DNA of 64,000 bases, from NCBI GenBank assembly GCA_036785375.1, contig JAWMAR010000286.1, forward strand, positions 2,418,001-2,482,000, written 5' to 3'. Position numbers and translations under genes: made by a program. How positions within the stretch are numbered: the first letter of the stretch is position 1; each line of letters opens with the position of its first letter. Source of the DNA: Leucoraja ocellata (lineage: Eukaryota). A model generated the notes under the pieces. The model was not told where the DNA came from and made no database searches. It saw nothing but the letters and a program-made list of their open reading frames with translations. Below, one piece after another: positions 1 to 64,000 of the stretch.

Positions 1-710
1 TTCACGGGGAGCACACAGACTAAACAACATATAACACTATAGAGTGTGGAAAATGTTAATGAAGATGTTGCAAGGACTCAAGGGACTGAGAGGATAGGAA
101 GGCTAGGACTTTATTCTTTGGAGTGCTGGTGACTGGGAGGTGAACTTATAGGTGTATAAAATATTGAGGGGCAGCGATATGGTAAATGTTAAGAGCCCTT
201 ATCCCAGGATTGGAGAATCAGGAACCAGAGGACATATATTTAGGATGTAAGGGAATAGATTTAATAGGAACTTGAGGGGCACCTTTTTCACACAGAGGAT
301 TATTCACTGGAAGTTAGAAGGATGAGAGAGGATCTCCCAGCAACATATACAATTCTTAAAGGATTGGACAGGCTAGATGCAGGAAAAAATGTTCCCGGTG
401 TTGGGAGGAGTCCAGAAAGAGGGGTCACAGTTTAAGAATAAGGGCTAGGCCATTTTGGACTGTGATGAGGAAAAACATTTTCACCCAGAGAGTTGTGAAT
501 CTGTGGAATACTCTGCCACACAAGGCAGTGAAGGCCAATTCACTGGATGTTTTCTATATATAAGTGTTACATAGTTTTTAGGGCTAACGGAATCAATGGA
601 TATGAGGAGAAAGCAGGAACGGGGTACTGATTTTGGATGAACAGCCATGATCATATTGAATGGCGGTGCTGGTTCAAAAAGTCGAATGGCCTACTCCTGC
701 ACCTATTTTC
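1..710 (+). mobile_element. Two adjacent 5'-truncated CR1 LINE 3' fragments
   Basis: Degraded CR1 ORF2 C-terminus plus 3'UTR ending gaatggcctactcctgcacctattttc. The (tatgtttc)n tail resumes at ~2775 after nested insertions. Confidence 0.8.
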
Positions 711-1378
711 ACCGGGTGCCGCTTCGATGGCAGCTTCGCCAACAGACTGTCTGTCCTTTTTGTCTTTTTTGTGTGTTGTTTTTTTGTTATTTTTAGTGTG
801 TTTAAAAAGTATGTGTTAATGTTCTCTGGTTTGTTTTAGGTGGAGGATGGGAGGGGGGTCGGGGCAAACTTTTTTGCAATCTCTAACCTTGCCAGAGATG
901 CGATTGTTTTCCGGATCGTATCTCCGGTCGCTCTGTGACCTAACATCGTGGAGCTGGAGGCCTTGCTCAGGATTGTCTTTGAGCCCACTGCAGGGGCTTG
1001 AACTAACCATCAGAGCCGATTCCTTGCCTGGGATCGACGCTCCAACTGCAGCCTGCGGACTTTAACATCAAGAAGCTCACAGTCTCGGGTTGAGACTGAC
1101 ATCGGGGAGCTGAGATTCCTCCCCTATGCAGGAGCTTGATCGCACCGACGAGGAGTCCCGCCACCGGCTACGGGAGTAAGATCATCCCGTTAACGGAAGG
1201 TTAGAGGCCCTCGACTGCTGGAGGACAAAGAGGGAGAGATTTATTTTTTTTGCCTTCCATCACAGTGAGGAATGTGGGGGAGTCACTGTGGTGGATGTTT
1301 ATGTTAAAATGTACTTTATGTGTTCTGTTGCTTTTTATTGGTATGGCAAATGAAATTCCTGGTATGTTTCAAAACATA
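711..1378 (+). mobile_element. GC-rich non-coding retroposon (SINE-like), copy A; its tail continues at 2171-2240
   Basis: T-rich leader, G-run, hairpin at 891-928 and 3' tgccttcc..cacagtg..tgtgg..gatgtt motif, all shared with copies B and C; tail aataaagtatgattatgatt. Confidence 0.55.
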
Positions 1379-2170
1379 CAATACAATACAATACAATACA
1401 ATACAATACAATACGGGTTTATTCATCACATTGCACATAAAGTGCAAGTGAAATGAATATGTCAGCAGCGATACAATGCGAAAGAACACACAATACATAA
1501 TAAAATTGAAAATTTAACACAAACATCCCCCACAGCATTCATCACTGTGGTGGAAGGCACAAAAAATGGCCAGTCCTACTCCATTTCCCCCCGTGGTCGG
1601 GACCAGAGTCCAGAGTCATTCCATAGTTGGCTCTTCCCCACCGGAGACCACGGCTTCAGGATGGTGTTGGCCGCAGGCCGGCGGTCGAAGATTTAAAGTC
1701 CCCGCCGCAGCCAGAAGCACCGCAGACAGCAGGGCCGGTAGTCGAAGCTCCCCTCCAGGGGTGATGGTAAGTCCATGCCGAGTACGCGGTAGAGGTTGGC
1801 CGCGGGCCGGCAGTGGAAGCTCCTTCTTCCCCCGGGTCCCCCCCCGACGGATCCCGGGCTGCGGACGCCGCGCCAGCTGGAACTCTGCAGACCGCGACTT
1901 CAGGCTGCCGGCTGCCGCGGGCCAGCGAAATGGAGCGCTCCCCTCCGGCGGGCCCCAGCGAGGGCTCACCCTCTCCACGCCGAGAGACCACGAAGCCCCA
2001 GGCACGCCTCCGGGAAAGGCCGCGCCGATCCTTGCTGTTAGGCCACGGGAGAGGCGACCTGGAAAAAGTCACCTCTCCGTGGAGGAGGCGACCAAAATGG
2101 TTTCCCCCTTACCCTCCCACACCACCCCGCACACAAGACACACAAAGGAACACAAAAACGTACTTTAAAA
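1379..2170 (-). mobile_element. GC-rich non-coding retroposon, copy B, inserted antisense into copy A
   Basis: (CAATA)n tail at 1379-1413; aaaacata duplicated on both flanks; same architecture as copies A and C. Confidence 0.6.
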
Positions 2171-2240
2171 CATAAAGTATGTTTGGCTAATAAAGTATGA
2201 TTATAATATACTTGGCTAATAAAGTATGATTATGATTATT

Positions 2241-2760
2241 CAGATTCAGATTCAATTTTAATTTTAATTGTCATTGTCAGTGTACAGTACAGAGACAACG
2301 AAATGCATTTAGCATCTCCCTTGAAGAGCGACATAGCAAACGATTGGACAGACTCAATGGAAGGGAGCGTGGAACCGGTGATGCGTTGGGCAGTTGCCAT
2401 ACCATACTGTGATGCAGTTGGTAAGGATGCTCTCGATGGTGCAGCGGTAGAAGTTCACCAGGATCTGAGGAGACAGATGGACCTTCTTCAGTCTCCTCAG
2501 GAAGAAGAGACGCTGATGAGCCTTCTTGATCAGAGTAGAGGTATTGTGGGTCCAAGAGAGGTCATCGGAGATGTTGACTTCCAGGAACCTGAAGCTAGAA
2601 ACACGTTCCACCTCCGTCCCGTTAATGTGGATGGGGGTGTGAGTGCCGCCTCTGGACTTCCTGAAGTCTACAATGAGCTCCTTGGTCTTCTTGGAGTTAA
2701 GGGCCAGGTTGTTGTCAGCGCACCATGCTGCTAAGTGCTGGACCTCCTCCCTGTAGGCCA
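2241..2760 (-). mobile_element. Rex1/Babar (L2-group) LINE RT 3' fragment
   Basis: ORF 2354-2611 ERVSSFRFLEVNISDDLSW..KKAHQRLFFLRRLKK..FYRCTIESILTNCITVWYGNC; (TCTGAA)n tail also seen at ~3640-3695 and 18515-18592. Confidence 0.8.
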
Positions 2761-3845
2761 GCTTATGATTATGCTTTTCTATGTTTCTATGTTTCTAGGA
2801 TGGTGGGTATATGGAAGGAACAGCCAGTGGAAGTGGTTGAGGCAAGAACAATAACAATATTTAAAAGACTTTTGGATAGGTAAATGGATTGGAATGGTTT
2901 AGAGGAATATGGATCAAACGCAGGTAAATGGAGCTGGTCTATGTGGGCGTCTTGATCGGTGTGGAGGAGTTGGGCTAAGGACCCGTTTTCAATGCCATGT
3001 GGCTCTTTGACTGCATGAGTAATTGAGAGTAATTATAAGGAAAACATTAAACACAATGATGAGAACAAAACAGCAGAATAGTGCAAGATTGATGTGCGAT
3101 CCGAGGCAGTGCTAGTAATGCTTTATTTAGGAAATTCTGAAAACTATAAGATGAGTAGTTTATAACATGTTTAGCTCAAGAGTTTATGTATTGTGAAAGC
3201 ACGATGGGAAAAGATGCTATCATAGTGAAGGGAACCTAAGGATGCTAGGAGAGGCAATAAATACATATATCAGGTGTAAATTCCACATGTAACGGGAATA
3301 GAGGTGTCCTTTATTGTACCCATTTGTTACGAAAATAGAGGAATTATATCCCAAGGCAGGAAACTGGAGGTTGAATTGGCATAGGATATGCACGCATTTG
3401 TTAGGTGAATGGGAGGAATTGTTTCCTAGTGACAGGACGGCACGGTGGTACAGCGGCAGAGTTGCTGCCTTACAGCGATAGAACCCTGGGTCCTAATACT
3501 TTGGGTGTCTCAGAGTGTTTCACAGTGTGCACTGCCAGGCCTTGAAGAAACCGACATTTGAGAAACTCACCACTATTCTATGCAATGTTCTTTGTGTCTG
3601 TTCTTATTTGAACTGTAATTGGACAACTGGGCCCCAAGTTGCATTTCGTTGTCTCTGTACTGTACACTGACAATGACAATTAAATTGAATCTGAATGTGA
3701 AGTGAAAGCCAGATTCACAATACAGGTTAAACACAAAATTCCCTCCAACAATGCTAAAGTGCAATAATAGAATAACTGAGTGAGACAGAGTGAAGTATGT
3801 GGCAGCACCTCTGGGAACTGAGCCTTGAAAAAAGCAAGTTTGTTA

Positions 3846-4515
3846 AAGGTGGTAAAGAAAGCTTTTGGTATGCTAGCCTTTATAAATCAGAGCATTGAGT
3901 ATAGAAGCTGGGATGTAATGTTAAAATTGTACAAGGCATTGGTGAGACCAAATCTGGAGTATGGTGTACAATTTTGGTCGCCCAATTATAGGAAGGATGT
4001 CAACAAAATAGAGAGAGTACAGAGGGGATTTACTAGAATGTTGCCTGGGTTTCAACAACTAAGTTACAGAGATAGGTTGAATAAGTTAGGTCTTTATTCT
4101 CTGGAGCGCAGAAGGTTAAGGGGGGACTTGATAGCGGTCTTTAAAATGATGAGAGGGATAGACAGAGTTGATGTGGACAAGCTTTTCCCTTTGAGAATAG
4201 GGAAGATTCAAACAAGAGGACATGACTTCAGAATTAAGGGACAGAAGTTTAGGGGTAACATGAGGGGGAACTTCTTTACTCAGAGAGTGGTAGCGGTGTG
4301 GAATGAGCTTCCAGTGGAAGTGGTGGAGGCAGGTTCGTTGGTATCATTTAAAAATAAATTGGATAGGCATATGGATGAGAAGGGAATGGAGGGTTATGGT
4401 ATGAGTGCAGGCAGGTGGGACTAAGGGAAAAAAAGTTGTGTCGGCACGGACTTGTAGGGCCGAGATGGCCTGTTTCCGTGCTGTAATTGTTATATGGTTA
4501 TATGGTTATATGGTT
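3846..4515 (+). mobile_element. CR1 LINE 3' fragment with open ORF2 C-terminus (ORF 3825-4424)
   Basis: LYKALVRPNLEYGVQFWSP..LERRRLRGDLI..FFTQRVVAVWNELP; (tatatggt)n tail. Confidence 0.9.
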
Positions 4516-4716
4516 AAAGACTCTGATAGCATTGGGGAAAAATCTGTTCTTATATTTGGACATTCAGGCTTTAAAGCTTCTGTATCTTCTACCAAAAGGT
4601 ACAAGAGAGGAAAGGGCATGGCCAGGGTTAAAGGCATCCTAGATGATGCTTCTAGCATTCCTAATGCAATCGACTGGATGGAAGGATGTGACAAGCTTTT
4701 GATGGACTGGGCTGTG

Positions 4717-4923
4717 TGTAGATCAGTGCATGTTCCTTTAACCATAGTGACCTCCCGTATTACTAACCACTCCCCATTGTCTCCAGTATAATTGTAGTGT
4801 CCCCACCTCTAGCTCGCTCTCTAGCTCCAGTGATGACCACGGACAGCTACAGCATAGTGATAAACAGTTACCTAAATAAATAGTTACAGTAAAAGACTTG
4901 TGTGTGCAGTAAGTCATTTTACA
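4717..4923 (+). repeat. Gypsy 5' LTR (207 bp)
   Basis: Identical by eye to 9270-9476; contains AATAAA. Confidence 0.95.
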
Positions 4924-5013
4924 TGGTGTCACAGCGGTAGACTTGCGTCTCCTGTTCATCGGTTTTTATTTTATTATTTCTTTCTCCCAGTCCTTCCCTC
5001 CGTTCCTTTTATC

Positions 5014-6132
5014 ATGTCCCACCACTGTCGTCGACCAGACACGTTGGTGTTCGACACGGACATTGTCCATCGCTGGACCGTGTTCCAGCGCGATTACGAG
5101 CATTACATTGCTATCGCCCATCCTGATGCCACTCCTGCTGTACAGGCTCACCTATTGCTTAACCTCGCGGGACCTGCAGCTATGGATCAGTATGCATCGT
5201 TCCATTTCGCCACCGGAGAGGACCGCAACGACCCGGTATGTCTCCTTAATAAGTTCGCTGCCCTCTGTGATATACCCACCAACAACATCATCGAACGCTT
5301 CAAATTCTTCCAGAGGCAGCAGCTGCCAGGCGAGCCTGTCGGCACTTACATTGCCGCCTTGCATCACCTGGCTCAGCGCTGCCGCCTTGACACAATCACC
5401 CCTGACGAATTAATTAGGGACGTCCTGGTCAATGGTCTCCGCAACGATAGACTGCGTGAGCAGCTCTTAGTGAAACCCGATCTGACACTGCGGGATGCTA
5501 TGTATTCTGCACGCATGTCCGAAGCCGTTGGTTCCGTGTCCAGACAGGCTCCCCAGGACATTAACTTCACCGGTCAAGCCGGTCGCCTGACTACACGACG
5601 AAACCCCGCGGCTCTCCCCATGAAGGCCGCCACCTCCACTGTCCCGCGACGCTGCCCTAACTGTTTTTTTTATGGCTCATCCCTCAAACATTTGCCCAGC
5701 ACAGGGCAAGACTTGTCTTTCCTGTGGCAAACTCGGCCACTTTTCTGCCGCCTGCCGTTCCCGTGGGAAGCCAGTCCCTGCTCCAAGAAGGAGTCTAAAC
5801 AACCTTGCCGAACTAAACAACATTGCACTCCCTGATAGCGCTCTGCTTCCTCAGTACGAGCTGGAGGAGCTCCAAGACTCTGATGCACTCCCCTCTCGTG
5901 AAGATCCAATTATTTTTTCACTCTTGGGTACACCTGCTCTGATTACGGATCCCTCTGTGCATGTTACTGTGAACGGCCATTCCTTTTCAGCCAAGGTCGA
6001 TACTGGCGCTTTCGCCAATGTTATGTCAATAAGCCTTTTCAAGCAGATCAGATCTGGTGAGAAAGTTCTTCCTGGTGACACCTGCCTCCATGCCTACGGG
6101 GGGGGGGGGGGGGGGGGGGCGTCCTGGTTCCC
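5014..6132 (+). CDS. gag: Gypsy gag plus aspartic protease, frameshifted at T8 (5664-5671) and G22 (6098-6119)
   Basis: MSHHCRRPDTL..ERFKFFQRQQLPGEPV..LIRDVLVNGL; zinc knuckles CPNC..H..C and CLSCGKLGHFSAAC; protease VDTGA. Confidence 0.85.
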
Positions 6133-9100
6133 GTGGGTAAGGCAACTCTTATCTGCACAGTTCTAGAGACCTCTCGGCCCCTCACTTTCCACCTTCTGGA
6201 CTCTGACAACGTCACCCTGCTGGGCGCCCGTGCGTGTCAGGACTTGGGGCTAGTCTCATTCCACCACAGCATTCACCTAGTGCAGGCTCCCATGGACCCA
6301 CTTACCGAATACCCCGACCGCTTTGATGACGTTCTGGGCAAGCTGCCCTGCGACTATAAAATTGTTGTCGACCCGAGCGTCGACCCGGTGATTCGGCCGG
6401 CACACCGCGTCTCCTTTGCCATGAAGGGCCGCGTGGAGTCTACTCTGCGCGATATGGTGACCATGGGCATCCTCAAGGAGGTGAGCGCTCCCACCAGGTG
6501 TGTCTCCACCATGGTCGTCGCAGCCAAGAAGGACAAAAGCGAGATCCGGATCTGCATTAACCCCAAGGACCTCAACCTTGCCATCAAGCGCCCCCACTAC
6601 CCCATGCGGACGGTAGAGGACGTTGCTGCACAGGTCGGCCCTGCTACTGTCTTTTCAGTCCTAGACGCCAAGAGCTCCTTCTGGCAAATCCCTCTGGACG
6701 AACGCTCCTCATTCCTCACCACTTTCAGCACTCCCTTCGGCCGGTTCCGTTTCCTCCGCATGCCGTTTGGAATCAACTCTGCCAGCGAGGTTTTCCAGCG
6801 CACCATGGAGCAACTGTTTGCCGGCTTACCGTGCGCCATCATCGTGGATGACATTCTGGTGTACGGGAGGGACGTCGCTGAGCACGACCTGAACCTCCGC
6901 AAAGTCCTGGACAGGGCGCGGGTGATAAACCTCAAGCTGAACCCGAAGAAATGCCGATTCCGGGTCCCAGAAGTCACTTACGTTGGCCATGTCTTCACGG
7001 CAGGGGGTCTCAAGCCCGACCCCCAGAAAACGTCAGCGGTCACTGACATGCCCGCTCCTACCGACGTCCCTGGCCTGCAGCGCTTCCTGGGCATGGTCAA
7101 TTACCTGGGTAAGTTCATACCCGACCTCAGTGAACTGAGTGCCCCCCTACGGGAACTAATCAAAAAGGACTCCGCGTGGGTCTGGCTCCCGCACCACCAG
7201 TCGGCTTTCGTGACTCTGAAGTTGAAGCTTGCCGCTACCCCGACTTTGAAATTTTTCGACCTGCACCGACCCATTATCCTCACTTGCGATGCCTCCAAGT
7301 TTGGTCTCGGTGCCGCTTGTCTGCAGCTTTATGACAACCTTCAGCTGCCTGTCTCCTACGCTTCTCGCACCATGACCCCTGCCGAGCAGCGCTATGCCCA
7401 GATTGAAAAAGAGCTGCTTGCCGTGGTCTTCGCTTGCTCCAAGTTTAAAGACTACATCCTCGGCAACTCTTTCACCATCGAGACTGACCACCAGCCGTTG
7501 GTGACAATCCTGAATAAACCTATCCATGTTGCTTCTTCCCGGTTGCAGCGCATGATGCTGCAGCTCCAACGTTTCACGTTCCAGATCGTCTACCGTAAGG
7601 GCAAAGACATGTTTGTAGCTGACACTCTTTCTCGTGCTCCGCTGCCTTCCGTTGTCCGCCACCCATACGAAACCTCCGACCTTCTGGTACTAAACGTCAA
7701 CATTGTTCCTTCACAGCAAATGCAGTCCCTGGTCCAGCACACTGCTGATGATCCTGCCCTGCAACAACTTGCGGACGTTATCCGCCGTGGTTGGCCTGAC
7801 CGTCGCTCCGAACTGCCTGCTGGCGCTGCACCATATCTCCTCGTTCGCGACGAACTGGTGCTTCACGCCGGCGTGGTGGTAACGGGTCACAAAGTCGTGG
7901 TGCCTGCCGCACTCCGGGATCATTATTTCCAGACTGCTCACAGCGGCCACCCTGGGGTGGAAGCTACTCTATCCCATGCCCAAAGCCAATTCTACTGGCC
8001 TGGCATGGCTCAGGACATCCGTGACAGGGTCTCCGCCTGCGCTGCCTGCAACACCCTGCACCCCCATCAGCAGCGCCAGCCTCTCCTGCAGCCGCCGGCT
8101 CCAGAGCTCCCATGGATGGCCGTTGCCACCGACCTCTTTGAGTGGCGCGGAAAGCACTTCCTGGTCCTCGTGGATTCCTATTCCAGCTGGTTCGAGGTCG
8201 ACCAGCTGACCTCCATCACCTCTGCCGCCGTCATCGGGAAACTTCGCCGCCACTTCTCCACCTTCGGCTCCCCGGTGACCCTCCGGTCCGACAATGGCAG
8301 CCAATTCTCCAGCGACGAGTTCAAGACCTTTGCTGCCCGTTGGAACTTTCACCACATCACCAGCAGCCCCGAGTTTCCTCAAAGCAACGGACTTGCTGAG
8401 CGGGCCGTACGTAGCGCCAAGGAGCTGCTGGAACACTGCCGCCTGTTCCGTGCCGATTTCCACCTTGCCCTGCTCAACCTCCGCAACATTTCCCGCGACC
8501 CTGCGCTCGGTTCCCCTGCCCAGCGCCTTATGTCTCGCACCACCAGACCTCCCCTGCCGGTCTCCCAGCAGTCCCTCAAGCCCTCAGTACAAAATCCTGC
8601 CACTGTCACTGAGCGCATTGCCAAAAAACAGGACACCCAGAAGCGCTCCTTCGACAAATCTGCCTGGCTACTCCCACGTCTGCTCCCGGGACAGGTTGTC
8701 CGGATGCAATCCCCCACTGGCCACTACCGCCTGGCCGTCGTAATCGGCGACGCCGGTTCTCCGCGCTCCTACTTCGTCGACTACGAGGGGGCTATCTACC
8801 GTCGCTCCCGCCAGCACTTACTCCTTGTGAATGAGCCCGCTCCGCCTCCCGCGGATCCTTCTCACCCCCCCATTTCTTCTCGACCTCCCGCTGCCCCTCA
8901 CGCCCCATCTACACCTCGCATGCCACGCACCCTACCCTCACAACTGTCCGCCCGTTCCCCTGCCTCGCCTGTCAAGCCAGCATCGCCCGCAAAACCTCCC
9001 TCCCCTGCCAAGCCTGTTTCTCCACCCGCAGCCCCGCATTCTCCTCCGCCCGCCTCCCCTGCCCATCCCCCGGCTGCCGTCCCTTCTGTTCCCGACGATG

Positions 9101-9174
9101 AGGAGGAGGGCGGCTTACGCACCCGCTCTGGCCGGCTGGTCAGGCCGCCTGTCCGCTACGGGGAACTCGCATAG
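6133..9174 (+). CDS. pol: Gypsy pol: RT, RNase H, integrase
   Basis: RT RMPFG and IIVDD; RH CDAS..YAQIEKE..TDHQPL; IN HSGH..CAAC, VDSYS, SDNG, AERAVR; Pro-rich tail ending TRSGRLVRPPVRY. Confidence 0.95.
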   Translation: MGKATLICTVLETSRPLTFHLLDSDNVTLLGARACQDLGLVSFHHSIHLVQAPMDPLTEYPDRFDDVLGKLPCDYKIVVDPSVDPVIRPAHRVSFAMKGRVESTLRDMVTMGILKEVSAPTRCVSTMVVAAKKDKSEIRICINPKDLNLAIKRPHYPMRTVEDVAAQVGPATVFSVLDAKSSFWQIPLDERSSFLTTFSTPFGRFRFLRMPFGINSASEVFQRTMEQLFAGLPCAIIVDDILVYGRDVAEHDLNLRKVLDRARVINLKLNPKKCRFRVPEVTYVGHVFTAGGLKPDPQKTSAVTDMPAPTDVPGLQRFLGMVNYLGKFIPDLSELSAPLRELIKKDSAWVWLPHHQSAFVTLKLKLAATPTLKFFDLHRPIILTCDASKFGLGAACLQLYDNLQLPVSYASRTMTPAEQRYAQIEKELLAVVFACSKFKDYILGNSFTIETDHQPLVTILNKPIHVASSRLQRMMLQLQRFTFQIVYRKGKDMFVADTLSRAPLPSVVRHPYETSDLLVLNVNIVPSQQMQSLVQHTADDPALQQLADVIRRGWPDRRSELPAGAAPYLLVRDELVLHAGVVVTGHKVVVPAALRDHYFQTAHSGHPGVEATLSHAQSQFYWPGMAQDIRDRVSACAACNTLHPHQQRQPLLQPPAPELPWMAVATDLFEWRGKHFLVLVDSYSSWFEVDQLTSITSAAVIGKLRRHFSTFGSPVTLRSDNGSQFSSDEFKTFAARWNFHHITSSPEFPQSNGLAERAVRSAKELLEHCRLFRADFHLALLNLRNISRDPALGSPAQRLMSRTTRPPLPVSQQSLKPSVQNPATVTERIAKKQDTQKRSFDKSAWLLPRLLPGQVVRMQSPTGHYRLAVVIGDAGSPRSYFVDYEGAIYRRSRQHLLLVNEPAPPPADPSHPPISSRPPAAPHAPSTPRMPRTLPSQLSARSPASPVKPASPAKPPSPAKPVSPPAAPHSPPPASPAHPPAAVPSVPDDEEEGGLRTRSGRLVRPPVRYGELA

Positions 9175-9269
9175 TATTGTACTGTTGCCGGTGCGGTTGG
9201 TGTTCGTAGCGTATGAGCCGTGGTCATTCTGTATAGTACCTGCCACGCTTTTGTTTCCAAGAGGAAGGA

Positions 9270-9476
9270 TGTAGATCAGTGCATGTTCCTTTAACCATAG
9301 TGACCTCCCGTATTACTAACCACTCCCCATTGTCTCCAGTATAATTGTAGTGTCCCCACCTCTAGCTCGCTCTCTAGCTCCAGTGATGACCACGGACAGC
9401 TACAGCATAGTGATAAACAGTTACCTAAATAAATAGTTACAGTAAAAGACTTGTGTGTGCAGTAAGTCATTTTACA
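9270..9476 (+). repeat. Gypsy 3' LTR (207 bp)
   Basis: Direct repeat of 4717-4923, preceded by the PPT. Confidence 0.95.
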
Positions 9477-10489
9477 CTGTGTTCACCACTCTGCAGGGGC
9501 AAAATGTCAACTGCAGACCAGTTACCATACTAATCTAAGATGGATCCCATCAGAATACTTTCTATACCACAATTGTGGAAGTTCGAGAGAATCCTCATGG
9601 ACACACTGGACCCAGTGGTTTGCGCAGGATTTGGACACAAAACATCAACGATCCCTTTCCCCAACAGATGTTACTTCACCCACTGAGTTTCTCTAACAGA
9701 TTATTTGGTACACAAGTGAACAGATCCTCCAAACGACTCCTTTTCAATTGAACTGAATCAGCTGAATCATCTCCAGAATCATTCAAATGGTTTTGTTATA
9801 GTCTGGCCTGACAACTATTTCTGCTAAGTTCACACTGATGATATGAAGAGTTAAGGCAAGAGCCAGGAGTGTTTAATTGTCATCTACACTGGCAATGGAA
9901 CAATTACATTGCCTTATTACAATTACATAGGACAGTTTCTTCCCAGCTGTTATCAGGCAACTGAATGGTCCTACCACAACCACAGAGCAGTGCTGAACTA
10001 CTATCTACCTCTTTGGTGACCCTCCAACAATCCTTGATTGGACTTTGCTGTCTTTACCTTGCATTAAATGTTATTCCCTTAACATGTATGTATACACTGT
10101 AAATTGCTCGATTGTAATCATGTATTGTCTTTCTGCTGACTATGGTGTTGAGCTTCTTCCTCAGTGTATACATTGAATCATCTTTCTGTTTCCCCAATCA
10201 CATAACATTTTATGGCATAAATAATGTCTTAATAATCCTAAGCCTTGAATGTCAAAATCAGTGTTGGAAACGGGTTTTAGGAACTAGGGGTACTCTAAGG
10301 TCCGTGAGGCTGAGGTTGGGAAGGAAGGGCGGGGGGGGGATTTTTTTGTGTGCGGTCATACCCATGTAAGAGTACAAGAATGCATAACTTGTTTATTGTG
10401 TATTTATAATATAGTTTATTGTGTATCATATGTCAAAGCTGCTTTCTTGCATCTCTCTCTCAAATGGACGAAAGCAATGATCATAGAGC

Positions 10490-11070
10490 GGAATAGATGA
10501 CATTTCGGGTCAATACACTTCTTCAGACTGACAGTCAAGGGAAAGGGAAATGTGAGATATGGGCATATCTTCCATTTATTTGTCCTTAGTACCATCTATA
10601 TCTCTTGTTCCTCTTTCCCCTGATTCAGTCTGAATAAGGGTCTCGATCCGAAATGTCATCTGTGATCATTGCTTTCATCAGTCTGTCCGCTCGTTTGCTC
10701 ACCCTTGGATTAAGTAGTGAATTCACGCCATTCCCCTCGCATTCCCAATCTGACTTTTCTGTCCTGGGCTTTCTCCATTGTCAGAGTGAGGCCCAGCGCA
10801 AATTGGAGGAACAGCAACTTGTATTTCGCTTGGGTAGCTTACACCCCAGCGGTATGAACATTAACTTCTCTAACTTCAAATAGCCCTTGTTTTCTCTCTC
10901 CATCCCCTCTCCTTCCCAGTTCTCCCCCCAGTCTTACTGTCTCTGACTGCATTCTCTCTCTTTCCCACTCATCCCTGACATCAGTATGAAAAAGGGTCTC
11001 GACCCGAAACGTCACCCATTCCTTCTCTCCAGAGATGCTGCCTGTTCCGTTGAGTTATTCTAGCATTTTT
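10490..11070 (+). mobile_element. Penelope-like element 3' fragments (GIY-YIG C-terminus, pseudo-LTR pieces in both orientations)
   Basis: LHCQSEAQRKLEEQQLVFRLGSLHPSGMNINF; ctga..ga..gggtctcgacccgaaacgtc motifs. Confidence 0.75.
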
Positions 11071-11089
11071 CATAGACACATAGAAAATG

Positions 11090-12395
11090 AGTGCAGGAGT
11101 AGGCCATTCGGCCCTTTGGGCCACTCAATGTGATCATGGCTGATCGTCCACAATCAGTAACCCATTCCTGCCTTCTCCCCATATCCCTTGATTCTACTAG
11201 CCCTAAGAGCTCTATCTAACTCTCTTTTGAATGCATCCAGTGAGTCGGCCTCCACTAACTTCAGTGGCAGATAGTTCCACAAATTCACAACATTCTGGTT
11301 GAAAAGTTTCTTCCTCATCTCAGTTCTAAATGGCCTACCCTGTATTATTATACTGTGGCCCTTGGTTCTGGACTCCTCCAACATCAGGAACATGTTTCCT
11401 GCATCTAGCGTGTCCAATCCCTTAATAATTCTATGTTTCCATAAGATGCCCTCTCATCCTTCTAAATTCCAGTGGATACTAGCCCAGTCGTTCCATTCTT
11501 TTATCATATGACATTTCTGCCATCCCAGGAATTAACCTTGTGAACCTATGTTGCACTCCCTCAATAGCAAGAATGTCCTTCCTCAAATTATGAGACCAAA
11601 ACTGAACACAATACTCCAGGTATTGTCTCACCAGGGCCCTATACAACTGCAGAAGGATCGTTTTGCTCCTATACTAAAATCCTGTCATTATGAAGGCCAA
11701 CGTGCCATTAGTTTTCTTCACTGCCTGCTGTTTCTTGCATGCTTATTTTCAGTAACTGATGTACAAGTACACCCAGGTCTCATTGCACTTCCCCTTTTCC
11801 TAATCTGACACCATACAGAAGAAGGGTCTCGACCCGAAACGTCACCCATTCTTTTGCTCCAGAGATGCTGCCTGACTCGCTGAGTTACTCCAGAATTTTG
11901 AGTCTATCTGCCACTCAGATGATAATCTGCCTCTTGTTCTTGCCACTAAAGTGGATAACCTCACATTTGTCCACATTACACTGTCTCTGCCGTGCATCTT
12001 CCCACTCACCCAACCTATCCAAGTCACCCTGGATCTGCATAGCATCCTCTTCACAGTTCACATTGCCATTCAGCTTTGTGTCATCTGCAAAATTGCTAAT
12101 ATTACTTTTTATTCCTTCATCTAAATGATTAATATATATTGTGAGTAGCTGCGGTCCCAGCACCGAGCCTTGAGGCACCCCACTAGTCACTACCTGCCAT
12201 TCTGAAAGGGAACCGTTAATTCCTACTCTTTGTTTCCTGTCTGCCAACCAATTTACTATCCATGTCAATACCCTACCCCCAATACCATGTGCTCTGATTT
12301 TGTCCACTAATCTCTTGTGTGGGACCTTATGAAAGGCCTTCTGAAAGTCCAGGTACACTACATCCACTGGCTCTCCCTTATCCATGTTACTGTCT
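11090..12395 (-). mobile_element. CR1 LINE, degraded, interrupted by a Penelope tail at ~11815-11910
   Basis: ORF 11915-12427 VYLDFQKAF..VPQGSVLGP..FADDTKL; CR1 3'UTR near 11090. Confidence 0.9.
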
Positions 12396-12929
12396 AGTTG
12401 TGAGGGATAACATTCATTTCTTTCCATTCATTTTTGAATGACAAATAATTTCAATTAAATTCAAAATGTACAGGTCTATTACGAAGAAGATCTTGGAAGA
12501 TTTCACATTGTTTGTCAATGCTCTGCATAGTCTACTCTTCTCCCTCACTTTCCCAAAGTTTACTTAAATTTAGAACTTCATTTTCTGACACATCCTTCTT
12601 AACTATTATATTGAATACCATTAAACGGTGACTGACAAGCGTTACTGCACCATTAACTAATTGACTAGCAGACTAATTATTCATTACTTTTGTTAGCTGA
12701 AGGACATATCGTTCCAGAAAAAATTGAACACAATATTATAACTATTGCACAACCAACGATTTATACAAGTTTTCTATTAGGTTCTTAAGCATTATTTCCC
12801 ATATGAAAATGTAGCATATCATTTGCTTTTGAAGGTTTGTATATCTGAATCCTGATTTTTAAAATTGTGCACATTTTATTCATCTCCTTTCTCCAAAATA
12901 CCTCCCAAAATACATCATCGAGTTTTTGA

Positions 12930-13203
12930 GAGCGGGCAGAGCAGGCAGAGCGCAGAGAGTTTGGGGAGCGCGGAGCTTGGGGAGCGCGGAGCACGGGGAG
13001 CGCAGATAGCGGGGGGAGCGAGGGGAGCGGGGAGAGTGGAGGAGAGGGAAGAGTGGCGGAGAGGGGAGAGAGGCACGGAGACAGAGAGGCATGGAGGCAG
13101 AGAGGCACGTAGTCATTGAGGCAGGGAGGCAGGGAGGCAGGGAGGCACGGAGCCACGGAAGCAGGGAGGAACGGAGGCAGAGAGGCACGGAGGCAGGAAG
13201 GCA
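12930..13203. repeat. Purine-rich low-complexity repeat (ggagc / ggaggca units)
   Basis: Degenerate tandem units visible in the sequence. Confidence 0.85.
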
Positions 13204-13242
13204 AATAAAATAAAGTGGAATAATAAAATAACGTGATTTTAC

Positions 13243-13435
13243 CTGAGCCTGTGCTCGCGGTCCGGTAGTCCTGACAGTGAGTTTAAGAAATACTCCCTTG
13301 AATTTTATTCAAAGGAACGCAGTGTTAAAACACAATTACATTTACAGTGGAATGTGGATCGATGTATTGATGACACATTGTATAACTACTGTTAACTACT
13401 GGCTGTTAACAAGTGCTAACATTGGCAGTTAACAA
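13243..13435 (-). promoter_or_regulatory. Possible promoter and non-coding first exon
   Basis: Minus-strand donor CAG|GTAAAA at 13243/13242; CCAAT (attgg 13421-13425); three C(T/A)GTTAAC MYB-like sites at 13389-13433. Confidence 0.3.
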
Positions 13436-13562
13436 GTCATCTTCGTCTGAGTTGAATAAAGTGAGAAACGGCACACATCTTTCTGCAGTACTCATTAAAC
13501 CCGAGCTGGAAATTGAAAACAAGGGGAATGCTGTACCCCTGCGTACCGGCTGAACTCACGGT

Positions 13563-14850
13563 TATAGACAATAAACAATAGGCAATAGACAATAGGTGTA
13601 GGAGTAGGCCATTCAGCCCTTCGAGCCAGCGCCATAATTCACTGTGATCATAGCTGCTCATCCCCAATCAGTACCCCGTTCCGGCCTTCTCCTCATATCC
13701 CATGACTCTGCTATCTTTAAGAACTTAGAATAACTCTTTCTTGAAAGCATCCAGAGAATTGGCTTCCACTGCCTTCTGAGGCAGAGAATTCCACAGATTA
13801 ACAACCCTCTGGATGAAAAAGTTTGACCTCATCTCCATTCTAATACTTATTCTGAAACTGTGGCCCCTGGGTCTGGACTCCCCCAACAATGGGAACATAT
13901 TTCCTGCCTCTAGCGTGTCCAACCCCTTAATAATCTTATAAGTTTCAATAAGATATCCTCTCATCCTGATTCCAGTGTATACAAGCCCGGTAGCTTCATC
14001 CTTTCGACATATGACAGGCCCGCCATCCCAGGAATTAACCACGTAAACCTACGCTGCACTCCCTCAATAGTCAGAATATCCATCCACAAATTTGGAGACC
14101 AAAACTGCACACAAAATTCCAGTTGAGGTTTTACCAGGGGCCTGTACAACTGCTGAAGGACCTCTTTGCTCCTATATTCAACTCCTCTTGTTATGAAGGC
14201 CAACATGCCATTAATTTTCTCCATTGCCTGCTGTACCTGCATGCTTACTTTTGCTGAATGATGTACAAGGACATCCAGATCTCGTTGTACTTCTCCTTTT
14301 CCTAACTTGACACCATTCAGATAATAATCTGCCTTCCTTTTCTTGCCACCAAAGTGGATAACCTCACATTTATCCATAATAAACTGCATCTGCCATGCAT
14401 CTGCCCACTCACCCAACCTGTCCAAGTCACCCCGCATCCTTACAGTTCACACTGCCACCTAGCTTTGTGTCATCTGCAAATTTGCTAATGTTACTTTTAA
14501 TCTCCTCATCTAAATCATTAATCATTAATCACTGCCTGCCATTCTGAAAGGGACCCGTTAATCCCTACTCTTTGTTTCCTGCGTGCTAATCAATTTTCTA
14601 TCCATGTCTATACCCTACCCCCAATACCATGTGCTCTAATTTTGTCAACTAATCTCCTATGTGGGACCTTATCAAGACTTACTGAAAGTCCAGTTACAAT
14701 GCATCCATGGCGCTCCCTTTTCCATTTTCCCAGTTACATTACATCTCCAAAACATTCCATAAGATTAGTCAAGCATGATTTCCCTTTCATAAATCCATGC
14801 TGACTCGGACCGATCCTGTTACTGCTATCCAAATGTCCCACAATTTCATC
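13563..14850 (-). mobile_element. CR1 LINE, degraded
   Basis: ORFs 13725-14042 and 13961-14437 (WADAWQMQFIMDKCEVIHFG..); 3' tail atagacaata repeats. Confidence 0.9.
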
Positions 14851-16091
14851 TTATTTATGGAGTTTCCCCCAGGTGCTCCCTTTCGCTCCCCACACGCTAC
14901 TTTGTTGTATAGATATTCCCCGCAACACCTGCTATGTTGTATGAACCCGTGACTCGATGAGAAATGAATGGCAAAAACTCCTGAAGGACTGTCACCTTCC
15001 CCCGATGTGTCGGTAAGTGGTCGAATGGGGCTCAGGTGGGAAGTTGATGTGATGGTTTCCGCCCTTTAGGACATTTTCACCAGGTGTGTGTGCTGCCATA
15101 TGCGAAGCTTCGCTATTTGTAAAGGTTTCTTGTCTATTGTACTTTTTTTAACTCACTGAACCGGAGTTTTGGGATTTTTCAATGTATAGGCTGACGGTTA
15201 GTACATTTCTCACCCCTGTTTATTCATCGCTCGGCAGACTGTATTTCGGGGATCTCGCCTCACACCTGTTTTATCCATGACTGCAGATGGTAGACCGACC
15301 CCAAAGGATATTCCCCTTCGTGTTGGCAAAGTTTTGCATTTGCTTTATTTTTCACATAAAGGCGATTTATTTTTAAGAGTTGGTGTGGATCATTTCATTA
15401 TCAAACAATCTTATTCAAACAAGAGATGGACACAAAAAGCTGGAGTAACTCAGCTGGCCAGACAGCATCTCAGGAGAAAAAGAATAGGCAACGCTTTGGG
15501 TCGAGACTTTTTTTATCAGCGATGCTGCATGACCCGCTGAGCTACTCCAGCTTTTTGTGCCTTCCTATACTTATTCAAACAGGAATGCATTCACTATTCG
15601 ACTTGTGAAAATCTTTTAACATGTTGAAATTTTCACGAGTTAACACATTTCCTGAGTACCTGCCATTAGCATTACGAGTCGCTAAGTTACGTCCACGAGC
15701 TCCGACATTCCCGCTACGTTCATTCTACGTGATTACCACGAGTTTGATATGATATAACTCATGATAACTTGTGGGTGGACACGCACTGTGGGACAGGGGT
15801 TTTAGTGTTTACAAAATGTTGAGATTCTCTCTCCTGAAGGCCACGCCACTTCCGGATGGACTATAAAACCCAGAAGTGTTGAGTGCCTCAGTCACTGCAA
15901 GATGGGGGAGCTTGAGGGTCATGTCTCAGTCTGTGCTGTGAATAACACTGAACACATGTCTACTAAACTGTGAGTGTGTTTTTACTGACCATGAGTGCCA
16001 TTAATGTGGTTTGAAAATGAAAATGTAGTTGGTTTGAAATAAAGCACAGCAAATGGTTGTTGGTGGTGATTGGTTTGAAATAAGCACAGCA

Positions 16092-16450
16092 CTTCACCAA
16101 ATTCTTACAACAATAGCATGGTGCAACACAAATTTAAATTGAAATCCGACGCTGGGTTGTGTGAGGTGGGCGGGTGGGACGAGGGGCAAGGAATATATCC
16201 ACCTTTCTTTTTCTTTTTTCTTATTTCTATATCTTTCTTCCACACAACTTTGATAGTTTAGGGGTCTTTTCACAATCTACTTTTATCCTCTCTTGTTTTC
16301 TTTTTCTTTCCTTTTTCCTTTTTTCATTTTCATAGTTTAGGTTATAAGGTTAAAAATGAAGCTGTGCAATAATTGTATAATTTTAGATGCCGAATGTTTT
16401 ATCCTTGTACAATTGCTAATAATAAAATTAAATATTTAAAAAAATAAAAT
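16092..16450 (+). mobile_element. 5'-truncated poly(A)-tailed LINE (L1/Tx1-like) 3' end
   Basis: Short ORF end FTKFLQQ*, T-rich UTR, AATAAA and A-rich tail. aaataa(a)gcacagca flanks it on both sides once the DIRS is removed. Confidence 0.55.
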
Positions 16451-16667
16451 AAAATAGTGAGATTAAATGAGAATTTACCAGTTTGAAGTTTGATCTTTAT
16501 TTTATGAGGAGTTATGATAAGGGATTACGTGAAGACCCCGCCAGCACACATGTGCGACATACTTCAAAGCAGCGGTGTGGAATCACAGAAACAACACAAT
16601 AATTGAAATAAACATAGTAAAGATAAGGAGAACTAAGTTACCAGTTGAGTGTGGGAGCGGAGGACAT

Positions 16668-16777
16668 GTAATCTCTCATCGTAACTCCTCATAAAATAAA
16701 GATCAAACTTCAAACTGGTAAGTTCTCGTTTAATCTTACTATTTTACTTTCAAGTCACGTGAGTGACTATGTGAAGA
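16668..16777. other. DIRS internal complementary region (ICR)
   Basis: First part is the reverse complement of 16451-16528 and second part of 21372-21409, joined through a shared tatttt. Confidence 0.9.
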
Positions 16778-16945
16778 TTGTAGAGCACTGTGATTTCAAA
16801 CCGTGTAACAGTTCATACTTCACTCACTGCCGAATTCATCCAAGGGAGGAAGTATGTTATCGCAATCAAACTATCTGTTTATAAAACATTAATGGTATTT
16901 ATTTGAAAACAATAACAAAGAAAATAATGCTCCCCTGGGCTTAAA

Positions 16946-17920
16946 TTATATATTTGCAGAGTCCAAAATTCTCTCTGCAAATAAAACAGGTTTTGCTGAT
17001 GGCTTGTTGTAGAACGTTTGAAATGTTCTTTCCATGGACCACCCCGCTGTTGCCAGGATGTGGTCTAATGGCACGTCCATTCTTTTAGCCGCCGACGTGG
17101 ATGCTGCCCTGGTGGAGTGAGATGTGTAAATATCAGTATCCACTCCAGCAGCTCCCAGTACCTGTTTGAGCCATCTAAAGATGGTCTGACTCGACTCCCG
17201 ACCATGTGGCTTTTTGTGGCTGACCCATAGTGTTTTTTCTCTCCCTCGGGAATCTTTGGTTGTGTTGATGTATAGTAGAAGGTGAGTCATGACACATAAA
17301 CGGGGGTCAGGTGGGTACGCCCGGAATTCCATAATGAGTCCTGAAGTTCCTGGTCTGCTCTGTTTTACCAGCTCCTGAATGGTGAATGTTATTTGGTCTG
17401 ATGTTACAACCATATTGTCCAGTCTGAGTAGATAAAGGGACTGGACCCTTTGTGCTGAGACTAAAGCCATCAGCATGGCCGTTTTCAGGGTTAACTGTTC
17501 TAGAGCTGGTGGCCATCCCCTTAGGTATGTCAGGACAATGCTGACATCCCAGATCTTGGTGTACCTAGGTCTAGGGAGGTTTGAATTGAAGATCCCTCTC
17601 ATTAATTTGGCCACCAGCGGATTAGACCGTATGGCCTGTTGTCCTGGTGCCTGTCTTAGGTAGGCTGACAGTGCACTTCTAGCACAATTGATAGCGCTAT
17701 AGCTCAGACCTTCATCATGGTGAAGGCTGGCCAGGAAATCCAGTACATTTGTTATGGTGGTTGATCTGTAGGTTGTCCCTTTTCTCGAGCAGTATGTTTC
17801 CCATTTTCTTATACTCGAGAGGTGTTGTTTCTTGGTGGAAAGTCGGTGATATGCCGTCATCGTGTCCATGGTCCTATTTGACAATCCCAGATCCATCAAA
17901 GGCCTTTTTAGAATCTGCAA
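16946..17920 (-). CDS. DIRS tyrosine recombinase, open frame of 324 aa
   Basis: SAQRVQSL (R), VKQSRPG (K), SHSTRAAS (HxxR), AGWS (W), FQTFYNK (Y); N-terminal ARSALS. Confidence 0.92.
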   Translation of the reverse strand: MQILKRPLMDLGLSNRTMDTMTAYHRLSTKKQHLSSIRKWETYCSRKGTTYRSTTITNVLDFLASLHHDEGLSYSAINCARSALSAYLRQAPGQQAIRSNPLVAKLMRGIFNSNLPRPRYTKIWDVSIVLTYLRGWPPALEQLTLKTAMLMALVSAQRVQSLYLLRLDNMVVTSDQITFTIQELVKQSRPGTSGLIMEFRAYPPDPRLCVMTHLLLYINTTKDSRGREKTLWVSHKKPHGRESSQTIFRWLKQVLGAAGVDTDIYTSHSTRAASTSAAKRMDVPLDHILATAGWSMERTFQTFYNKPSAKPVLFAERILDSANI

Positions 17921-20030
17921 CCCAGTAGGTTTATTCTGTCATGGCATGGGTGACTTTCGCCTGATACAGGGTGAATCAGTAGATCTGGTCCGCTGGGAAT
18001 GGTCATGGGTGTTTCAACAACCCTGTCAAGGACCACTGGGAACCATGGCTGTGTAGGCCAGTCGGGTACTACCAAAATGCCTGAAGCAGAATCCATCTGT
18101 TTTTTGCGTAGTACCCGACTGATGAGGCAGAAGGGGGGAAAAGCATAGAAAAAATAGTTCCCCCAGTTCAGCGCGAATGCATCCATCGCCGCTGCCTCAG
18201 GGTCTGGTTCCCAAGCGACATACATCGGTACCTGGTGATTCAGTCAGGATGCAAAGAGATCGATATCTGGTGTTCCATATTGCTTTGTAATTTCAGCAAA
18301 TACTTTGGGGTTTAACATCCATTCGGTGTTATCATTGAACTTGCGTGACCTGGTGTCTGCCATTGTATTTAGCTTACCTGGTAGGTAAGTTGCTGATAGC
18401 CAAATATGTTTGTCGACACACCATTGCCGGATTGTGTTGACCAAATTATCACATGATATCGATTTTATCCCGCCCATATGGTTAATATAGAATTTGATAT
18501 GGTTAATATGAATTTAATGCATTTCGTTGTCTCTGTACTGTACACTGACAATGACAATTAAAATTGAATCTGAATCTGAATCTGAATCTGAATATAGGCC
18601 ACCACTGTCTATTGAGTCTGCAAATGAACATGCAATGGGTGCATATTTGAACAATATGCTTTTAAACCATAGAACGCTCCCAACATTTCCAAATAGTTTA
18701 TGCCCAGTGTCTGTAGTAGTGATGATTCTAGATTAGTCCATCTACCACCTGTACTGGATATGGTGTTAGTTGCTCCCCAGCCTTGAGCACTGGCATCTGT
18801 TTGTATTGTTAATGTTGGGTTATTGATAATGATGGGACTGGAACTATGCCAAATGTTCTCTTTCCACCATTGTAACTATGATATTGCTTCAATGGGCAAT
18901 TTCATGGTTCGGTCAAAGTGACCTGCATGTTGTTTTAACACTTGCACCTTTGATCTTTGTAAGTTTTGATAATGCAAAGGTCCAAACTGGGTAGCTGGAA
19001 ATGCTGCTACTAATTTCCCAATTACTCTTGCCACTTGTCAAATGGTTGGTTGATTGTTAACCATTCATTTGTTACAGGTTTGTGCCAATTATGCTGATTT
19101 TTCTTTTGGCAACGTTACAGACATGTGGACTGAGTTAGTTGTGAATCCCAGACAGTCCATAGTTGTGGATGGCGTCAACTTAGATTTATCTGGATGTATG
19201 ACAAATCCCAAGGTTTCAAATAAATGTTTAGTAGCTAATCCTGCTGAATTAGCTAATTCCATGGTTTTGCCTATTATCAAAATATCATCAAGATATGCCA
19301 TGACAATATGTTTTTGTTTTCTTAATATTGCCAAGACTGGTTATAATATCTTGGTAAACAGTCTTGGGGCTGATGTTAACACATTAGGCAATGATTTGTA
19401 CTGCCTTAGTTGCCCCATCCAGGTAAATTGTAGGTATCTACGATGATCCTTATGAATGGGTACTAAATAGTATGCATCTTTTAAGTCGATGCTCGCCATA
19501 AAGTATCCTTTGGAAATCAATTGTTTGGCAGTCACAAATGTTTCCATTTTGAAGTGTATATACCTAACGAAAGTATTCAATGTGGTTAAGTCAATGATGA
19601 TGCGACATCCGCCTTCTTTTTTGGTTTAAGTAAATATATTTGATACAAATACCAAAGGTCCATGTTTATATATCTCTATGATACCCTTTGTATGTAACCT
19701 CACCAGTTCTGCTTGTCCCTCACATTTTTCTTTTAGTGAGAGGGTAAAACCCCTTTGGGGAGCATGCTGAACTGGTGGCATGTTTTCTTGAATTAATTCA
19801 ATTTTATATCCTTGAATACTATTAAGTATATAACTATCAAGTGTGATAGTCCTCCATGCTTCCATAAACAGGTGTACTCTCCCCCCTGTTAGCACAATCC
19901 ACCCACCTTTTATGTACTGGTAGGAACCAGACCCACCTACCTCCATTGTTATTGGTGGTGTATTAATTTCTTCGGTTTCTGTTTCCTTGTCTGTCAGGGT
20001 GGTGCTGTTGGGGGGTGGCGCATTTTCCAT
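17908..20030 (-). pseudogene. DIRS RT / RNase H / methyltransferase-like ORF, broken by stops, frameshifts and an insertion at ~18490-18592
   Basis: SIDLKDAYY, SAPRLFTK, AYLDDILI, HMGGIKS, YLPGKLNTMADTRSR, DIDLFAS, YAFPPF..VVPDWPTQPWFP. Confidence 0.9.
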
Positions 20031-21205
20031 GGGGCCCGCTCTGGGCCCTGTCCTAAAAAATACTTCCGGGGATGGTATGCGGGCCCCGAGCTTTCACCAG
20101 TACCATGAAGTAGACGCCTACTGGTGGATGCAATGGGATACTGCCATCTGGGTTGCGTGATTTTGCTCGTTCCGGGTCCTGCCCTCATGAGGCCAAATAC
20201 CTTGGATTCTTCGTCCAAATCTTTGACTTGCTTTGGCAAGTCCTTGCCAAATAGCAGGATCTGTGGTTCTGAGGTCTGCGTTCTACACAGTCCTGCGAAT
20301 TTTGGGTTGATGGCAGGTCTGATGGCTTCCTTCCGGAGGTTGTTAATCTCATATTGTGTGTTGCACGGTAGAGCCCGGGTGTCTTGTTGGTTTGTTGTCA
20401 TATCTACCCCGTCCACAGAACGAGCGTGATAGCCGACGTCAGGAGCTTCAATATCTTTTGCAGTTTTAATTCTTGGGTTCTGATACCCTGCCCAATGTAC
20501 CCCCAGATTTGACTATTAACGGCAGGCACATTGAGCGAAATGCAATTTTCAGGTGTGTAGAGGTCCAACTCTACCTTTGACTACCTGTTCTTGCAGTGGT
20601 TTAAAGGACAGGTAGTCAATACTGGCCGCCAGTTTAGGCTGTAATGGCTGTCCCACTCGTCGTGTTGCCGTGTAGTGGTTCACCACTCCCAGCAACTCTT
20701 CCTGATCCTGTACCCCAAGCATACTCCCGGTTTCTTCAGCCAGTGACCCCTGTTCTTCACCAGCCCAGTCCTGGTCGCCAACGCTCCCCTCTGCTGAGGG
20801 AGATGAGATGGCCAGTGCTTGATAATGCACTGGAGCAGGAGTGCTTGTACTCCCTTGGCGAGCTTGCCCCATCTCCCGGAGCAAGTCTCGCTGGAGCATT
20901 TGCTCCATGAGCCTTTCCATTCGGCTCAAACGGCCACCTTTGCTGCTTTCGGGCGGTGAGTCTTCCGCACCGAACTCGTCTGTGTAAACCGGCCGGTCCG
21001 ACCTCCGTTTTGCCTTACCTCCAACCCGCTGCGGTTGTTCGAGCTGTGCTAGCGGTGCTGGGTTCGGCTTGGAAATGTTGTCGGTGACTGTGGACCGCAG
21101 CGTGTGCAGTTCAGGTGTCGCCGGTCGCCCCCCACTGATGGAACCCTCCTGTTCCGTTGCAGTTGAATGGGGTACGACCTTCCTTGGTTGTTTTCCCTTG
21201 TTCAT
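19994..21205 (-). pseudogene. DIRS ORF1 (gag-like), frameshifted
   Basis: ORFs 20549-21205 and 19994-20416 (EINNLRKEAIRPAINPKF..LLFGKDL) upstream of RT. Confidence 0.7.
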
Positions 21206-21408
21206 GATCCTGTGTGAGTAAACCAGAACAAGGGTTCAAAACAACACGACCTCAGAGTAAGTTTACTTACCTGGAGGTCCCGTTTTTAAACTTGTTGCGG
21301 GAGAGCTCGTACTCCCGTTCGTCGCTGTTGCACTGTGTGAGATGCTATGTCGCGCATGCGTGCTGGCGGGGTCTTCACGTAGTCACTCACGTGATTTCGA
21401 AGTAAAAT

Positions 21409-21565
21409 AAAGCACAGCAAATGGTTTTTGGTGGTGGTTGGTTTGAAGTAAAGCACAGCAAATGGTTTTTGGTGGTGGTTGGTTTGAAATAAAGCACAGC
21501 AAATGGTTGTTGGTGGTGGTTGGTTTGAGATAAAGCACAGCAAATGGCTGTTGGTGGTGCTTGGT
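21409..21565. repeat. 41-bp minisatellite; more units at 16030-16091 and 41490-41685
   Basis: aaagcacagcaaatggt(t/g)ttggtggtggttggtttgaa(a/g)t, period 41. Confidence 0.9.
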
Positions 21566-21989
21566 TTAAAATGGCAAATGATTCAAATTCTAATCTTGAC
21601 AACTTCTGTTTGCACTGTATATTGATTTTAGATAAAGCACTACCACTTATGGCTGTGATTTTTGGCCAGCTTACTAATCCCCCTCCGCTCATCAGGTGCA
21701 AAGGATTCTTCCCATCAATTCAAAATAAAAGTGTTATTAGTGCTTAAAAAATGTTAAGAATCTCTCTCCTGTCAATCAAGCCATGAAGGCCATGCCCCAT
21801 CTGGTGGGGGGGGGAGAGATTATTAAACCCGGAAGTGTGGGTGTGGCTCAGTTTCTGCAAGATGGGGGAGGGAGAGGTCATGACTCTGTCTGAGCTGTGA
21901 ATCAACTGAACTGTGAAAGTGTGAATGTCTACTGAACTGTGAGTGTAGTGTAGTGTTTCGTGTGGTTTTATGGTGGTTTAACGGTGGTT

Positions 21990-22200
21990 TCACCATGCTT
22001 GAAATGGTATCAAACTGCATTTGTATGTGGTGGCCTTGCACCTGCTTGAAATGGTATGAAACTGCACTTGAATTTGGTGGCCTTGCACCCTGCTTGAAAT
22101 GGCATGAAACTGCACTTGAATTTGGTGGCTTTGCACCATGTTTGAAGTGGTAGGAAACGGCATTTGAATTTGGTGGCCTTGTCATTAAATGGAATTTCAA
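21990..22200. repeat. 48-bp minisatellite, about 4 units
   Basis: gaaactgcacttgaatttggtggccttgcaccctgcttgaaatggtat. Confidence 0.9.
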
Positions 22201-22510
22201 GGAATAGCCGTGAGATAACTGCCAGCCCACCAGTCGTGAGTGAGCTGCCAGCAGATCAGGCTTGAGTGACTGAGCTGCTACCCCAAGAATCCATTTGGCC
22301 CACTATTTCCATATTAGCCCTCCGGAAACCAGTCCCTTCAGCCGACAACAGCCATACTAGTGCTCCAGAAAGCCCCCCCCCCCCCCCCCCCCCCACCCTC
22401 CCCCCTCCCACTGGCCACCAATATTGGAATTGGTGGAGAGGTGAAATATTGTGTTGGGGGACCAGCCCTCCCATGTGAACATGAAACCCAACGGGCGCCA
22501 CTTAGTCTAG

Positions 22511-22706
22511 TAGTTTTATATAATTCTATCAAATCTCCCTTCAACCTCTGACGTTCCAGAGAAAATAATCCAAGTCTATCCAACTTCTTCCTGCTGTTGA
22601 AGCCCTCTAATCCAAGTAGCATTCTGGTAAACCTCCCCTGCACCCTCTCCAAAGCCTCCACATCTTTCCTGTAATAGGGTAACCAGAATTGCACGCAATA
22701 CTCCAT
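22511..22706 (-). mobile_element. CR1 fragment abutting the Helitron 3' end
   Basis: EYCVQFWLPYYRKDVEALERVQ..RLKGDLIELYK. Confidence 0.85.
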
Positions 22707-24037
22707 GTACTAGTTTTCATGATATCATTGAGCAGGAGAAATACTGGCATCACTTTCGGCCATTCTGACCAAATAATGATGTTTGGGGAAATCTGTGGGC
22801 AGTAACAAACTAGCTGCTGCTGTCCATTGATATTCATCATCTTGCCCACTATGCTGCTTCTTAATGTCCTGCACTACGACATATGCCTTTTTATGATTTT
22901 GTTTGGATAAGACATTCAGAAATATATCACTCCTCTAACATATCCCTTTTTGGCAGAAGTGGATGCGGAATGATTGTTAGTGCCAAGTTTCTGAAACCGT
23001 AATTATATGATTATGTTAAATATAATTGCCATTGCAACAATTTGAATTTATTCCTTTTATTGAGGTTCAAAACAATTTGCTTGTTTGTTATATAATTACC
23101 AGATTGTTATTATTCCATGACTCATATGTGGTTATAATTACATTATTAACATTCCTTATGTGTTTAATGTCATACCATGATGTTAATTTACTTTCTGGCC
23201 GCCAGCTTAGGTTTTATGTGAATCATGATTTATAAGGAATGATATGTTTGCTAACCAGAGCTAATAATTTTGCATTTGTGTATTGATCAATTTCTAGAGT
23301 AAATTAAGGTTACAAAAGAAAACAAATATTCTGTGGAAGCCCTGCTTCACATCCAGTAGGAACCTACTCCAGCGGTGTGGATCTCATCTGCAAAGTGGGC
23401 CTTTTGGCTGAGCAAGCATCTCTCTAAAGTAGCTCTTGGAGGAGGAGTGGAGGAGCAACTTTTGGAGGAGTAGCTGGAAGATGCTGAGATCCGCGAATCA
23501 ACATGTCCTGCTCCTTAATCTGCATACTGGCTGAACCAGCTGCTTCATCTTTTACTCAGCATAGCATCATATCCCTACAGAAGTATTTAAACAACATTTA
23601 AACAACAGTTAAAATACATTTGGATATAGAGTGCATGGATAGTAAAGCTTAAAGGGATACAGGCCAAATGTGGGCAGGTGGGAATAGTACAGATGGAGCA
23701 TCTTGGTTAGCATGGGCAAATTGGGTTAAAGGGACTGTTTTAGTGCTGTAAGTGCTATGATTCTGTGCGAGGATCTTGAGGTTTAAGCAGATTCAGCAGC
23801 ATTGGCAGACAAAGGGACTCTTTGGAGGGCCAAGCAGAAGCAGCATTACTTGAGTGGGTTCTGAAAGGCCATTTGAATGACTTTTTTCTGTGATTGGGGC
23901 AATAGAGGTTGAGGGAGCAGAGAAGAGGGAAGTGGAGAAGCCTACGCCTTCCGTTTGGCACACTGACGCTGCCCAAAGATCTGGGATCAACAATAAAGGG
24001 TAATGCATCAGGTTTGAATATAAGCTGCTGAAACACC

Positions 24038-24439
24038 TCAAATGGTGGATTTAACAACCTTATAAGGAATGGCCACTGTCAGTGAATGAAAATTTAAATG
24101 AATGCAACTGATATTGAGGAATTGACTGCAATCAATGTTAGTGAGTTCAGTAGAGACAGGAGGATTAATGCCCTGGCTTTTCTCCCACAGCCCCCACCCA
24201 ACAGAGTTCACATACTTATTAGGCCAACAACCAAACACATAATCTTGTAGATGAGACCATTTTGGTGACAAAGATCTATGCAATGTAATTGTGATACATG
24301 GACAGGCCAGAAAGCGTTGCCTAGTAAACTTCTCTGAAAACATAGATTGTTCAGCAAACATGTCATCAGATGTACCATCTGTGGAAGCTTTCAGTTTTCC
24401 GAATCTTCTAAATGTTGCTGATTCAGAAATAATTAAAAG
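24038..24439 (-). pseudogene. TTC3-like winged-helix exon (FRRFGKL..MFAEQSMFSEKFTRQRFLACP)
   Basis: tttaagcAG acceptor; open frame (ORF 24038-24493); resembles remembered TTC3 MFSAEYEFFPEETRQ..FLLGCP. Confidence 0.55.
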
Positions 24440-24604
24440 CTGCTTAAACACAAAATATGGAAACATGTTGGTAGCTGTTAGACATTTACGCACTTATAAA
24501 CACTTTTAAATGATTTAAATGTTAACACACTGATAAATGCAGCATGCCCAATGCCAGCACACAGTGAGTGTCATTCCATCAGTTTCAGTCCGGTACCCAG
24601 TAAG

Positions 24605-25266
24605 TATGGAAGTTATATAGAAGAACACTTAATTAAAACATTTATCATAGCTAGCAGATGTCAGCTATTTTACGTAATCAGATATCAGCTTATTTTACTT
24701 AGCCTCAGGTGATTGTTAGCCATTTAGCAGCACTCATCTAGTAATCAAGGCACTAAACAAGTTACTTATTTCTACTTTTGCACCTTTGTATTCTTAATAA
24801 ATACATTTGTATCTTTGTGTGTAAACTTATAAACTAATATGTAACAGTATAATATGGTGTGTGGAACATTGGCTTTAGCTAAAACATAATGGTGGCAAAG
24901 TAGACATAGCTGAGAGATTAGAAGTAACAGTTTGAAATCTAAGGGTGGCGAATGATGGAGAGATATGAGGGGAAATGTAAAGTTTAATAAGACTGAACCA
25001 AGGTCAGAAGTTAATGGTGGCAAGACAGACAAAGATAGATTGATGCGAGAGGAGTACAGCATGCAAGATAATGTGGCAGAGATAGGGCTAAAAAACTGTA
25101 ATAAAAAGCTGCCTGTTTCTGTGAATCGGAGAGCAATTAGAGAACGGACAGGTGGTGTCATCTCTGAATGTTCCAGCCGATGTTTGCAAATAAAGGCTTT
25201 CGTCTTCTTGAAGAATCCTCCGTGTCTGTGTCATCTTATCCAACTTTGAGTCTCTAAACCACGACA
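24605..25266 (+). repeat. ERV 5' LTR (662 bp)
   Basis: Direct repeat of 29906-30581 with substitutions and indels; AATAAA; ends ccacgaCA. Confidence 0.92.
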
Positions 25267-26739
25267 AAGTTGACGCAGCGATAAGGTCAGGAAGAGACCG
25301 TTAATTAAAAGACAAACAGCCCAGTGCGCTTCCCAGCCCCTCTGTGGCTCCTAGGGACAACTGGAAAAGGATTGCCACCCATCAAAATTATGCAGTTTTC
25401 CACTTCATTTGGACTAATAACCTGTTGAACATGGGAAGCCATTGGGGACACAGAAGTGCCTATGTAGTTAGAAAGTCTCTCAGACCCAAGAACCTGTCAC
25501 TAAATTCTTCTAAAAGGTGGCCCGGAGGATTGTCCGAGAAGGCTGCGTTGTGTGGTGAGTAATAATATTTGTGATAAGAAAGTACAGCATTGCATTATAT
25601 ATTATTAAGAGATTATTTAGAACTCGTGGATACCACCCTGAGAGGCCAGGGGTTGCACGGATGAGGCAGGTATTAAAACCTTGTGGATACCACCCTGGGG
25701 GGTCAGGGGTTGCAAGGCGAGGCAGGTATTCTGTGGGCACCACCCTGAGAGGTCAGGGGTTTGTACGGGCAGAATAAAGTATTTTGTGGATACCGCCTTG
25801 GGTGACCGAGGGTCGTACAGGCAAAATACGGATTTAAAGTAAGTGGGCAACGGAAACAGTATACACAGTGATAAAATATTGTAGAATAGCAGAAAGTAGA
25901 ATAGCAATAAGGATAATGTAAGGTAATATAGTGACTACAAGGACGGAGAAGGTGTGAGGACTGAGTTTCTTAACTGTTTGTGGAGATAAACTTGCTGCAT
26001 TCACTGCTGCTTGGTCTCTCAGCATTCACTCTGCTACGAGATCAAGACAAAATGTGTTCCCTTTGTCTGGAGATTGATGGGAGTGGGGTGTGGCCAGATG
26101 TTGAATTACTAGGAGTTTGATTGGTTGTGATCTTAGTGGGGTGTGGTTAGAATTTGAGTGACAGTGAGTCTGACTAATCATGATCTGAATCAATGTCCAA
26201 TCACAGCGCTCAGAAACCTGACTGATAGGGGATTAGACCATCCTACTTTAACTTTAAAAAAGGGAGATAAGAATTATCACAATGTTAATTTTGAAACTTT
26301 GTGTAGAAAATTGCAAAATTTCTTTGAAGTAAGAATGGAACGAATGTGATTTGTGTGTACAAAATGGTTTTGAATGAATGCAGAAGTTCATATATGTGAT
26401 AAGTCCTTTGTTTGTTGTAAACCACATGTTGTAAGGGTAGGTGTGTGTGTCCCTTTAAAAAATTGTAAGTAGTGGGGCAGGTTATGAACAACTGTAAGGT
26501 AACAATTAATGCTTTGTGTCCTCTCAACTTAAAAGGGGAAAGTTGGAAAATGTAGGTTGCTTGGTTTTCCTGATGTTTCTTTTATATTTCTTTTCAGTAA
26601 GTTAATTTGGAAAATTGTTACTAGTACTAGGAATTGTAAATTGAAAATAGTGGTGAGAATGGATTGAAATAATTGGAAATGAGTTAATTGCTGAAACACA
26701 ACCCGCTTTTATGGTTTGTTTAGATAAACATTCTGATTG

Positions 26740-27258
26740 GAGAAAGGTAATGATTGTATGCTGAGATTTTCAGAAAAAGTTGTGAGGAAGTGGCCCAAGG
26801 AAGGCACTTTCAAGATAAATTTGTGACAAGATGGAAGTGTTAATTATGAATTATATGCCCACAGATAAGTTGGAAAGGTGGGAAAAGCGGAGAGGAAAGG
26901 AATTAGATGCACTTAGGCAGTTTAGAGAGAAAGGAGAGCGAGGCAGTGAGGAGGCAACAGAAGTAGGAACTGACAGGTGTGAAAGTAATAAATCAGGAGG
27001 AGTCAGTGGAAGATTTTAAAAGGAAGGTGAATGAATTTGCAAAGGAGGCTAGAATATCGGAGAAGTAAGAAATTGAGTTTAGAATAAGAAAGAAGGCATA
27101 CCAGAAAGGATTAAAGTGGGAAGCAGAGGGATAACTTGATGAGACTGCTTTAAAAAGAAAAGAGTAGGACAGACACAGATTATCCTTTGGGGCACCGATC
27201 AACTGAGAAGGCTAAAAAATACCCAACCCAATATTCCTGATGGGCCAGGAAATGGATT
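26740..27258 (+). pseudogene. gag: ERV gag N-terminal remnant
   Basis: VRKWPKEGTF motif (WPxxGTF, gamma/epsilon matrix-like), followed by stops. Confidence 0.5.
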
Positions 27259-28747
27259 ACATAGAAACATAGAAACAAAGAAAATAGGTGTTGGATTAGG
27301 CCATTCGGCCCTTTGAGCCTGCGCCGCCATTCAATATGGCCTACTCCTGCACCTATTTTCTATGTTTCTATGATCATGGCTCATCATCCAACTCAGTATC
27401 CTGTACCTGCCTTCTCTCCATACCCCCTGATCCCTTTAGCCATCAGGGCCACATCTAACTCCCTCTTAAATATAGCCAATGAACTGGCCTCAACTACCTT
27501 CTGTGGCAGAGAGTTCCAGAGACTCATCACTCTCTGCGTGACAAATGCAGTCCTAAAGGATTTCCCCTTTATCCTTAAACAGTGACCCCTTGTCCTGGAC
27601 TTCCCCAACATCGGGAACAATCTTCCTGCATCTAGCCTGTCCAATCCCCTAATAATTTTGTAAGTTTCTATAAGATCCCCCCTCAATCTTCTAAATTCTA
27701 GCAAGTACAAACCGAGTCTATCCAGTCTTTCTTCATATGAAAGTCCTGACATCCCAGGAATCAGTTGGGTGAACCTTCTCTGCACACCCTCTAAGGCGAG
27801 AATGTCTTTCCTCAGATCTGGAGACCAAAACTGTACACAATACTCCAGGTATGGTCTCACCAATACCCTGTACAATTGCAGTAGAACCTCCGTGCTCCTA
27901 TACTCAAATCCTTTTGCTATGAATGCTAACATACCATTCGCTTTTTTCACTGCCTGCTGCACCTGCATGCCTACTTTCAATGACTGGTGTACCATGACAC
28001 CCAGGTCTCGTTGCATCTCCCCTTTTCCTAATCGGCCACCATTTAGATAAAAGTCTGCCTTCCTGTTTTTGCCACCAAACTGCATAACCTCACATTTATC
28101 CACATTATACGGCATCTGCCATACATTTGCCCACTCACCCAAGTCACCTTGCAGCCTCCTAGCATCCTCCTCACAGCTAACACTGCCCCCCAGCTTTGTG
28201 TCATCCACAAACTTGGAGATGTTGCATTCAATTCCCTCGTCCAAATCATTAATATATCTTGTAAATAGCTGGGGTCCCAGCACTGAGCCTTGCGGTACAC
28301 CACTAGTCACTCCCTGCCATTCTGAAAAGGACCCGTTCACTCCTACTCTTTGCTTCCTGTTTGCTAGCCAGTTCTCTATCCACATCAATACTGAACCCCC
28401 AATACCGTGTGCTTTAAGTTTGTATACTAATCTCTTATGTGGGACCTTGTCGAAAGCCTTCTGAAAGTCCAGATATAACACATCCACTGGTTCTCCCCTA
28501 TCCACTCTGCTAGTTACATCCTCCAAAAATCCTATAAGATTCGTCAGACATGATTTACCTTTCGTAAATCCATGCTGACTTTGTCCAATGATTTCACCAC
28601 TTTCCAAATGTGCTGCTACCCCATCTTTAATAACTGACTCTAGCAGTTTCCCCACTACCGATGTTAGACTAACTGGTCTGTAATTCCCCGTTTTCTCTCT
28701 CCCTCCCTTTTAAAAAAAATTGGGGTTACATTAGCTACCTTCCAGTC
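27259..28747 (-). mobile_element. CR1 LINE with a long open RT frame (ORF 27393-28655, 420 aa), inside the ERV
   Basis: QHGFTKGKSCLTNL, YLDFQKAFD, PQGSVLGP, FVDDTKL; (ctatgttt)n tail at 27259. Confidence 0.95.
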
Positions 28748-29060
28748 ACAGGGCATGGTGGAAAGAATAAATGGAACATTGAAGGCTAAGATAAATAAGA
28801 TTTGTGTAACTACAAAGTTGAATTGGATCGATGCCCTGCCATTGGCACTGAAGAGATGTGTAACCAACCTAACACCACATGAGATGCTTACTGGCCGACC
28901 CATGCCGGTGGCACAATGGAGTTTGGAACAGTTAGTGGTAGAATTTAAGCAGTATATGCAACAGTTATGATATACAAGTCTATTTATGCACAGGAAAAGC
29001 AATAGCAGTTGGAGGTAGACCAGGAGGAAGGACCCTTTAAACCTGGAGACAAGGTGTATG
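28742..29060 (+). pseudogene. pol: ERV integrase core C-terminal remnant
   Basis: [48 protein letters not shown]. Confidence 0.85.
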
Positions 29061-29285
29061 TATGAGCTTTCCGAACCACCCACCACTGTTCCTGTAGAAG
29101 GTTGATCTACCTGGTACCATGTCAATCCTTACATGAGGGCTGTCACGCAGGTACGACTCGATAATAGCCCTGAGGTAAGTGAACAGGAGGACAAAGAAGT
29201 GAGGGAAGAGCAGAGCTCTAACAAGATAATGTGAGGTTTTCGGAGACACTAGTGACTATGAAACTGGTGTAAATAAGGTCAGAGT

Positions 29286-29600
29286 GAGGGGGGTGCATGT
29301 GTCTTGTTTGGGGAACAATGCTGCGCCTTCATACCTAATAATACTAGCCCGGAGGGGTCTTTCACTAAAGCCATGGATAAGCTAAAAAACCTAAGGAGTG
29401 AGGTTAAACGAAACGCAGGGTTCAGACATCAATTGTTTGGGTGGCTGGAGAGCGTATTGGGGGGTTAGGGAGCATGGCTAATTAAAATTTGCTTGACCAT
29501 TGGGGTTGCACTACTTGCAGTGGCAATCATGTTGTGCTGTGTTTTCCCGTCTCTCCTGGTGAAAGCTACTGTGAAGCAACTGCCAATGATAACAGGTGAA
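29286..29600 (+). pseudogene. env: ERV env transmembrane-subunit remnant
   Basis: Manual translation EGGACVLFGEQCCAFIPNNTSPEGSFTKAMDKL..WLESVLGG*GAWLIKICLTIGVALLAVAIMLCC: CX6CC motif plus TM helix. Confidence 0.88.
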
Positions 29601-29905
29601 GCCGAATCTGGCCCTCAAGGAAAATGGACCTTGTGATAGAATACTACTACGATGGAGAAGAAGTGTTAGGAAAATGCAAAACAAAGTGTGTAAGGGGAGC
29701 TGGATCATTTTTTCCTGCCTCACGTAATAGGGGTGGGTTTTTGGCCCAGTCTCCCAGGGAGCCAAAGAAAGAACAGTGCACGGCATTACACTGTTAATTA
29801 AAATACCCTGCATTTTAGGACTCTATGAGCGATTTGACATGGGGTTGTGTGTGTGTGGTTTTCTTTGTCTGTTGAGACTCGGAAGAATCTCAAAGGAGGG
29901 AGTTA

Positions 29906-30581
29906 TATGGAAGTTATATAGAAGAACACTTAATTAAAACATTTATCATAGCCAGCAGATGTCAGCTATTTTATGTGATCAGACTTCGGCTTATTATACT
30001 TAGCCTCACGTGATTGTTAGCCATTTAGCGGCACTTAATTAAATCATTTATCTAGTAATCAAGGCACTAAACAAGTTACTTATTTCTACTTTTGCACATT
30101 TGTATTCTTAATAAATACATTTGTATCTTTGTGTGTTAACATAAATTAATATGTAACATATGGTGTATGTAATCTTGGCTTTTGTTAAAACATAATGGTG
30201 GCAAAATAGACATAGCTGAGAGATTAGAAGTAACAATTTGAAATCTAAGGGTGGCGAAAGATGGAGTGATATGAGGGGAAATGTAAAGTTTTAGAAAACT
30301 GAACCAAGGTCGGAAGTTAATTGTGGCGAGACAGAGAATATTAGAATCGAAGCTAGATTGATGCGAGAGTAGTACAGCATGCAAGATAATGTAGCAGAGA
30401 TAAGGCTGAAAAACTGTAATAAAAAACTGCTTCTGTGAATTGGAGAGCAATTAGAGAACGGACAAGTGGTGTCATCTCTGAATGTTCCAGCCGATGTTTG
30501 CAAAATAAAGGCTTTCGCCTTCTTGAAGAATTCTCTGTGTCTGTGTCATCTTGTCCAACTTTGAGTCTCTAAACCACGACA
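29906..30581 (+). repeat. ERV 3' LTR (676 bp)
   Basis: Direct repeat of 24605-25266, followed by TAAG. Confidence 0.92.
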
Positions 30582-30612
30582 TAAGCTGCTCTCTCTGCGG
30601 TAGGTCAGCTAC

Positions 30613-30765
30613 CTTTGAGAGCTGCTTCATCAGTCCCAGCTCAGTTCAGAAAGAACACCTTTGCAAATTCCCAGTCCACCAAACAGGGCCAATATGTAAA
30701 GGGTAGACTATATCTGACAAATTGATATTGCTACTCAAGTCAGTGGTTACCCAGTTGAATATGAC
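30613..30765 (-). pseudogene. TTC3-like exon GHIQLGNH*LE*QYQFVRYSLPFTYWP..
   Basis: tttgcAG|..|GTagct boundaries; three stops. Confidence 0.45.
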
Positions 30766-30989
30766 CTGCAAAGGACTATATATTTGGTTCAGGTAATTTC
30801 AGAAGACATCAAATAAAGTCCATAAAGAACACATAAATCTGAAGCACCTGAATTTGGCTAAAGGAATTGGCTAAAGAGGGTAGAGAGGTCTGCAAGGAAG
30901 GATAGCACTGATCGATGATGTGGGTGCTGCAGCGGCAGATGTTGTATGCTGCAAAGACTTGTGTGTTGGGACTGCGACTATTTTATTAC

Positions 30990-31370
30990 TAATAATTGAG
31001 AGAATAGGCTAGTAAATAGCGGAAAAGAGATGACTGATGTTCAGTTTTGGTTTGGGTTTGGCAAACACCACTCAGCTTCAGACCTTGATCCAACCATGGT
31101 GAGGCATTTGACCCAGTGTGATCAAGAGGTCCTGACAAAAATAAAGTCAATGAACATTAAGTGGGAAATATTCCAGTGTTTAGAGAGATACCTCACTGAA
31201 GGGATAATGGATTGAGGTGGTTCCAGGTCAGCCATCAGCTACAGGACATTACAGCTCAAATTTATCAAAACAGTGACCTAAGACACAACCATCTTCAACT
31301 GCAGCCTCAAAGACTTTCCTTCCATTAGGTCAGAATGTTTTGGTGATTGCACAATGTTCAATTCATTCTC
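30990..31370 (+). mobile_element. Ancient CR1-group LINE RT remnant; related remnants at 31960-32400 (minus) and 44850-45170 (plus)
   Basis: TDVQF.FG..HSASDL; ..FGDCTMF; DKAEVDAIVFSQKC; HKVWWCHVKHGEGIILLLTIYH. Confidence 0.55.
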
Positions 31371-32739
31371 AGCTCCCCTGCAAATAAAATGTTGACATCG
31401 CTGTCATCGTCCGTCCTGAAAAGGACGCAATCTTCCGGGGACAATCAGTGGGAGCCATCACTTGGTGCAATAGATGATAATGGTAGCAGAATTAGCTCGG
31501 GTACTTCCAGTTTCCAGCCACGCGACATGGACACTTCTGCTATAGGACCAGTGCTAGACCATTTCTAACAAGACAAAATCTAATCGCTTACACTTGGCAT
31601 TCAATTATATTATCTTCATTGAGTTCTGCAACATCAGCACTTTTGGGGCCCTTCTGGCATCTATAAGATGTTGGTAATAACTGTGATAGAATGTTCTCCA
31701 CCTCCACCAATCAGATTCAACAATATTCATAAAGTTTGGTTCCATTAAAGATAACTTAATTGTTACCTTAACAACCAATCTAAGTTGCTTGACCCGATGA
31801 GTTCCAATAGCAGTAGAAGCAAAGAACTGCAGATGCTGGTTTATACCAAAGATAGACACAAACTGCTGGAGTAACTCAGCAGGTCAGGCAGCATCTCTGG
31901 CGAAAAATGATGGGTGACGTTTTGGGTCGGGACCCTTCTTCAGACCTCCAGGGATTTGTTCTTTACGTATAAATATTCATTCCCTCTGCCCCCATTGCAC
32001 AGCCTCTGCAACGAGCAGCACCATGTATTTCAGTTACAGGATAGGTTGATGTGACTGCATTCTGTATTGCTTTTGTGTGAAAGAATGTACCTGTGTTATA
32101 TTCTAGAAACTCGGGAATTACCTGAACAGCTGTACCACAGGCATGACCAGTTATGGAGAGCAGATCTTCAGTCACACAATTAAAATGCTACCAGGGTCTT
32201 GCACCATTTCCAGTAGCCAGTCTCTCACCCAATTCTATTATTACATGAAATAAATCAAATTCGCTTTTGTGACAATGAAACTATCAGGAGGAGTGAAATT
32301 GGGTTATCTCATCAGCACTTCTGGCTGAAGACAATTGCATCAACTTCAGCTTTGTCACAAATACTGATGTGCTAATCTGACTATAATTGTTAATGGGAAA
32401 ATTCTTAAACCCTCGTCTTACTGCCAGCTGCTTTTTAATTGTGCATCAACGTTCATGGCTGGATAGAAACATAGAAACATAGAAATTAGGTGCAGGAGTA
32501 GGCCATTCGGCCCTTCGAGCCTGCACTGCCATTCAATATGATCATGGCTGATCATCCAACTCAGTATCCCGTACCTGCCTTCTCTCCATACCCCCTGATC
32601 CCTTTAGCCACAAGGGCCACATCTAACTCCCTCTTAAATATAGCCAATGAACTGTGGAATTGTTCAAAGTCTGATCATTATTATGGGGTGGAAAATCTAT
32701 GACAGTAAACAGGAGCCTAGCTACCTAATGCAAGTCCAA

Positions 32740-33578
32740 CATAATCTGAATATGGATTGGATCCAGTCATTCAACTTGATACTCAAGTTCACATCATTGG
32801 ACTGTTGTGCATGATGGCACAAATGACATAGGTAGGAATTGGGATGATGTCCCATAAATTAATCACAGGGAATTAGGCAAATATTGAAAAGCAGGACCTC
32901 CAGCATCGTGATCTTCAAATTACTTTCTGTGTCATGTGCCAGTGAGGGTAGTAATAGGAAGATTGGACAGATTAATGCACAGCTATGGACTTGACGCATG
33001 GGGCAGATATCAGATTTTTGGACCACAGGGATCTCTTCTGGGCCAAGGATGACCTGTAAAAGAAGAATGGATTGCACCTGAACTGGAGTGGAACCAATAT
33101 CCTGTCAGATAGGTTTATTAGTGCTACACGGGTAGGGTTAAACTAGATTGGCTGGGGGACGGGTGGATGGGTGCAATCACTGTGTGCATTGAGATGGGCA
33201 AGGTCCTCAATGAGTAGTTCTCCTCTGTGTAGAGTGGAGAAAGATGTGAAGACTGATGAACTTAGGATAGTTAATGAAAGTATTTTTAGGACAGTTAGTA
33301 TTACAGTTGAGGAGGTGTTGGGACATCTTAAGCCATATGAAGGTGGATACATTTCCTGGGCCTGATCAGATTTCCTGAGGACACTGTGGAAGCTAGGAAA
33401 TAAATTGATGACACTGTGATATACTAATCATCATTAAATATGGGTGAGGTAATGGAAGACTGGAGGGTGGCTAATGTTGTGTATCTATGTAAGGAAAATT
33501 GCAAGGAAAATCCTGGGAACTATAGACCAGCGAGCCCAACATCTGTAGTAGACAAATTACTGGAGAGTAATCTGAATG

Positions 33579-33629
<51 letters not shown>

Positions 33630-33720
33630 GCTGATTAGGGATAGTCAGCATTGTTATGTACGTGGAAGATCTCACAAATCTGATTGAGTTTTTTGAAGAA
33701 GCAACTAAGAAGATTGATGA
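32740..33720 (+). mobile_element. Old CR1 with ORF1 SGNH-esterase and ORF2 remnants; (TA)n at ~33582-33622
   Basis: VVHDGTNDIGR, FLDHRDLFWAKDDL; EDWRVANVV..PGNYRP. Confidence 0.75.
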
Positions 33721-33749
33721 CTCATAGAGTCATAAAGTCATACAACATG

Positions 33750-34250
33750 GACCGCCTGGGCCTACGCAATCTCCTGGTTGCTAAACACTCCTCACATCTC
33801 CACACTGACCTTTCTGACCTGGGCCTCCTCCACTGTCAGAGTGAGGCCAAATGCAAATTGGAGGAACAGTAACTCATATTTTGCCTGTACATCTTACACC
33901 CAGCAGTACGATTATTGAGTTCTCTAACTTCAAGTAACCCTTGCTTTTCCTCTCTCGCTATCCCTCCCTCACTCTAGTTCTGACTCGTTTCACTGTCCTG
34001 ATTAATTTTACTGTTTGTATGCCTCATTGTCATCTTCCCCTCACCAACAATGAACCATTGTACATTTCCTTGATCATCATTTGCTATGATCTGTTCTTTT
34101 CATACCTTACATGTCCTTTGTACCCTTCATATCTCGATTCCCTTTCCTCTAATTCTCAGTGTGAAGAAGGGTCTTGACTCGAAACATCACCTATTCCTTC
34201 TCTCCAGAGCTGCAACCTGTCCCACTGAGTTACTCCTGCATATGTTGTGC
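33750..34250 (+). mobile_element. Penelope-like 3' fragment
   Basis: LGLLHCQSEAKCKLEEQ; hammerhead-like motif at ~34160. Confidence 0.75.
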
Positions 34251-34379
34251 CTGTTACAAAGTATAAATAAGTTTCAAGGATTCGGATCAATGAATGGAGA
34301 AAGCAAATTTAGGAGAGTACAAACTACTATATTTATTAAAACAAAATACAGAAAAAGGATTAATAAAGCAACAGGTTTC

Positions 34380-35018
34380 ACGTCTCTCAGCGCACTCAAG
34401 ACTCCTGCCTGCGATGGCTAGCCTTAAGAACGAATCCTGACATCTGCACGCACCATGGTCCAGGTCTCTCTCTCTCTCCCCCAGAAGGTGAAGTCTTTCT
34501 CTAACAGTCGAAGCATGCACTCATACAATAAAATAATCTTGTGTTTCTACCCTCATCTACGAACAACAGATGACAATGTGCCAAACTATTCTCCTTTGTG
34601 CCACAATAGCTTGAGTCATTTGTTCTATGAGACACTGAGCTAGTCTTGGATGTCTCTGGGAATACAAAAGTTGATATTTGTGAACTTGCAGATGGCCTCA
34701 TGATTTACTGGTTGCACTATGTTTGCCTAAGCCTTAGTTCAAAACATCTATTTGTTTTCCATTAACCTTCACCTGTTCATTCCATCAGTGGTTATGGATT
34801 TATTTGATCTTATATGCATGTGCATGTTTGGGCATATTTGTAAACAGTTAGTATTGTTTTGCCAGTCACAAAAGGCTTTACTTTTCTGGATGTGGAAGTT
34901 CTTGATTTATTTTTGTCAAACCAACCCTGACAACATATACCAATGAAAACTGAGGATTCATTGCCTAGCTTGTGGATGGCAGCTTTCAGGATCTTCAAAA
35001 GGGAGAGTGCAAAGTTCC
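34380..35018 (-). pseudogene. TTC3-like exons with TPR-like remnants
   Basis: 34941-35018 ELCTLPFEDPESCHPQARQ*; HEAICKFT near 34700; TW.(fs)GACRCQDSFLRL near 34460. Confidence 0.4.
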
Positions 35019-35498
35019 CTAACCAAGAGTCGTACTTTTTCTGGTCGCCACTGGATTTTCAACATTTTGAAACATTTCGGTGACCTGGACAAATGACAAT
35101 AAAACACACTTGAAAATTGAATCTCTCGTGACAATTGAAGTTGGGAAGGTAAGAAGTGATACGTGTTTGAGCATCAAGAAGACAAAAGGTTACATAATTG
35201 AGAAGATTAGAATAAGTCAGTGAAGTTATGCTGCAGTGAACCTTCATCTGCGTTTGACTTTGAGTTTAATTCATTGTCAGGTGTATCAACGTACATCTTC
35301 CAAATTAAGTGGAAATGGACAGTTGTTGCAAAAACTTGATTAAGTATTAAAGTATCAACAAAAAATGAGGACACAGAAGACGTGGTTTATCTGGAACTGT
35401 TGAAAGCGGAATTTTATGAAAAAGAAGAAAACCGGTCCATTTGAAATGTAGTGGTGGAGAAAATCAATCAGAAAGGGTGGGTGGCAAGGAGAACCAAC

Positions 35499-35761
35499 CA
35501 TTCTAAGCTGGGCCAGACTTGTTGCATTGAGGTTGTGATGGTGACACATAACCTGACATGCTTTTGATTAGTGATATGCAAAAATAACATGAGGTGCAAG
35601 TGAACAGAAATAAAGGAAACTGGCTAACATGATGGATGGATAAGATAAAACAAATGCTACTAGTATACTGCTGTAGCAGCTTCAGGAAGTAGTTGGCGAT
35701 AAGCCTGGAAAGAGCATACGTCATTGGTGTACTCAAACCTGAGTTGTCTTAGACAGGATTG
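35499..35761 (-). pseudogene. TTC3-like exons 35669-35761 (QSCLRQLRFEYTNDVCSFQAYRQLLPEAATA) and 35499-35552 (LCVTITTSMQQVWPSLE)
   Basis: AG/GT boundaries and open frames. Confidence 0.45.
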
Positions 35762-35989
35762 CTGTGGGGATAAGCTGTAGATGGCATCAGTGTGATGGGT
35801 CAATGGGGGCAGTTAGAATATTTGAACATAAAGAAAAGAGCACAGCACCACAGCCTGACCAGCTGGTTATGTCGTACATCATTTTGCAACTTATTTTATT
35901 CTCATTATTACTCATGAAATTCCCTTTGTTTTATCAATCCCCAGCCCACACTCACCTAAACCAATGTTTTTACTTATTTTTTAACCTTT

Positions 35990-36385
35990 AAGCCCGTGTC
36001 CCACAGGCGATTTTTTTCAGCAACTACAGGCAACTAGGCTGCTTTCACATGCTCGCAGGGTGATGCCCGTATGGTCGTGAGTAGTCTCCTCAAGTCGCCT
36101 AAAGAGTCATAACATTTTTCTGGTCGGCACTGGATTTTGAAATGTTCAAAACTTTTCAGTGATTGTGGGCTTGATGTAGCTTGTCTCCTTCTGTCGTAGG
36201 TTGTCGCCAGAATGATGCAGGTTGACGTTGATTGTCGCCGGGTGCTAACTTCAGTGAATTCCATTGGCGACTACCTACATCAACCGGCAACAGGTACTGG
36301 TGACTGAATAGTCTTCAGTTCTATTCAGTTGTCACCGACAGGGTCGTTGCTTGTCATAACTTGGTGCAGGTGGACATAGGTTAAT
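35990..36385. mobile_element. Harbinger-like MITE, degenerate
   Basis: Terminus taa-gcccgtgtcccac(a)ggcga, resembling 49105; flanking TAA. Confidence 0.45.
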
Positions 36386-36699
36386 AAGCCTAATCCAGGC
36401 ATCATTCTGGTAAACCTCTTCTTCATCCTTTCCTTAGTCTCCATATCCCTCCTATAATGGGGAAACCAGAATTGCAAGCAATACTCCAAATGCGGCGTAA
36501 CCAAGGTCCTATAAAGTTGCATTATAACTTCCTGACTGTTATGATCAATACCTCGACCAATGAAGTTAAGCATACAGTATGCCTTCTTTACCACTTTCAG
36601 GGAGTTATGGACATAGTCCTCAAGAACGTTCTATACATCAATGTTGTTAATGGTCTTGCCATTAATTGTTTATATTCTTTTGGGGAATGTACAATGGGA

Positions 36700-37080
36700 A
36701 TGGTACAGTGGTAGAGTTGCAGTCTTACAGCATCAGAAACCAGAAGTTGATCCTGATTATTGGTGTTGTCTGTACAGAGTTTGTATGTTCTATCTGTGAC
36801 CATGTGGCTTTTCTCCAGGTGCTCTGGTTTCATACTACACTTCAAAGACTTTCCTTCGCTCCATAAATGCTGCTGCAGCCGCTGAGTTTCTCCAGCACTT
36901 TTGTCTACCTTTGATTTTCCAGCATCTGCAGTTCCTTCTTAAACACTTCAAAGACGTACAGGTTTGTAGTTTAATTGGCTTCTGTAAAATTATAAATTGT
37001 CCCTTGGGTGTAGGATAGCATTGGTGTATGGGGTGATCACTGGCCGGGCGAAATGCCTGTTTCCTCGCTATATCTCTCGA
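36700..37080 (+). mobile_element. tRNA-derived V-SINE/HE1-like SINE interrupted by a Penelope tail (36850-36942)
   Basis: A/B-box-like head and V-domain gagtttgtatgttct; 13-bp TSD acacttcaaagac at 36837-36849 and 36943-36955. Confidence 0.7.
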
Positions 37081-38748
37081 AAGTATTTTGACCTCACACT
37101 TGCTCAGATTAAACACCATTTGCCATTTCTCCACCCATTTCCATAGCTGATGTATATCGCACTGTATAATTTGACAGCCTTCTTCACAGTCCGTGATGCA
37201 AGCAATTATGATGTAAGCTTCAGTCTTATTAACCAACGTGTCTACGTTTACGTCCAAGTTATTCTCCAGTCATCAGGGACCTTGCCTGTGGCAAGAGAAC
37301 CTGCAATTTTCTGGCATTGAGAAACAGAATCTAAGCAGTTAAATGTTTGATATCAGCTGAACCTTACCTCTACACAAAGTGGCACTTTGAGTGGGAGAAT
37401 GAAACAGAAGACTGAGTACATCATAAAATTGGGGGCTTATGAAATGCGGAACAGTCAAATACAATACATTCAGAACCAGAATTATCGGCTACAAGTGCAC
37501 AATCTTACAGCCAAAATCAGAGACTGAAACAATAACAGCAGCTTCATTTCCAATTCTTCCAATTATAGGCTTGGAAAAATGTACCATATAGTTTTGATGC
37601 TGTAGGGATTCAAGTTTTCACCTTACCTCCAATTCAATTCTATAAAGTGTCAAGCTTACATGATATTTCTACAGTGTACCTTGACCTGCTGCTGCAATGA
37701 TAAATAAACTGACAATGTGTGCGCACAGGGCCTGAAATTACATCCCTAATGTACCTGAAGGACCCTTGGTGATTATTGAGTTCCTGTCTGTAGCAAATGA
37801 GTGGAGCAGATCCAGCATATCTTGTGCAAAAGCAGAGAAGCAGAAACGAAGATGAGCATTCCTGGAAGTGTCATAAATGTATCAACTTAAAGTAGCCCTC
37901 TTTGTTCGACAGGAGAAGAGCATTTTGGAGAATACATTTTCAGCCATGTACATGAGGATCAGTTACAGGTAGAACATACACTAAGCAAATTACGGTATAT
38001 AGCAGGAACAGACCCCTCAGCCCACGATGTCTGTGCCAAATATGATGCCAAATTAAACTAAATTCTTCAGCCTGTGCATTATTTATATCTCTCAATTCTC
38101 TGTGTATGTATATTGATCAATTAGAAAGCAAACCACAGAAGTTGTGATGAAAAGTTTCTGGAAAAGGAAATGTATTGTCTATCAGAGGAATGAAAAATAA
38201 TGAAATGTCTGGCCAGCTTTCCATGAAAGCGATAAATATCCTCAAGAAGGTTGCATGTCACAAGATCTTGTTTGTTAAACTATATTAAAAGATGTAGAGA
38301 GCAAGGGAAGAAGAGCATATTTTCAGCAAAGGATGTGGAGTTGAGAACTGTTCTGCTCATTTTGAAGGGTTTGCACTTGAAATGACTAAGAGACTACGTG
38401 CCATTATAGTTAGTTAAATATATAGATATAGAAAACATGCATAGTGTGAAGCTCAGATTTGTCCATAAGGAACGCGAGGAATTCCAGCCAGTAGAGGTGC
38501 AACCTAACCCTCTTGTACGTCACCTCCGCCTCAGCAGGGATACCAATGATCTAAAATTCTGAAACCTTGTCCTCTGCACAACTCCTCAGCTATGCATTAA
38601 TCTGTCCTATTTTCCTATTCCTACACTCACTAGAATGTGGCACCTGGAAGAATCAGAGATCACTACCCTTAAGGTCCCAGCCTTTTTATCTAATTTCCTA
38701 TATTTTTCTTGTATATTTTCATTATGTTTTTTGGTAGAATTAAGTTAC

Positions 38749-38822
38749 CTTCCAGGTTCATTTGGAAGGCAGCTATGACTGGATCCGGATTCTCAATCCA
38801 ACCTTGCAATGCTGACAATCCC
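38749..38822 (-). pseudogene. TTC3-like exon GLSALQGWIENPDPVIAAFQMNLE
   Basis: tgtAG|..|GTaact boundaries. Its phase-1 end fits the next exon at ~38209-38266 (DLVTCNLLEDIYRFHGKLA). Confidence 0.6.
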
Positions 38823-40199
38823 CTACACTGATGGATATTAATGAGCCCAGCGGACTGTTTGTGATATTTGCACACAAAGTTACTATCTTTGCTTCAGATT
38901 TATTTAGTTAATTACATTTAAACTTTTTCAATTTTTCGTATTTACTCTCCAGATACCTAGTCCTTTGACAAAATCACTGTGTTACAATATCACCAATATT
39001 TCAGTGTTCACATAATTAATAAGATTTCACTTTAAATGTTCATTACTTGGGTATCTCCTCACAATGGGAAAAGTTTCATGCTACTGCAAATAGTTTGGAG
39101 ATTGTAGTTGCGTGAAAGCTTTATATGAGCATATTGTCACACATTTACAAATTGAGCTTTTGGTAAACATAAATGCTAATCATGTAAAGATATACATTTG
39201 TGAAATTTAGTTAATTCCTGCTTTGTGAAAAGAATATCTCAAAGGTATTATGTTGTTCAAGGCGGATGCATCTGTTGAGCAAATTCACTCTGCGACATTC
39301 ATTATTTGCCACTTCCTAAATGGGGATCATGACAGAAGCCTCCTCATGGCAATCCCCAAAACGGCGACACAATGCACTCTGTGACGCATCGGGCGACCAA
39401 TTCTGTCAGCATGTTGGATGATGACAGAAGCCAAAAGCGAGCTATACGTCGTCTGACACACGAGCGAACGAACTTGCTAAATTTGCCAATATTATGCATC
39501 TGCGTAAGTACTGGTGATGCAACACTTGTGTCTTCAAAATCCAAAATACTCTGTTTTTCTACTTTTTTCTCTCATTAACGGATCTCACATTTTTCCACAC
39601 TGTCAGACTCCAGCCCATTTACTCAGCTACTTTACATTCCCTGAATCCTCTCTGCATCTGCCTGACAACAGATACAGTCGCCAAGCTTTGAATCATTGGC
39701 AAACATGGTTATATCATACTTCATTTGCTTTTCCAATGATTTATATAAATTGTGAACAGAGTGTCCTCCAGTACTGATTACTGCAACATCCCACTGGTCA
39801 CCCATTTTGTTCCTATTGCTTACTGTCCATGAAACAATCTTTAGTTCATGCTAATGTTTCACTCCAAAACCTGTGTTCAAGTGTTGTATAATAATCTCTT
39901 GCATGGTCCCCATGTGAAGGCAAATATGCTGCATCTACTGATTCCCCCTTTCCTATTTTGTCAGTCACAATAACAAAAAAACTTCAATAGGCTTTTCTTC
40001 TTTTCATAATCCATTTACAATTCTGCTCAGTGCTTATTATTTATTATTTCCCAGGTGCTTCATTACAACTTTTTAAACCATAGATTCCAGCAGTTTCTCT
40101 TAAATTGATACCTGCCTTCCCTCTCATTACTTTCTTAAATGATGCTGTCATTTTTACTACCTATCAGTCTCTAGGAACTATTTTAGAATCTATAATATA

Positions 40200-42690
40200 C
40201 TAGACTAAGTGGGACCCGTTGGGTCCCATGTTCACAAGGGAGGGCTGGTCCCTCAATGCAATATTTCGTGGGGGGGGGGGGGGGGGGGGGTCTAGAGCAC
40301 TAGTATGGCTATTGTGGGCTGAAGTAACTGGTTTTGTGAGGTCTAGTATGGACATTGTGGGCCAAATGGATTCTTGGGGTGCCAGCTCAGTCACTCAACC
40401 CTGATGTGCTGGCAGCACACTCACGGCTGATGGGCTGGCAGTTGACTCACGGATATTACTTGAAATTCCATTTCAAACAGGGTGCAAGGCCACCAAATTC
40501 AAATGCAATTTCTTACCATTTCAAGCAGGATGAAAGGCCACCAAATTCAAGTGCAGTTTCGTACCACTTCAAGCAGGGTGCAAGTCAAGTCAAGTCAAGT
40601 CAAGTTTATTTGTCACATACACATACGAGATGTGCAGTGAAATGAAAGTGGCAAGGCCACCAAATTAAAGTGCAGTTTCATGCCACTTCAAACAGGTGCA
40701 AGGCCACCAAACTCAAATGCAGTTTCCTGCCACTTCAAGCAGGGTGCAAGGCCACCAAATTCAAGTGCAGTTTCATACCACTTCAAGCAGGGTGCAAGGC
40801 CACCAAATTCAAGTGCAGTTTCATACCACTTCAAGCAGAGTGCAAGGCCACCAAACACAAGTGCAGTTTCATGACACTTCAACCAGGGTGCAAAGTCACC
40901 AAATTCAAATGCAGTTTTATGCCACTTCAAGCAGGGGTGCATCGCCACCAATTTCAAGTGCAGTTTCATGCCACTACAAGCAGGGTGCAAGGCCACCAAA
41001 TTCAATGCAGTTTCATACCATTTCATGCAGGATGCAAGGCCACCACATTCAAATGAAGTTCCATACCATTTCAAGCAGGGTGAAACCACCATAAAACCAC
41101 ATGAAACACCATGTAAACACCACATTCACAGTTCAGTAGGCATTCAATGTGTTCAGTTGATTTACAGTTCAGTCAGAGTCGTGACCTTTCCCTCCCGCAT
41201 CTTGCAGAGACTGAGCCACACTCACACTTCCGGGTTTTATAATCCCCTCTCCCTCCCACCAGAAGGGGCGTGCCGTCATGGCATGATTGACAGGAGAGGG
41301 ATTCTCAACATTTTTTAAACACTAATAACACTTATATTTTTCAATGATGGGAAAAATCCTCTGCACCTGATGAGCGAGGGGGACTGAGTAAGATGGCCAT
41401 AAGTGGTAGCGTTTTATCTAAAATCAATATACAGTGCAAACAGGAAGTTGTCAAGTTTAGACTTTGAATCGTATGGCATCCACCACCAATAACCATTTGC
41501 TGTGCTTTATCTCAAACCAACCACAACAAACAACCATTTGCTGTGATTTATTTCAACCAACCACAACAAACAACCATTTGCTGTGATTTATTTCAAACCA
41601 ACCACCACCAACAACCATTTGCTGTGCTTTATTTCAAACCAACCACCATCAACCATTTGCTGTGCTTTATTTCAAACCAACCACATTTTCATTTTTAAAC
41701 CACATTAAGGGCACTCATGGTCAGTAAAACCATGCTCACAGTTTAGTATACATGTGTTCAGTGTTATTCACAGCTCAGACTGAGAGACGTGACCCTCTCG
41801 TTCCCCCATCTTGCAGGGACTGACTGAGGCACTCAACACTTCCGGGTTTTATAGTCCCTCCGGAAGGGGCTTGGCCTTCAGGAGAAAGAATCGCAACATT
41901 TTGTAAACACTGAAACCCCTGTCCCATGGTGCGAGTCCACCCACGAGTTATCCCGAGTTAAAACAAATCAAACTCGTGGTAATCACGTAGAATGAACGTA
42001 GCGGGAACATCGGAGCTCATGGACGTAACTTAGCGACTCGTAACGCTAATGGCAGGTACTCGGGAAACGTGGTAACTCGTGAAAATGTTGACAGATTTCC
42101 ACAAGTCAAATATCGTCTTGAAGGAAAATTTTTATACTTTTAAACTCGTAATACCGTAGTAGCCCGTGCGTTTATCGTATTAACTCGTGGGTAATCTTAA
42201 CTCGGCAGCTGGACAGAGAAAAAAAAGGTGAGGAAAAAAAAAGGTTCATCAAGTCTGCCTGTCAGGAATGATCTCTTGATGCTGGAGACACTGGGGGAAT
42301 CTCACCTTGGCCTTTGGAATAGAGCGACCAACAACCAATATTTCCACATTTCCAAGGGGCAGGTCACTTGTTTATGTGTCTTTCACATTACTGCTTCAGA
42401 GGTTTGGGTGGAAACAGGCTCTTCGGCCTACTGAGCCAGTCGTCAAACACTCATTTACCTCAATCTAATTTCTGCCCGCATTCACATTAATTTCCTACCT
42501 GAGCCCCATTCGACCACTCACCGACACATTGGGGGAAGGTGACAGTCCTTCAGGTGTTTTTGCCATTCATTTCTCATTGAGTCATGGGCTCATACAACAC
42601 AGCAGGTGTTGCGGGGAGCATTCATGCAACAAAGCAGCGTGCGGGGAGTGAAAGAGTGAAAGGGTGCACTTGGGGGAAACTCCATAAAAA
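40200..42690 (-). mobile_element. Non-autonomous Helitron-like element, copy 2 (5' boundary uncertain)
   Basis: Minus strand ends GGGACCC-aac-GGGTCCC-acttagt-CTAG|T, the canonical Helitron hairpin plus CTRR; ~11 units of 48 bp at 40470-41085 and 5 units of 41 bp. Confidence 0.8.
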
Positions 42691-43466
42691 AGTACCGGAG
42701 GTTAGAATCGAATCCGGGTCCCTGAAGCAGTGACACACGCTGCTCAAGTGAACGTATAATGAAATGAATGAGGATAGACAATAACCAGATGAATTGATCT
42801 AAGAGCATAGATTGAACGTGAGCAGCAGGCGGAATAGAGGGCATCTGATGATTTTTTTCTCAACCCAGCAGTCTGTAGTTGTAATCTGAGAACGCGACGG
42901 AGGCAGGTTTACAAAGTATATGGGCCAGAACTCAAATAACGGTCAGGAAGGCTATGGTTGGAATGGACATGGTGGGCAGAGGAGATTGTTTCTGTGTTGT
43001 ATGAACCCATGACTTGATGAGAAATGAGTGGCAAAAACACCTGAAGGATTGTGAGATAATGATCATGGATGACTTTTAATGAAAGTCCACACATACAGAT
43101 AGACAGCCAAGAAGAACTTTATATCTACACTCAGGTGGACTGGCAGAAGGAGGAGATAGGAGTTGGGGATAGAGAGGAAAAGCCCAAGAGAAATACAGGG
43201 AAAGGGATATTGGAAAAGACAGATGCTTGGAATCCTGTCAAAACATTTAAAAGGTATAAACACATAGCAAATGGGTGCAGGAGTAGGCCATTCAGCCCTT
43301 TGACCCAGCATTGCCATTCAATACTATCAAGGCTGATCATCCAATATCAGTACCCCGTTTCTGCTTTCTCCTCATATCCCTTGATTCCGTAACCCTAAGA
43401 AATTTTAAACATGGGAGGCTTTTTATAGTGACATAAAAAACTGCATGACATCATTTTTATCATGTG

Positions 43467-43666
43467 NNNNNNNNNNNNNNNNNNNNNNNNNNNNNNNNNN
43501 NNNNNNNNNNNNNNNNNNNNNNNNNNNNNNNNNNNNNNNNNNNNNNNNNNNNNNNNNNNNNNNNNNNNNNNNNNNNNNNNNNNNNNNNNNNNNNNNNNNN
43601 NNNNNNNNNNNNNNNNNNNNNNNNNNNNNNNNNNNNNNNNNNNNNNNNNNNNNNNNNNNNNNNNNN
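43467..43666. other. Assembly gap (200 N)
   Basis: Run of n. Confidence 1.
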
Positions 43667-46004
43667 AATAGTAGGAGGAAACAGATGTTTTATTGCACAG
43701 AACACTGATTCTGATCATTTCATGAGAGGCAGAAATGAAGAAAGCCTGTAGCACATTGAGTTATATTGTTGACATATCAGTAAAAGAGTCAGCTTTGATA
43801 GTCATGGAACTGTGGAATAGTGCCCAGGCAATACTGTGAATATAGCACCCATACTTAAAGCCAAAAGCTTCAGAATTTCAAGGCAGTGATGATCCACAAG
43901 ACGGATTTCCAGCATTATGAAAAGCATCTGAAGAAATGAGAGCATCTCATTTTGGAAAGAAGGCATCAGGGAAATCATTTTATTGAGATGTGCCAAATTG
44001 CCAAGAATACAGAAAAAAATATACCTGGAATATTATTTTTTTATTAAACTGATATTATTTAATTGATGTTAACAATGAGAAAAGGCTCAATTATGAAGTA
44101 TGCTTTGAGACGGAACAGAAAATTTGCATTCACCCAAGACATTTTCATTACATGCAAAACAATCTATAGATTAAATTGTGGAGGTCAAGATTGGGATTTA
44201 AAATGGAGGGTTATTACTTTGTGAACAAATAACAATATAACTGACAGAGATCGGCTTCAGTGCAGAAGAACAGCAATGGCAGAGTATTGTTATTAAGGAA
44301 TAAGCTGCAAGCTTGAGTTTACCACGGAATGAGTTACAGGATATTTTAATAGAGATATTACTGTGAAGTGGTTATTTTACTGGAGTTGGACAAAAATGCT
44401 GGAGAAACTCAGTGGGTGAGGCAGCATCAATGGAGCGAAGGAATAGCTCCATAGATATTTACTAAAGTAGTAATCCAAATGCCTCAATGAAGGTTTGAAT
44501 GATATTTGTTCAAATCCTATCTTTGAATTTCAGTTCAATCAATAATAAACATTCTGGAATAAAAGCTGATATAAATAATAGTGATTGTGATCCTAATAGT
44601 CTGTTGTAAGAACCCTCGATACCCAAGTGCCATTTAAAGAAGGAAATCTGGCATTGTCACTAAATTTGGGCAATAGAATGTTTCAGACCATTATCTATTA
44701 ACTGCCTTCTTAAGTAGCCTGGCAAATCACAGAGCAATTATGACAAATGCTAAAGATCTCCCAGCAACAACCTATACAAGGAATTCAACAGTTGACCCAA
44801 TTCTGGTGACCGAGTATAGTCTTCCTCATTAATGAATTACAATCGTGTCAAGATGTGTAGGACGATCCCACACTCAACATAATCCTACTCACTACATGGG
44901 CTTTCATTTCTGAACACTCTTAGCCAATGCAGTGGATTCTCCATCACCCTCTCTTGGTCACATCAAATCCCACTGGCAGTACAGACACATCAAGGGTGCA
45001 ACCAGGAGGGAGAGGCACCGGGGTCTTTGATGTTGAGTCTGGACATCATAAAGTATGGTGGTGTCATGTTAAACATGGGGAAGGAATTATCCTGCTGCTC
45101 ACCATATATCACCATGTATCACATCACTCAGCTGGTGAATTAGTATTATTGCATGGTCAACACCAATAGCAAAAAGCAACAAATTGCTGTACTTCACGCA
45201 GGGACTTTAATTTCTACCATCAAGAAAAACTCAGAAGTGTCACAAAAGAACACAAAGTGCTGGAGTAACTCAGTGGGTGAAGCAGCATTCCTAGAGAACA
45301 TAGATAGGTGATGTTTCAGGTCGAGACCTTTCTTTGGAAATTGGCAGTGGGGGGGGGGGGGGGGGGATTTGTGGAGAGGAGAAACACTCAGGTGGTGCAC
45401 AGGGGAGGGAGGCAGGGGGAGGGGGGGGGGGGGGGAAGAAGGATGGAATAAGGACGTGGGAGGTTGGTTGGTTTGGGGGGAGAAAGGGAAGAGGTGTTTT
45501 GAGAGGTTACCTAAAATTGGAGAACTCAGTGTTCAAGCAGAATACGGGGTGCTGTTCCTTCCCCCTCCACTTCTATCCTAAAGCCCCTCAACCACCCCCC
45601 CTCCTTCACCCTCCCCCCATATAGACCCACTTTTTTCACCCCATCATTCACCCCACCACCCCCTGGCTTTACATTCTGCAACTCTTCAAACCTGTATCAC
45701 ACCTTCCTTGCTTTCTGATCTTCGGCCTTTGTTCCAACTAGCTGTCTAAAACCTCCTCCCTCACCCATGTCACCCTATTACTTGCCACGCATGTCCTGCC
45801 TCTCCCTTTTTCCACCTTTCTTCTTTCTCCCCACCATTTCTACAATATGTCTGAAGAAGGGTCTCGACCTGAAATGTCTCCTATCCATGATCTCCAGCGA
45901 TACTGCCGGGCCCGTTGAGATTACTCCAGCACTTTGTGCTCTTTTGCGCATTAACCAGCATCTGCAGTTCCTTGTTTCTGCATTTAGGAATGTCATCACT
46001 GACT

Positions 46005-46540
46005 GAGGTATCAAGAGTTAAGATGCTACATTACAACTTTATAAAACACTGGTTAGGCCATGCTTAAACTATTGTGTGCAGTGCCGGTCACCACACTATA
46101 GAAATGAAACAGTTGCAATAGAGAGGTGCAGAGATTCACCGGAATGGAGTGGAGTTGGCTGGAATGGAGGACTTTCATTATGAGAAGAGATGAGATAGGT
46201 TAGGTTTGTTTTCCCTCCAGTGAAGGGAATTTATTCTATAAATTGCATTCTATTCTAAGCTGAGTGGTGACAATAGAAGTGTATAAATGTAGGAGAGGCA
46301 TAACAATTATCTTTGTATCACATTGTAGGGGTGTCAAACAGAAGAAGGTATTGTTTTAAGGTGAGAGGAAGGAGGTTTAAAGAAGATTTGAGGGAGGTGA
46401 TTTTTAGACAGAGGCTGGTTGATATTTGTTTCGCGCTAGCAGAGAGGGGGTAGAATCAGATACACATGCTGCTTTTAAGAAGCATTTATCCATGGGAAGG
46501 CACGGGAGGATATTGATCCAGTGGGATTAGTGTATCTGTA
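46005..46540 (+). mobile_element. Old CR1 3' fragment
   Basis: LQLYKTLVRPCLNYCVQCRSPHYR. Confidence 0.75.
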
Positions 46541-47404
46541 TTCGGCAAGGATGTGACTCGTTCTGCCAAGTTCAGGAAACGCCAGCTGTTCCTGCCGAGA
46601 TCACAAATACATCAACACTCACGATACGCAGCTAAGAGAGCATTCAACGCGGACACGACCACTTTCAGAGAACGCACATAATGCATACTGCCAAGTTTTA
46701 CACTCTCTCTCGGAGTTCAGAGAATGCACAACAGGCAGACGACCCAGTTCTGTGAAAGCTCAGCCCTCAGAGTGCCGCGTCTGGAAGTACACAGTGCGGG
46801 TAGTGGGGATACTTTACAATGTGTCACGGGCGCACAACAGCTTCTCGATAACGAAAGGGAGAGTGGAAAAAAGGATTATATTCAAAATTAATCTGGAATT
46901 GTTATAAAACTATAGGCGGAGGAGAGAAAATAAACGTGAACAATTCAGGCGCAGAGCTTTTGGCAAACCCGACATTCTGGGGATTTCTTCGAAAATGATG
47001 TTTATCAGACTTTTGTTGTGTATTTCCACCACTTTGTGTTCTCGGAAGTACCACCTGTTCATCTCAGGTTGCAGTGGAAATAGGAGTTAAATCGCGTGCG
47101 AGGGCAGACCCAAGTTGTCCGGGTGAGGGAAAGATTGATTAATGATCTTCAACTGAAACTCCTGACACTGACCTCGTCTACAAAACAACAATCTGGTACA
47201 GTGTTGTTTTTCTTTTTATTTAGCAATGCTATTGCTTTGTGAATGAGGTCAGATTCGGAGGTTTCCATTCAAACCCATCCTTCCATTCTCAAAAATGTCC
47301 CAGTTTCAGTAAAAATAAATCGATGTCTTCGGCAAAGCTGTGTTGCAAAAGATAATTATTTCACCAGTTATTTCAGGAAAAACTGGAGGAAGTGTGTTGC
47401 TTAC

Positions 47405-47730
47405 CTCAGGTTGCCTGGACACTGGTTGAAGCGGTCTCCTCAGGTCCGGCTGTAGACAACGCGAATGCTTTCTGCCTCTAAAAGTGAGGGTGCTCCTTTG
47501 GAATCACACCCCTCTGGGAATCGATCGCAATTGAGCACGACCCTCAAGAGCTTAAGAGCACAGGTGAGAGGATACTGAAATTCGTACACATCAGCCACTG
47601 ACCTCCAACAGTTCAACAACTCTCAGTATTCACAACTTGAGCACAGCGCTGACAGTGTTGGAGAGCGATCGAAGTCTCCGCCTGAAACAGCGGCGTCGAC
47701 AGCACGGAGAAGGTGCGTCACCGATTGGGT
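47405..47730 (-). promoter_or_regulatory. Candidate promoter and first exon of the TTC3-like locus
   Basis: Local CpG enrichment; minus-strand CCAAT (47724-47728) next to TGACG (47716-47720); strong donor GAG|GTAAGC at 47405/47404. Confidence 0.4.
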
Positions 47731-48479
47731 GGACTATTGTGGTCCAGGCACTTGGAGAGAGTGAGGGACAAGAATTGGCAGAGACCAGGAGGGGAGGACG
47801 GAAAGGGGTGTGTGCTTGTGTGGAAGGAGGGAGGGGAAAGAGGGTGGTGGGTTGGATGCTAAGAGCAAAGAAAAGGCCTGAACAGCAGGGAGAAATTGAG
47901 AAAATATGGAAAAGTGATATTAAGAAATAGACCGGGATTAACAATAAATAACAATTTTAACAATAAATAACAATTTCTCTCTCTCTTGTATCATAGAGAG
48001 AGAAGAAAAGAAGGAAGTCCAATTAGGAAAATAATGAGGTAAAGAGCCATAGAAATAAAGGAAATGAAGTGTGAGAGAAAAGAAAACAAGGTCAGGAAAA
48101 AGATGAACAAGAAAAGAGGAAATGCGGCAGGAGCAGGAATAAAGACGGGAATTTGAGAAATTAGGGTGACGGGAGGTGGGGCACAGAGGAGAGAAGTTAT
48201 AAAACAAGGAGAGAAAACAAATAGGTGAAAATAAGATATATTCAGGAACTATAGAGAGGGAGCCAAAGACAGTCAGACGTGGCGAAAAACAAAAAAAAGG
48301 AAGAGCAACGGATCATAGTTGGACAGTGGAGGAGAGGAAACATGACATAGAGAGGGGGGAGAGAGAGGGTGGGGGTGGGGGGTGGGGGAGAGGGAGAGAG
48401 TGAGAGTGAAAGATCACTAAGACTTCAGATCTTCAAAATGAACGGTTAATGGTTGGCTCAGACTTCACACGCTTAAGTT

Positions 48480-51060
48480 GTGCACTATCACTCCGTCTCC
48501 TCAGGTTGTATTCAATGTGGTTCTGTATCATCACATAATCAATTTTCCGTCACTTTACGTTAATCTACATCAGAATGCTTATCGTCACTTCCCCTGAGGT
48601 TTCTTATCACTCGATCACATTAAGATGATCTCAGCAGGGGGGGGGGGGGGGGGGTACCTCAAACATGGTACCAATCTATTTCTTGCCCCACCAAACTCAT
48701 TTCCTCACACCTCGACCTGATCATTTCCCTCCTTGTCCAATTATTTTCCACCTACACCTGGAACACCTCGTTTGCCCTCCACAATGATAACAACTTTCAA
48801 TTCCCTGTCTCCCACCATCTTATCTTCACCATAGATGTCCACTCCTTATAGACCCCCAACCCCTATCAGGGAGAACATCAGATTCACCACTTCTTTCTGG
48901 GACAAAGATCCAATTATCTCCCCTCAATCAACATTTTTATCTGCTTGGCAGAACTTGTTCTGAATCTGAATAACGTTCATTTTGCTTCCCCTCACTTTCA
49001 ACAAAGCAAATGTCTGACCATGTGTAGGATTGAATCACCAGCAGTGACAGGATGTATGCAAAACCAACGTGGGCGTGAAGGCTCCACACTCTCATGAGCC
49101 TATTGGGCCTGTCCCACCTAGGCGACTTTTTAGGCGAGTGCTGGAGCCTTTGCAGTCGCCACATGTTTGCGGGTGATGGCTGGGTGTCGCCCATGGTCGT
49201 GAGGAGTTCCCACATTCTGGGAACTAGTCGTGGACTCATTATGGTCGCCACAAATGTTTCAACATGTTGAAAAATTAGCGATGACTAGAATGAAGCCGCC
49301 ATGGAAAGTAGCGAGAATTCTTATGCCGTAGGTGGGTCGCCAGGAGGGCGAAGGTTCTGGTAGGTCCTAGTAGGTTGCCAGGAGGTCGAAGGTTCTGGTA
49401 GGTTCTTGTGGGTTGTAGCTGGAGCTGACTGGTGAATTTCAATGGCTCATTTGAAAAAAAAGTAATCAGTAGTTTTCAGAGCCAAGGATAACCGACCGGT
49501 AATGTTAATGTTCGCCGACCTTCACTGCTGTGTATCTCTGGCTACTTAAAAGTTGTCTCCACTCCTTCTCCCTCCTTCTATCCCCTCTCTCCCCCCTCTC
49601 CTCCCTCTTTTAAAGGACTTATCGTACACTGTGCTTTAACCGTCTTAATTACAGCGCCAACCTTCCTGTTCATCGTGTTGTGTATCTGTATCACATTGGC
49701 TTTGCACCGTGGGAATTTCACTCAGACTGTGCTACCCCGCTTGCCCTGTCCCCGCATGCATAACGAGCTGGTGAAGGAAGCAATGTGTTTGTGTGTGTGT
49801 GTGTGTGTTCTACTCTGATAGTTGCCGTTCCAGTTGCTGGTTTTTCAGGCGACTGCCGACAACTTGACAGTCGCTAGCAGTCCGCTGAAAAATTGCCTAA
49901 AAGTGGCTATGTTTGTCTTTTTGTTCTCTATGTGGAACAGTCCTTGCTCCAAACCTATTATGGCACCACTTCCGAACTCTTTAGCTGCTACATTGATGAC
50001 TCTGCATTAGTGCTGCCCACTGTATTCAGACGGAACTCGTCATTTTTATCACCATTGCTATGAACTTTCAAATTGACGGACCATTTCTGACACCTTTTTC
50101 CATTTTCTGTATCTCTCTGTCTTCATCTCATGATTCAAATGATCCACTGACATTTATCATAAACTCATTGACTCTCACAGCTACCTTGATAACACTACCT
50201 TCCCCCTGGTTTAGGGTAAGGGCACTATTCATTTCTCTCAGTTTCTTTGGCTCTACTGCATCAGTTCTCAAGATGAGGTTTTCCACTTCAGGACATCTGA
50301 AATGTCGTCCTTTTTCAGGAAATGTGGCTTCCTCTTTACCATGGTAGATGGAAACCTCACTCACATTTTCTCCTTTTTGAAGGACTTCTGGTCTTGACCC
50401 CTCACTACTGACAGATTTCTCTTGGACCTCAGTTTTCTCCATGCCAGCCTCCACATCCAGCAAATCATCCTTTGACAATTCTGCCAGAAGAACTGGGACT
50501 CCACCACCAGTTATATTTTCCCCTCCCTTCCCTTTTTCTGCTTTCTATCCCTTTTCGTCCCTTCCATCCACACCTTCCCCTCCACTTGTGCCTTTCCCTC
50601 GAACCGCAAGGATGTTTAATATTTGATCCAACACCACCTCCTTCACAAAGATCCAGGGACCAAAAGAGTTCTTTCAAATCAGGCAAATATTTATGTTCAC
50701 CTCCTACAACCTCACCTATTACATTCAGTTCAGTGCTCTTGGTGTGGCCTCCTCTACATTGATGAGACCAAGTGCATCTAAGCAACCATTTGGCGGAACT
50801 CCTCGGCATCCTGAGCTCCTGGTTGTGTTTCATTAAGTACCCTTCCCATTCCCACTCCGACCTGTCTGTTCGTGGCCTTTTCCACTGCCATGGTGAGGCA
50901 AAACATAAACTGGAAGATAAACGCTCATATTCGGCCTGCCTAGTCTACAACTCAACTGTATCAGCATTGATTTTACCAACTTCAGGTGATCTGCATTCCT
51001 TGCTGTCCTTTCTCCATTCTTCTTATCCACCCAGGTTTTCCCTTCCTGGTCCCAGTCCCA
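48480..51060 (+). mobile_element. Old Penelope-like element (RT plus GIY-YIG remnants) interrupted by a MITE
   Basis: tacattgatgac (YIDD) at ~49990; LYIDETK; GLFHCHGEAKHKLE. Confidence 0.7.
49105..49915. mobile_element. Harbinger-like MITE
   Basis: Left TIR gggcctgtcccacctaggcgactttt; degenerate right TIR aaaattgcctaaaagtgg. Confidence 0.55.
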
Positions 51061-51115
51061 TCTGCCTTTCATCCCCATACCTCTGTATCTCCTATCCTCT
51101 CCCCAACGAGTACCG

Positions 51116-51880
51116 TAGGGGGCACTGCACTGGCAGCAGCCTCTACCTACAGCCTGTCTGTTATTTCAATCTTTTTTTAATTTTTAGTTAGTCTAAAGTT
51201 TTGTGTTGGGGGAAACTTTAACTTTTCAATGTGGGGGGGGGGGCAGGGTAAGGGGGAAACCGTCTCCCTGTCTCTTCCTGGCGGGGACGCGACTATTTCT
51301 CCGAGTCGCGTCCTCGCCCCCCACCTCGCGGCCTACCAGCTGGATCGGAGCAGCCTTTCCTGCCGGGGACCAGGAACCGGACCAGGGCTGCTACAGCGGC
51401 GGCGCAGCGCTGGAGTCACCGCGGAGCGGGCGATGCCTACCTGGGTCGCCGTTTGGAGCTCCGAAGCGTTGAGCCGCTGCTCCAACATCGTGGAGCTCTG
51501 GTGCGGAGAGATTCCAACGCGGGCGGCGCTGAACAACATCGTGGAGTCCTGGGGCGCCTTGCAGAGGGTCTGCAGCAGTGGGTCTCCACCCGGCGCGGCC
51601 TGCGGACTTTGGAAGCCACCGACTCCGGTAGGAGGGGGCCGACTCTGGTGTCCACGCCACTGAGGACGTCCCGCAGCCCCAACGTCGGACTTGTATCACC
51701 CCGGCGAGCGGTCCTGGACATCCGGCAGCCCGTAGCTGCAACTGCGGAGGGCTTGGGGAGGCCCTGACCATGAGGAACAGTGGAGGAAGAGACTGACTTT
51801 GGTGCCTTCCCACACAGTGGGAAACTTTGATTCTGCTGTGTGGGGATGTTTTATGTCAAACCCTATAGTGTGTGTTCTTT
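51116..51880 (+). mobile_element. GC-rich non-coding retroposon, copy C
   Basis: Same architecture as 711-1378; hairpin at 51280-51318. Confidence 0.55.
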
Positions 51881-52734
51881 ATACCCTTTCTGGCTTAATC
51901 CCTCCCTTCACCACCTCCAGTTTAAATTCCAGTTGGAATATTTTGTAGGACCAAGTAACCAAGAACCAAGAACCAAGAACGGGCTTCATTGTCCCATCAT
52001 CCCTCCTTCATCTCGTTCCACTTGCAACATTCCTTACCTACTGTTCCGACATCTGCAGTCTGTTGTTCCTCAACATCTTCCAGCCTCCACCTCTATCAAA
52101 TGGTCTCCTTCCCCTACCTGGTTCCATCTGCCACTTTTTTCTCTCTCTTTATCTTTCATGGCTTATTATCCACCAGCTTCCATCTCCCAACTCCGCTCCT
52201 TCCTCACCCATCTGGCTCCATCTACCCATCATCCCACTCCTCACCCAGCTTCATCTATCACCTGCCAGCACTGCCTCACCACTCCCACTCATCTCTATAT
52301 TGGCTATCACCCATTTATATCCTAATGCAAGGTCTTGATCTGAAACATTGACCATCCCTTTGCCCCCACAGATGCTGATCGACCCAATTAGTTCCTCACT
52401 GTAGTTTAATTTTGGACAATCTACAATGTATGCAGTCTCTTGTATCTCAACTGATTTGCTTAAAATGATCGAGAAGCAGAGAGAAAACATCAAATTAAAG
52501 TTATCTTGATCAACAAAGATTTCTGTTATGCAGACAATAAACTTTCAGAGACCATTGCAATGCTTTCCTGGCTGACCAATTCTTCTATATTCCATAAAAC
52601 GAAGATGGAAAATCCCAATGCCTGCATCTGAAGACATACATCAGATCAGAGATACATCTGGTCCACCAATGCTTTAAGAAAGAACTGCAGATGCTGGTTT
52701 AAATCGAATGTAGAATGCTGGAGTAACTCACAGA

Positions 52735-53760
52735 AAGCAGAAAGGAGTGGAGATGGGAAGATGTGGCCAGTTGTGGGATCCCGTTGGAGATGGCGAAAAT
52801 GTTGGAGATTATATGATCTATTTGACGGCTGATGGGGTGGAAGGTGAGGACAAGGGGAACTGTCCTTGTTATGAAGGGGAGCAAGGGTGGAGCTGCGGGC
52901 TATCGAGGAGACCCTCGTGAGAGCCTCATCTATAATGCAAGAGGGGAACCCCCGTTTCAAAAACAATGAGGACATCTCCGATGGCCTGGATCACATGCAG
53001 CATATAACCCTCCAACATTTTAGCCACTTCCAACGGGATCCCACTACTGGCCACATCTTCCCAAATCCCTTTCTGCTTTCCATAAAGAACATTCCCTCCC
53101 CAACTCCCTGGTCAACTTGTCCCTTCCCACCCAAACCACCCCCTCCCCAGGTACTTTCCCCTGCAACCACATGAGATGCAACATCTATCCCTTTACCTCC
53201 CCCATGACTCAATCCAAGGATCCTGACAGTCTTTTCAGGTGAGTCAAGAGGTTTACTTGCACCTCCTCCGACCTCATCTACTGTATCCGCTGTTCCAGAT
53301 GTCAACACCTGTACATCAGCGAGACCAAGCGAAGGCTCGGCGATCGTGTCGCTGAACACTTCCGCTCAGTTCGCCTTAACCTACTTGATCTTCCAGTTGC
53401 TCAGTACTTTACTTCCCCTCGCATTCCCAATCTGACCTTTCTGTCCTGGACCTCCACCATTGTCAGAGTGAGGCCCAGCACAAATTGGAGGAAGAGCACC
53501 TCATATTTCGCTTGGGTAGCTTACACCCCAGCCGAATGAACATTGACTTCTTTAACTTTAAGTAGCGCTTGCTTTCCCTCTCTCTCCATCCCCTCCACCT
53601 CCCAGTTCTACTACTAGTCTTACTGTCTCCAACTACATTCTATCTCTGTCCCACCCACTGCCCTGACATCAGTCTGAAGAAGGATCTCGACCCGAAACGT
53701 CACCCATTCCTTCTCTCCAGGAATGCCTGTCCCGTTGAGTTACTCCAGTATTTTATGTCT
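52735..53760 (+). mobile_element. Penelope-like element with an inverted 5' part (52735-52990 on minus)
   Basis: FLKRGFP..QHFRHLQRDPTTGHIFP on minus; plus part LIYCIRCSRCQHLYISETKR (GIY-YIG); hammerhead-like motif at 53674-53702. Confidence 0.85.
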
Positions 53761-54559
53761 ACCACCGATGCTTTTATATTTATAATTCCCTCTCTTGTGT
53801 TTGAATCCTCCAGCTCTCACTCCTCCATACGTTTGAACCATTTCTAGGTCAATACCCTTCTTGAGTGATACCTTAAAGAAGCCTTGACACGTTGCTGGGT
53901 GTGTTTTACAGACAGCAAAGACTGTAGTCGCAGCGTAAAAGCAGTAGAGGGAGATATGTTTATGAAAATAGCAGCAGGTAAGAAGGCTGCCTTGTCATGA
54001 TGGTTTAAAGCATGTGTGTTGTTGGAGCAGCATTTATCCAAGAAATCAGTGCATACTCCATCTTGTGCTGACTTCTGTCTATGGAGTCATAGAGTTGTAC
54101 AGCACAGTCCAGGTCCATGCTGAGCTTTCTGCCTATCCCCACAAATCTTATTTCCCTACCATTATAGTCTCAAGAAGAGTTTTGACCTGAAACATCACCT
54201 ATGCATGTTCTGCAGAGATGCTGCCTAACCTGTTGAGTTACTTCGGCACTTTGTGTCTGTTTTGAGAACCAACGACTGCAGTTCCTGGTGTCTCCTTCTA
54301 TGCCTTCCAATTTAAATCCCTTAAGCGCAGTCATTTTGCCTGACTCCATCAAGTGATAGGTGCCTAGAATGCACTGTCAGGGATGGTGGTGAAAGTAGAT
54401 AGCCAGTGTTGTTAAAGAGGCTTTTAGAAGGACACATGAATACCCAAGTAATGGGAGTATATGGAGAATCTCCATGCAAAAAGGATTGGTTTATGTAGGC
54501 ATCATATTTGACATTGACATCGTGGGCCAAATGATCTGTTCCTGTGCTGAACTGTTCTA

Positions 54560-55320
54560 TGTTCCACCGCCTCCTCTGGCAGTACATTCCATATGTCAAC
54601 CACTCTTTAGGTTAAAAATAAATCCCCCATCAATCATCTCAAAAACTTCTTCCTCTTACCTAAACACATGTCCCCTTCTTTTTGATATCACTACCACTGG
54701 CAAAATCCAATTGAGCTTACCCGTGCCTTGTTAATATACCTCTATCAGGTCACCCCTCAGCATATTTCACCAAAGGGTGAAACAAACCTAGCCAATCTGA
54801 TCTCACCCCATAGCTAAAGTCCTCCGATCCAAGTAACACCCTGGCAAACATCTTCTGCACTCCTTCCAGTGCATCCACATACTTCCTGTTGTGTGGTGAC
54901 CACGACTGTGAACACGACTGCATGTGCCATCTAACTAGTCTTTTGTAACGATACAACATAACTTTCCAACTTTTATTTTCTATGCCCCACTTTATGAAAA
55001 TAATTATGCCACATGCCTTCCTAAATACCCTAGCTACGTGTTTTTCCACTTTTGGGAACTTTGGGCTTGAACCTCAAGTTTCCTCTGATCGTCAATATTC
55101 CTTATTGGCTTTCCATTTATTCTTATCCTTACTTTCTAATCTGCACAATCTTGTACTTGCCTTGATTAACTCCCATCTGCCAACATACTGCCCAACTTTC
55201 CAAATGGTTTGGATTCTGCTGCAACCTTAGGCAATCTCCTCACTATCTCCTAGCTTTCGTGCCACCTGCAAACTTTGTAATCATTCCTCCTACATTTACG
55301 TCCAAGCCGTTAACATATCA
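54560..55320 (-). mobile_element. Old CR1 fragment
   Basis: YKRLVRWHMQSCSQSWSPHNRKYVDALEGVQKMF. Confidence 0.75.
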
Positions 55321-55494
55321 CACAATAAAATGACTGCAGCACCATTCAGTTCAGAGAGAGAGTTCAGTGACACAGCATGAACACACGCCTTTCAGCCCAC
55401 CAAGTCCATGCCCATCATTGGTCACCTATCCACCCTAGGCCTATATTATCCCACCTTCGCATCCACTCGCTACACATTAGGAGCAATTTATAGA

Positions 55495-56250
55495 CATGGG
55501 TGTAAATCTCGAAGGGGCCAGGGGGAACACGTCCCCCTCATGTTTTGAGAGGTGGGGGATGACCCCCACCCCCCCCATGTTTTGTAATCTGGATTTTGAA
55601 ATTTAAATTTGAATGTGAAAAAAATCTATTAAAAAATCTCCGCTTTCCGCGAGACAATGGGAGTGAGATTGATGGTCGAGGGCGCTGATTGGACGAGAGA
55701 GACGTTGGTCAGCAGGCAGTGGGGGGGGGGATGGAACATGATGATTCAGCGTGATGATTGGAGGAGGGAGGTATCGGTCAGAGGCGGAAGTAGGGGGGTG
55801 GGACTGAGGATAGAGCTCGGTGATTAGAGGAGGGAGACGTCCTGGTGGAGCAAAGATCATAAAGCAGAGCTTGAATCGGCCCATTCACGGGGCCTTTCAT
55901 CACCCGGAGAGGCTTAAAATTGGCTGCCCCGCGATCAAATTGCTGCGTCGAGGCGATTGGGGCTCCTGATGTTGAATCCCCCGCCAGGCGATGGAAGAGC
56001 CTGCAGCCGGTTTTAAGCCGCACCGGGCGACGAAACCTCATGAACGGGCCGATTGAAGCCCCAGAATTCGGGGCGGATGAAGCTGCTGTTGCTGGAGTTT
56101 GGAGTCGGTCACCAACCAGGTCAGCTCCTGATGTTATCGTCCACAGGGCCCACGGCCGAAGCCTTGTGTGTGTGTGCGTGCGTGCGTGCGCACGTACAGT
56201 ACCAAGAAATTGTCCCCCCCCCCCATGTTTTGATAGCGATTTCCGTCCTG
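55495..56250. mobile_element. hAT-like MITE inserted into a minus-strand V-SINE
   Basis: TIRs catgggtgtaaatc and gatttccgtcctg; imperfect 8-bp TSD tttataga / tttacgga. Confidence 0.6.
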
Positions 56251-56344
56251 TTTACGGAGGCCCATTAACCTGCAAACCTATCGCCTTTAATCCCATGTGG
56301 TATCAAACTGAAGCATCTGGTGGAAACCCACGCAGTCACAGGGA

Positions 56345-56700
56345 GAAGGAAGTGGGAGGGGGAGAGAGAGGAGGCAGAGAGAGAGAGAGGCAGAGAGAGA
56401 GGGGGGCAGAGACAGAGATAGAGGAGGGGGGAGAGAGGGGGGGGGAGAGGGGGGTAGAGAGGGGGAGCGAGGGGGGGGGCGAGAGAGGGGGGTGAGAGAG
56501 GATGGAGAGAGTGGGGGGGGGAGAGAGAGGGGGGAGAGAGAGAGAAGGGGGAGAGAGAGGGGGGGCAGAGAGGAGGGGGGAGAGGGGGGGAGAGAGCAGG
56601 GGAGAAGCCCAGGCTGAGCCGAGGACCGAGCAGCCAAGCGAGCCAAGCAGTCGAGTGAGTCAGCCGAAGAGCTGAGCCAGCCAGCTGAGCGAGCCGGCAC
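56345..56700. repeat. GA-rich low complexity followed by gagcc/gagc repeats
   Basis: Direct inspection. Confidence 0.85.
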
Positions 56701-56971
56701 AGTCTTATGGCTATTTGATCTTATTTGATTGTGCACACCGGGTTGATTGCATTCGTCGAAACAGGGCAGACCACGTGAAGTTTGCAATCTTCCACCTCAT
56801 GCAGTTTGTCAGGCAGCATCACAGTCAGGACCCATCTTCAGACTCTTACATGTCATGACCTTTCGTCGGACCGAAAGAAACACAAAAACACTCCAAAATG
56901 TTATGTTTTACTCAAGATTCCAGCATCTACAGTTCCGTGTTTGTCCTGTTTACCCAGCTTCGTGCTTGCTT

Positions 56972-57301
56972 ACATAGAAACATAGAAACATAGAAAATAG
57001 GTGCAGGAGGAGGCCATTCAGCCCTTCAAGCCAGCACCGCCATTCATTGTGATCATGGCTGATCGTCCCCAATCAATAACCCGTGTCTGCCTTCTTCCCA
57101 TATCCCTTGATACCACCAGCCCCTAGAGCTCTATCTAACTCTCTCTTAAATCCATCCAGTGACTTGGCCTCCACTGCCCTCTGTGGCAGGGAATTCCATA
57201 AATTCACAACTCAGGGTGAAAAGGTTTTTTCTCACCTCAGTCTTAAATGACCTCCCCTTTATTTTAAGACTGTGGCCCCTGGTTCTGGACTCGCCCCACA
57301 T
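56972..57301 (-). mobile_element. CR1 3' end
   Basis: (catagaaa)n tail and conserved 3'UTR. Confidence 0.85.
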
Positions 57302-58399
57302 TGAGCCTAGCAGCATCTCTGGGGAGCATGAAGAGGCAGCATTTCACACTTCACAGAGGTGGTGGTGGGACAAAGTCTGGCAAGTGATAGTTGCATACAA
57401 ATGAGCGGGGTTTGATTCACACAGTTGGACAAAGGTCAGAGATGAAAGGGCAGAAGGTTGAGAGGTAAAGGGAGAAAAATAATGAAATGTGAAGCCAGAT
57501 GAAGGGATATAGGAGGGGAAAGGGGGGGGGGGAGAAATGGGTGTGTATCCTGGTGGGGCACAGGGAAGAAAGGGGGTAGAAAGGTGGGGGGGAGTGTGAT
57601 TGTTCATTAGTTACCTAAAATTGGAAAATTAAGTGTTCATATCACTGGGTAGTAAGCAACATGATATGCCGTTCAAGCAGAACATGAGATGCCATTCTTC
57701 TAGTTGGCTGTGGCCTCACTCTGGTAAGGGAGGAGGCCCTGAGCAGAAAGATCACTACAGAATTGGGAAGGGAATTAAAATGGATAGCACTGGGAGATCC
57801 AGCCAGCCTTGTCCCCAAAATAGCTGCCTAGTCTATGCTTGGTCTTGCAGATGTAAAGGAGGCCACGTCAGGAGTATTGAATGCAGTTGATGAGGTTAGA
57901 GGAGATGCAAACTGGGATTTTATGTTACTGTTGCACAAGACGTTGATGAGGCTGCACTCAGAGCTTCATATTCAGTCATTTATCAAAGATGCCATTGTAA
58001 AGAAGTGTTAGCGACACACTGTAACTTTACTTCATTTTATTCATACTGTATTTTATACAAAGAGCACTAGCTGTACGTGGTCTGTCACGGAAGCTAGAGA
58101 GCGATATGTGGGTGGGGAGGTTGTAATTATACTTGTGATATGGGGAGTGGTTAGTAGTGATGAGGTAACTATATTAAAGGCACATGCATATCTCATCTAC
58201 AGCCATCAAGTTGGAAAAAGTGCAGAGAAGATTTACGAGGATGTAGCCTGGACTATAGGGAGAGGCTGGGGAGGGGGATTGAGAGGGGAAAGATCTAATA
58301 GGAATCTGAGGCATAATATTTTTACACAGAGTGCTGGGTATGTGGAATTACTGGTCTTAATGACTACAGGCCTGTCGCACTGACCTCTGTAGTCATTAT

Positions 58400-59220
58400 T
58401 TTTACACATTGTGCTGGCCAAGATAAAAAAATATCACAAACAACCTGCTGGTCCCTCTGCAGTTTACATATCAGGCCAATAGATCTGTGGATGATACAGT
58501 TAACCTTAGCCTGCACTTCATCCTCCAGCACCTAGATCACCAGGAGACCTATGTAATAAGCTCAGGGACGATGTGCCTTTGCGGTTGCAGCTCCTAGACT
58601 GTGGAACAGCATCCCCCTACCCATCAGGACTGCCCCCTCCATCAACTCCTTTAAGTTAAGACTAAAAACGTATCTATACTCCCAAGCCTTTCTTGACTTC
58701 CTCTGAGCGAGGGCTATATGTATATATGTATGTAGTTTGTTTGTTTATACTGTTCTTATAACAAATGTAAAGAACTTTGGCCAACGAGAGGTGTTTTTTA
58801 AATGTGCTATATAAATAAATGTTACTTGACTTGACTATGTGGGGATTTTGTTATTGGCTGCAACCTTCCCTCCATTGATGAACTGTACACTGCAAGGTCT
58901 AGGAAGTGAGTGGGTAAGATCATCTCTGACCCCTCACACCCTGGCCACAAACTCTTTGAATCACTTCCCTCTGGAAATCGACTCCAGACTATCAAAGCTG
59001 CCACAGCCAGACATAAAAACAGCTTTTTTCCATTAGCTCTACTCAATAGCCAAAATTCTGTAGCCTCCTTTTGCTCTGGTATTTTGTTTGGTTCACATGT
59101 TTGATCAATGGTGTTTTATTATTAATGTTTCATGTTTTATGTGTCATTTGTAACTGTATGTCATGTCGTCACTTGTGGGCGGAGCACCAAAGCAAATTCC
59201 TTGTATGTGAATATTCATTC
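58400..59220 (+). mobile_element. Rex1/Babar fragments with an inserted L2-type 3' end (58560-58835)
   Basis: LVPLQFTYQANRSVDDTVNLSLHFILQHLD; IISDPSHPGHKLFESLPSG..RHKNSFFP; (acttg)n tail. Confidence 0.75.
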
Positions 59221-59599
59221 AATACGATGCATTAAAGATCAACTTGTAAAACACATTTGGATAGGAAAGGGATATGGGACAACTGCAAATAAATGGGACC
59301 AACTTAGATGGGGGACTTTGGTTGGCATGGATTACGCAAACAGAAGGGTCTGTTTCCATGATGAATGTCTCTGTGACATTCTAACCATTGTCCTGGTTTT
59401 ATAGAAGCAGATTGCTTCATTACATGAGAAGCTGTGCATCAAAGTTATTAATGAAGCAGCTGAAGATAGTTCAGCCAAGACAGCTTCCATTTTGCTGGGT
59501 TAATGTTTCCCCATAGATTCCCATTGACCTTTCCTACCGAGTTTCCTTGATGCCACAGACACCCAAAGGCTGCCATGATAATGAGGGTAGGTTTTACAA

Positions 59600-59880
59600 T
59601 TCAGCTTTTGGGGCATATTTGGACCAAGGCATTGCTGATGTCTGGAGTACAGTAGACCTAGCAAAAACCAAAACTAGTAACAGTGAGCAGATTAATGCTG
59701 GCTGTCCAGTTAATAACATTGTTGGTCTTTACAACATTTACAGGACATTTCATAACTCTGCTGATGATTGAAAGGAGGCAGAAGGAATGATAGTTTCCTA
59801 GTTTAGATATGTCTGCTTTTTTGTTGAACAGCAGATAATTGGGCAGTCTTCTGGGTTTCAATTTTTTAGTTGAAATGGAC
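59600..59880 (-). mobile_element. RTE LINE remnant
   Basis: LFNKKADISKLGNYHSFCLLSI resembles the RTE motif KKGDxxxCGNYRGISLLS. Confidence 0.45.
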
Positions 59881-62419
59881 AAAAGATTTTGAATTAAATT
59901 CTATTCACCACTGAGGTAAGTGACATCTGCCAGGGGGGATATTTGATTGGTTTCAGTGACTTGGTGGCTCGTGGGTATTGAGGCTGGGGCACAGTTGCAT
60001 ATCCATCCAGGGTTCCTACAAGACAATAACTCCAGTGGAAAAGTTTACCCAAGTTGGAATTTGTTTGAGGATGGGAACTGGCTGAGCTGTTATGCATTCT
60101 GCCATGAAATAGTTTGCTTTGCACCTGGAATATAGCAGTTTTCACAAGTTATCAGAGAACAGGTACATGGGTAGGAAAGTTGAAGAGGGAAATGGACCAT
60201 GTATGGGCAAATGGGACCAGCTTAGATGGGGCATCTTGGTCAGCATGGGAGAGTTGGGTCGAAGGGCCTGTTTCCATGCCGTGTGACTCCGGGACTGGCT
60301 TGCAAAACAAAGAATTGTAGAAATAAAGCTAGAAAATAATGTTAGTCAGGCAGTGGCTGACGAGAGAGAAACAGAGCTGACATTTTAGGTTGATGATCAG
60401 ACTAATGGAAAGTGAAAAGCTCTTGGAGAACATTTCCACTTTGGACATATGGCAAAACACTGCTCAGCTACACAAATGCTCCATAATAATTGGATTCCTA
60501 CATCCTTTGAGATAAAGGTACAGCAAACAGAAAGGGTTCCTTCCACATATGCATTATTTATTTTAAGCTTGCTCACATGCTAAATAGTTAATAGTTTATT
60601 TAATAACTAAAACTAACCAGTCAACAGTATTGTTCAACATGTAAGAAAGAACAGCAGATGCTGGTTTAAACCAAAGCTGGAGCAAACACAAAAAGCTGGA
60701 GTAACTCAGCGGGACAGGCAGATCACTCGAGAAAAGGAATGGGTGATGTTTTGGGTCGAGACCCTTCTCCAGACAGTTGTATTGAGCAGGCAAATTGTCA
60801 AGCATGGCCAACACCCAAGTTCATTAAATTGATTACATTTAAAGAAAATTTGAGGGAAACACTGGGAAATACTGTAACTTCCTACATTGAAATAAATGAC
60901 TGCAAGGCCATTAGTTACTTGCCTGCTGACGTACAGAATGCCAGCAGCTGGGGCTGAAGAGCAGCAACGGAGGCTGGAACAAAGAGCAGGTCAATCTAGG
61001 TACAGAAGGAATATAGAGAAGGAATGGGTGACGTTTCAGGTCGAGACCCTTCTTCAGACTGAGACTGTGTTCTGAAGCACACAGGTATGAGCTTGAGTGC
61101 CAATGTTGCTGGATTCGTAGTTCAAAGAGATGGACTAATAATGCAGAGAATGTCCTTCCAGAGCCATTTGAGTGTATGGATGTAGTTTTTAAAAAACTCT
61201 GGAAATAATGAGCAGTTTGTTTAATTGGTGTGTTCTTATTCAGTTGAACATAATTTGACCAGTTGTAATGCTTTTGATGCTTCCTTCCTCCCTCAAGGGT
61301 TTTTGCCAGACATACCAGATATGGGGTACAAATAGACAAACCTAATAATCCCATCAGACCAGTTCTCATAATATATGTTCTTATGAAAGGTCGTCAACTT
61401 GAAATATGAGAGACACAATGAATTGCAGATGCTGGAACCTTGCATAGAACACAAACTGTTGGATTAAATCAGCAGGTCCGTCAGCATCCGACATTTAGGG
61501 TTGGGACCCTTCTGCAGACTGAAGAAAGGTCCTGACCCAAAACATCACCTATCCATATCCTTCAGAGGTGCTGATTGACCTGCTGCGTTACTCCAGCACT
61601 TTGATTTGAAATGCTAATCCTCTTTCTCTATCCATGGCTATTGCATTGATTGGAGCAACTATCCTGTTCATAAGAAAGGAAGCTTAAACTAGAAAATCAC
61701 AATACAAGTAAAATACCGCAAAGGCTGGAAATCTAAATTAATGCAAGAGATGTTGTAACTTTTCAGTAGGTCAGGAAGAATCTCTGGTGAGAGAAATGGA
61801 GTTAATGTTTGAGTTTTGTGGCAGCTTATCAGAACTGGACATATTTGAATTACAATTGTTTTTTAATTAACTTTCCAGCCAGGGATGGAGGAAAGAACAA
61901 CAGTGAAAGTACTCGGTAGGATGATGGGCAGCAAAGATTAAATAAATGGAATGAAGCTGCAGGACAAAAATATGTGGTAATAAGACAAATAATTAAATGA
62001 AAGATTTGTCTGCTGGAAGTGTAAATTGCAACAGCAGAATCATTACCAAGACTAGCTGTTGGAGGAAAATAAGCATAGTTATGATCTCAAATTATAGATT
62101 ATTAATGAACTTGGAATCTGTAAGACCCCATGTCAAAATATATAGTATTCTTAATGAGTTGATTAGGGTAAGACAAAGGTCAAAAGAAGAGAGGTCACAG
62201 TGGAAGTGGGGGTGAGTGAATTAAGGAGGTAAGTGACTGGAAACTAACGATTATTTTGGCAGACTGAATGTGGGTCACAGGAATGTATCCATATCAAGTA
62301 CAGTTAAATAGAGATATTAAGATATGTGAACATTGGGATCAACAAAATGTGATCTAATGCAATGCTGGAGAAATATTTAGTTGGCAGCATCTTGCTGGCC
62401 ATGTAGTTTCAAAAGGAGT

Positions 62420-62625
62420 ATAAAGGAACTGCAGATGCTGGTTTAAACAAAAGATTGACACAAAATGCTGGAGTAACAAAATGCAGGCAGCATCTCTGGA
62501 GAGAAGGAATTGGTGACGTTTCGGGTCTGAAGAAGGGTCTCGGCCCGAAACATCACCCATTCCTTCTCTCCAGAGATACTGCCTGGCCCGCTGAGTTACT
62601 GCAGCATTTTGTGTCTATCTTTAGT
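62420..62625. repeat. Inverted pair of Penelope tails (fold-back); a similar pair lies at 61405-61605
   Basis: gacacaaaatgctggagtaac..ggtgacgtttcggg mirrored by cccgaaacatcacc..gttactgcagcattttgtgtc. Confidence 0.8.
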
Positions 62626-62644
62626 TTCAAAAGGAATTCAATAG

Positions 62645-62940
62645 GGACAGTGTTGTTGCGGTAGAGCTATTGCCTTACAGCGCCAGAGATCCAGGTTCGA
62701 TCCTGACCACGGGTGCTTGTCTGTACGAAGTTTGTATGTTCTCCCCAGGATCCCTGCATGGATTTTTTCCGAGATCTTTGGTTTCCTCCCACACTCTAAA
62801 GACTTACATGTTTGTAAGTTAATTGGCTTGGTATAAATGTTAATTTGTCTCTAGTGTGTGTAGGATATTGTTGCTGTGCGGGGATCGCTGGTCGGTGCAG
62901 ACTCGGTGGGCCGAAGGGTCTGTATCTCAAAACTAAACTA
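62645..62940 (+). mobile_element. tRNA-derived V-SINE/HE1-like SINE; partial copy at 3436-3495
   Basis: B-box ggttcgatcc, V-domain, aaactaaactaaa tail. Confidence 0.8.
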
Positions 62941-63609
62941 AAAAAGACTAGGGTACATCAGATGCCCTAAATACGTGCTATTGTGGTTGACGTGGAACTG
63001 CGCAGGATAACAAGGTGCCAGGAGTGACTATAGAAGAAGCGACTATGTTTACAAAGAAGTCTCACCAAAGTTGTTCAGAAAGGATGATGATCTACAATAA
63101 AGGCTGTGTTTTTGAATGTCCCAATCGATCAGAGAGAGATACAAAGGTTAGTAAAGATAAAATATGTGGTATTTACAAAGACCCGAGGGAGTTAGAGAAT
63201 GAGTTGAGAAATTCCCAGACTGAAGGAGAATAACATAAACAGATTGATTGTACATTCGGTTGAATCAATAAGGTTATGATTCAACCGAATGAAGGAAATG
63301 CTCATAGCTGAAGTTGCTACTCATTTATCTTGTGCCAGGCCCCTTAGTTATTTGCTAGAGCTGCCAAAAATTACATAAGCATTAAGTAAAGAAAGGCTCC
63401 AAGAATGTCAGCTCTTTATGGCAACTTTAAATACTGGAAAACAAAGCTACCTGCATTGCTACAAATTCAGGTAGACGTGACCTCTCCAGGCTGTTGATTT
63501 ACTCTCCCCCCCCCCCCCCCCCCCCCCACCCCACCATCATCAAATGTCGAGCCACTGCACCAGTATCCCAGCACAAGACATCAAGAGGGTAGTGGTGATG
63601 AGATACTTT

Positions 63610-64000
63610 GGAGAGGGTTACCACCTTGTTGTGGTACAGAAGCCTGTGTGTGCCTAACATCTAGAGAGTTAAGCTAACTGGAGTTACGCTGCTGGCAGGG
63701 TCATTCATGGCGGGCAAGTCAAGGGGGAGGCTCGTGACAAAGAAGCTGTCATGAGCCTCCCAAGAAATTGATCTCAATGGTGAAACAGGCGGAGGATGGT
63801 GGCTGGCCAGCAGGTGGAGCACCACAACAGCTGAGAAGGTGGAAGAAGGCTGCAGCAAAGGAGAGATTCCCAACTATCGTGGAGTCCACATTGTTGGACC
63901 CGCCCGCGTCAGTCTCTGTTAAGGTCTGTGTGGTGGTTGTCCGTGCACGAGACTCCCTGCATTAAAATATGTCATGCACAGGCATCCACCTGGAGGGATA
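63610..64000 (+). mobile_element. RTE (Rex3/Expander-like) 5' UTR remnant
   Basis: ttaccaccttgttgtgg..ggcagggtcattcatggcgggcaagtcaaggggg resembles the remembered RTE 5' end. Confidence 0.4.

Follow-up and report, generated by a model that had tools for sequence, protein, structure and literature searches.

The question raised by this locus is why three diverged, GC-rich, ORF-less elements keep a long hairpin while its sequence changes, and which machinery mobilizes them. The window, which is the whole stretch of 64,000 nucleotides (64 kb) that was analysed, is repeat-rich vertebrate DNA containing CR1-, Rex1-, Gypsy- and DIRS-type remains. It probably comes from a ray or skate, to judge by this mix of repeats and by the high Rex1 coverage reported for rays (PMC13343379). 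A preliminary description had taken the elements, called A, B and C here, for a non-autonomous retroposon family that carries a selected RNA structure and is mobilized by Rex1/L2 machinery. The reading favored in this study, to which we assign a probability of roughly 60%, is that they represent three related subfamilies of one retroposon, which has no ORF and depends on Rex1.

Architecture of the elements and their Rex1-type ends

The three elements are homologous, are 730-800 nt long each, and are joined by nhmmer at both ends or along most of their length with E values of 1e-5 to 1e-20. No fourth copy was detected by nhmmer in the 64-kb window, and a covariance model of the 5' domain matched A, B and C only. 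As shown in Table 1, the common architecture, of which we are highly confident, consists of a Rex1 head without the start codon, a T-rich run, a GC/CpG-rich insert, a 3' stem-loop, and a Rex1 tail. The GC/CpG-rich middle amounts to 400-600 nt and contains the hairpin, H1, the domain of which sits 130-150 nt inside the element, away from the 5' end. The observed-to-expected ratio of CpG is 0.69-0.81 for the elements versus 0.45 for the window.

Table 1. Parts of elements A, B and C and the adjoining reverse transcriptase (RT) fragment, in window positions.
Feature	Position	Strand	Remark
A, whole element	~711-1375, tail resuming 2182-2238	+	
A, Rex1-type 5' head	715-736	+	7-bp hairpin with bulged A; the preceding ATG of Rex1 copies is missing
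A, T-rich run	after head to ~840	+	
A, G-rich run	841-869	+	GGGGCAAAC at 861-869
A, H1	891-928	+	14 pairs and an A x C mismatch; loop rich in pyrimidines
A, CCTAACA block and UUGCUC segment	935-968	+	block 935-945; segment 963-968, can pair with GGGCAA at 862
A, GC/CpG-rich non-coding body	969-1240	+	three degenerate AACATC..GGAGC repeats
A, 3' stem-loop	1254-1298	+	z -3.9; 5' arm ends in acceptor-like CACAG at 1265
A, Rex1-type tail, first part	1345-1375	+	interrupted by B
A, tail remainder	2182-2238	+	AATAAA plus ATGATT repeats, one duplication
B, whole element	~2173-1376	-	5'-truncated at ~2173, hence no head
B, G-rich run	2100-2135	-	donor-like GG|GTAAGG (GGTAAG at 2113); GGGGGAAAC at 2108-2100
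B, H1	2043-2082	-	
B, CCTAACA block and UUUCCC segment	2012-2046	-	block 2046-2036; segment 2017-2012
B, GC/CpG-rich body	1600-2010	-	~24 nt missing at 1992 relative to the B family
B, 3' stem-loop	1524-1556	-	z -3.5
B, Rex1-type tail	1376-1465	-	ATTTC, stem-loop, AATAAA, (GTATT)n
C, whole element	~51110-51880	+	Rex1 tail missing beyond ~51880
C, Rex1-type 5' head	51121-51142	+	no ATG; T-rich run next
C, G-run	51231-51260	+	donor-like GG|GTAAGG (GGTAAG at 51247); GGGGGAAAC at 51252
C, H1	51280-51318	+	15 pairs
C, CCTACCA block and UUUCCU segment	51328-51361	+	segment at 51356
C, GC/CpG-rich non-coding body	51391-51780	+	
C, 3' stem-loop	51806-51848	+	z -6.5; acceptor-like CACAG at 51817
Rex1-type RT fragment (PF09004)	2239-2746	-	5'-truncated, own tail; at the end of A's tail

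To examine the origin of the 5' ends, 11 Rex1-like proteins of fish were aligned, and a scan of GTDB contigs with this alignment gave 16 RT loci; the animal retrotransposon sequence in the GTDB records L005-L009, L014, L016 and L018 is apparently host contamination. Two of the 16 loci, L006 and L007, show a 5' end, and both have the same layout of ATG, 7-bp hairpin with a bulged A, T-rich run, and ORF within ~130-230 nt. The hairpin directly follows the ATG at L006:70-91 and L007:514-535, in two divergent fish Rex1 copies. A head pattern built from these two loci alone, with at most two mismatches allowed, occurs at exactly two sites in the window, at the 5' end of A (715) and at that of C (51121); 0.03 sites were expected by chance, and none of 100 shuffles reached two. 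The pattern is present in 2 of 20 loci. In the head hairpin, 27 of 28 cells are paired, with no covariation beyond that of shuffles (254/500). The bulged 7-bp hairpin looks like a general 5'-end motif of Rex1, useful for finding the starts of full-length copies, and a short head motif common to Rex1 copies and ORF-less derivatives is thereby marked out.

The tails of A and B share one plan, which is ATTTC, a stem-loop, AATAAA, and a microsatellite. The Rex1 fragment of the window (2239-2310) follows this plan too, as do 2 of 10 loci in a pattern search, and the tails of A and B also resemble those of L007 and L008; the match is one of architecture and points to no single named partner. The RT fragment next to A is a candidate for the partner type of the retroposon. 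Since A and C begin with a Rex1-type head and A and B end in a Rex1-type tail, the Rex1 half of the proposed Rex1/L2 mobilization is supported, and no positive evidence was obtained for L2. B was inserted into the tail of A at a tail-like ATAC microhomology.

Some further Rex1-type remains were observed. Between 1376 and 2310, three elements with Rex1-type tails are nested at their tails, and each microhomology resembles the element's own repeat. The part of the RT fragment at 2390-2746 (-) is 82-87% identical to several teleost proteins, which fits the reported horizontal transfer of Rex1 between rays and teleosts. Solo Rex1-type tails without an ORF lie at 3640-3705, 18516-18593 and 40580-40650, the last of which resembles the tail of B.

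The elements combine a LINE 5' end (A, C), a tail of the same clade (A, B), and the absence of any ORF, which are features of bipartite non-autonomous LINEs and support the non-autonomous status proposed before. Neither an RT remnant nor the APE-RT ORF of an autonomous Rex1 follows the head in the elements. Four open frames of B and C gave no Pfam match, and protein homologues of two open frames of B were found neither among 453 candidates nor in a second search. A tblastn match to C (P0110) was rejected since it is gappy and lies outside the RT part. The absence of a tRNA-type head was likewise supported, as ARAGORN found no tRNA and a search for an A-box with a B-box downstream of it at tRNA spacing was negative. 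Runs of T4-T7 in the 5' part of the elements argue against Pol III, and the family does not belong to the Pol III SINEs.

Pattern scans for further copies returned nothing from viral contigs or GTDB contigs, and the four matches from metagenomes were all discarded as unrelated chance hits; a Rex1 protein scan of viral contigs gave 0 of 125 candidates. A description of the family was not encountered in the literature searched, in which subscription papers and Repbase Reports are sparsely represented, nor in PMC6274825, PMC2746220 and bioRxiv 10.1101/2025.06.08.657570. A deposited consensus for the family may exist in Dfam or Repbase.

Abundance and transcripts of the B family

Parts of the region 600-2300 were found in 20 of 23 listed sequencing runs, which come from 12 studies. 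Four runs, three of DNA and one of poly(A) RNA, were aligned to B only. The three DNA runs contain 13,036, 10,574 and 13,575 contigs that align to B, of which 76-79% are at least 90% alike, which indicates that B belongs to a young, high-copy family. In the poly(A) run, 9,700 of 7,335,232 records match B and only 36% of them are at least 90% alike; this run, which was added as one from the same study since the listed runs with the region include none of RNA, represents a fourth organism, other than those of the DNA runs. Abundant and transcribed in several related organisms, the family probably makes up a sizeable, poorly annotated share of their genomes and supplies them with CpG-rich inserts that resemble promoters. 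The coverage of Rex1 in rays is among the highest reported (PMC13343379, in part).

The first mates of the RNA reads are unequally distributed between the two strands. The ratio of plus to minus is 11-20 over 2010-2171, ~2.3-2.8 over 1605-1847, and 5-8 over 1470-1604. The excess strand is presumed to be the sense RNA of the element, where the usual library convention is assumed. The other strand is much flatter, and therefore the excess of RNA in the 5' part is not an effect of mapping or GC content. Expressed sister subfamilies, internally deleted forms, and splicing to host exons are candidate causes of this excess. Many of the presumed sense reads seem to exit the family soon after 1992, near a donor-like site at ~1969.

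The contigs bear on the first alternative, in which an autonomous Rex1 lineage specific to rays has a long 5' UTR, with promoter, that corresponds to the GC-rich domain, H1 is a structure inherited from this UTR, and the elements are plain bipartite deletion derivatives. Such an origin would agree with the Rex1 head and tail and with the internal deletion from which bipartite LINEs arise (PMC5786205, in part). Moreover, five contigs in each of two DNA runs (X1 and X3) leave the body of B at 1620 and continue into a different T-rich sequence, a divergence which could reflect a longer, autonomous form. Against this, the ORF begins 130-230 nt downstream of the head in L006 and L007, the two Rex1 copies that show a 5' end, and three Rex1 proteins of teleosts start with MA.. 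and have a Y-x-R-Q motif within 40 residues. In addition, the GC-rich middle with H1 resembles none of the 16 RT loci, of which two show the 5' end, and 120 Rex1-like proteins gave one chance, non-RT match to the elements. The preliminary description had itself named an annotated LINE UTR as the case that would overturn it; the domain is missing from these 16 loci, and an origin from the long 5' UTR of a Rex1 confined to rays is considered rather unlikely.

Conserved pairing in H1 and its explanations

The stability of H1 was evaluated relative to shuffled sequences. The folding energy is -19.1 kcal/mol in A (z -5.2), -27.4 kcal/mol in B (z -6.2), and -29.6 kcal/mol in C (z -7.0), and in each case none of 200 shuffles was equally stable; the three arm pairs lie and fold as the preliminary description had said. 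The motif GGGG[GC]AAAC does precede each stem, by 26-30 nt (861 in A, 2108 in B, 51252 in C), and it occurs at three further sites in the window, 42672, 14870 (-) and 51208, none of which is followed by H1. The trailing motif G[TC]G[GA]CCTA[AC]CA has exactly three sites in the 64 kb with zero mismatches (935, 2046 (-) and 51328). It stands after the stems of A and C as had been described, but in B its GTGG is the stem's own 3' end. The second GGGGGAAAC in C, at 51205-51222 upstream of the main one, could fold into a short hairpin closed by a GAAA loop.

Long stems by themselves are not rare in the window, the two strands of which contain 35 (17 + 18) of 13 bp or more, and therefore the evidence for H1 is the shared context. 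A, B and C, the bodies of which barely align, retain the length and position of the stem and the sequence of its loop, and four pairs are invariant among them. Hairpins of 15-16 bp that are unrelated to the H1 family lie at 20577-20619, 63251-63293 and 63725-63761.

The stem sequences had been described as different, but they are less so than stated, with 3 of 12 inner pairs changed on both sides. The stems are close homologues and their arms cross-pair: if G-U counts as a pair, non-cognate arms still form 10-11 of these 12; the Watson-Crick pairs among the 12 number 7-9 for non-cognate arms versus 9-11 for cognate ones. In an ungapped register of 15 pairs, 91% of the cells are paired and 4 of the 15 pairs show a double-sided change, where the outer three pairs of B are scored as broken because of a one-base bulge. 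One column reads U-A, G-C and C-G across the copies. The count of double changes was reached by 6 of 500 shuffles, and slid controls gave at most one, in a test that ignores the relatedness of its three sequences; three related sequences are too few for a real covariation test of H1.

Two variants within H1 were found among the 40 of 133 variant rows listed. At 2071, where B has a U.G pair, the family letter pairs G-C, and it is carried by 3793 of the 4335 RNA reads from one strand and by more than 88% of the summed depth in each of the three DNA runs; the U.G pair of B thus reflects CpG decay in this copy. With the family letter at 2050, the stem has a small internal loop.

The domains of 110-126 nt show only a modest gain over shuffles (z -0.9, -2.3 and -2.9), and each time the fold of the sense strand is more stable than that of the antisense strand (-36.8/-27.5, -57.3/-44.5 and -66.5/-55.1). 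A second stem-loop is present near the 3' end of A, B and C (z -3.5 to -6.5), with five invariant pairs and two columns in which C differs from A/B on both sides; the sole broken pair of this stem-loop in B is mended by the family letter at 1529. A third, neighboring hairpin that had been spotted by eye was dropped after shuffling (z -2.2, -0.3 and +0.8).

The claim of a selected RNA structure is moderately supported by the double changes in H1 and by the second covarying stem, while the small number of sequences and the possibility of template switching weigh against it. We consider it probable that selection at the RNA level acts on H1.

Template switching during reverse transcription or replication would make H1 a functionless inverted repeat that is kept perfect and mimics compensation. 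Such switching can create and repair RNA stems and produce multibase compensatory changes (PMC8794818, in part), and a copy of the core of the 3' arm is located just upstream of the 5' arm in B, among few sequences. This explanation appears improbable, because the length, position, loop and four pairs of the stem are constant over three subfamilies with the loop not inverted, the independent 3' stem covaries as well, and the family retains the internal loop at 2050 instead of a perfected stem.

Besides H1, the GGGSAA segment can enter two alternative pairings. With the UUKCYY segment ~35 nt after H1, 6 of 6 pairs are formed in A, B and C, including one C-G versus G.U change; with the H1 loop, 7 of 7 pairs are formed in B and C and 5 of 7 in A. 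Splice-like sites are also present. Donor-like GGTAAG near the 5' end occurs in B and C (30 such hexamers lie in the window), acceptor-like CACAG near the 3' end occurs in A, B and C (the chance rate is ~2 such sites per kb), and both lie within predicted stems, which suggests a possible role of the predicted folding in blocking splicing. The body of B contains, at 1766 (+), the exact complement of its own GGTAAG at 2113 (-), so that long-range pairing is possible.

On the basis of these sites, the GC-rich insert might be conceived as an undescribed functional RNA cassette that was captured by a Rex1 shell and acts as a structure-gated retained intron or RNA switch. The donor-like GG|GUAAG (B, C) and the acceptor-like pyrimidine tract plus CACAG (A, B, C) would be its bounds, GGGSAA would switch between the H1 loop and the downstream partner, and the insert would be indispensable to the Rex1 shell. 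The unspliced RNA would transpose, and the alternative fold would make copies into promoter-donor exons for host transcripts, which would account for the one-strand excess of RNA over the 5' domain. If true, this would add Rex1 as a fifth LINE clade with ORF-less derivatives, together with a new class of structured RNA in cartilaginous fish. An intron is so far unsupported, with no joint across ~1545-2112 and none backed by RNA among the 15 of 68 joints listed, and we give the cassette little credence.

The preliminary description had also suggested that the hairpin is part of a ribozyme, which was not upheld. A self-cleaving ribozyme, or a part of one, would trim the 5' end in the manner known from R2, RTE and Ingi; such ribozymes are carried by three of the four clades of LINEs known to yield bipartite elements (PMC5786205, in part), and the order of G-run, GGGSAA, pyrimidine tract, H1 and UUKCYY permits a pseudoknot-like topology. 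Nevertheless, Rfam gave no match at the gathering score over the whole window, and the sub-threshold matches (E <= 10) in two regions, 11 and 8 in number, are noise without meaning. A descriptor of the HDV-like ribozyme, which has a nested double pseudoknot with a catalytic C in J4/2, gave no match in A and C, and two loose matches in B need a G at 2007, where the family reads A. Neither a conserved hammerhead core nor a twister pattern was found in the elements. For twister (CCUAA plus GAGGG), the family lacks the A, and the GAGGG of B (2115) consists of non-family letters. A GAAA-tetraloop/receptor and a resemblance to 5S were considered and not confirmed. The domain is internal, no pile-up of read starts or ends was seen in the RNA over B, where fragmented libraries are insensitive to such pile-ups, and the strand ratio does not drop upstream of H1, so that no cleavage is visible in the RNA run. 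A ribozyme is therefore regarded as highly improbable.

Least likely of all is a DNA-level structure, such as a G-quadruplex or cruciform promoter or a pause site in single-stranded cDNA: G4-type runs lie just upstream of H1 in B and C and the decay origin of some G.U pairs makes strand asymmetry weak evidence for RNA, but the sense strand folds better in all three elements, the G4 pattern is missing in A, and recognition of duplex DNA by a protein would presumably not preserve complementarity amid the change of letters.

Proposed mechanism and comparison with known systems

The element is a non-autonomous derivative of Rex1 that is probably transcribed by Pol II and contains a conserved, folded RNA insert. 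In the proposed mechanism, RNA polymerase II would transcribe the element from the Rex1 head, aided by the CpG-rich insert, as the T4-T7 runs, the lack of a tRNA head and the CpG-rich body together suggest; bipartite LINEs are thought to be transcribed by Pol II (PMC5786205, in part). The Rex1 reverse transcriptase would recognize the tail in trans and insert the copy by target-primed reverse transcription. Recognition in trans is carried over by analogy from stringent LINEs with 3' stem-loops (PMC3747384, in part).

H1 would be the core of a folded 5' RNA domain that is under selection in the master copies only. It would display the loop, with the consensus UUUYUCC, on conserved loop-proximal pairs, while the distal pairs drift with compensation. 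The loop and the loop-proximal pairs are kept and the distal pairs vary together, which is the pattern of a recognition or docking hairpin. The most likely role of the domain is structural and not catalytic. As a scaffold or a module for protein binding, it may ensure that the full-length Pol II transcript, which has no ORF, stays intact, packaged and free from splicing up to the time of copying; such a specific protective or RNP role is put forward tentatively.

The closest known systems are the bipartite LINEs (RTESINE, WALLSI3, RIME/Ingi, and the Vingi-derived and R2-derived elements), which like A, B and C have LINE ends without an ORF and are both probably transcribed by Pol II and mobilized in trans (PMC5786205, in part). 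In contrast to them, A, B and C have Rex1 ends, a structured insert of 400-600 nt, and no ribozyme that could be detected. A survey in 2018 gave RTE, Ingi, Vingi and R2 only as sources of ORF-less bipartite LINEs, and it left open, in the part covered here, whether the limit to four clades is due to sampling or to a requirement of transcription (PMC5786205). A family with Rex1 ends would extend this four-clade list.

Rex1/Babar elements (PMC6274825 and PMC13343379, in part; L006, L007) share the head motif, its spacing, the T-rich run, the tail, and the tail-like insertion sites with A, B and C. Unlike Rex1/Babar, the three elements have no ORF, have lost the start codon, and possess a GC-rich middle, in which H1 lies, as well as the 3' stem-loop.

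The Rex1 clade includes RSg-1. The RSg-1-tailed SINEs (SlmI, Hpa I and OS-SINE1) and HE1, a V-SINE of elasmobranchs, are non-autonomous and have a LINE-derived tail and a conserved middle as A, B and C do (PMC3747384, in part). However, these SINEs have tRNA or 5S heads with Pol III promoters, whereas A, B and C have no such head, contain T4+ runs, and are 730-800 nt long. The covarying stems bear on the question of why non-autonomous retroposons keep conserved middle domains. SVA and LAVA are likewise composite, GC-rich and non-coding, with splice signals and a 5' domain that sets the mobilization rate, and the mobilization of SVA is altered by the 5' domain and by splicing (PMC7353768, in part). 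They are L1-dependent, poly(A)-tailed and specific to primates, so that the likeness is an analogy of workings and no kinship of sequence is claimed.

Other repeats were observed in the remainder of the window. A further CpG-rich, repeat-like stretch at 55860-56160 shows no kinship to A, B and C by nhmmer. A fragmented DIRS-type element at ~16946-21235 (-) contains a tyrosine-recombinase frame (PF00589, slightly under the curated cut-off). An LTR retrotransposon at 4717-9482 has terminal repeats of 213 bp that are 99% identical and a frame of 1031 aa for RT, RNase H and integrase, and it represents a recent insertion.

Follow-up and report, generated by a model that had tools for sequence, protein, structure and literature searches.

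A possible truncated TTC3-family pseudogene on the minus strand of a Leucoraja ocellata contig

The closest described counterparts of the locus analyzed here are TTC3 (tetratricopeptide repeat domain 3), presumably 2025 residues long, and DZIP3 (hRUL138), which we take to be its paralogue; the winged-helix domain and the domain shared by TTC3 and DZIP3 presumably correspond to the Pfam entries WHD_TTC3 and TTC3_DZIP3_dom. TTC3 is described as a RING E3 ligase linked to ribosome quality control that limits translation initiation when this quality control fails (PMC11880988). Supplement 7 of another study (PMC9117253) includes at least two TTC3 peptides, at residues ~704 and ~949, both outside the region aligned here and both in agreement with the TTC3 sequence used below; the supplements of PMC7801436 contained no TTC3 peptides, and two passages of PMC10041068 hold nothing on domains. 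Listings of the open-licence literature included no evolutionary account of TTC3/DZIP3 by title, no work joining TTC3, DZIP3 and RBM44, and only unrelated matches for a TTC3 pseudogene in sharks, and TTC3 went unmentioned among the best 40 of 1,686 matches listed for cartilaginous fishes.

The candidate locus resides on the minus strand, at ~22.7-47.8 kb, of a 64-kb window (the whole stretch of DNA analyzed) of the Leucoraja ocellata contig JAWMAR010000286.1 (GCA_036785375.1), where a sequence-only reading had proposed a decayed TTC3/DZIP3-like ubiquitin-ligase gene threaded between repeats. We put at about 0.5 the probability that these segments derive from an unprocessed and truncated pseudogene of the TTC3 family, the support being best at its 5' end. 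The segments, splice ends, phases and stops are read directly from the DNA; the TTC3 family label is a putative one, based on resemblance without support from sequence searches, and the TTC3/DZIP3 interpretation may or may not be correct. The claim that the segments occupy unique DNA held for 12 of the 13 candidates, which fall outside the self-repeats of the window, and failed for the remaining one (33053-32950), which belongs to these repeats and was rejected as an exon. Apart from the flank of the last segment (K), no candidate matched any of the 12 transposable element (TE) ORFs of the window; a TE origin of segments B to F was rejected. The candidates sum to 2085 nt, and GC content is higher than in the upstream flank for 11 candidates out of 12 and higher than in both flanks for 6. 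Pfam analysis of 105 ORFs of the window, nearly all outside the candidate region (100 of the 127 listed ORFs plus 5 TE-associated ones), detected no flanking host gene, only TE-type domains and a few unrelated matches below the cut-off, and Rfam returned no matches.

The candidate first exon, segment A (47405..47700), contains two in-frame stops and ends in a strong GT donor (47404, within the top 0.3 % of unmasked GT sites). It lacks an in-frame ATG, the sole ATG (47591) being out of frame. With a GC content of 0.53 and a CpG observed/expected ratio of 0.71, it sits in a CpG-retaining, possibly promoter-like patch (46400..47800, no strand assigned), four windows of which have ratios of 0.66-0.97 vs a median of 0.32, a level that is not unique and is reached by 20 of the 126 unmasked windows. 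Upstream of A are CCAAT motifs at 47778 and 47728 and TGACG at 47720; the result of a bacterial promoter scan was set aside as inapplicable to vertebrate DNA. Segment B (43855..43927), a 73-nt AG..GT exon candidate close to a 200-base N gap (43466-43665), combines an acceptor in the top 0.7 % and a donor in the top 14 % with three stops in the proposed frame, and would presumably fit TTC3 better if two compensating frameshifts were permitted. The 79-nt segment C (38749..38827) is stop-free, with a donor in the top 1.2 % and a GC content of 0.48 vs 0.35 and 0.28 in its flanks; the sequence-only reading had used an alternative acceptor, at 38822. As that reading had claimed, the donor at 38748 can be spliced in phase to the acceptor preceding 38266, which yields its 26-residue peptide. 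The acceptor thus used, that of segment D (38209..38266), is a weak AG in the weaker half of all sites (74th percentile), and D ends in CAG|AC, with no GT donor. Segment E (37755..37861), a 107-nt stop-free AG..GT candidate (acceptor top 6.7 %, donor top 3.9 %), is the cleanest of the set, units as clean being limited to two per strand in the region, and is followed by segment F (35468..35517), which has a weak acceptor in phase with E, a stop after 16 codons and no detectable donor. The five pieces B to F (43927-35468) join compatibly into 139 codons, a length that we take to be almost equal to that of the corresponding TTC3 stretch; the A-F junction phases are 2, 0, 1, 2 and 1, and C-D-E-F are open for 97 codons. 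This chain requires one non-GT donor, at D, and the weak acceptors at D and F.

Segment G (34380..34720), which comprises the supposed TPR-like pieces, carries a frameshift and stops, and its splice ends are not fixed; Pfam detected no TPR there and PDB gave no match, though decay could mask a TPR. A 203-nt AG..GT candidate, x2 (32122..32324), has a donor in the top 0.9 % and three stops, and segment H (30613..30765), the NH...WP piece, has AG and GT ends, an acceptor in the top 2.7 % and two stops. Segment I (24216..24439), read earlier as a winged helix, has 74 open codons between AG and GT ends, and Pfam searches with the whole segment and five sub-pieces detected no family, winged helix included. 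The supposed Pro-rich exon J (23331..23574, previously placed at 23330-23574) does possess an acceptor AG and is a GC-rich island (GC 0.50 vs 0.29 and 0.28 in the flanks; composition p 0.022), but it has CAG|AA instead of a GT donor and contains three stops. Segment K (22734..22990), with 66 open codons and the DZIP3-like tail motif, shows no RING cysteine pattern, its open frame being devoid of any cysteine, and Pfam found no RING family in 22698-22999.

The initial observation as stated is partly confirmed, an excess over chance not having been borne out. Of the nine motifs searched, seven were recovered on the minus strand (38770, 38252, 35518, 34699, 24361, 24322 and 22805), whereas the two spaced patterns, TPR-like (~34460) and NH...WP (~30750), are absent as typed and emerge only when a frameshift is crossed or when stops and a changed spacing are allowed. 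Splice dinucleotides at both ends were borne out for B, C, E, x2, H and I, but D and J have the AG only and F lacks a donor; the stops in A, B, x2, H and J are real, and G carries a frameshift.

Segments H and I are separated by an LTR element (24605..30581, minus strand; two ~670-nt terminal repeats, 93.7 % identical) that contains a CR1-type LINE (27257-28709; Pfam RVT_1, E 3.6e-30), and a CR1 fragment at 22709 follows K. The unique bases that remain amount to 196 from H to I, 531 from I to J and 340 from J to K. Where the domain shared by TTC3 and DZIP3 would lie, only the 196 unique bases remain, and no Pfam match to this domain was found in the scanned minus-strand frames; in TTC3 a distance of ~580 residues presumably separates the counterparts of the pieces on either side. 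Weak, too, are the identifications proposed for the 3' half (winged helix, Pro-rich exon and DZIP3-like tail), which would require that most of the gene was deleted, and the resemblance of G, H, I, J and K may be in part coincidence even with a genuine 5' chain.

Homology searches provided no support for the family assignment. Among 129 pieces searched with Pfam, 21 long minus-strand frames yielded RVT_1 alone and 50 plus 58 short pieces merely unrelated matches below the cut-off, with no TPR, TTC3/DZIP3 domain, winged helix, coiled coil or RING. Word searches, which covered proteins of up to 2000 residues and hence not longer TTC3 forms, gave 10 candidates for segment I, of which only its own ORF (database protein P0001) was relevant, 68 for the stacked segments C, D, E, F and H, none at E<=10, and 291 for stacked J and K, again none. 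A phmmer search with segment I against 1.84 billion proteins likewise retrieved no relative besides P0001; two repetitive proteins were dismissed after inspection of their sequences. Searches of PDB with I, G and K produced 0, 0 and 4 weak hits, respectively (best E 0.92), and the ESM Atlas gave no usable match for I or E, the recognition value of E (2279) falling just below the mark of 2300. P0001 carries the ORF of segment I at 99 % and, given that it runs through intron-side sequence, is unspliced. At the protein level, A was covered by Pfam, and the large protein sets were searched with C, D, E, F, H, I, J and K. Simulations indicated that, with pieces this short, relatives of less than about 55-65 % identity escape the searches, which therefore rule out no more than a close intact relative.

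How much of the resemblance exceeds chance was assessed with decoys. The 26-residue pair scores 38 by hand with BLOSUM62 (10/26 identical), a score attained by all 300 random 2025-residue proteins, and a loose ordered chain similar to the proposed one was found in 249 of 300. A tight anchor-exon-next-exon 5' chain was obtained with only 56 of 6739 random proteins (0.8 %), under thresholds that were set post hoc and one of which derives from TTC3 itself; at this rate, tens of chance chains are expected over a proteome. Only the contiguous, phase-compatible 5' chain stands out from chance when a single protein is considered, and correction for a whole proteome would cancel this. The minus strand shows no excess of exon-like AG..GT units over the plus strand (22 vs 22, 9 vs 9 and 6 vs 9 at three thresholds), also when GC contrast is added, and units of equal strength occur on the plus strand at 47068-47122 and 47410-47563. 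Amino acid composition is weakly protein-like in the chosen frames (Fisher p 0.027), with p 0.42 for the best of three frames.

These results bear directly on the possibility that the candidates are unique non-coding DNA, such as old unrecognizable repeats or intergenic sequence, in which brief resemblances to a long protein were selected and assigned nearby AG and GT dinucleotides as ends. The performance of the decoys, the balance between strands, the composition when any frame is allowed and the uniformly negative searches all favor this explanation, which we regard as possible though somewhat doubtful: the tight chain seldom arises with any one protein, five junctions agree in phase around a 97-codon open run, and the full multiple-testing penalty is probably too harsh because a reader without tools can hardly scan a whole proteome exhaustively. 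The strong donors of A, C and E, the CpG patch with its CCAAT and TGACG motifs, the open run over C-D-E-F and the near-threshold Atlas value of E would also suit a transcription unit unrelated to TTC3, namely an lncRNA or a small fast-evolving gene, perhaps still active, that starts at the patch and splices A, C and E. We consider such a unit quite unlikely, given that its spliced product of at least 71 residues was not found among 5.8 billion proteins, where an exact match would reach ~140 bits (a blank that is weak evidence), and that the only database protein of the locus is the unspliced P0001. The N gap near B and the stop-free C, D and E could hint at an intact TTC3-like gene with stops introduced by assembly errors; this highly improbable reading was rejected because stops or frameshifts affect seven segments (A, B, F, G, x2, H and J), the sequence present corresponds to about a third of a protein of the assumed TTC3 length, and the word or phmmer searches, which returned none, should have detected an intact orthologue. 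The 99 % reproduction of segment I by P0001 likewise speaks against assembly errors.

For a TTC3-family pseudogene, then, count the strong donors (A, C, E and x2, top 0.3-4 %) and acceptors (B, H and E, top 0.7-7 %), the phase-joined A-F with its open run, the rarity of the tight chain, the GC content mostly above that of the upstream flank, the position of A within the CpG-rich patch, and the non-repeat nature of 12 of 13 candidates. Against it count the lack of any family match, the decoys that equal the flagship pair and the loose chain, the absence of a strand excess, the non-GT donor at D, the weak acceptors at D and F and the few unique bases among H to K. Intron positions are a further argument against it, because orthologues and ohnologues usually keep them, whereas the junctions B|C, C|D and E|F presumably do not coincide with introns of human TTC3 and only the end of D does (1/4).

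Should the pseudogene interpretation hold, transcription would formerly have started in the CpG-rich patch at ~47.7 kb, and A-B-C-D-E-F would once have been spliced to encode the N terminus of a TTC3-like product. Once the gene had lost its function, it would have accumulated stops, frameshifts, defective donors and insertions of LINE and LTR elements, while large deletions would have eliminated the majority of its middle and 3' exons, leaving at most a non-coding transcript as the present-day output. No ubiquitin ligase is made from the locus now, considering that A has no in-frame ATG, B contains three stops and K lacks the RING pattern. Such a relic would document, for the TTC3/DZIP3 family, either the loss of a gene or the death of a duplicate. 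A dead duplicate next to a working copy would be routine and the pseudogene an ordinary one, whereas a lineage-wide loss would offer a useful natural comparison for ribosome quality control. It is unlikely, in our estimation, that the remnant stems from an unrecorded, anciently diverged TTC3 paralogue surviving in cartilaginous fishes with an exon structure of its own or from the only TTC3 of the lineage, which would then be a vertebrate lineage without the ligase.

Compared with TTC3 itself, the minus-strand order of the segments (N-terminal region, TPR, TPR-WP and winged helix) presumably follows that of the protein, with the best resemblance over ~140 N-terminal residues, but the similarity is not supported by any tool, and no more than about a third of the protein is represented. 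The 7-residue tail motif in K resembles the C-terminus of DZIP3 as quoted in the sequence-only reading; in contrast to DZIP3, no RING cysteines precede this motif, the locus shows no HEPN or TTC3/DZIP3 domain, and K gave no relative in the PDB and word searches. Mammalian DZIP3, for its part, presumably lacks the N-terminal region in which the resemblance of the locus to TTC3 is best. Unlike described unprocessed (duplicated or unitary) vertebrate pseudogenes, the locus has only a putative parent and no synteny anchor among the 105 ORFs, but, as in these, its pieces are of exon size, with apparent splice ends, some donors lost, stops and frameshifts, and TEs inserted more recently.

The minus-strand pieces between 22710 and 47730 are most probably, at about even odds, the remains of a truncated, unprocessed TTC3-family pseudogene. 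Boundaries were set for twelve candidate pieces, A (47405..47700), B (43855..43927), C (38749..38827), D (38209..38266), E (37755..37861), F (35468..35517), G (34380..34720), x2 (32122..32324), H (30613..30765), I (24216..24439), J (23331..23574) and K (22734..22990). The splice from 38749 to 38266 proposed in the sequence-only reading holds, with GT-AG ends and phase kept, and seven of the nine motifs quoted there lie where it placed them; the other two, both spaced patterns, can be traced only if a frameshift or stops are allowed. Both splice ends are present in B, C, E, x2, H and I, and the GT donor is absent from D and J. Pieces A to F can be joined in phases 2, 0, 1, 2 and 1 if C takes the acceptor at 38827 and D ends at a non-GT site. 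Counted from the A|B junction, this joined chain comprises 139 codons, with stops at codons 5, 20, 25 and 123 and an open run of 97 codons across C-D-E-F. Ranked against all unmasked sites with approximate textbook matrices, donors fall in the top 0.3 % for A, 0.9 % for x2, 1.2 % for C and 3.9 % for E, and acceptors in the top 0.7 % for B, 2.7 % for H and 6.7 % for E; the acceptors of D and F are weak. CCAAT and TGACG boxes occur in the CpG-retaining patch around segment A, which lacks an in-frame ATG; 20 of the 126 unmasked windows equal the CpG level of this patch. Between B and C there is a 200-base N gap (43466-43665) that could conceal an exon.

The window is gene-poor and repeat-rich, with GC content mostly of 0.38-0.50 and self-similarity over 16 kb, or 30 kb after masking of whole elements. 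Besides CR1/L2-type LINE pieces, it contains a young Gypsy-type LTR retrotransposon (4717-9482, plus strand; terminal repeats identical at 211 of 213 positions) with a 1031-codon pol ORF encoding RT, RNase H and integrase, and gag and protease in separate frames. A DIRS-type element (~16400-21350, minus strand) carries gag-like ORFs, a broken RT/RNase H and a tyrosine recombinase ORF of 330 codons (16946-17938; Phage_integrase, E 1.3e-5). The LTR element within the claimed gene (24605-30581) has terminal repeats 93.7 % identical, a decayed interior with a nested CR1-type LINE and a probable 4-base target duplication. Copies of one further element, bearing 41-base and 48-base tandem arrays, occur in both orientations at 21346-22528, 40184-42112 and 15595-16091. 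On its opposite strand, the unmasked stretch at ~31000-31500 seems to resemble an old LINE, so that the self-repeat mask probably under-calls repeats. Repeats of these types would be consistent with the cartilaginous-fish origin implied by the sequence-only reading. A Pfam scan of 105 ORFs, almost all of them located in the flanks, detected no host gene, and an Rfam scan produced no match in the window. A LINE-type fragment at 2354-2794 (minus strand) matches ALKBH8_N (E 4e-16), and we infer a retroelement piece rather than an ALKBH8 gene. An 84-codon open frame in unique DNA (59517-59768, plus strand) has protein-like wording and no Pfam match.

The summed length of the candidate pieces is 2085 nt, and the 3' half is weaker than the 5' chain. 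With the LTR element removed, 196 unique bases separate H from I, 531 I from J and 340 J from K. The counterparts of H and I in TTC3 are separated by about 580 residues and many exons, so that the greater part of the gene would have to have been lost by deletion. The open frame of K contains no cysteine, so that a RING is absent there.

Homology searches ran outward from the window segments rather than from a TTC3 reference. Pfam detected no TTC3, DZIP3, TPR, winged-helix or RING families in 129 pieces, word searches of 5.8 billion proteins (up to 2000 residues) matched only the locus's own ORF, and the PDB and ESM Atlas were blank for the queried segments. With segment I as the phmmer query, a set of 1.84 billion representative proteins yielded only the own-locus ORF and two repetitive proteins, which were dismissed as artefacts. 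Simulated relatives of segment I were detected at E<0.001 in nine of ten cases at 55 % identity and two of ten at 35 %; for a stacked query the figures were nine of ten at 65 % and one of ten at 45 %. Given these rates, a close intact orthologue appears unlikely within the searched protein sets, whereas a remote or long-decayed one could still exist.

The main rival, chance resemblance, is the second most probable reading. The 26-residue peptide from C spliced to D scores 38 (by hand) against the TTC3 stretch given in the sequence-only reading, with 10 identities. Each of 300 trials that compared a random 2025-residue protein with the unmasked minus frames, with no splicing freedom, reached at least 38, at a median of 44. 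Of 300 decoys, 249 gave four pieces in order at the score levels of the printed matches, with AG adjoining two of the pieces. In a stricter test of the C|D, E, F anatomy, counting both strands, 1395 of 6739 decoys gave the anchor, 797 the anchor plus E and 56 the full chain; this 0.8 % flatters the finding because each threshold was placed at the value observed, which in one case depends on an assumed TTC3 sequence. Across a proteome, such a rate would yield tens of chance chains. The 5' chain nevertheless retains some weight, since a reader without tools does not scan a proteome exhaustively. In favour of TTC3 we counted the length of the B-F chain, close to that of the stretch it resembles, the contiguity of the resemblances, and the marked improvement of B by two compensating frameshifts; against it, the hand-scored whole chain scarcely beats its best piece, and human TTC3 introns are known to match only the end of D. 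Two TTC3 peptides in supplement 7 of PMC9117253, both outside the aligned region, agree with the TTC3 sequence assumed here, and a search of the supplements of PMC7801436 gave no match.

Independently of any reference protein, the exon-like pieces are not clearly above chance: the region holds 22 exon-like AG..GT units per strand (9 versus 9 and 6 versus 9 under stricter thresholds), a picture unaltered by adding GC contrast. The candidates lie outside self-repeats, save 33053-32950, and match none of the window's TE proteins. In the chosen frames their amino-acid composition, best in J, K and A, leans slightly towards that of proteins (Fisher p 0.027), a signal lost when the null may pick among three frames (p 0.42). 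An unrelated non-coding or small gene seems unlikely. Two plus-strand AG..GT units (47068-47122 and 47410-47563), at about 19 bits each, outscore all others in the region and possibly belong to an antisense transcript; one overlaps segment A and is partly a mirror of its donor. Least probable is an intact gene disrupted by assembly errors, to which the stops would then be due. A database protein matching the ORF of segment I (P0001) is 99 % equal to it, differing at the first residue and by one substitution; should its contig prove independent of the present assembly, an assembly error would not explain the state of I.

If the locus is a TTC3-family pseudogene, minus-strand transcription would have started at about 47.7 kb, stops, frameshifts and donor loss would have disabled the gene, TE insertions and deletions would have fragmented it, and the remnant would encode no ligase. 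The TPR, shared domain, winged helix and RING were sought and none was detected, and we therefore do not file the locus as a TTC3-family member. Its interest would arise only if it proves to represent a lineage-wide loss of TTC3 or an unrecorded paralogue.
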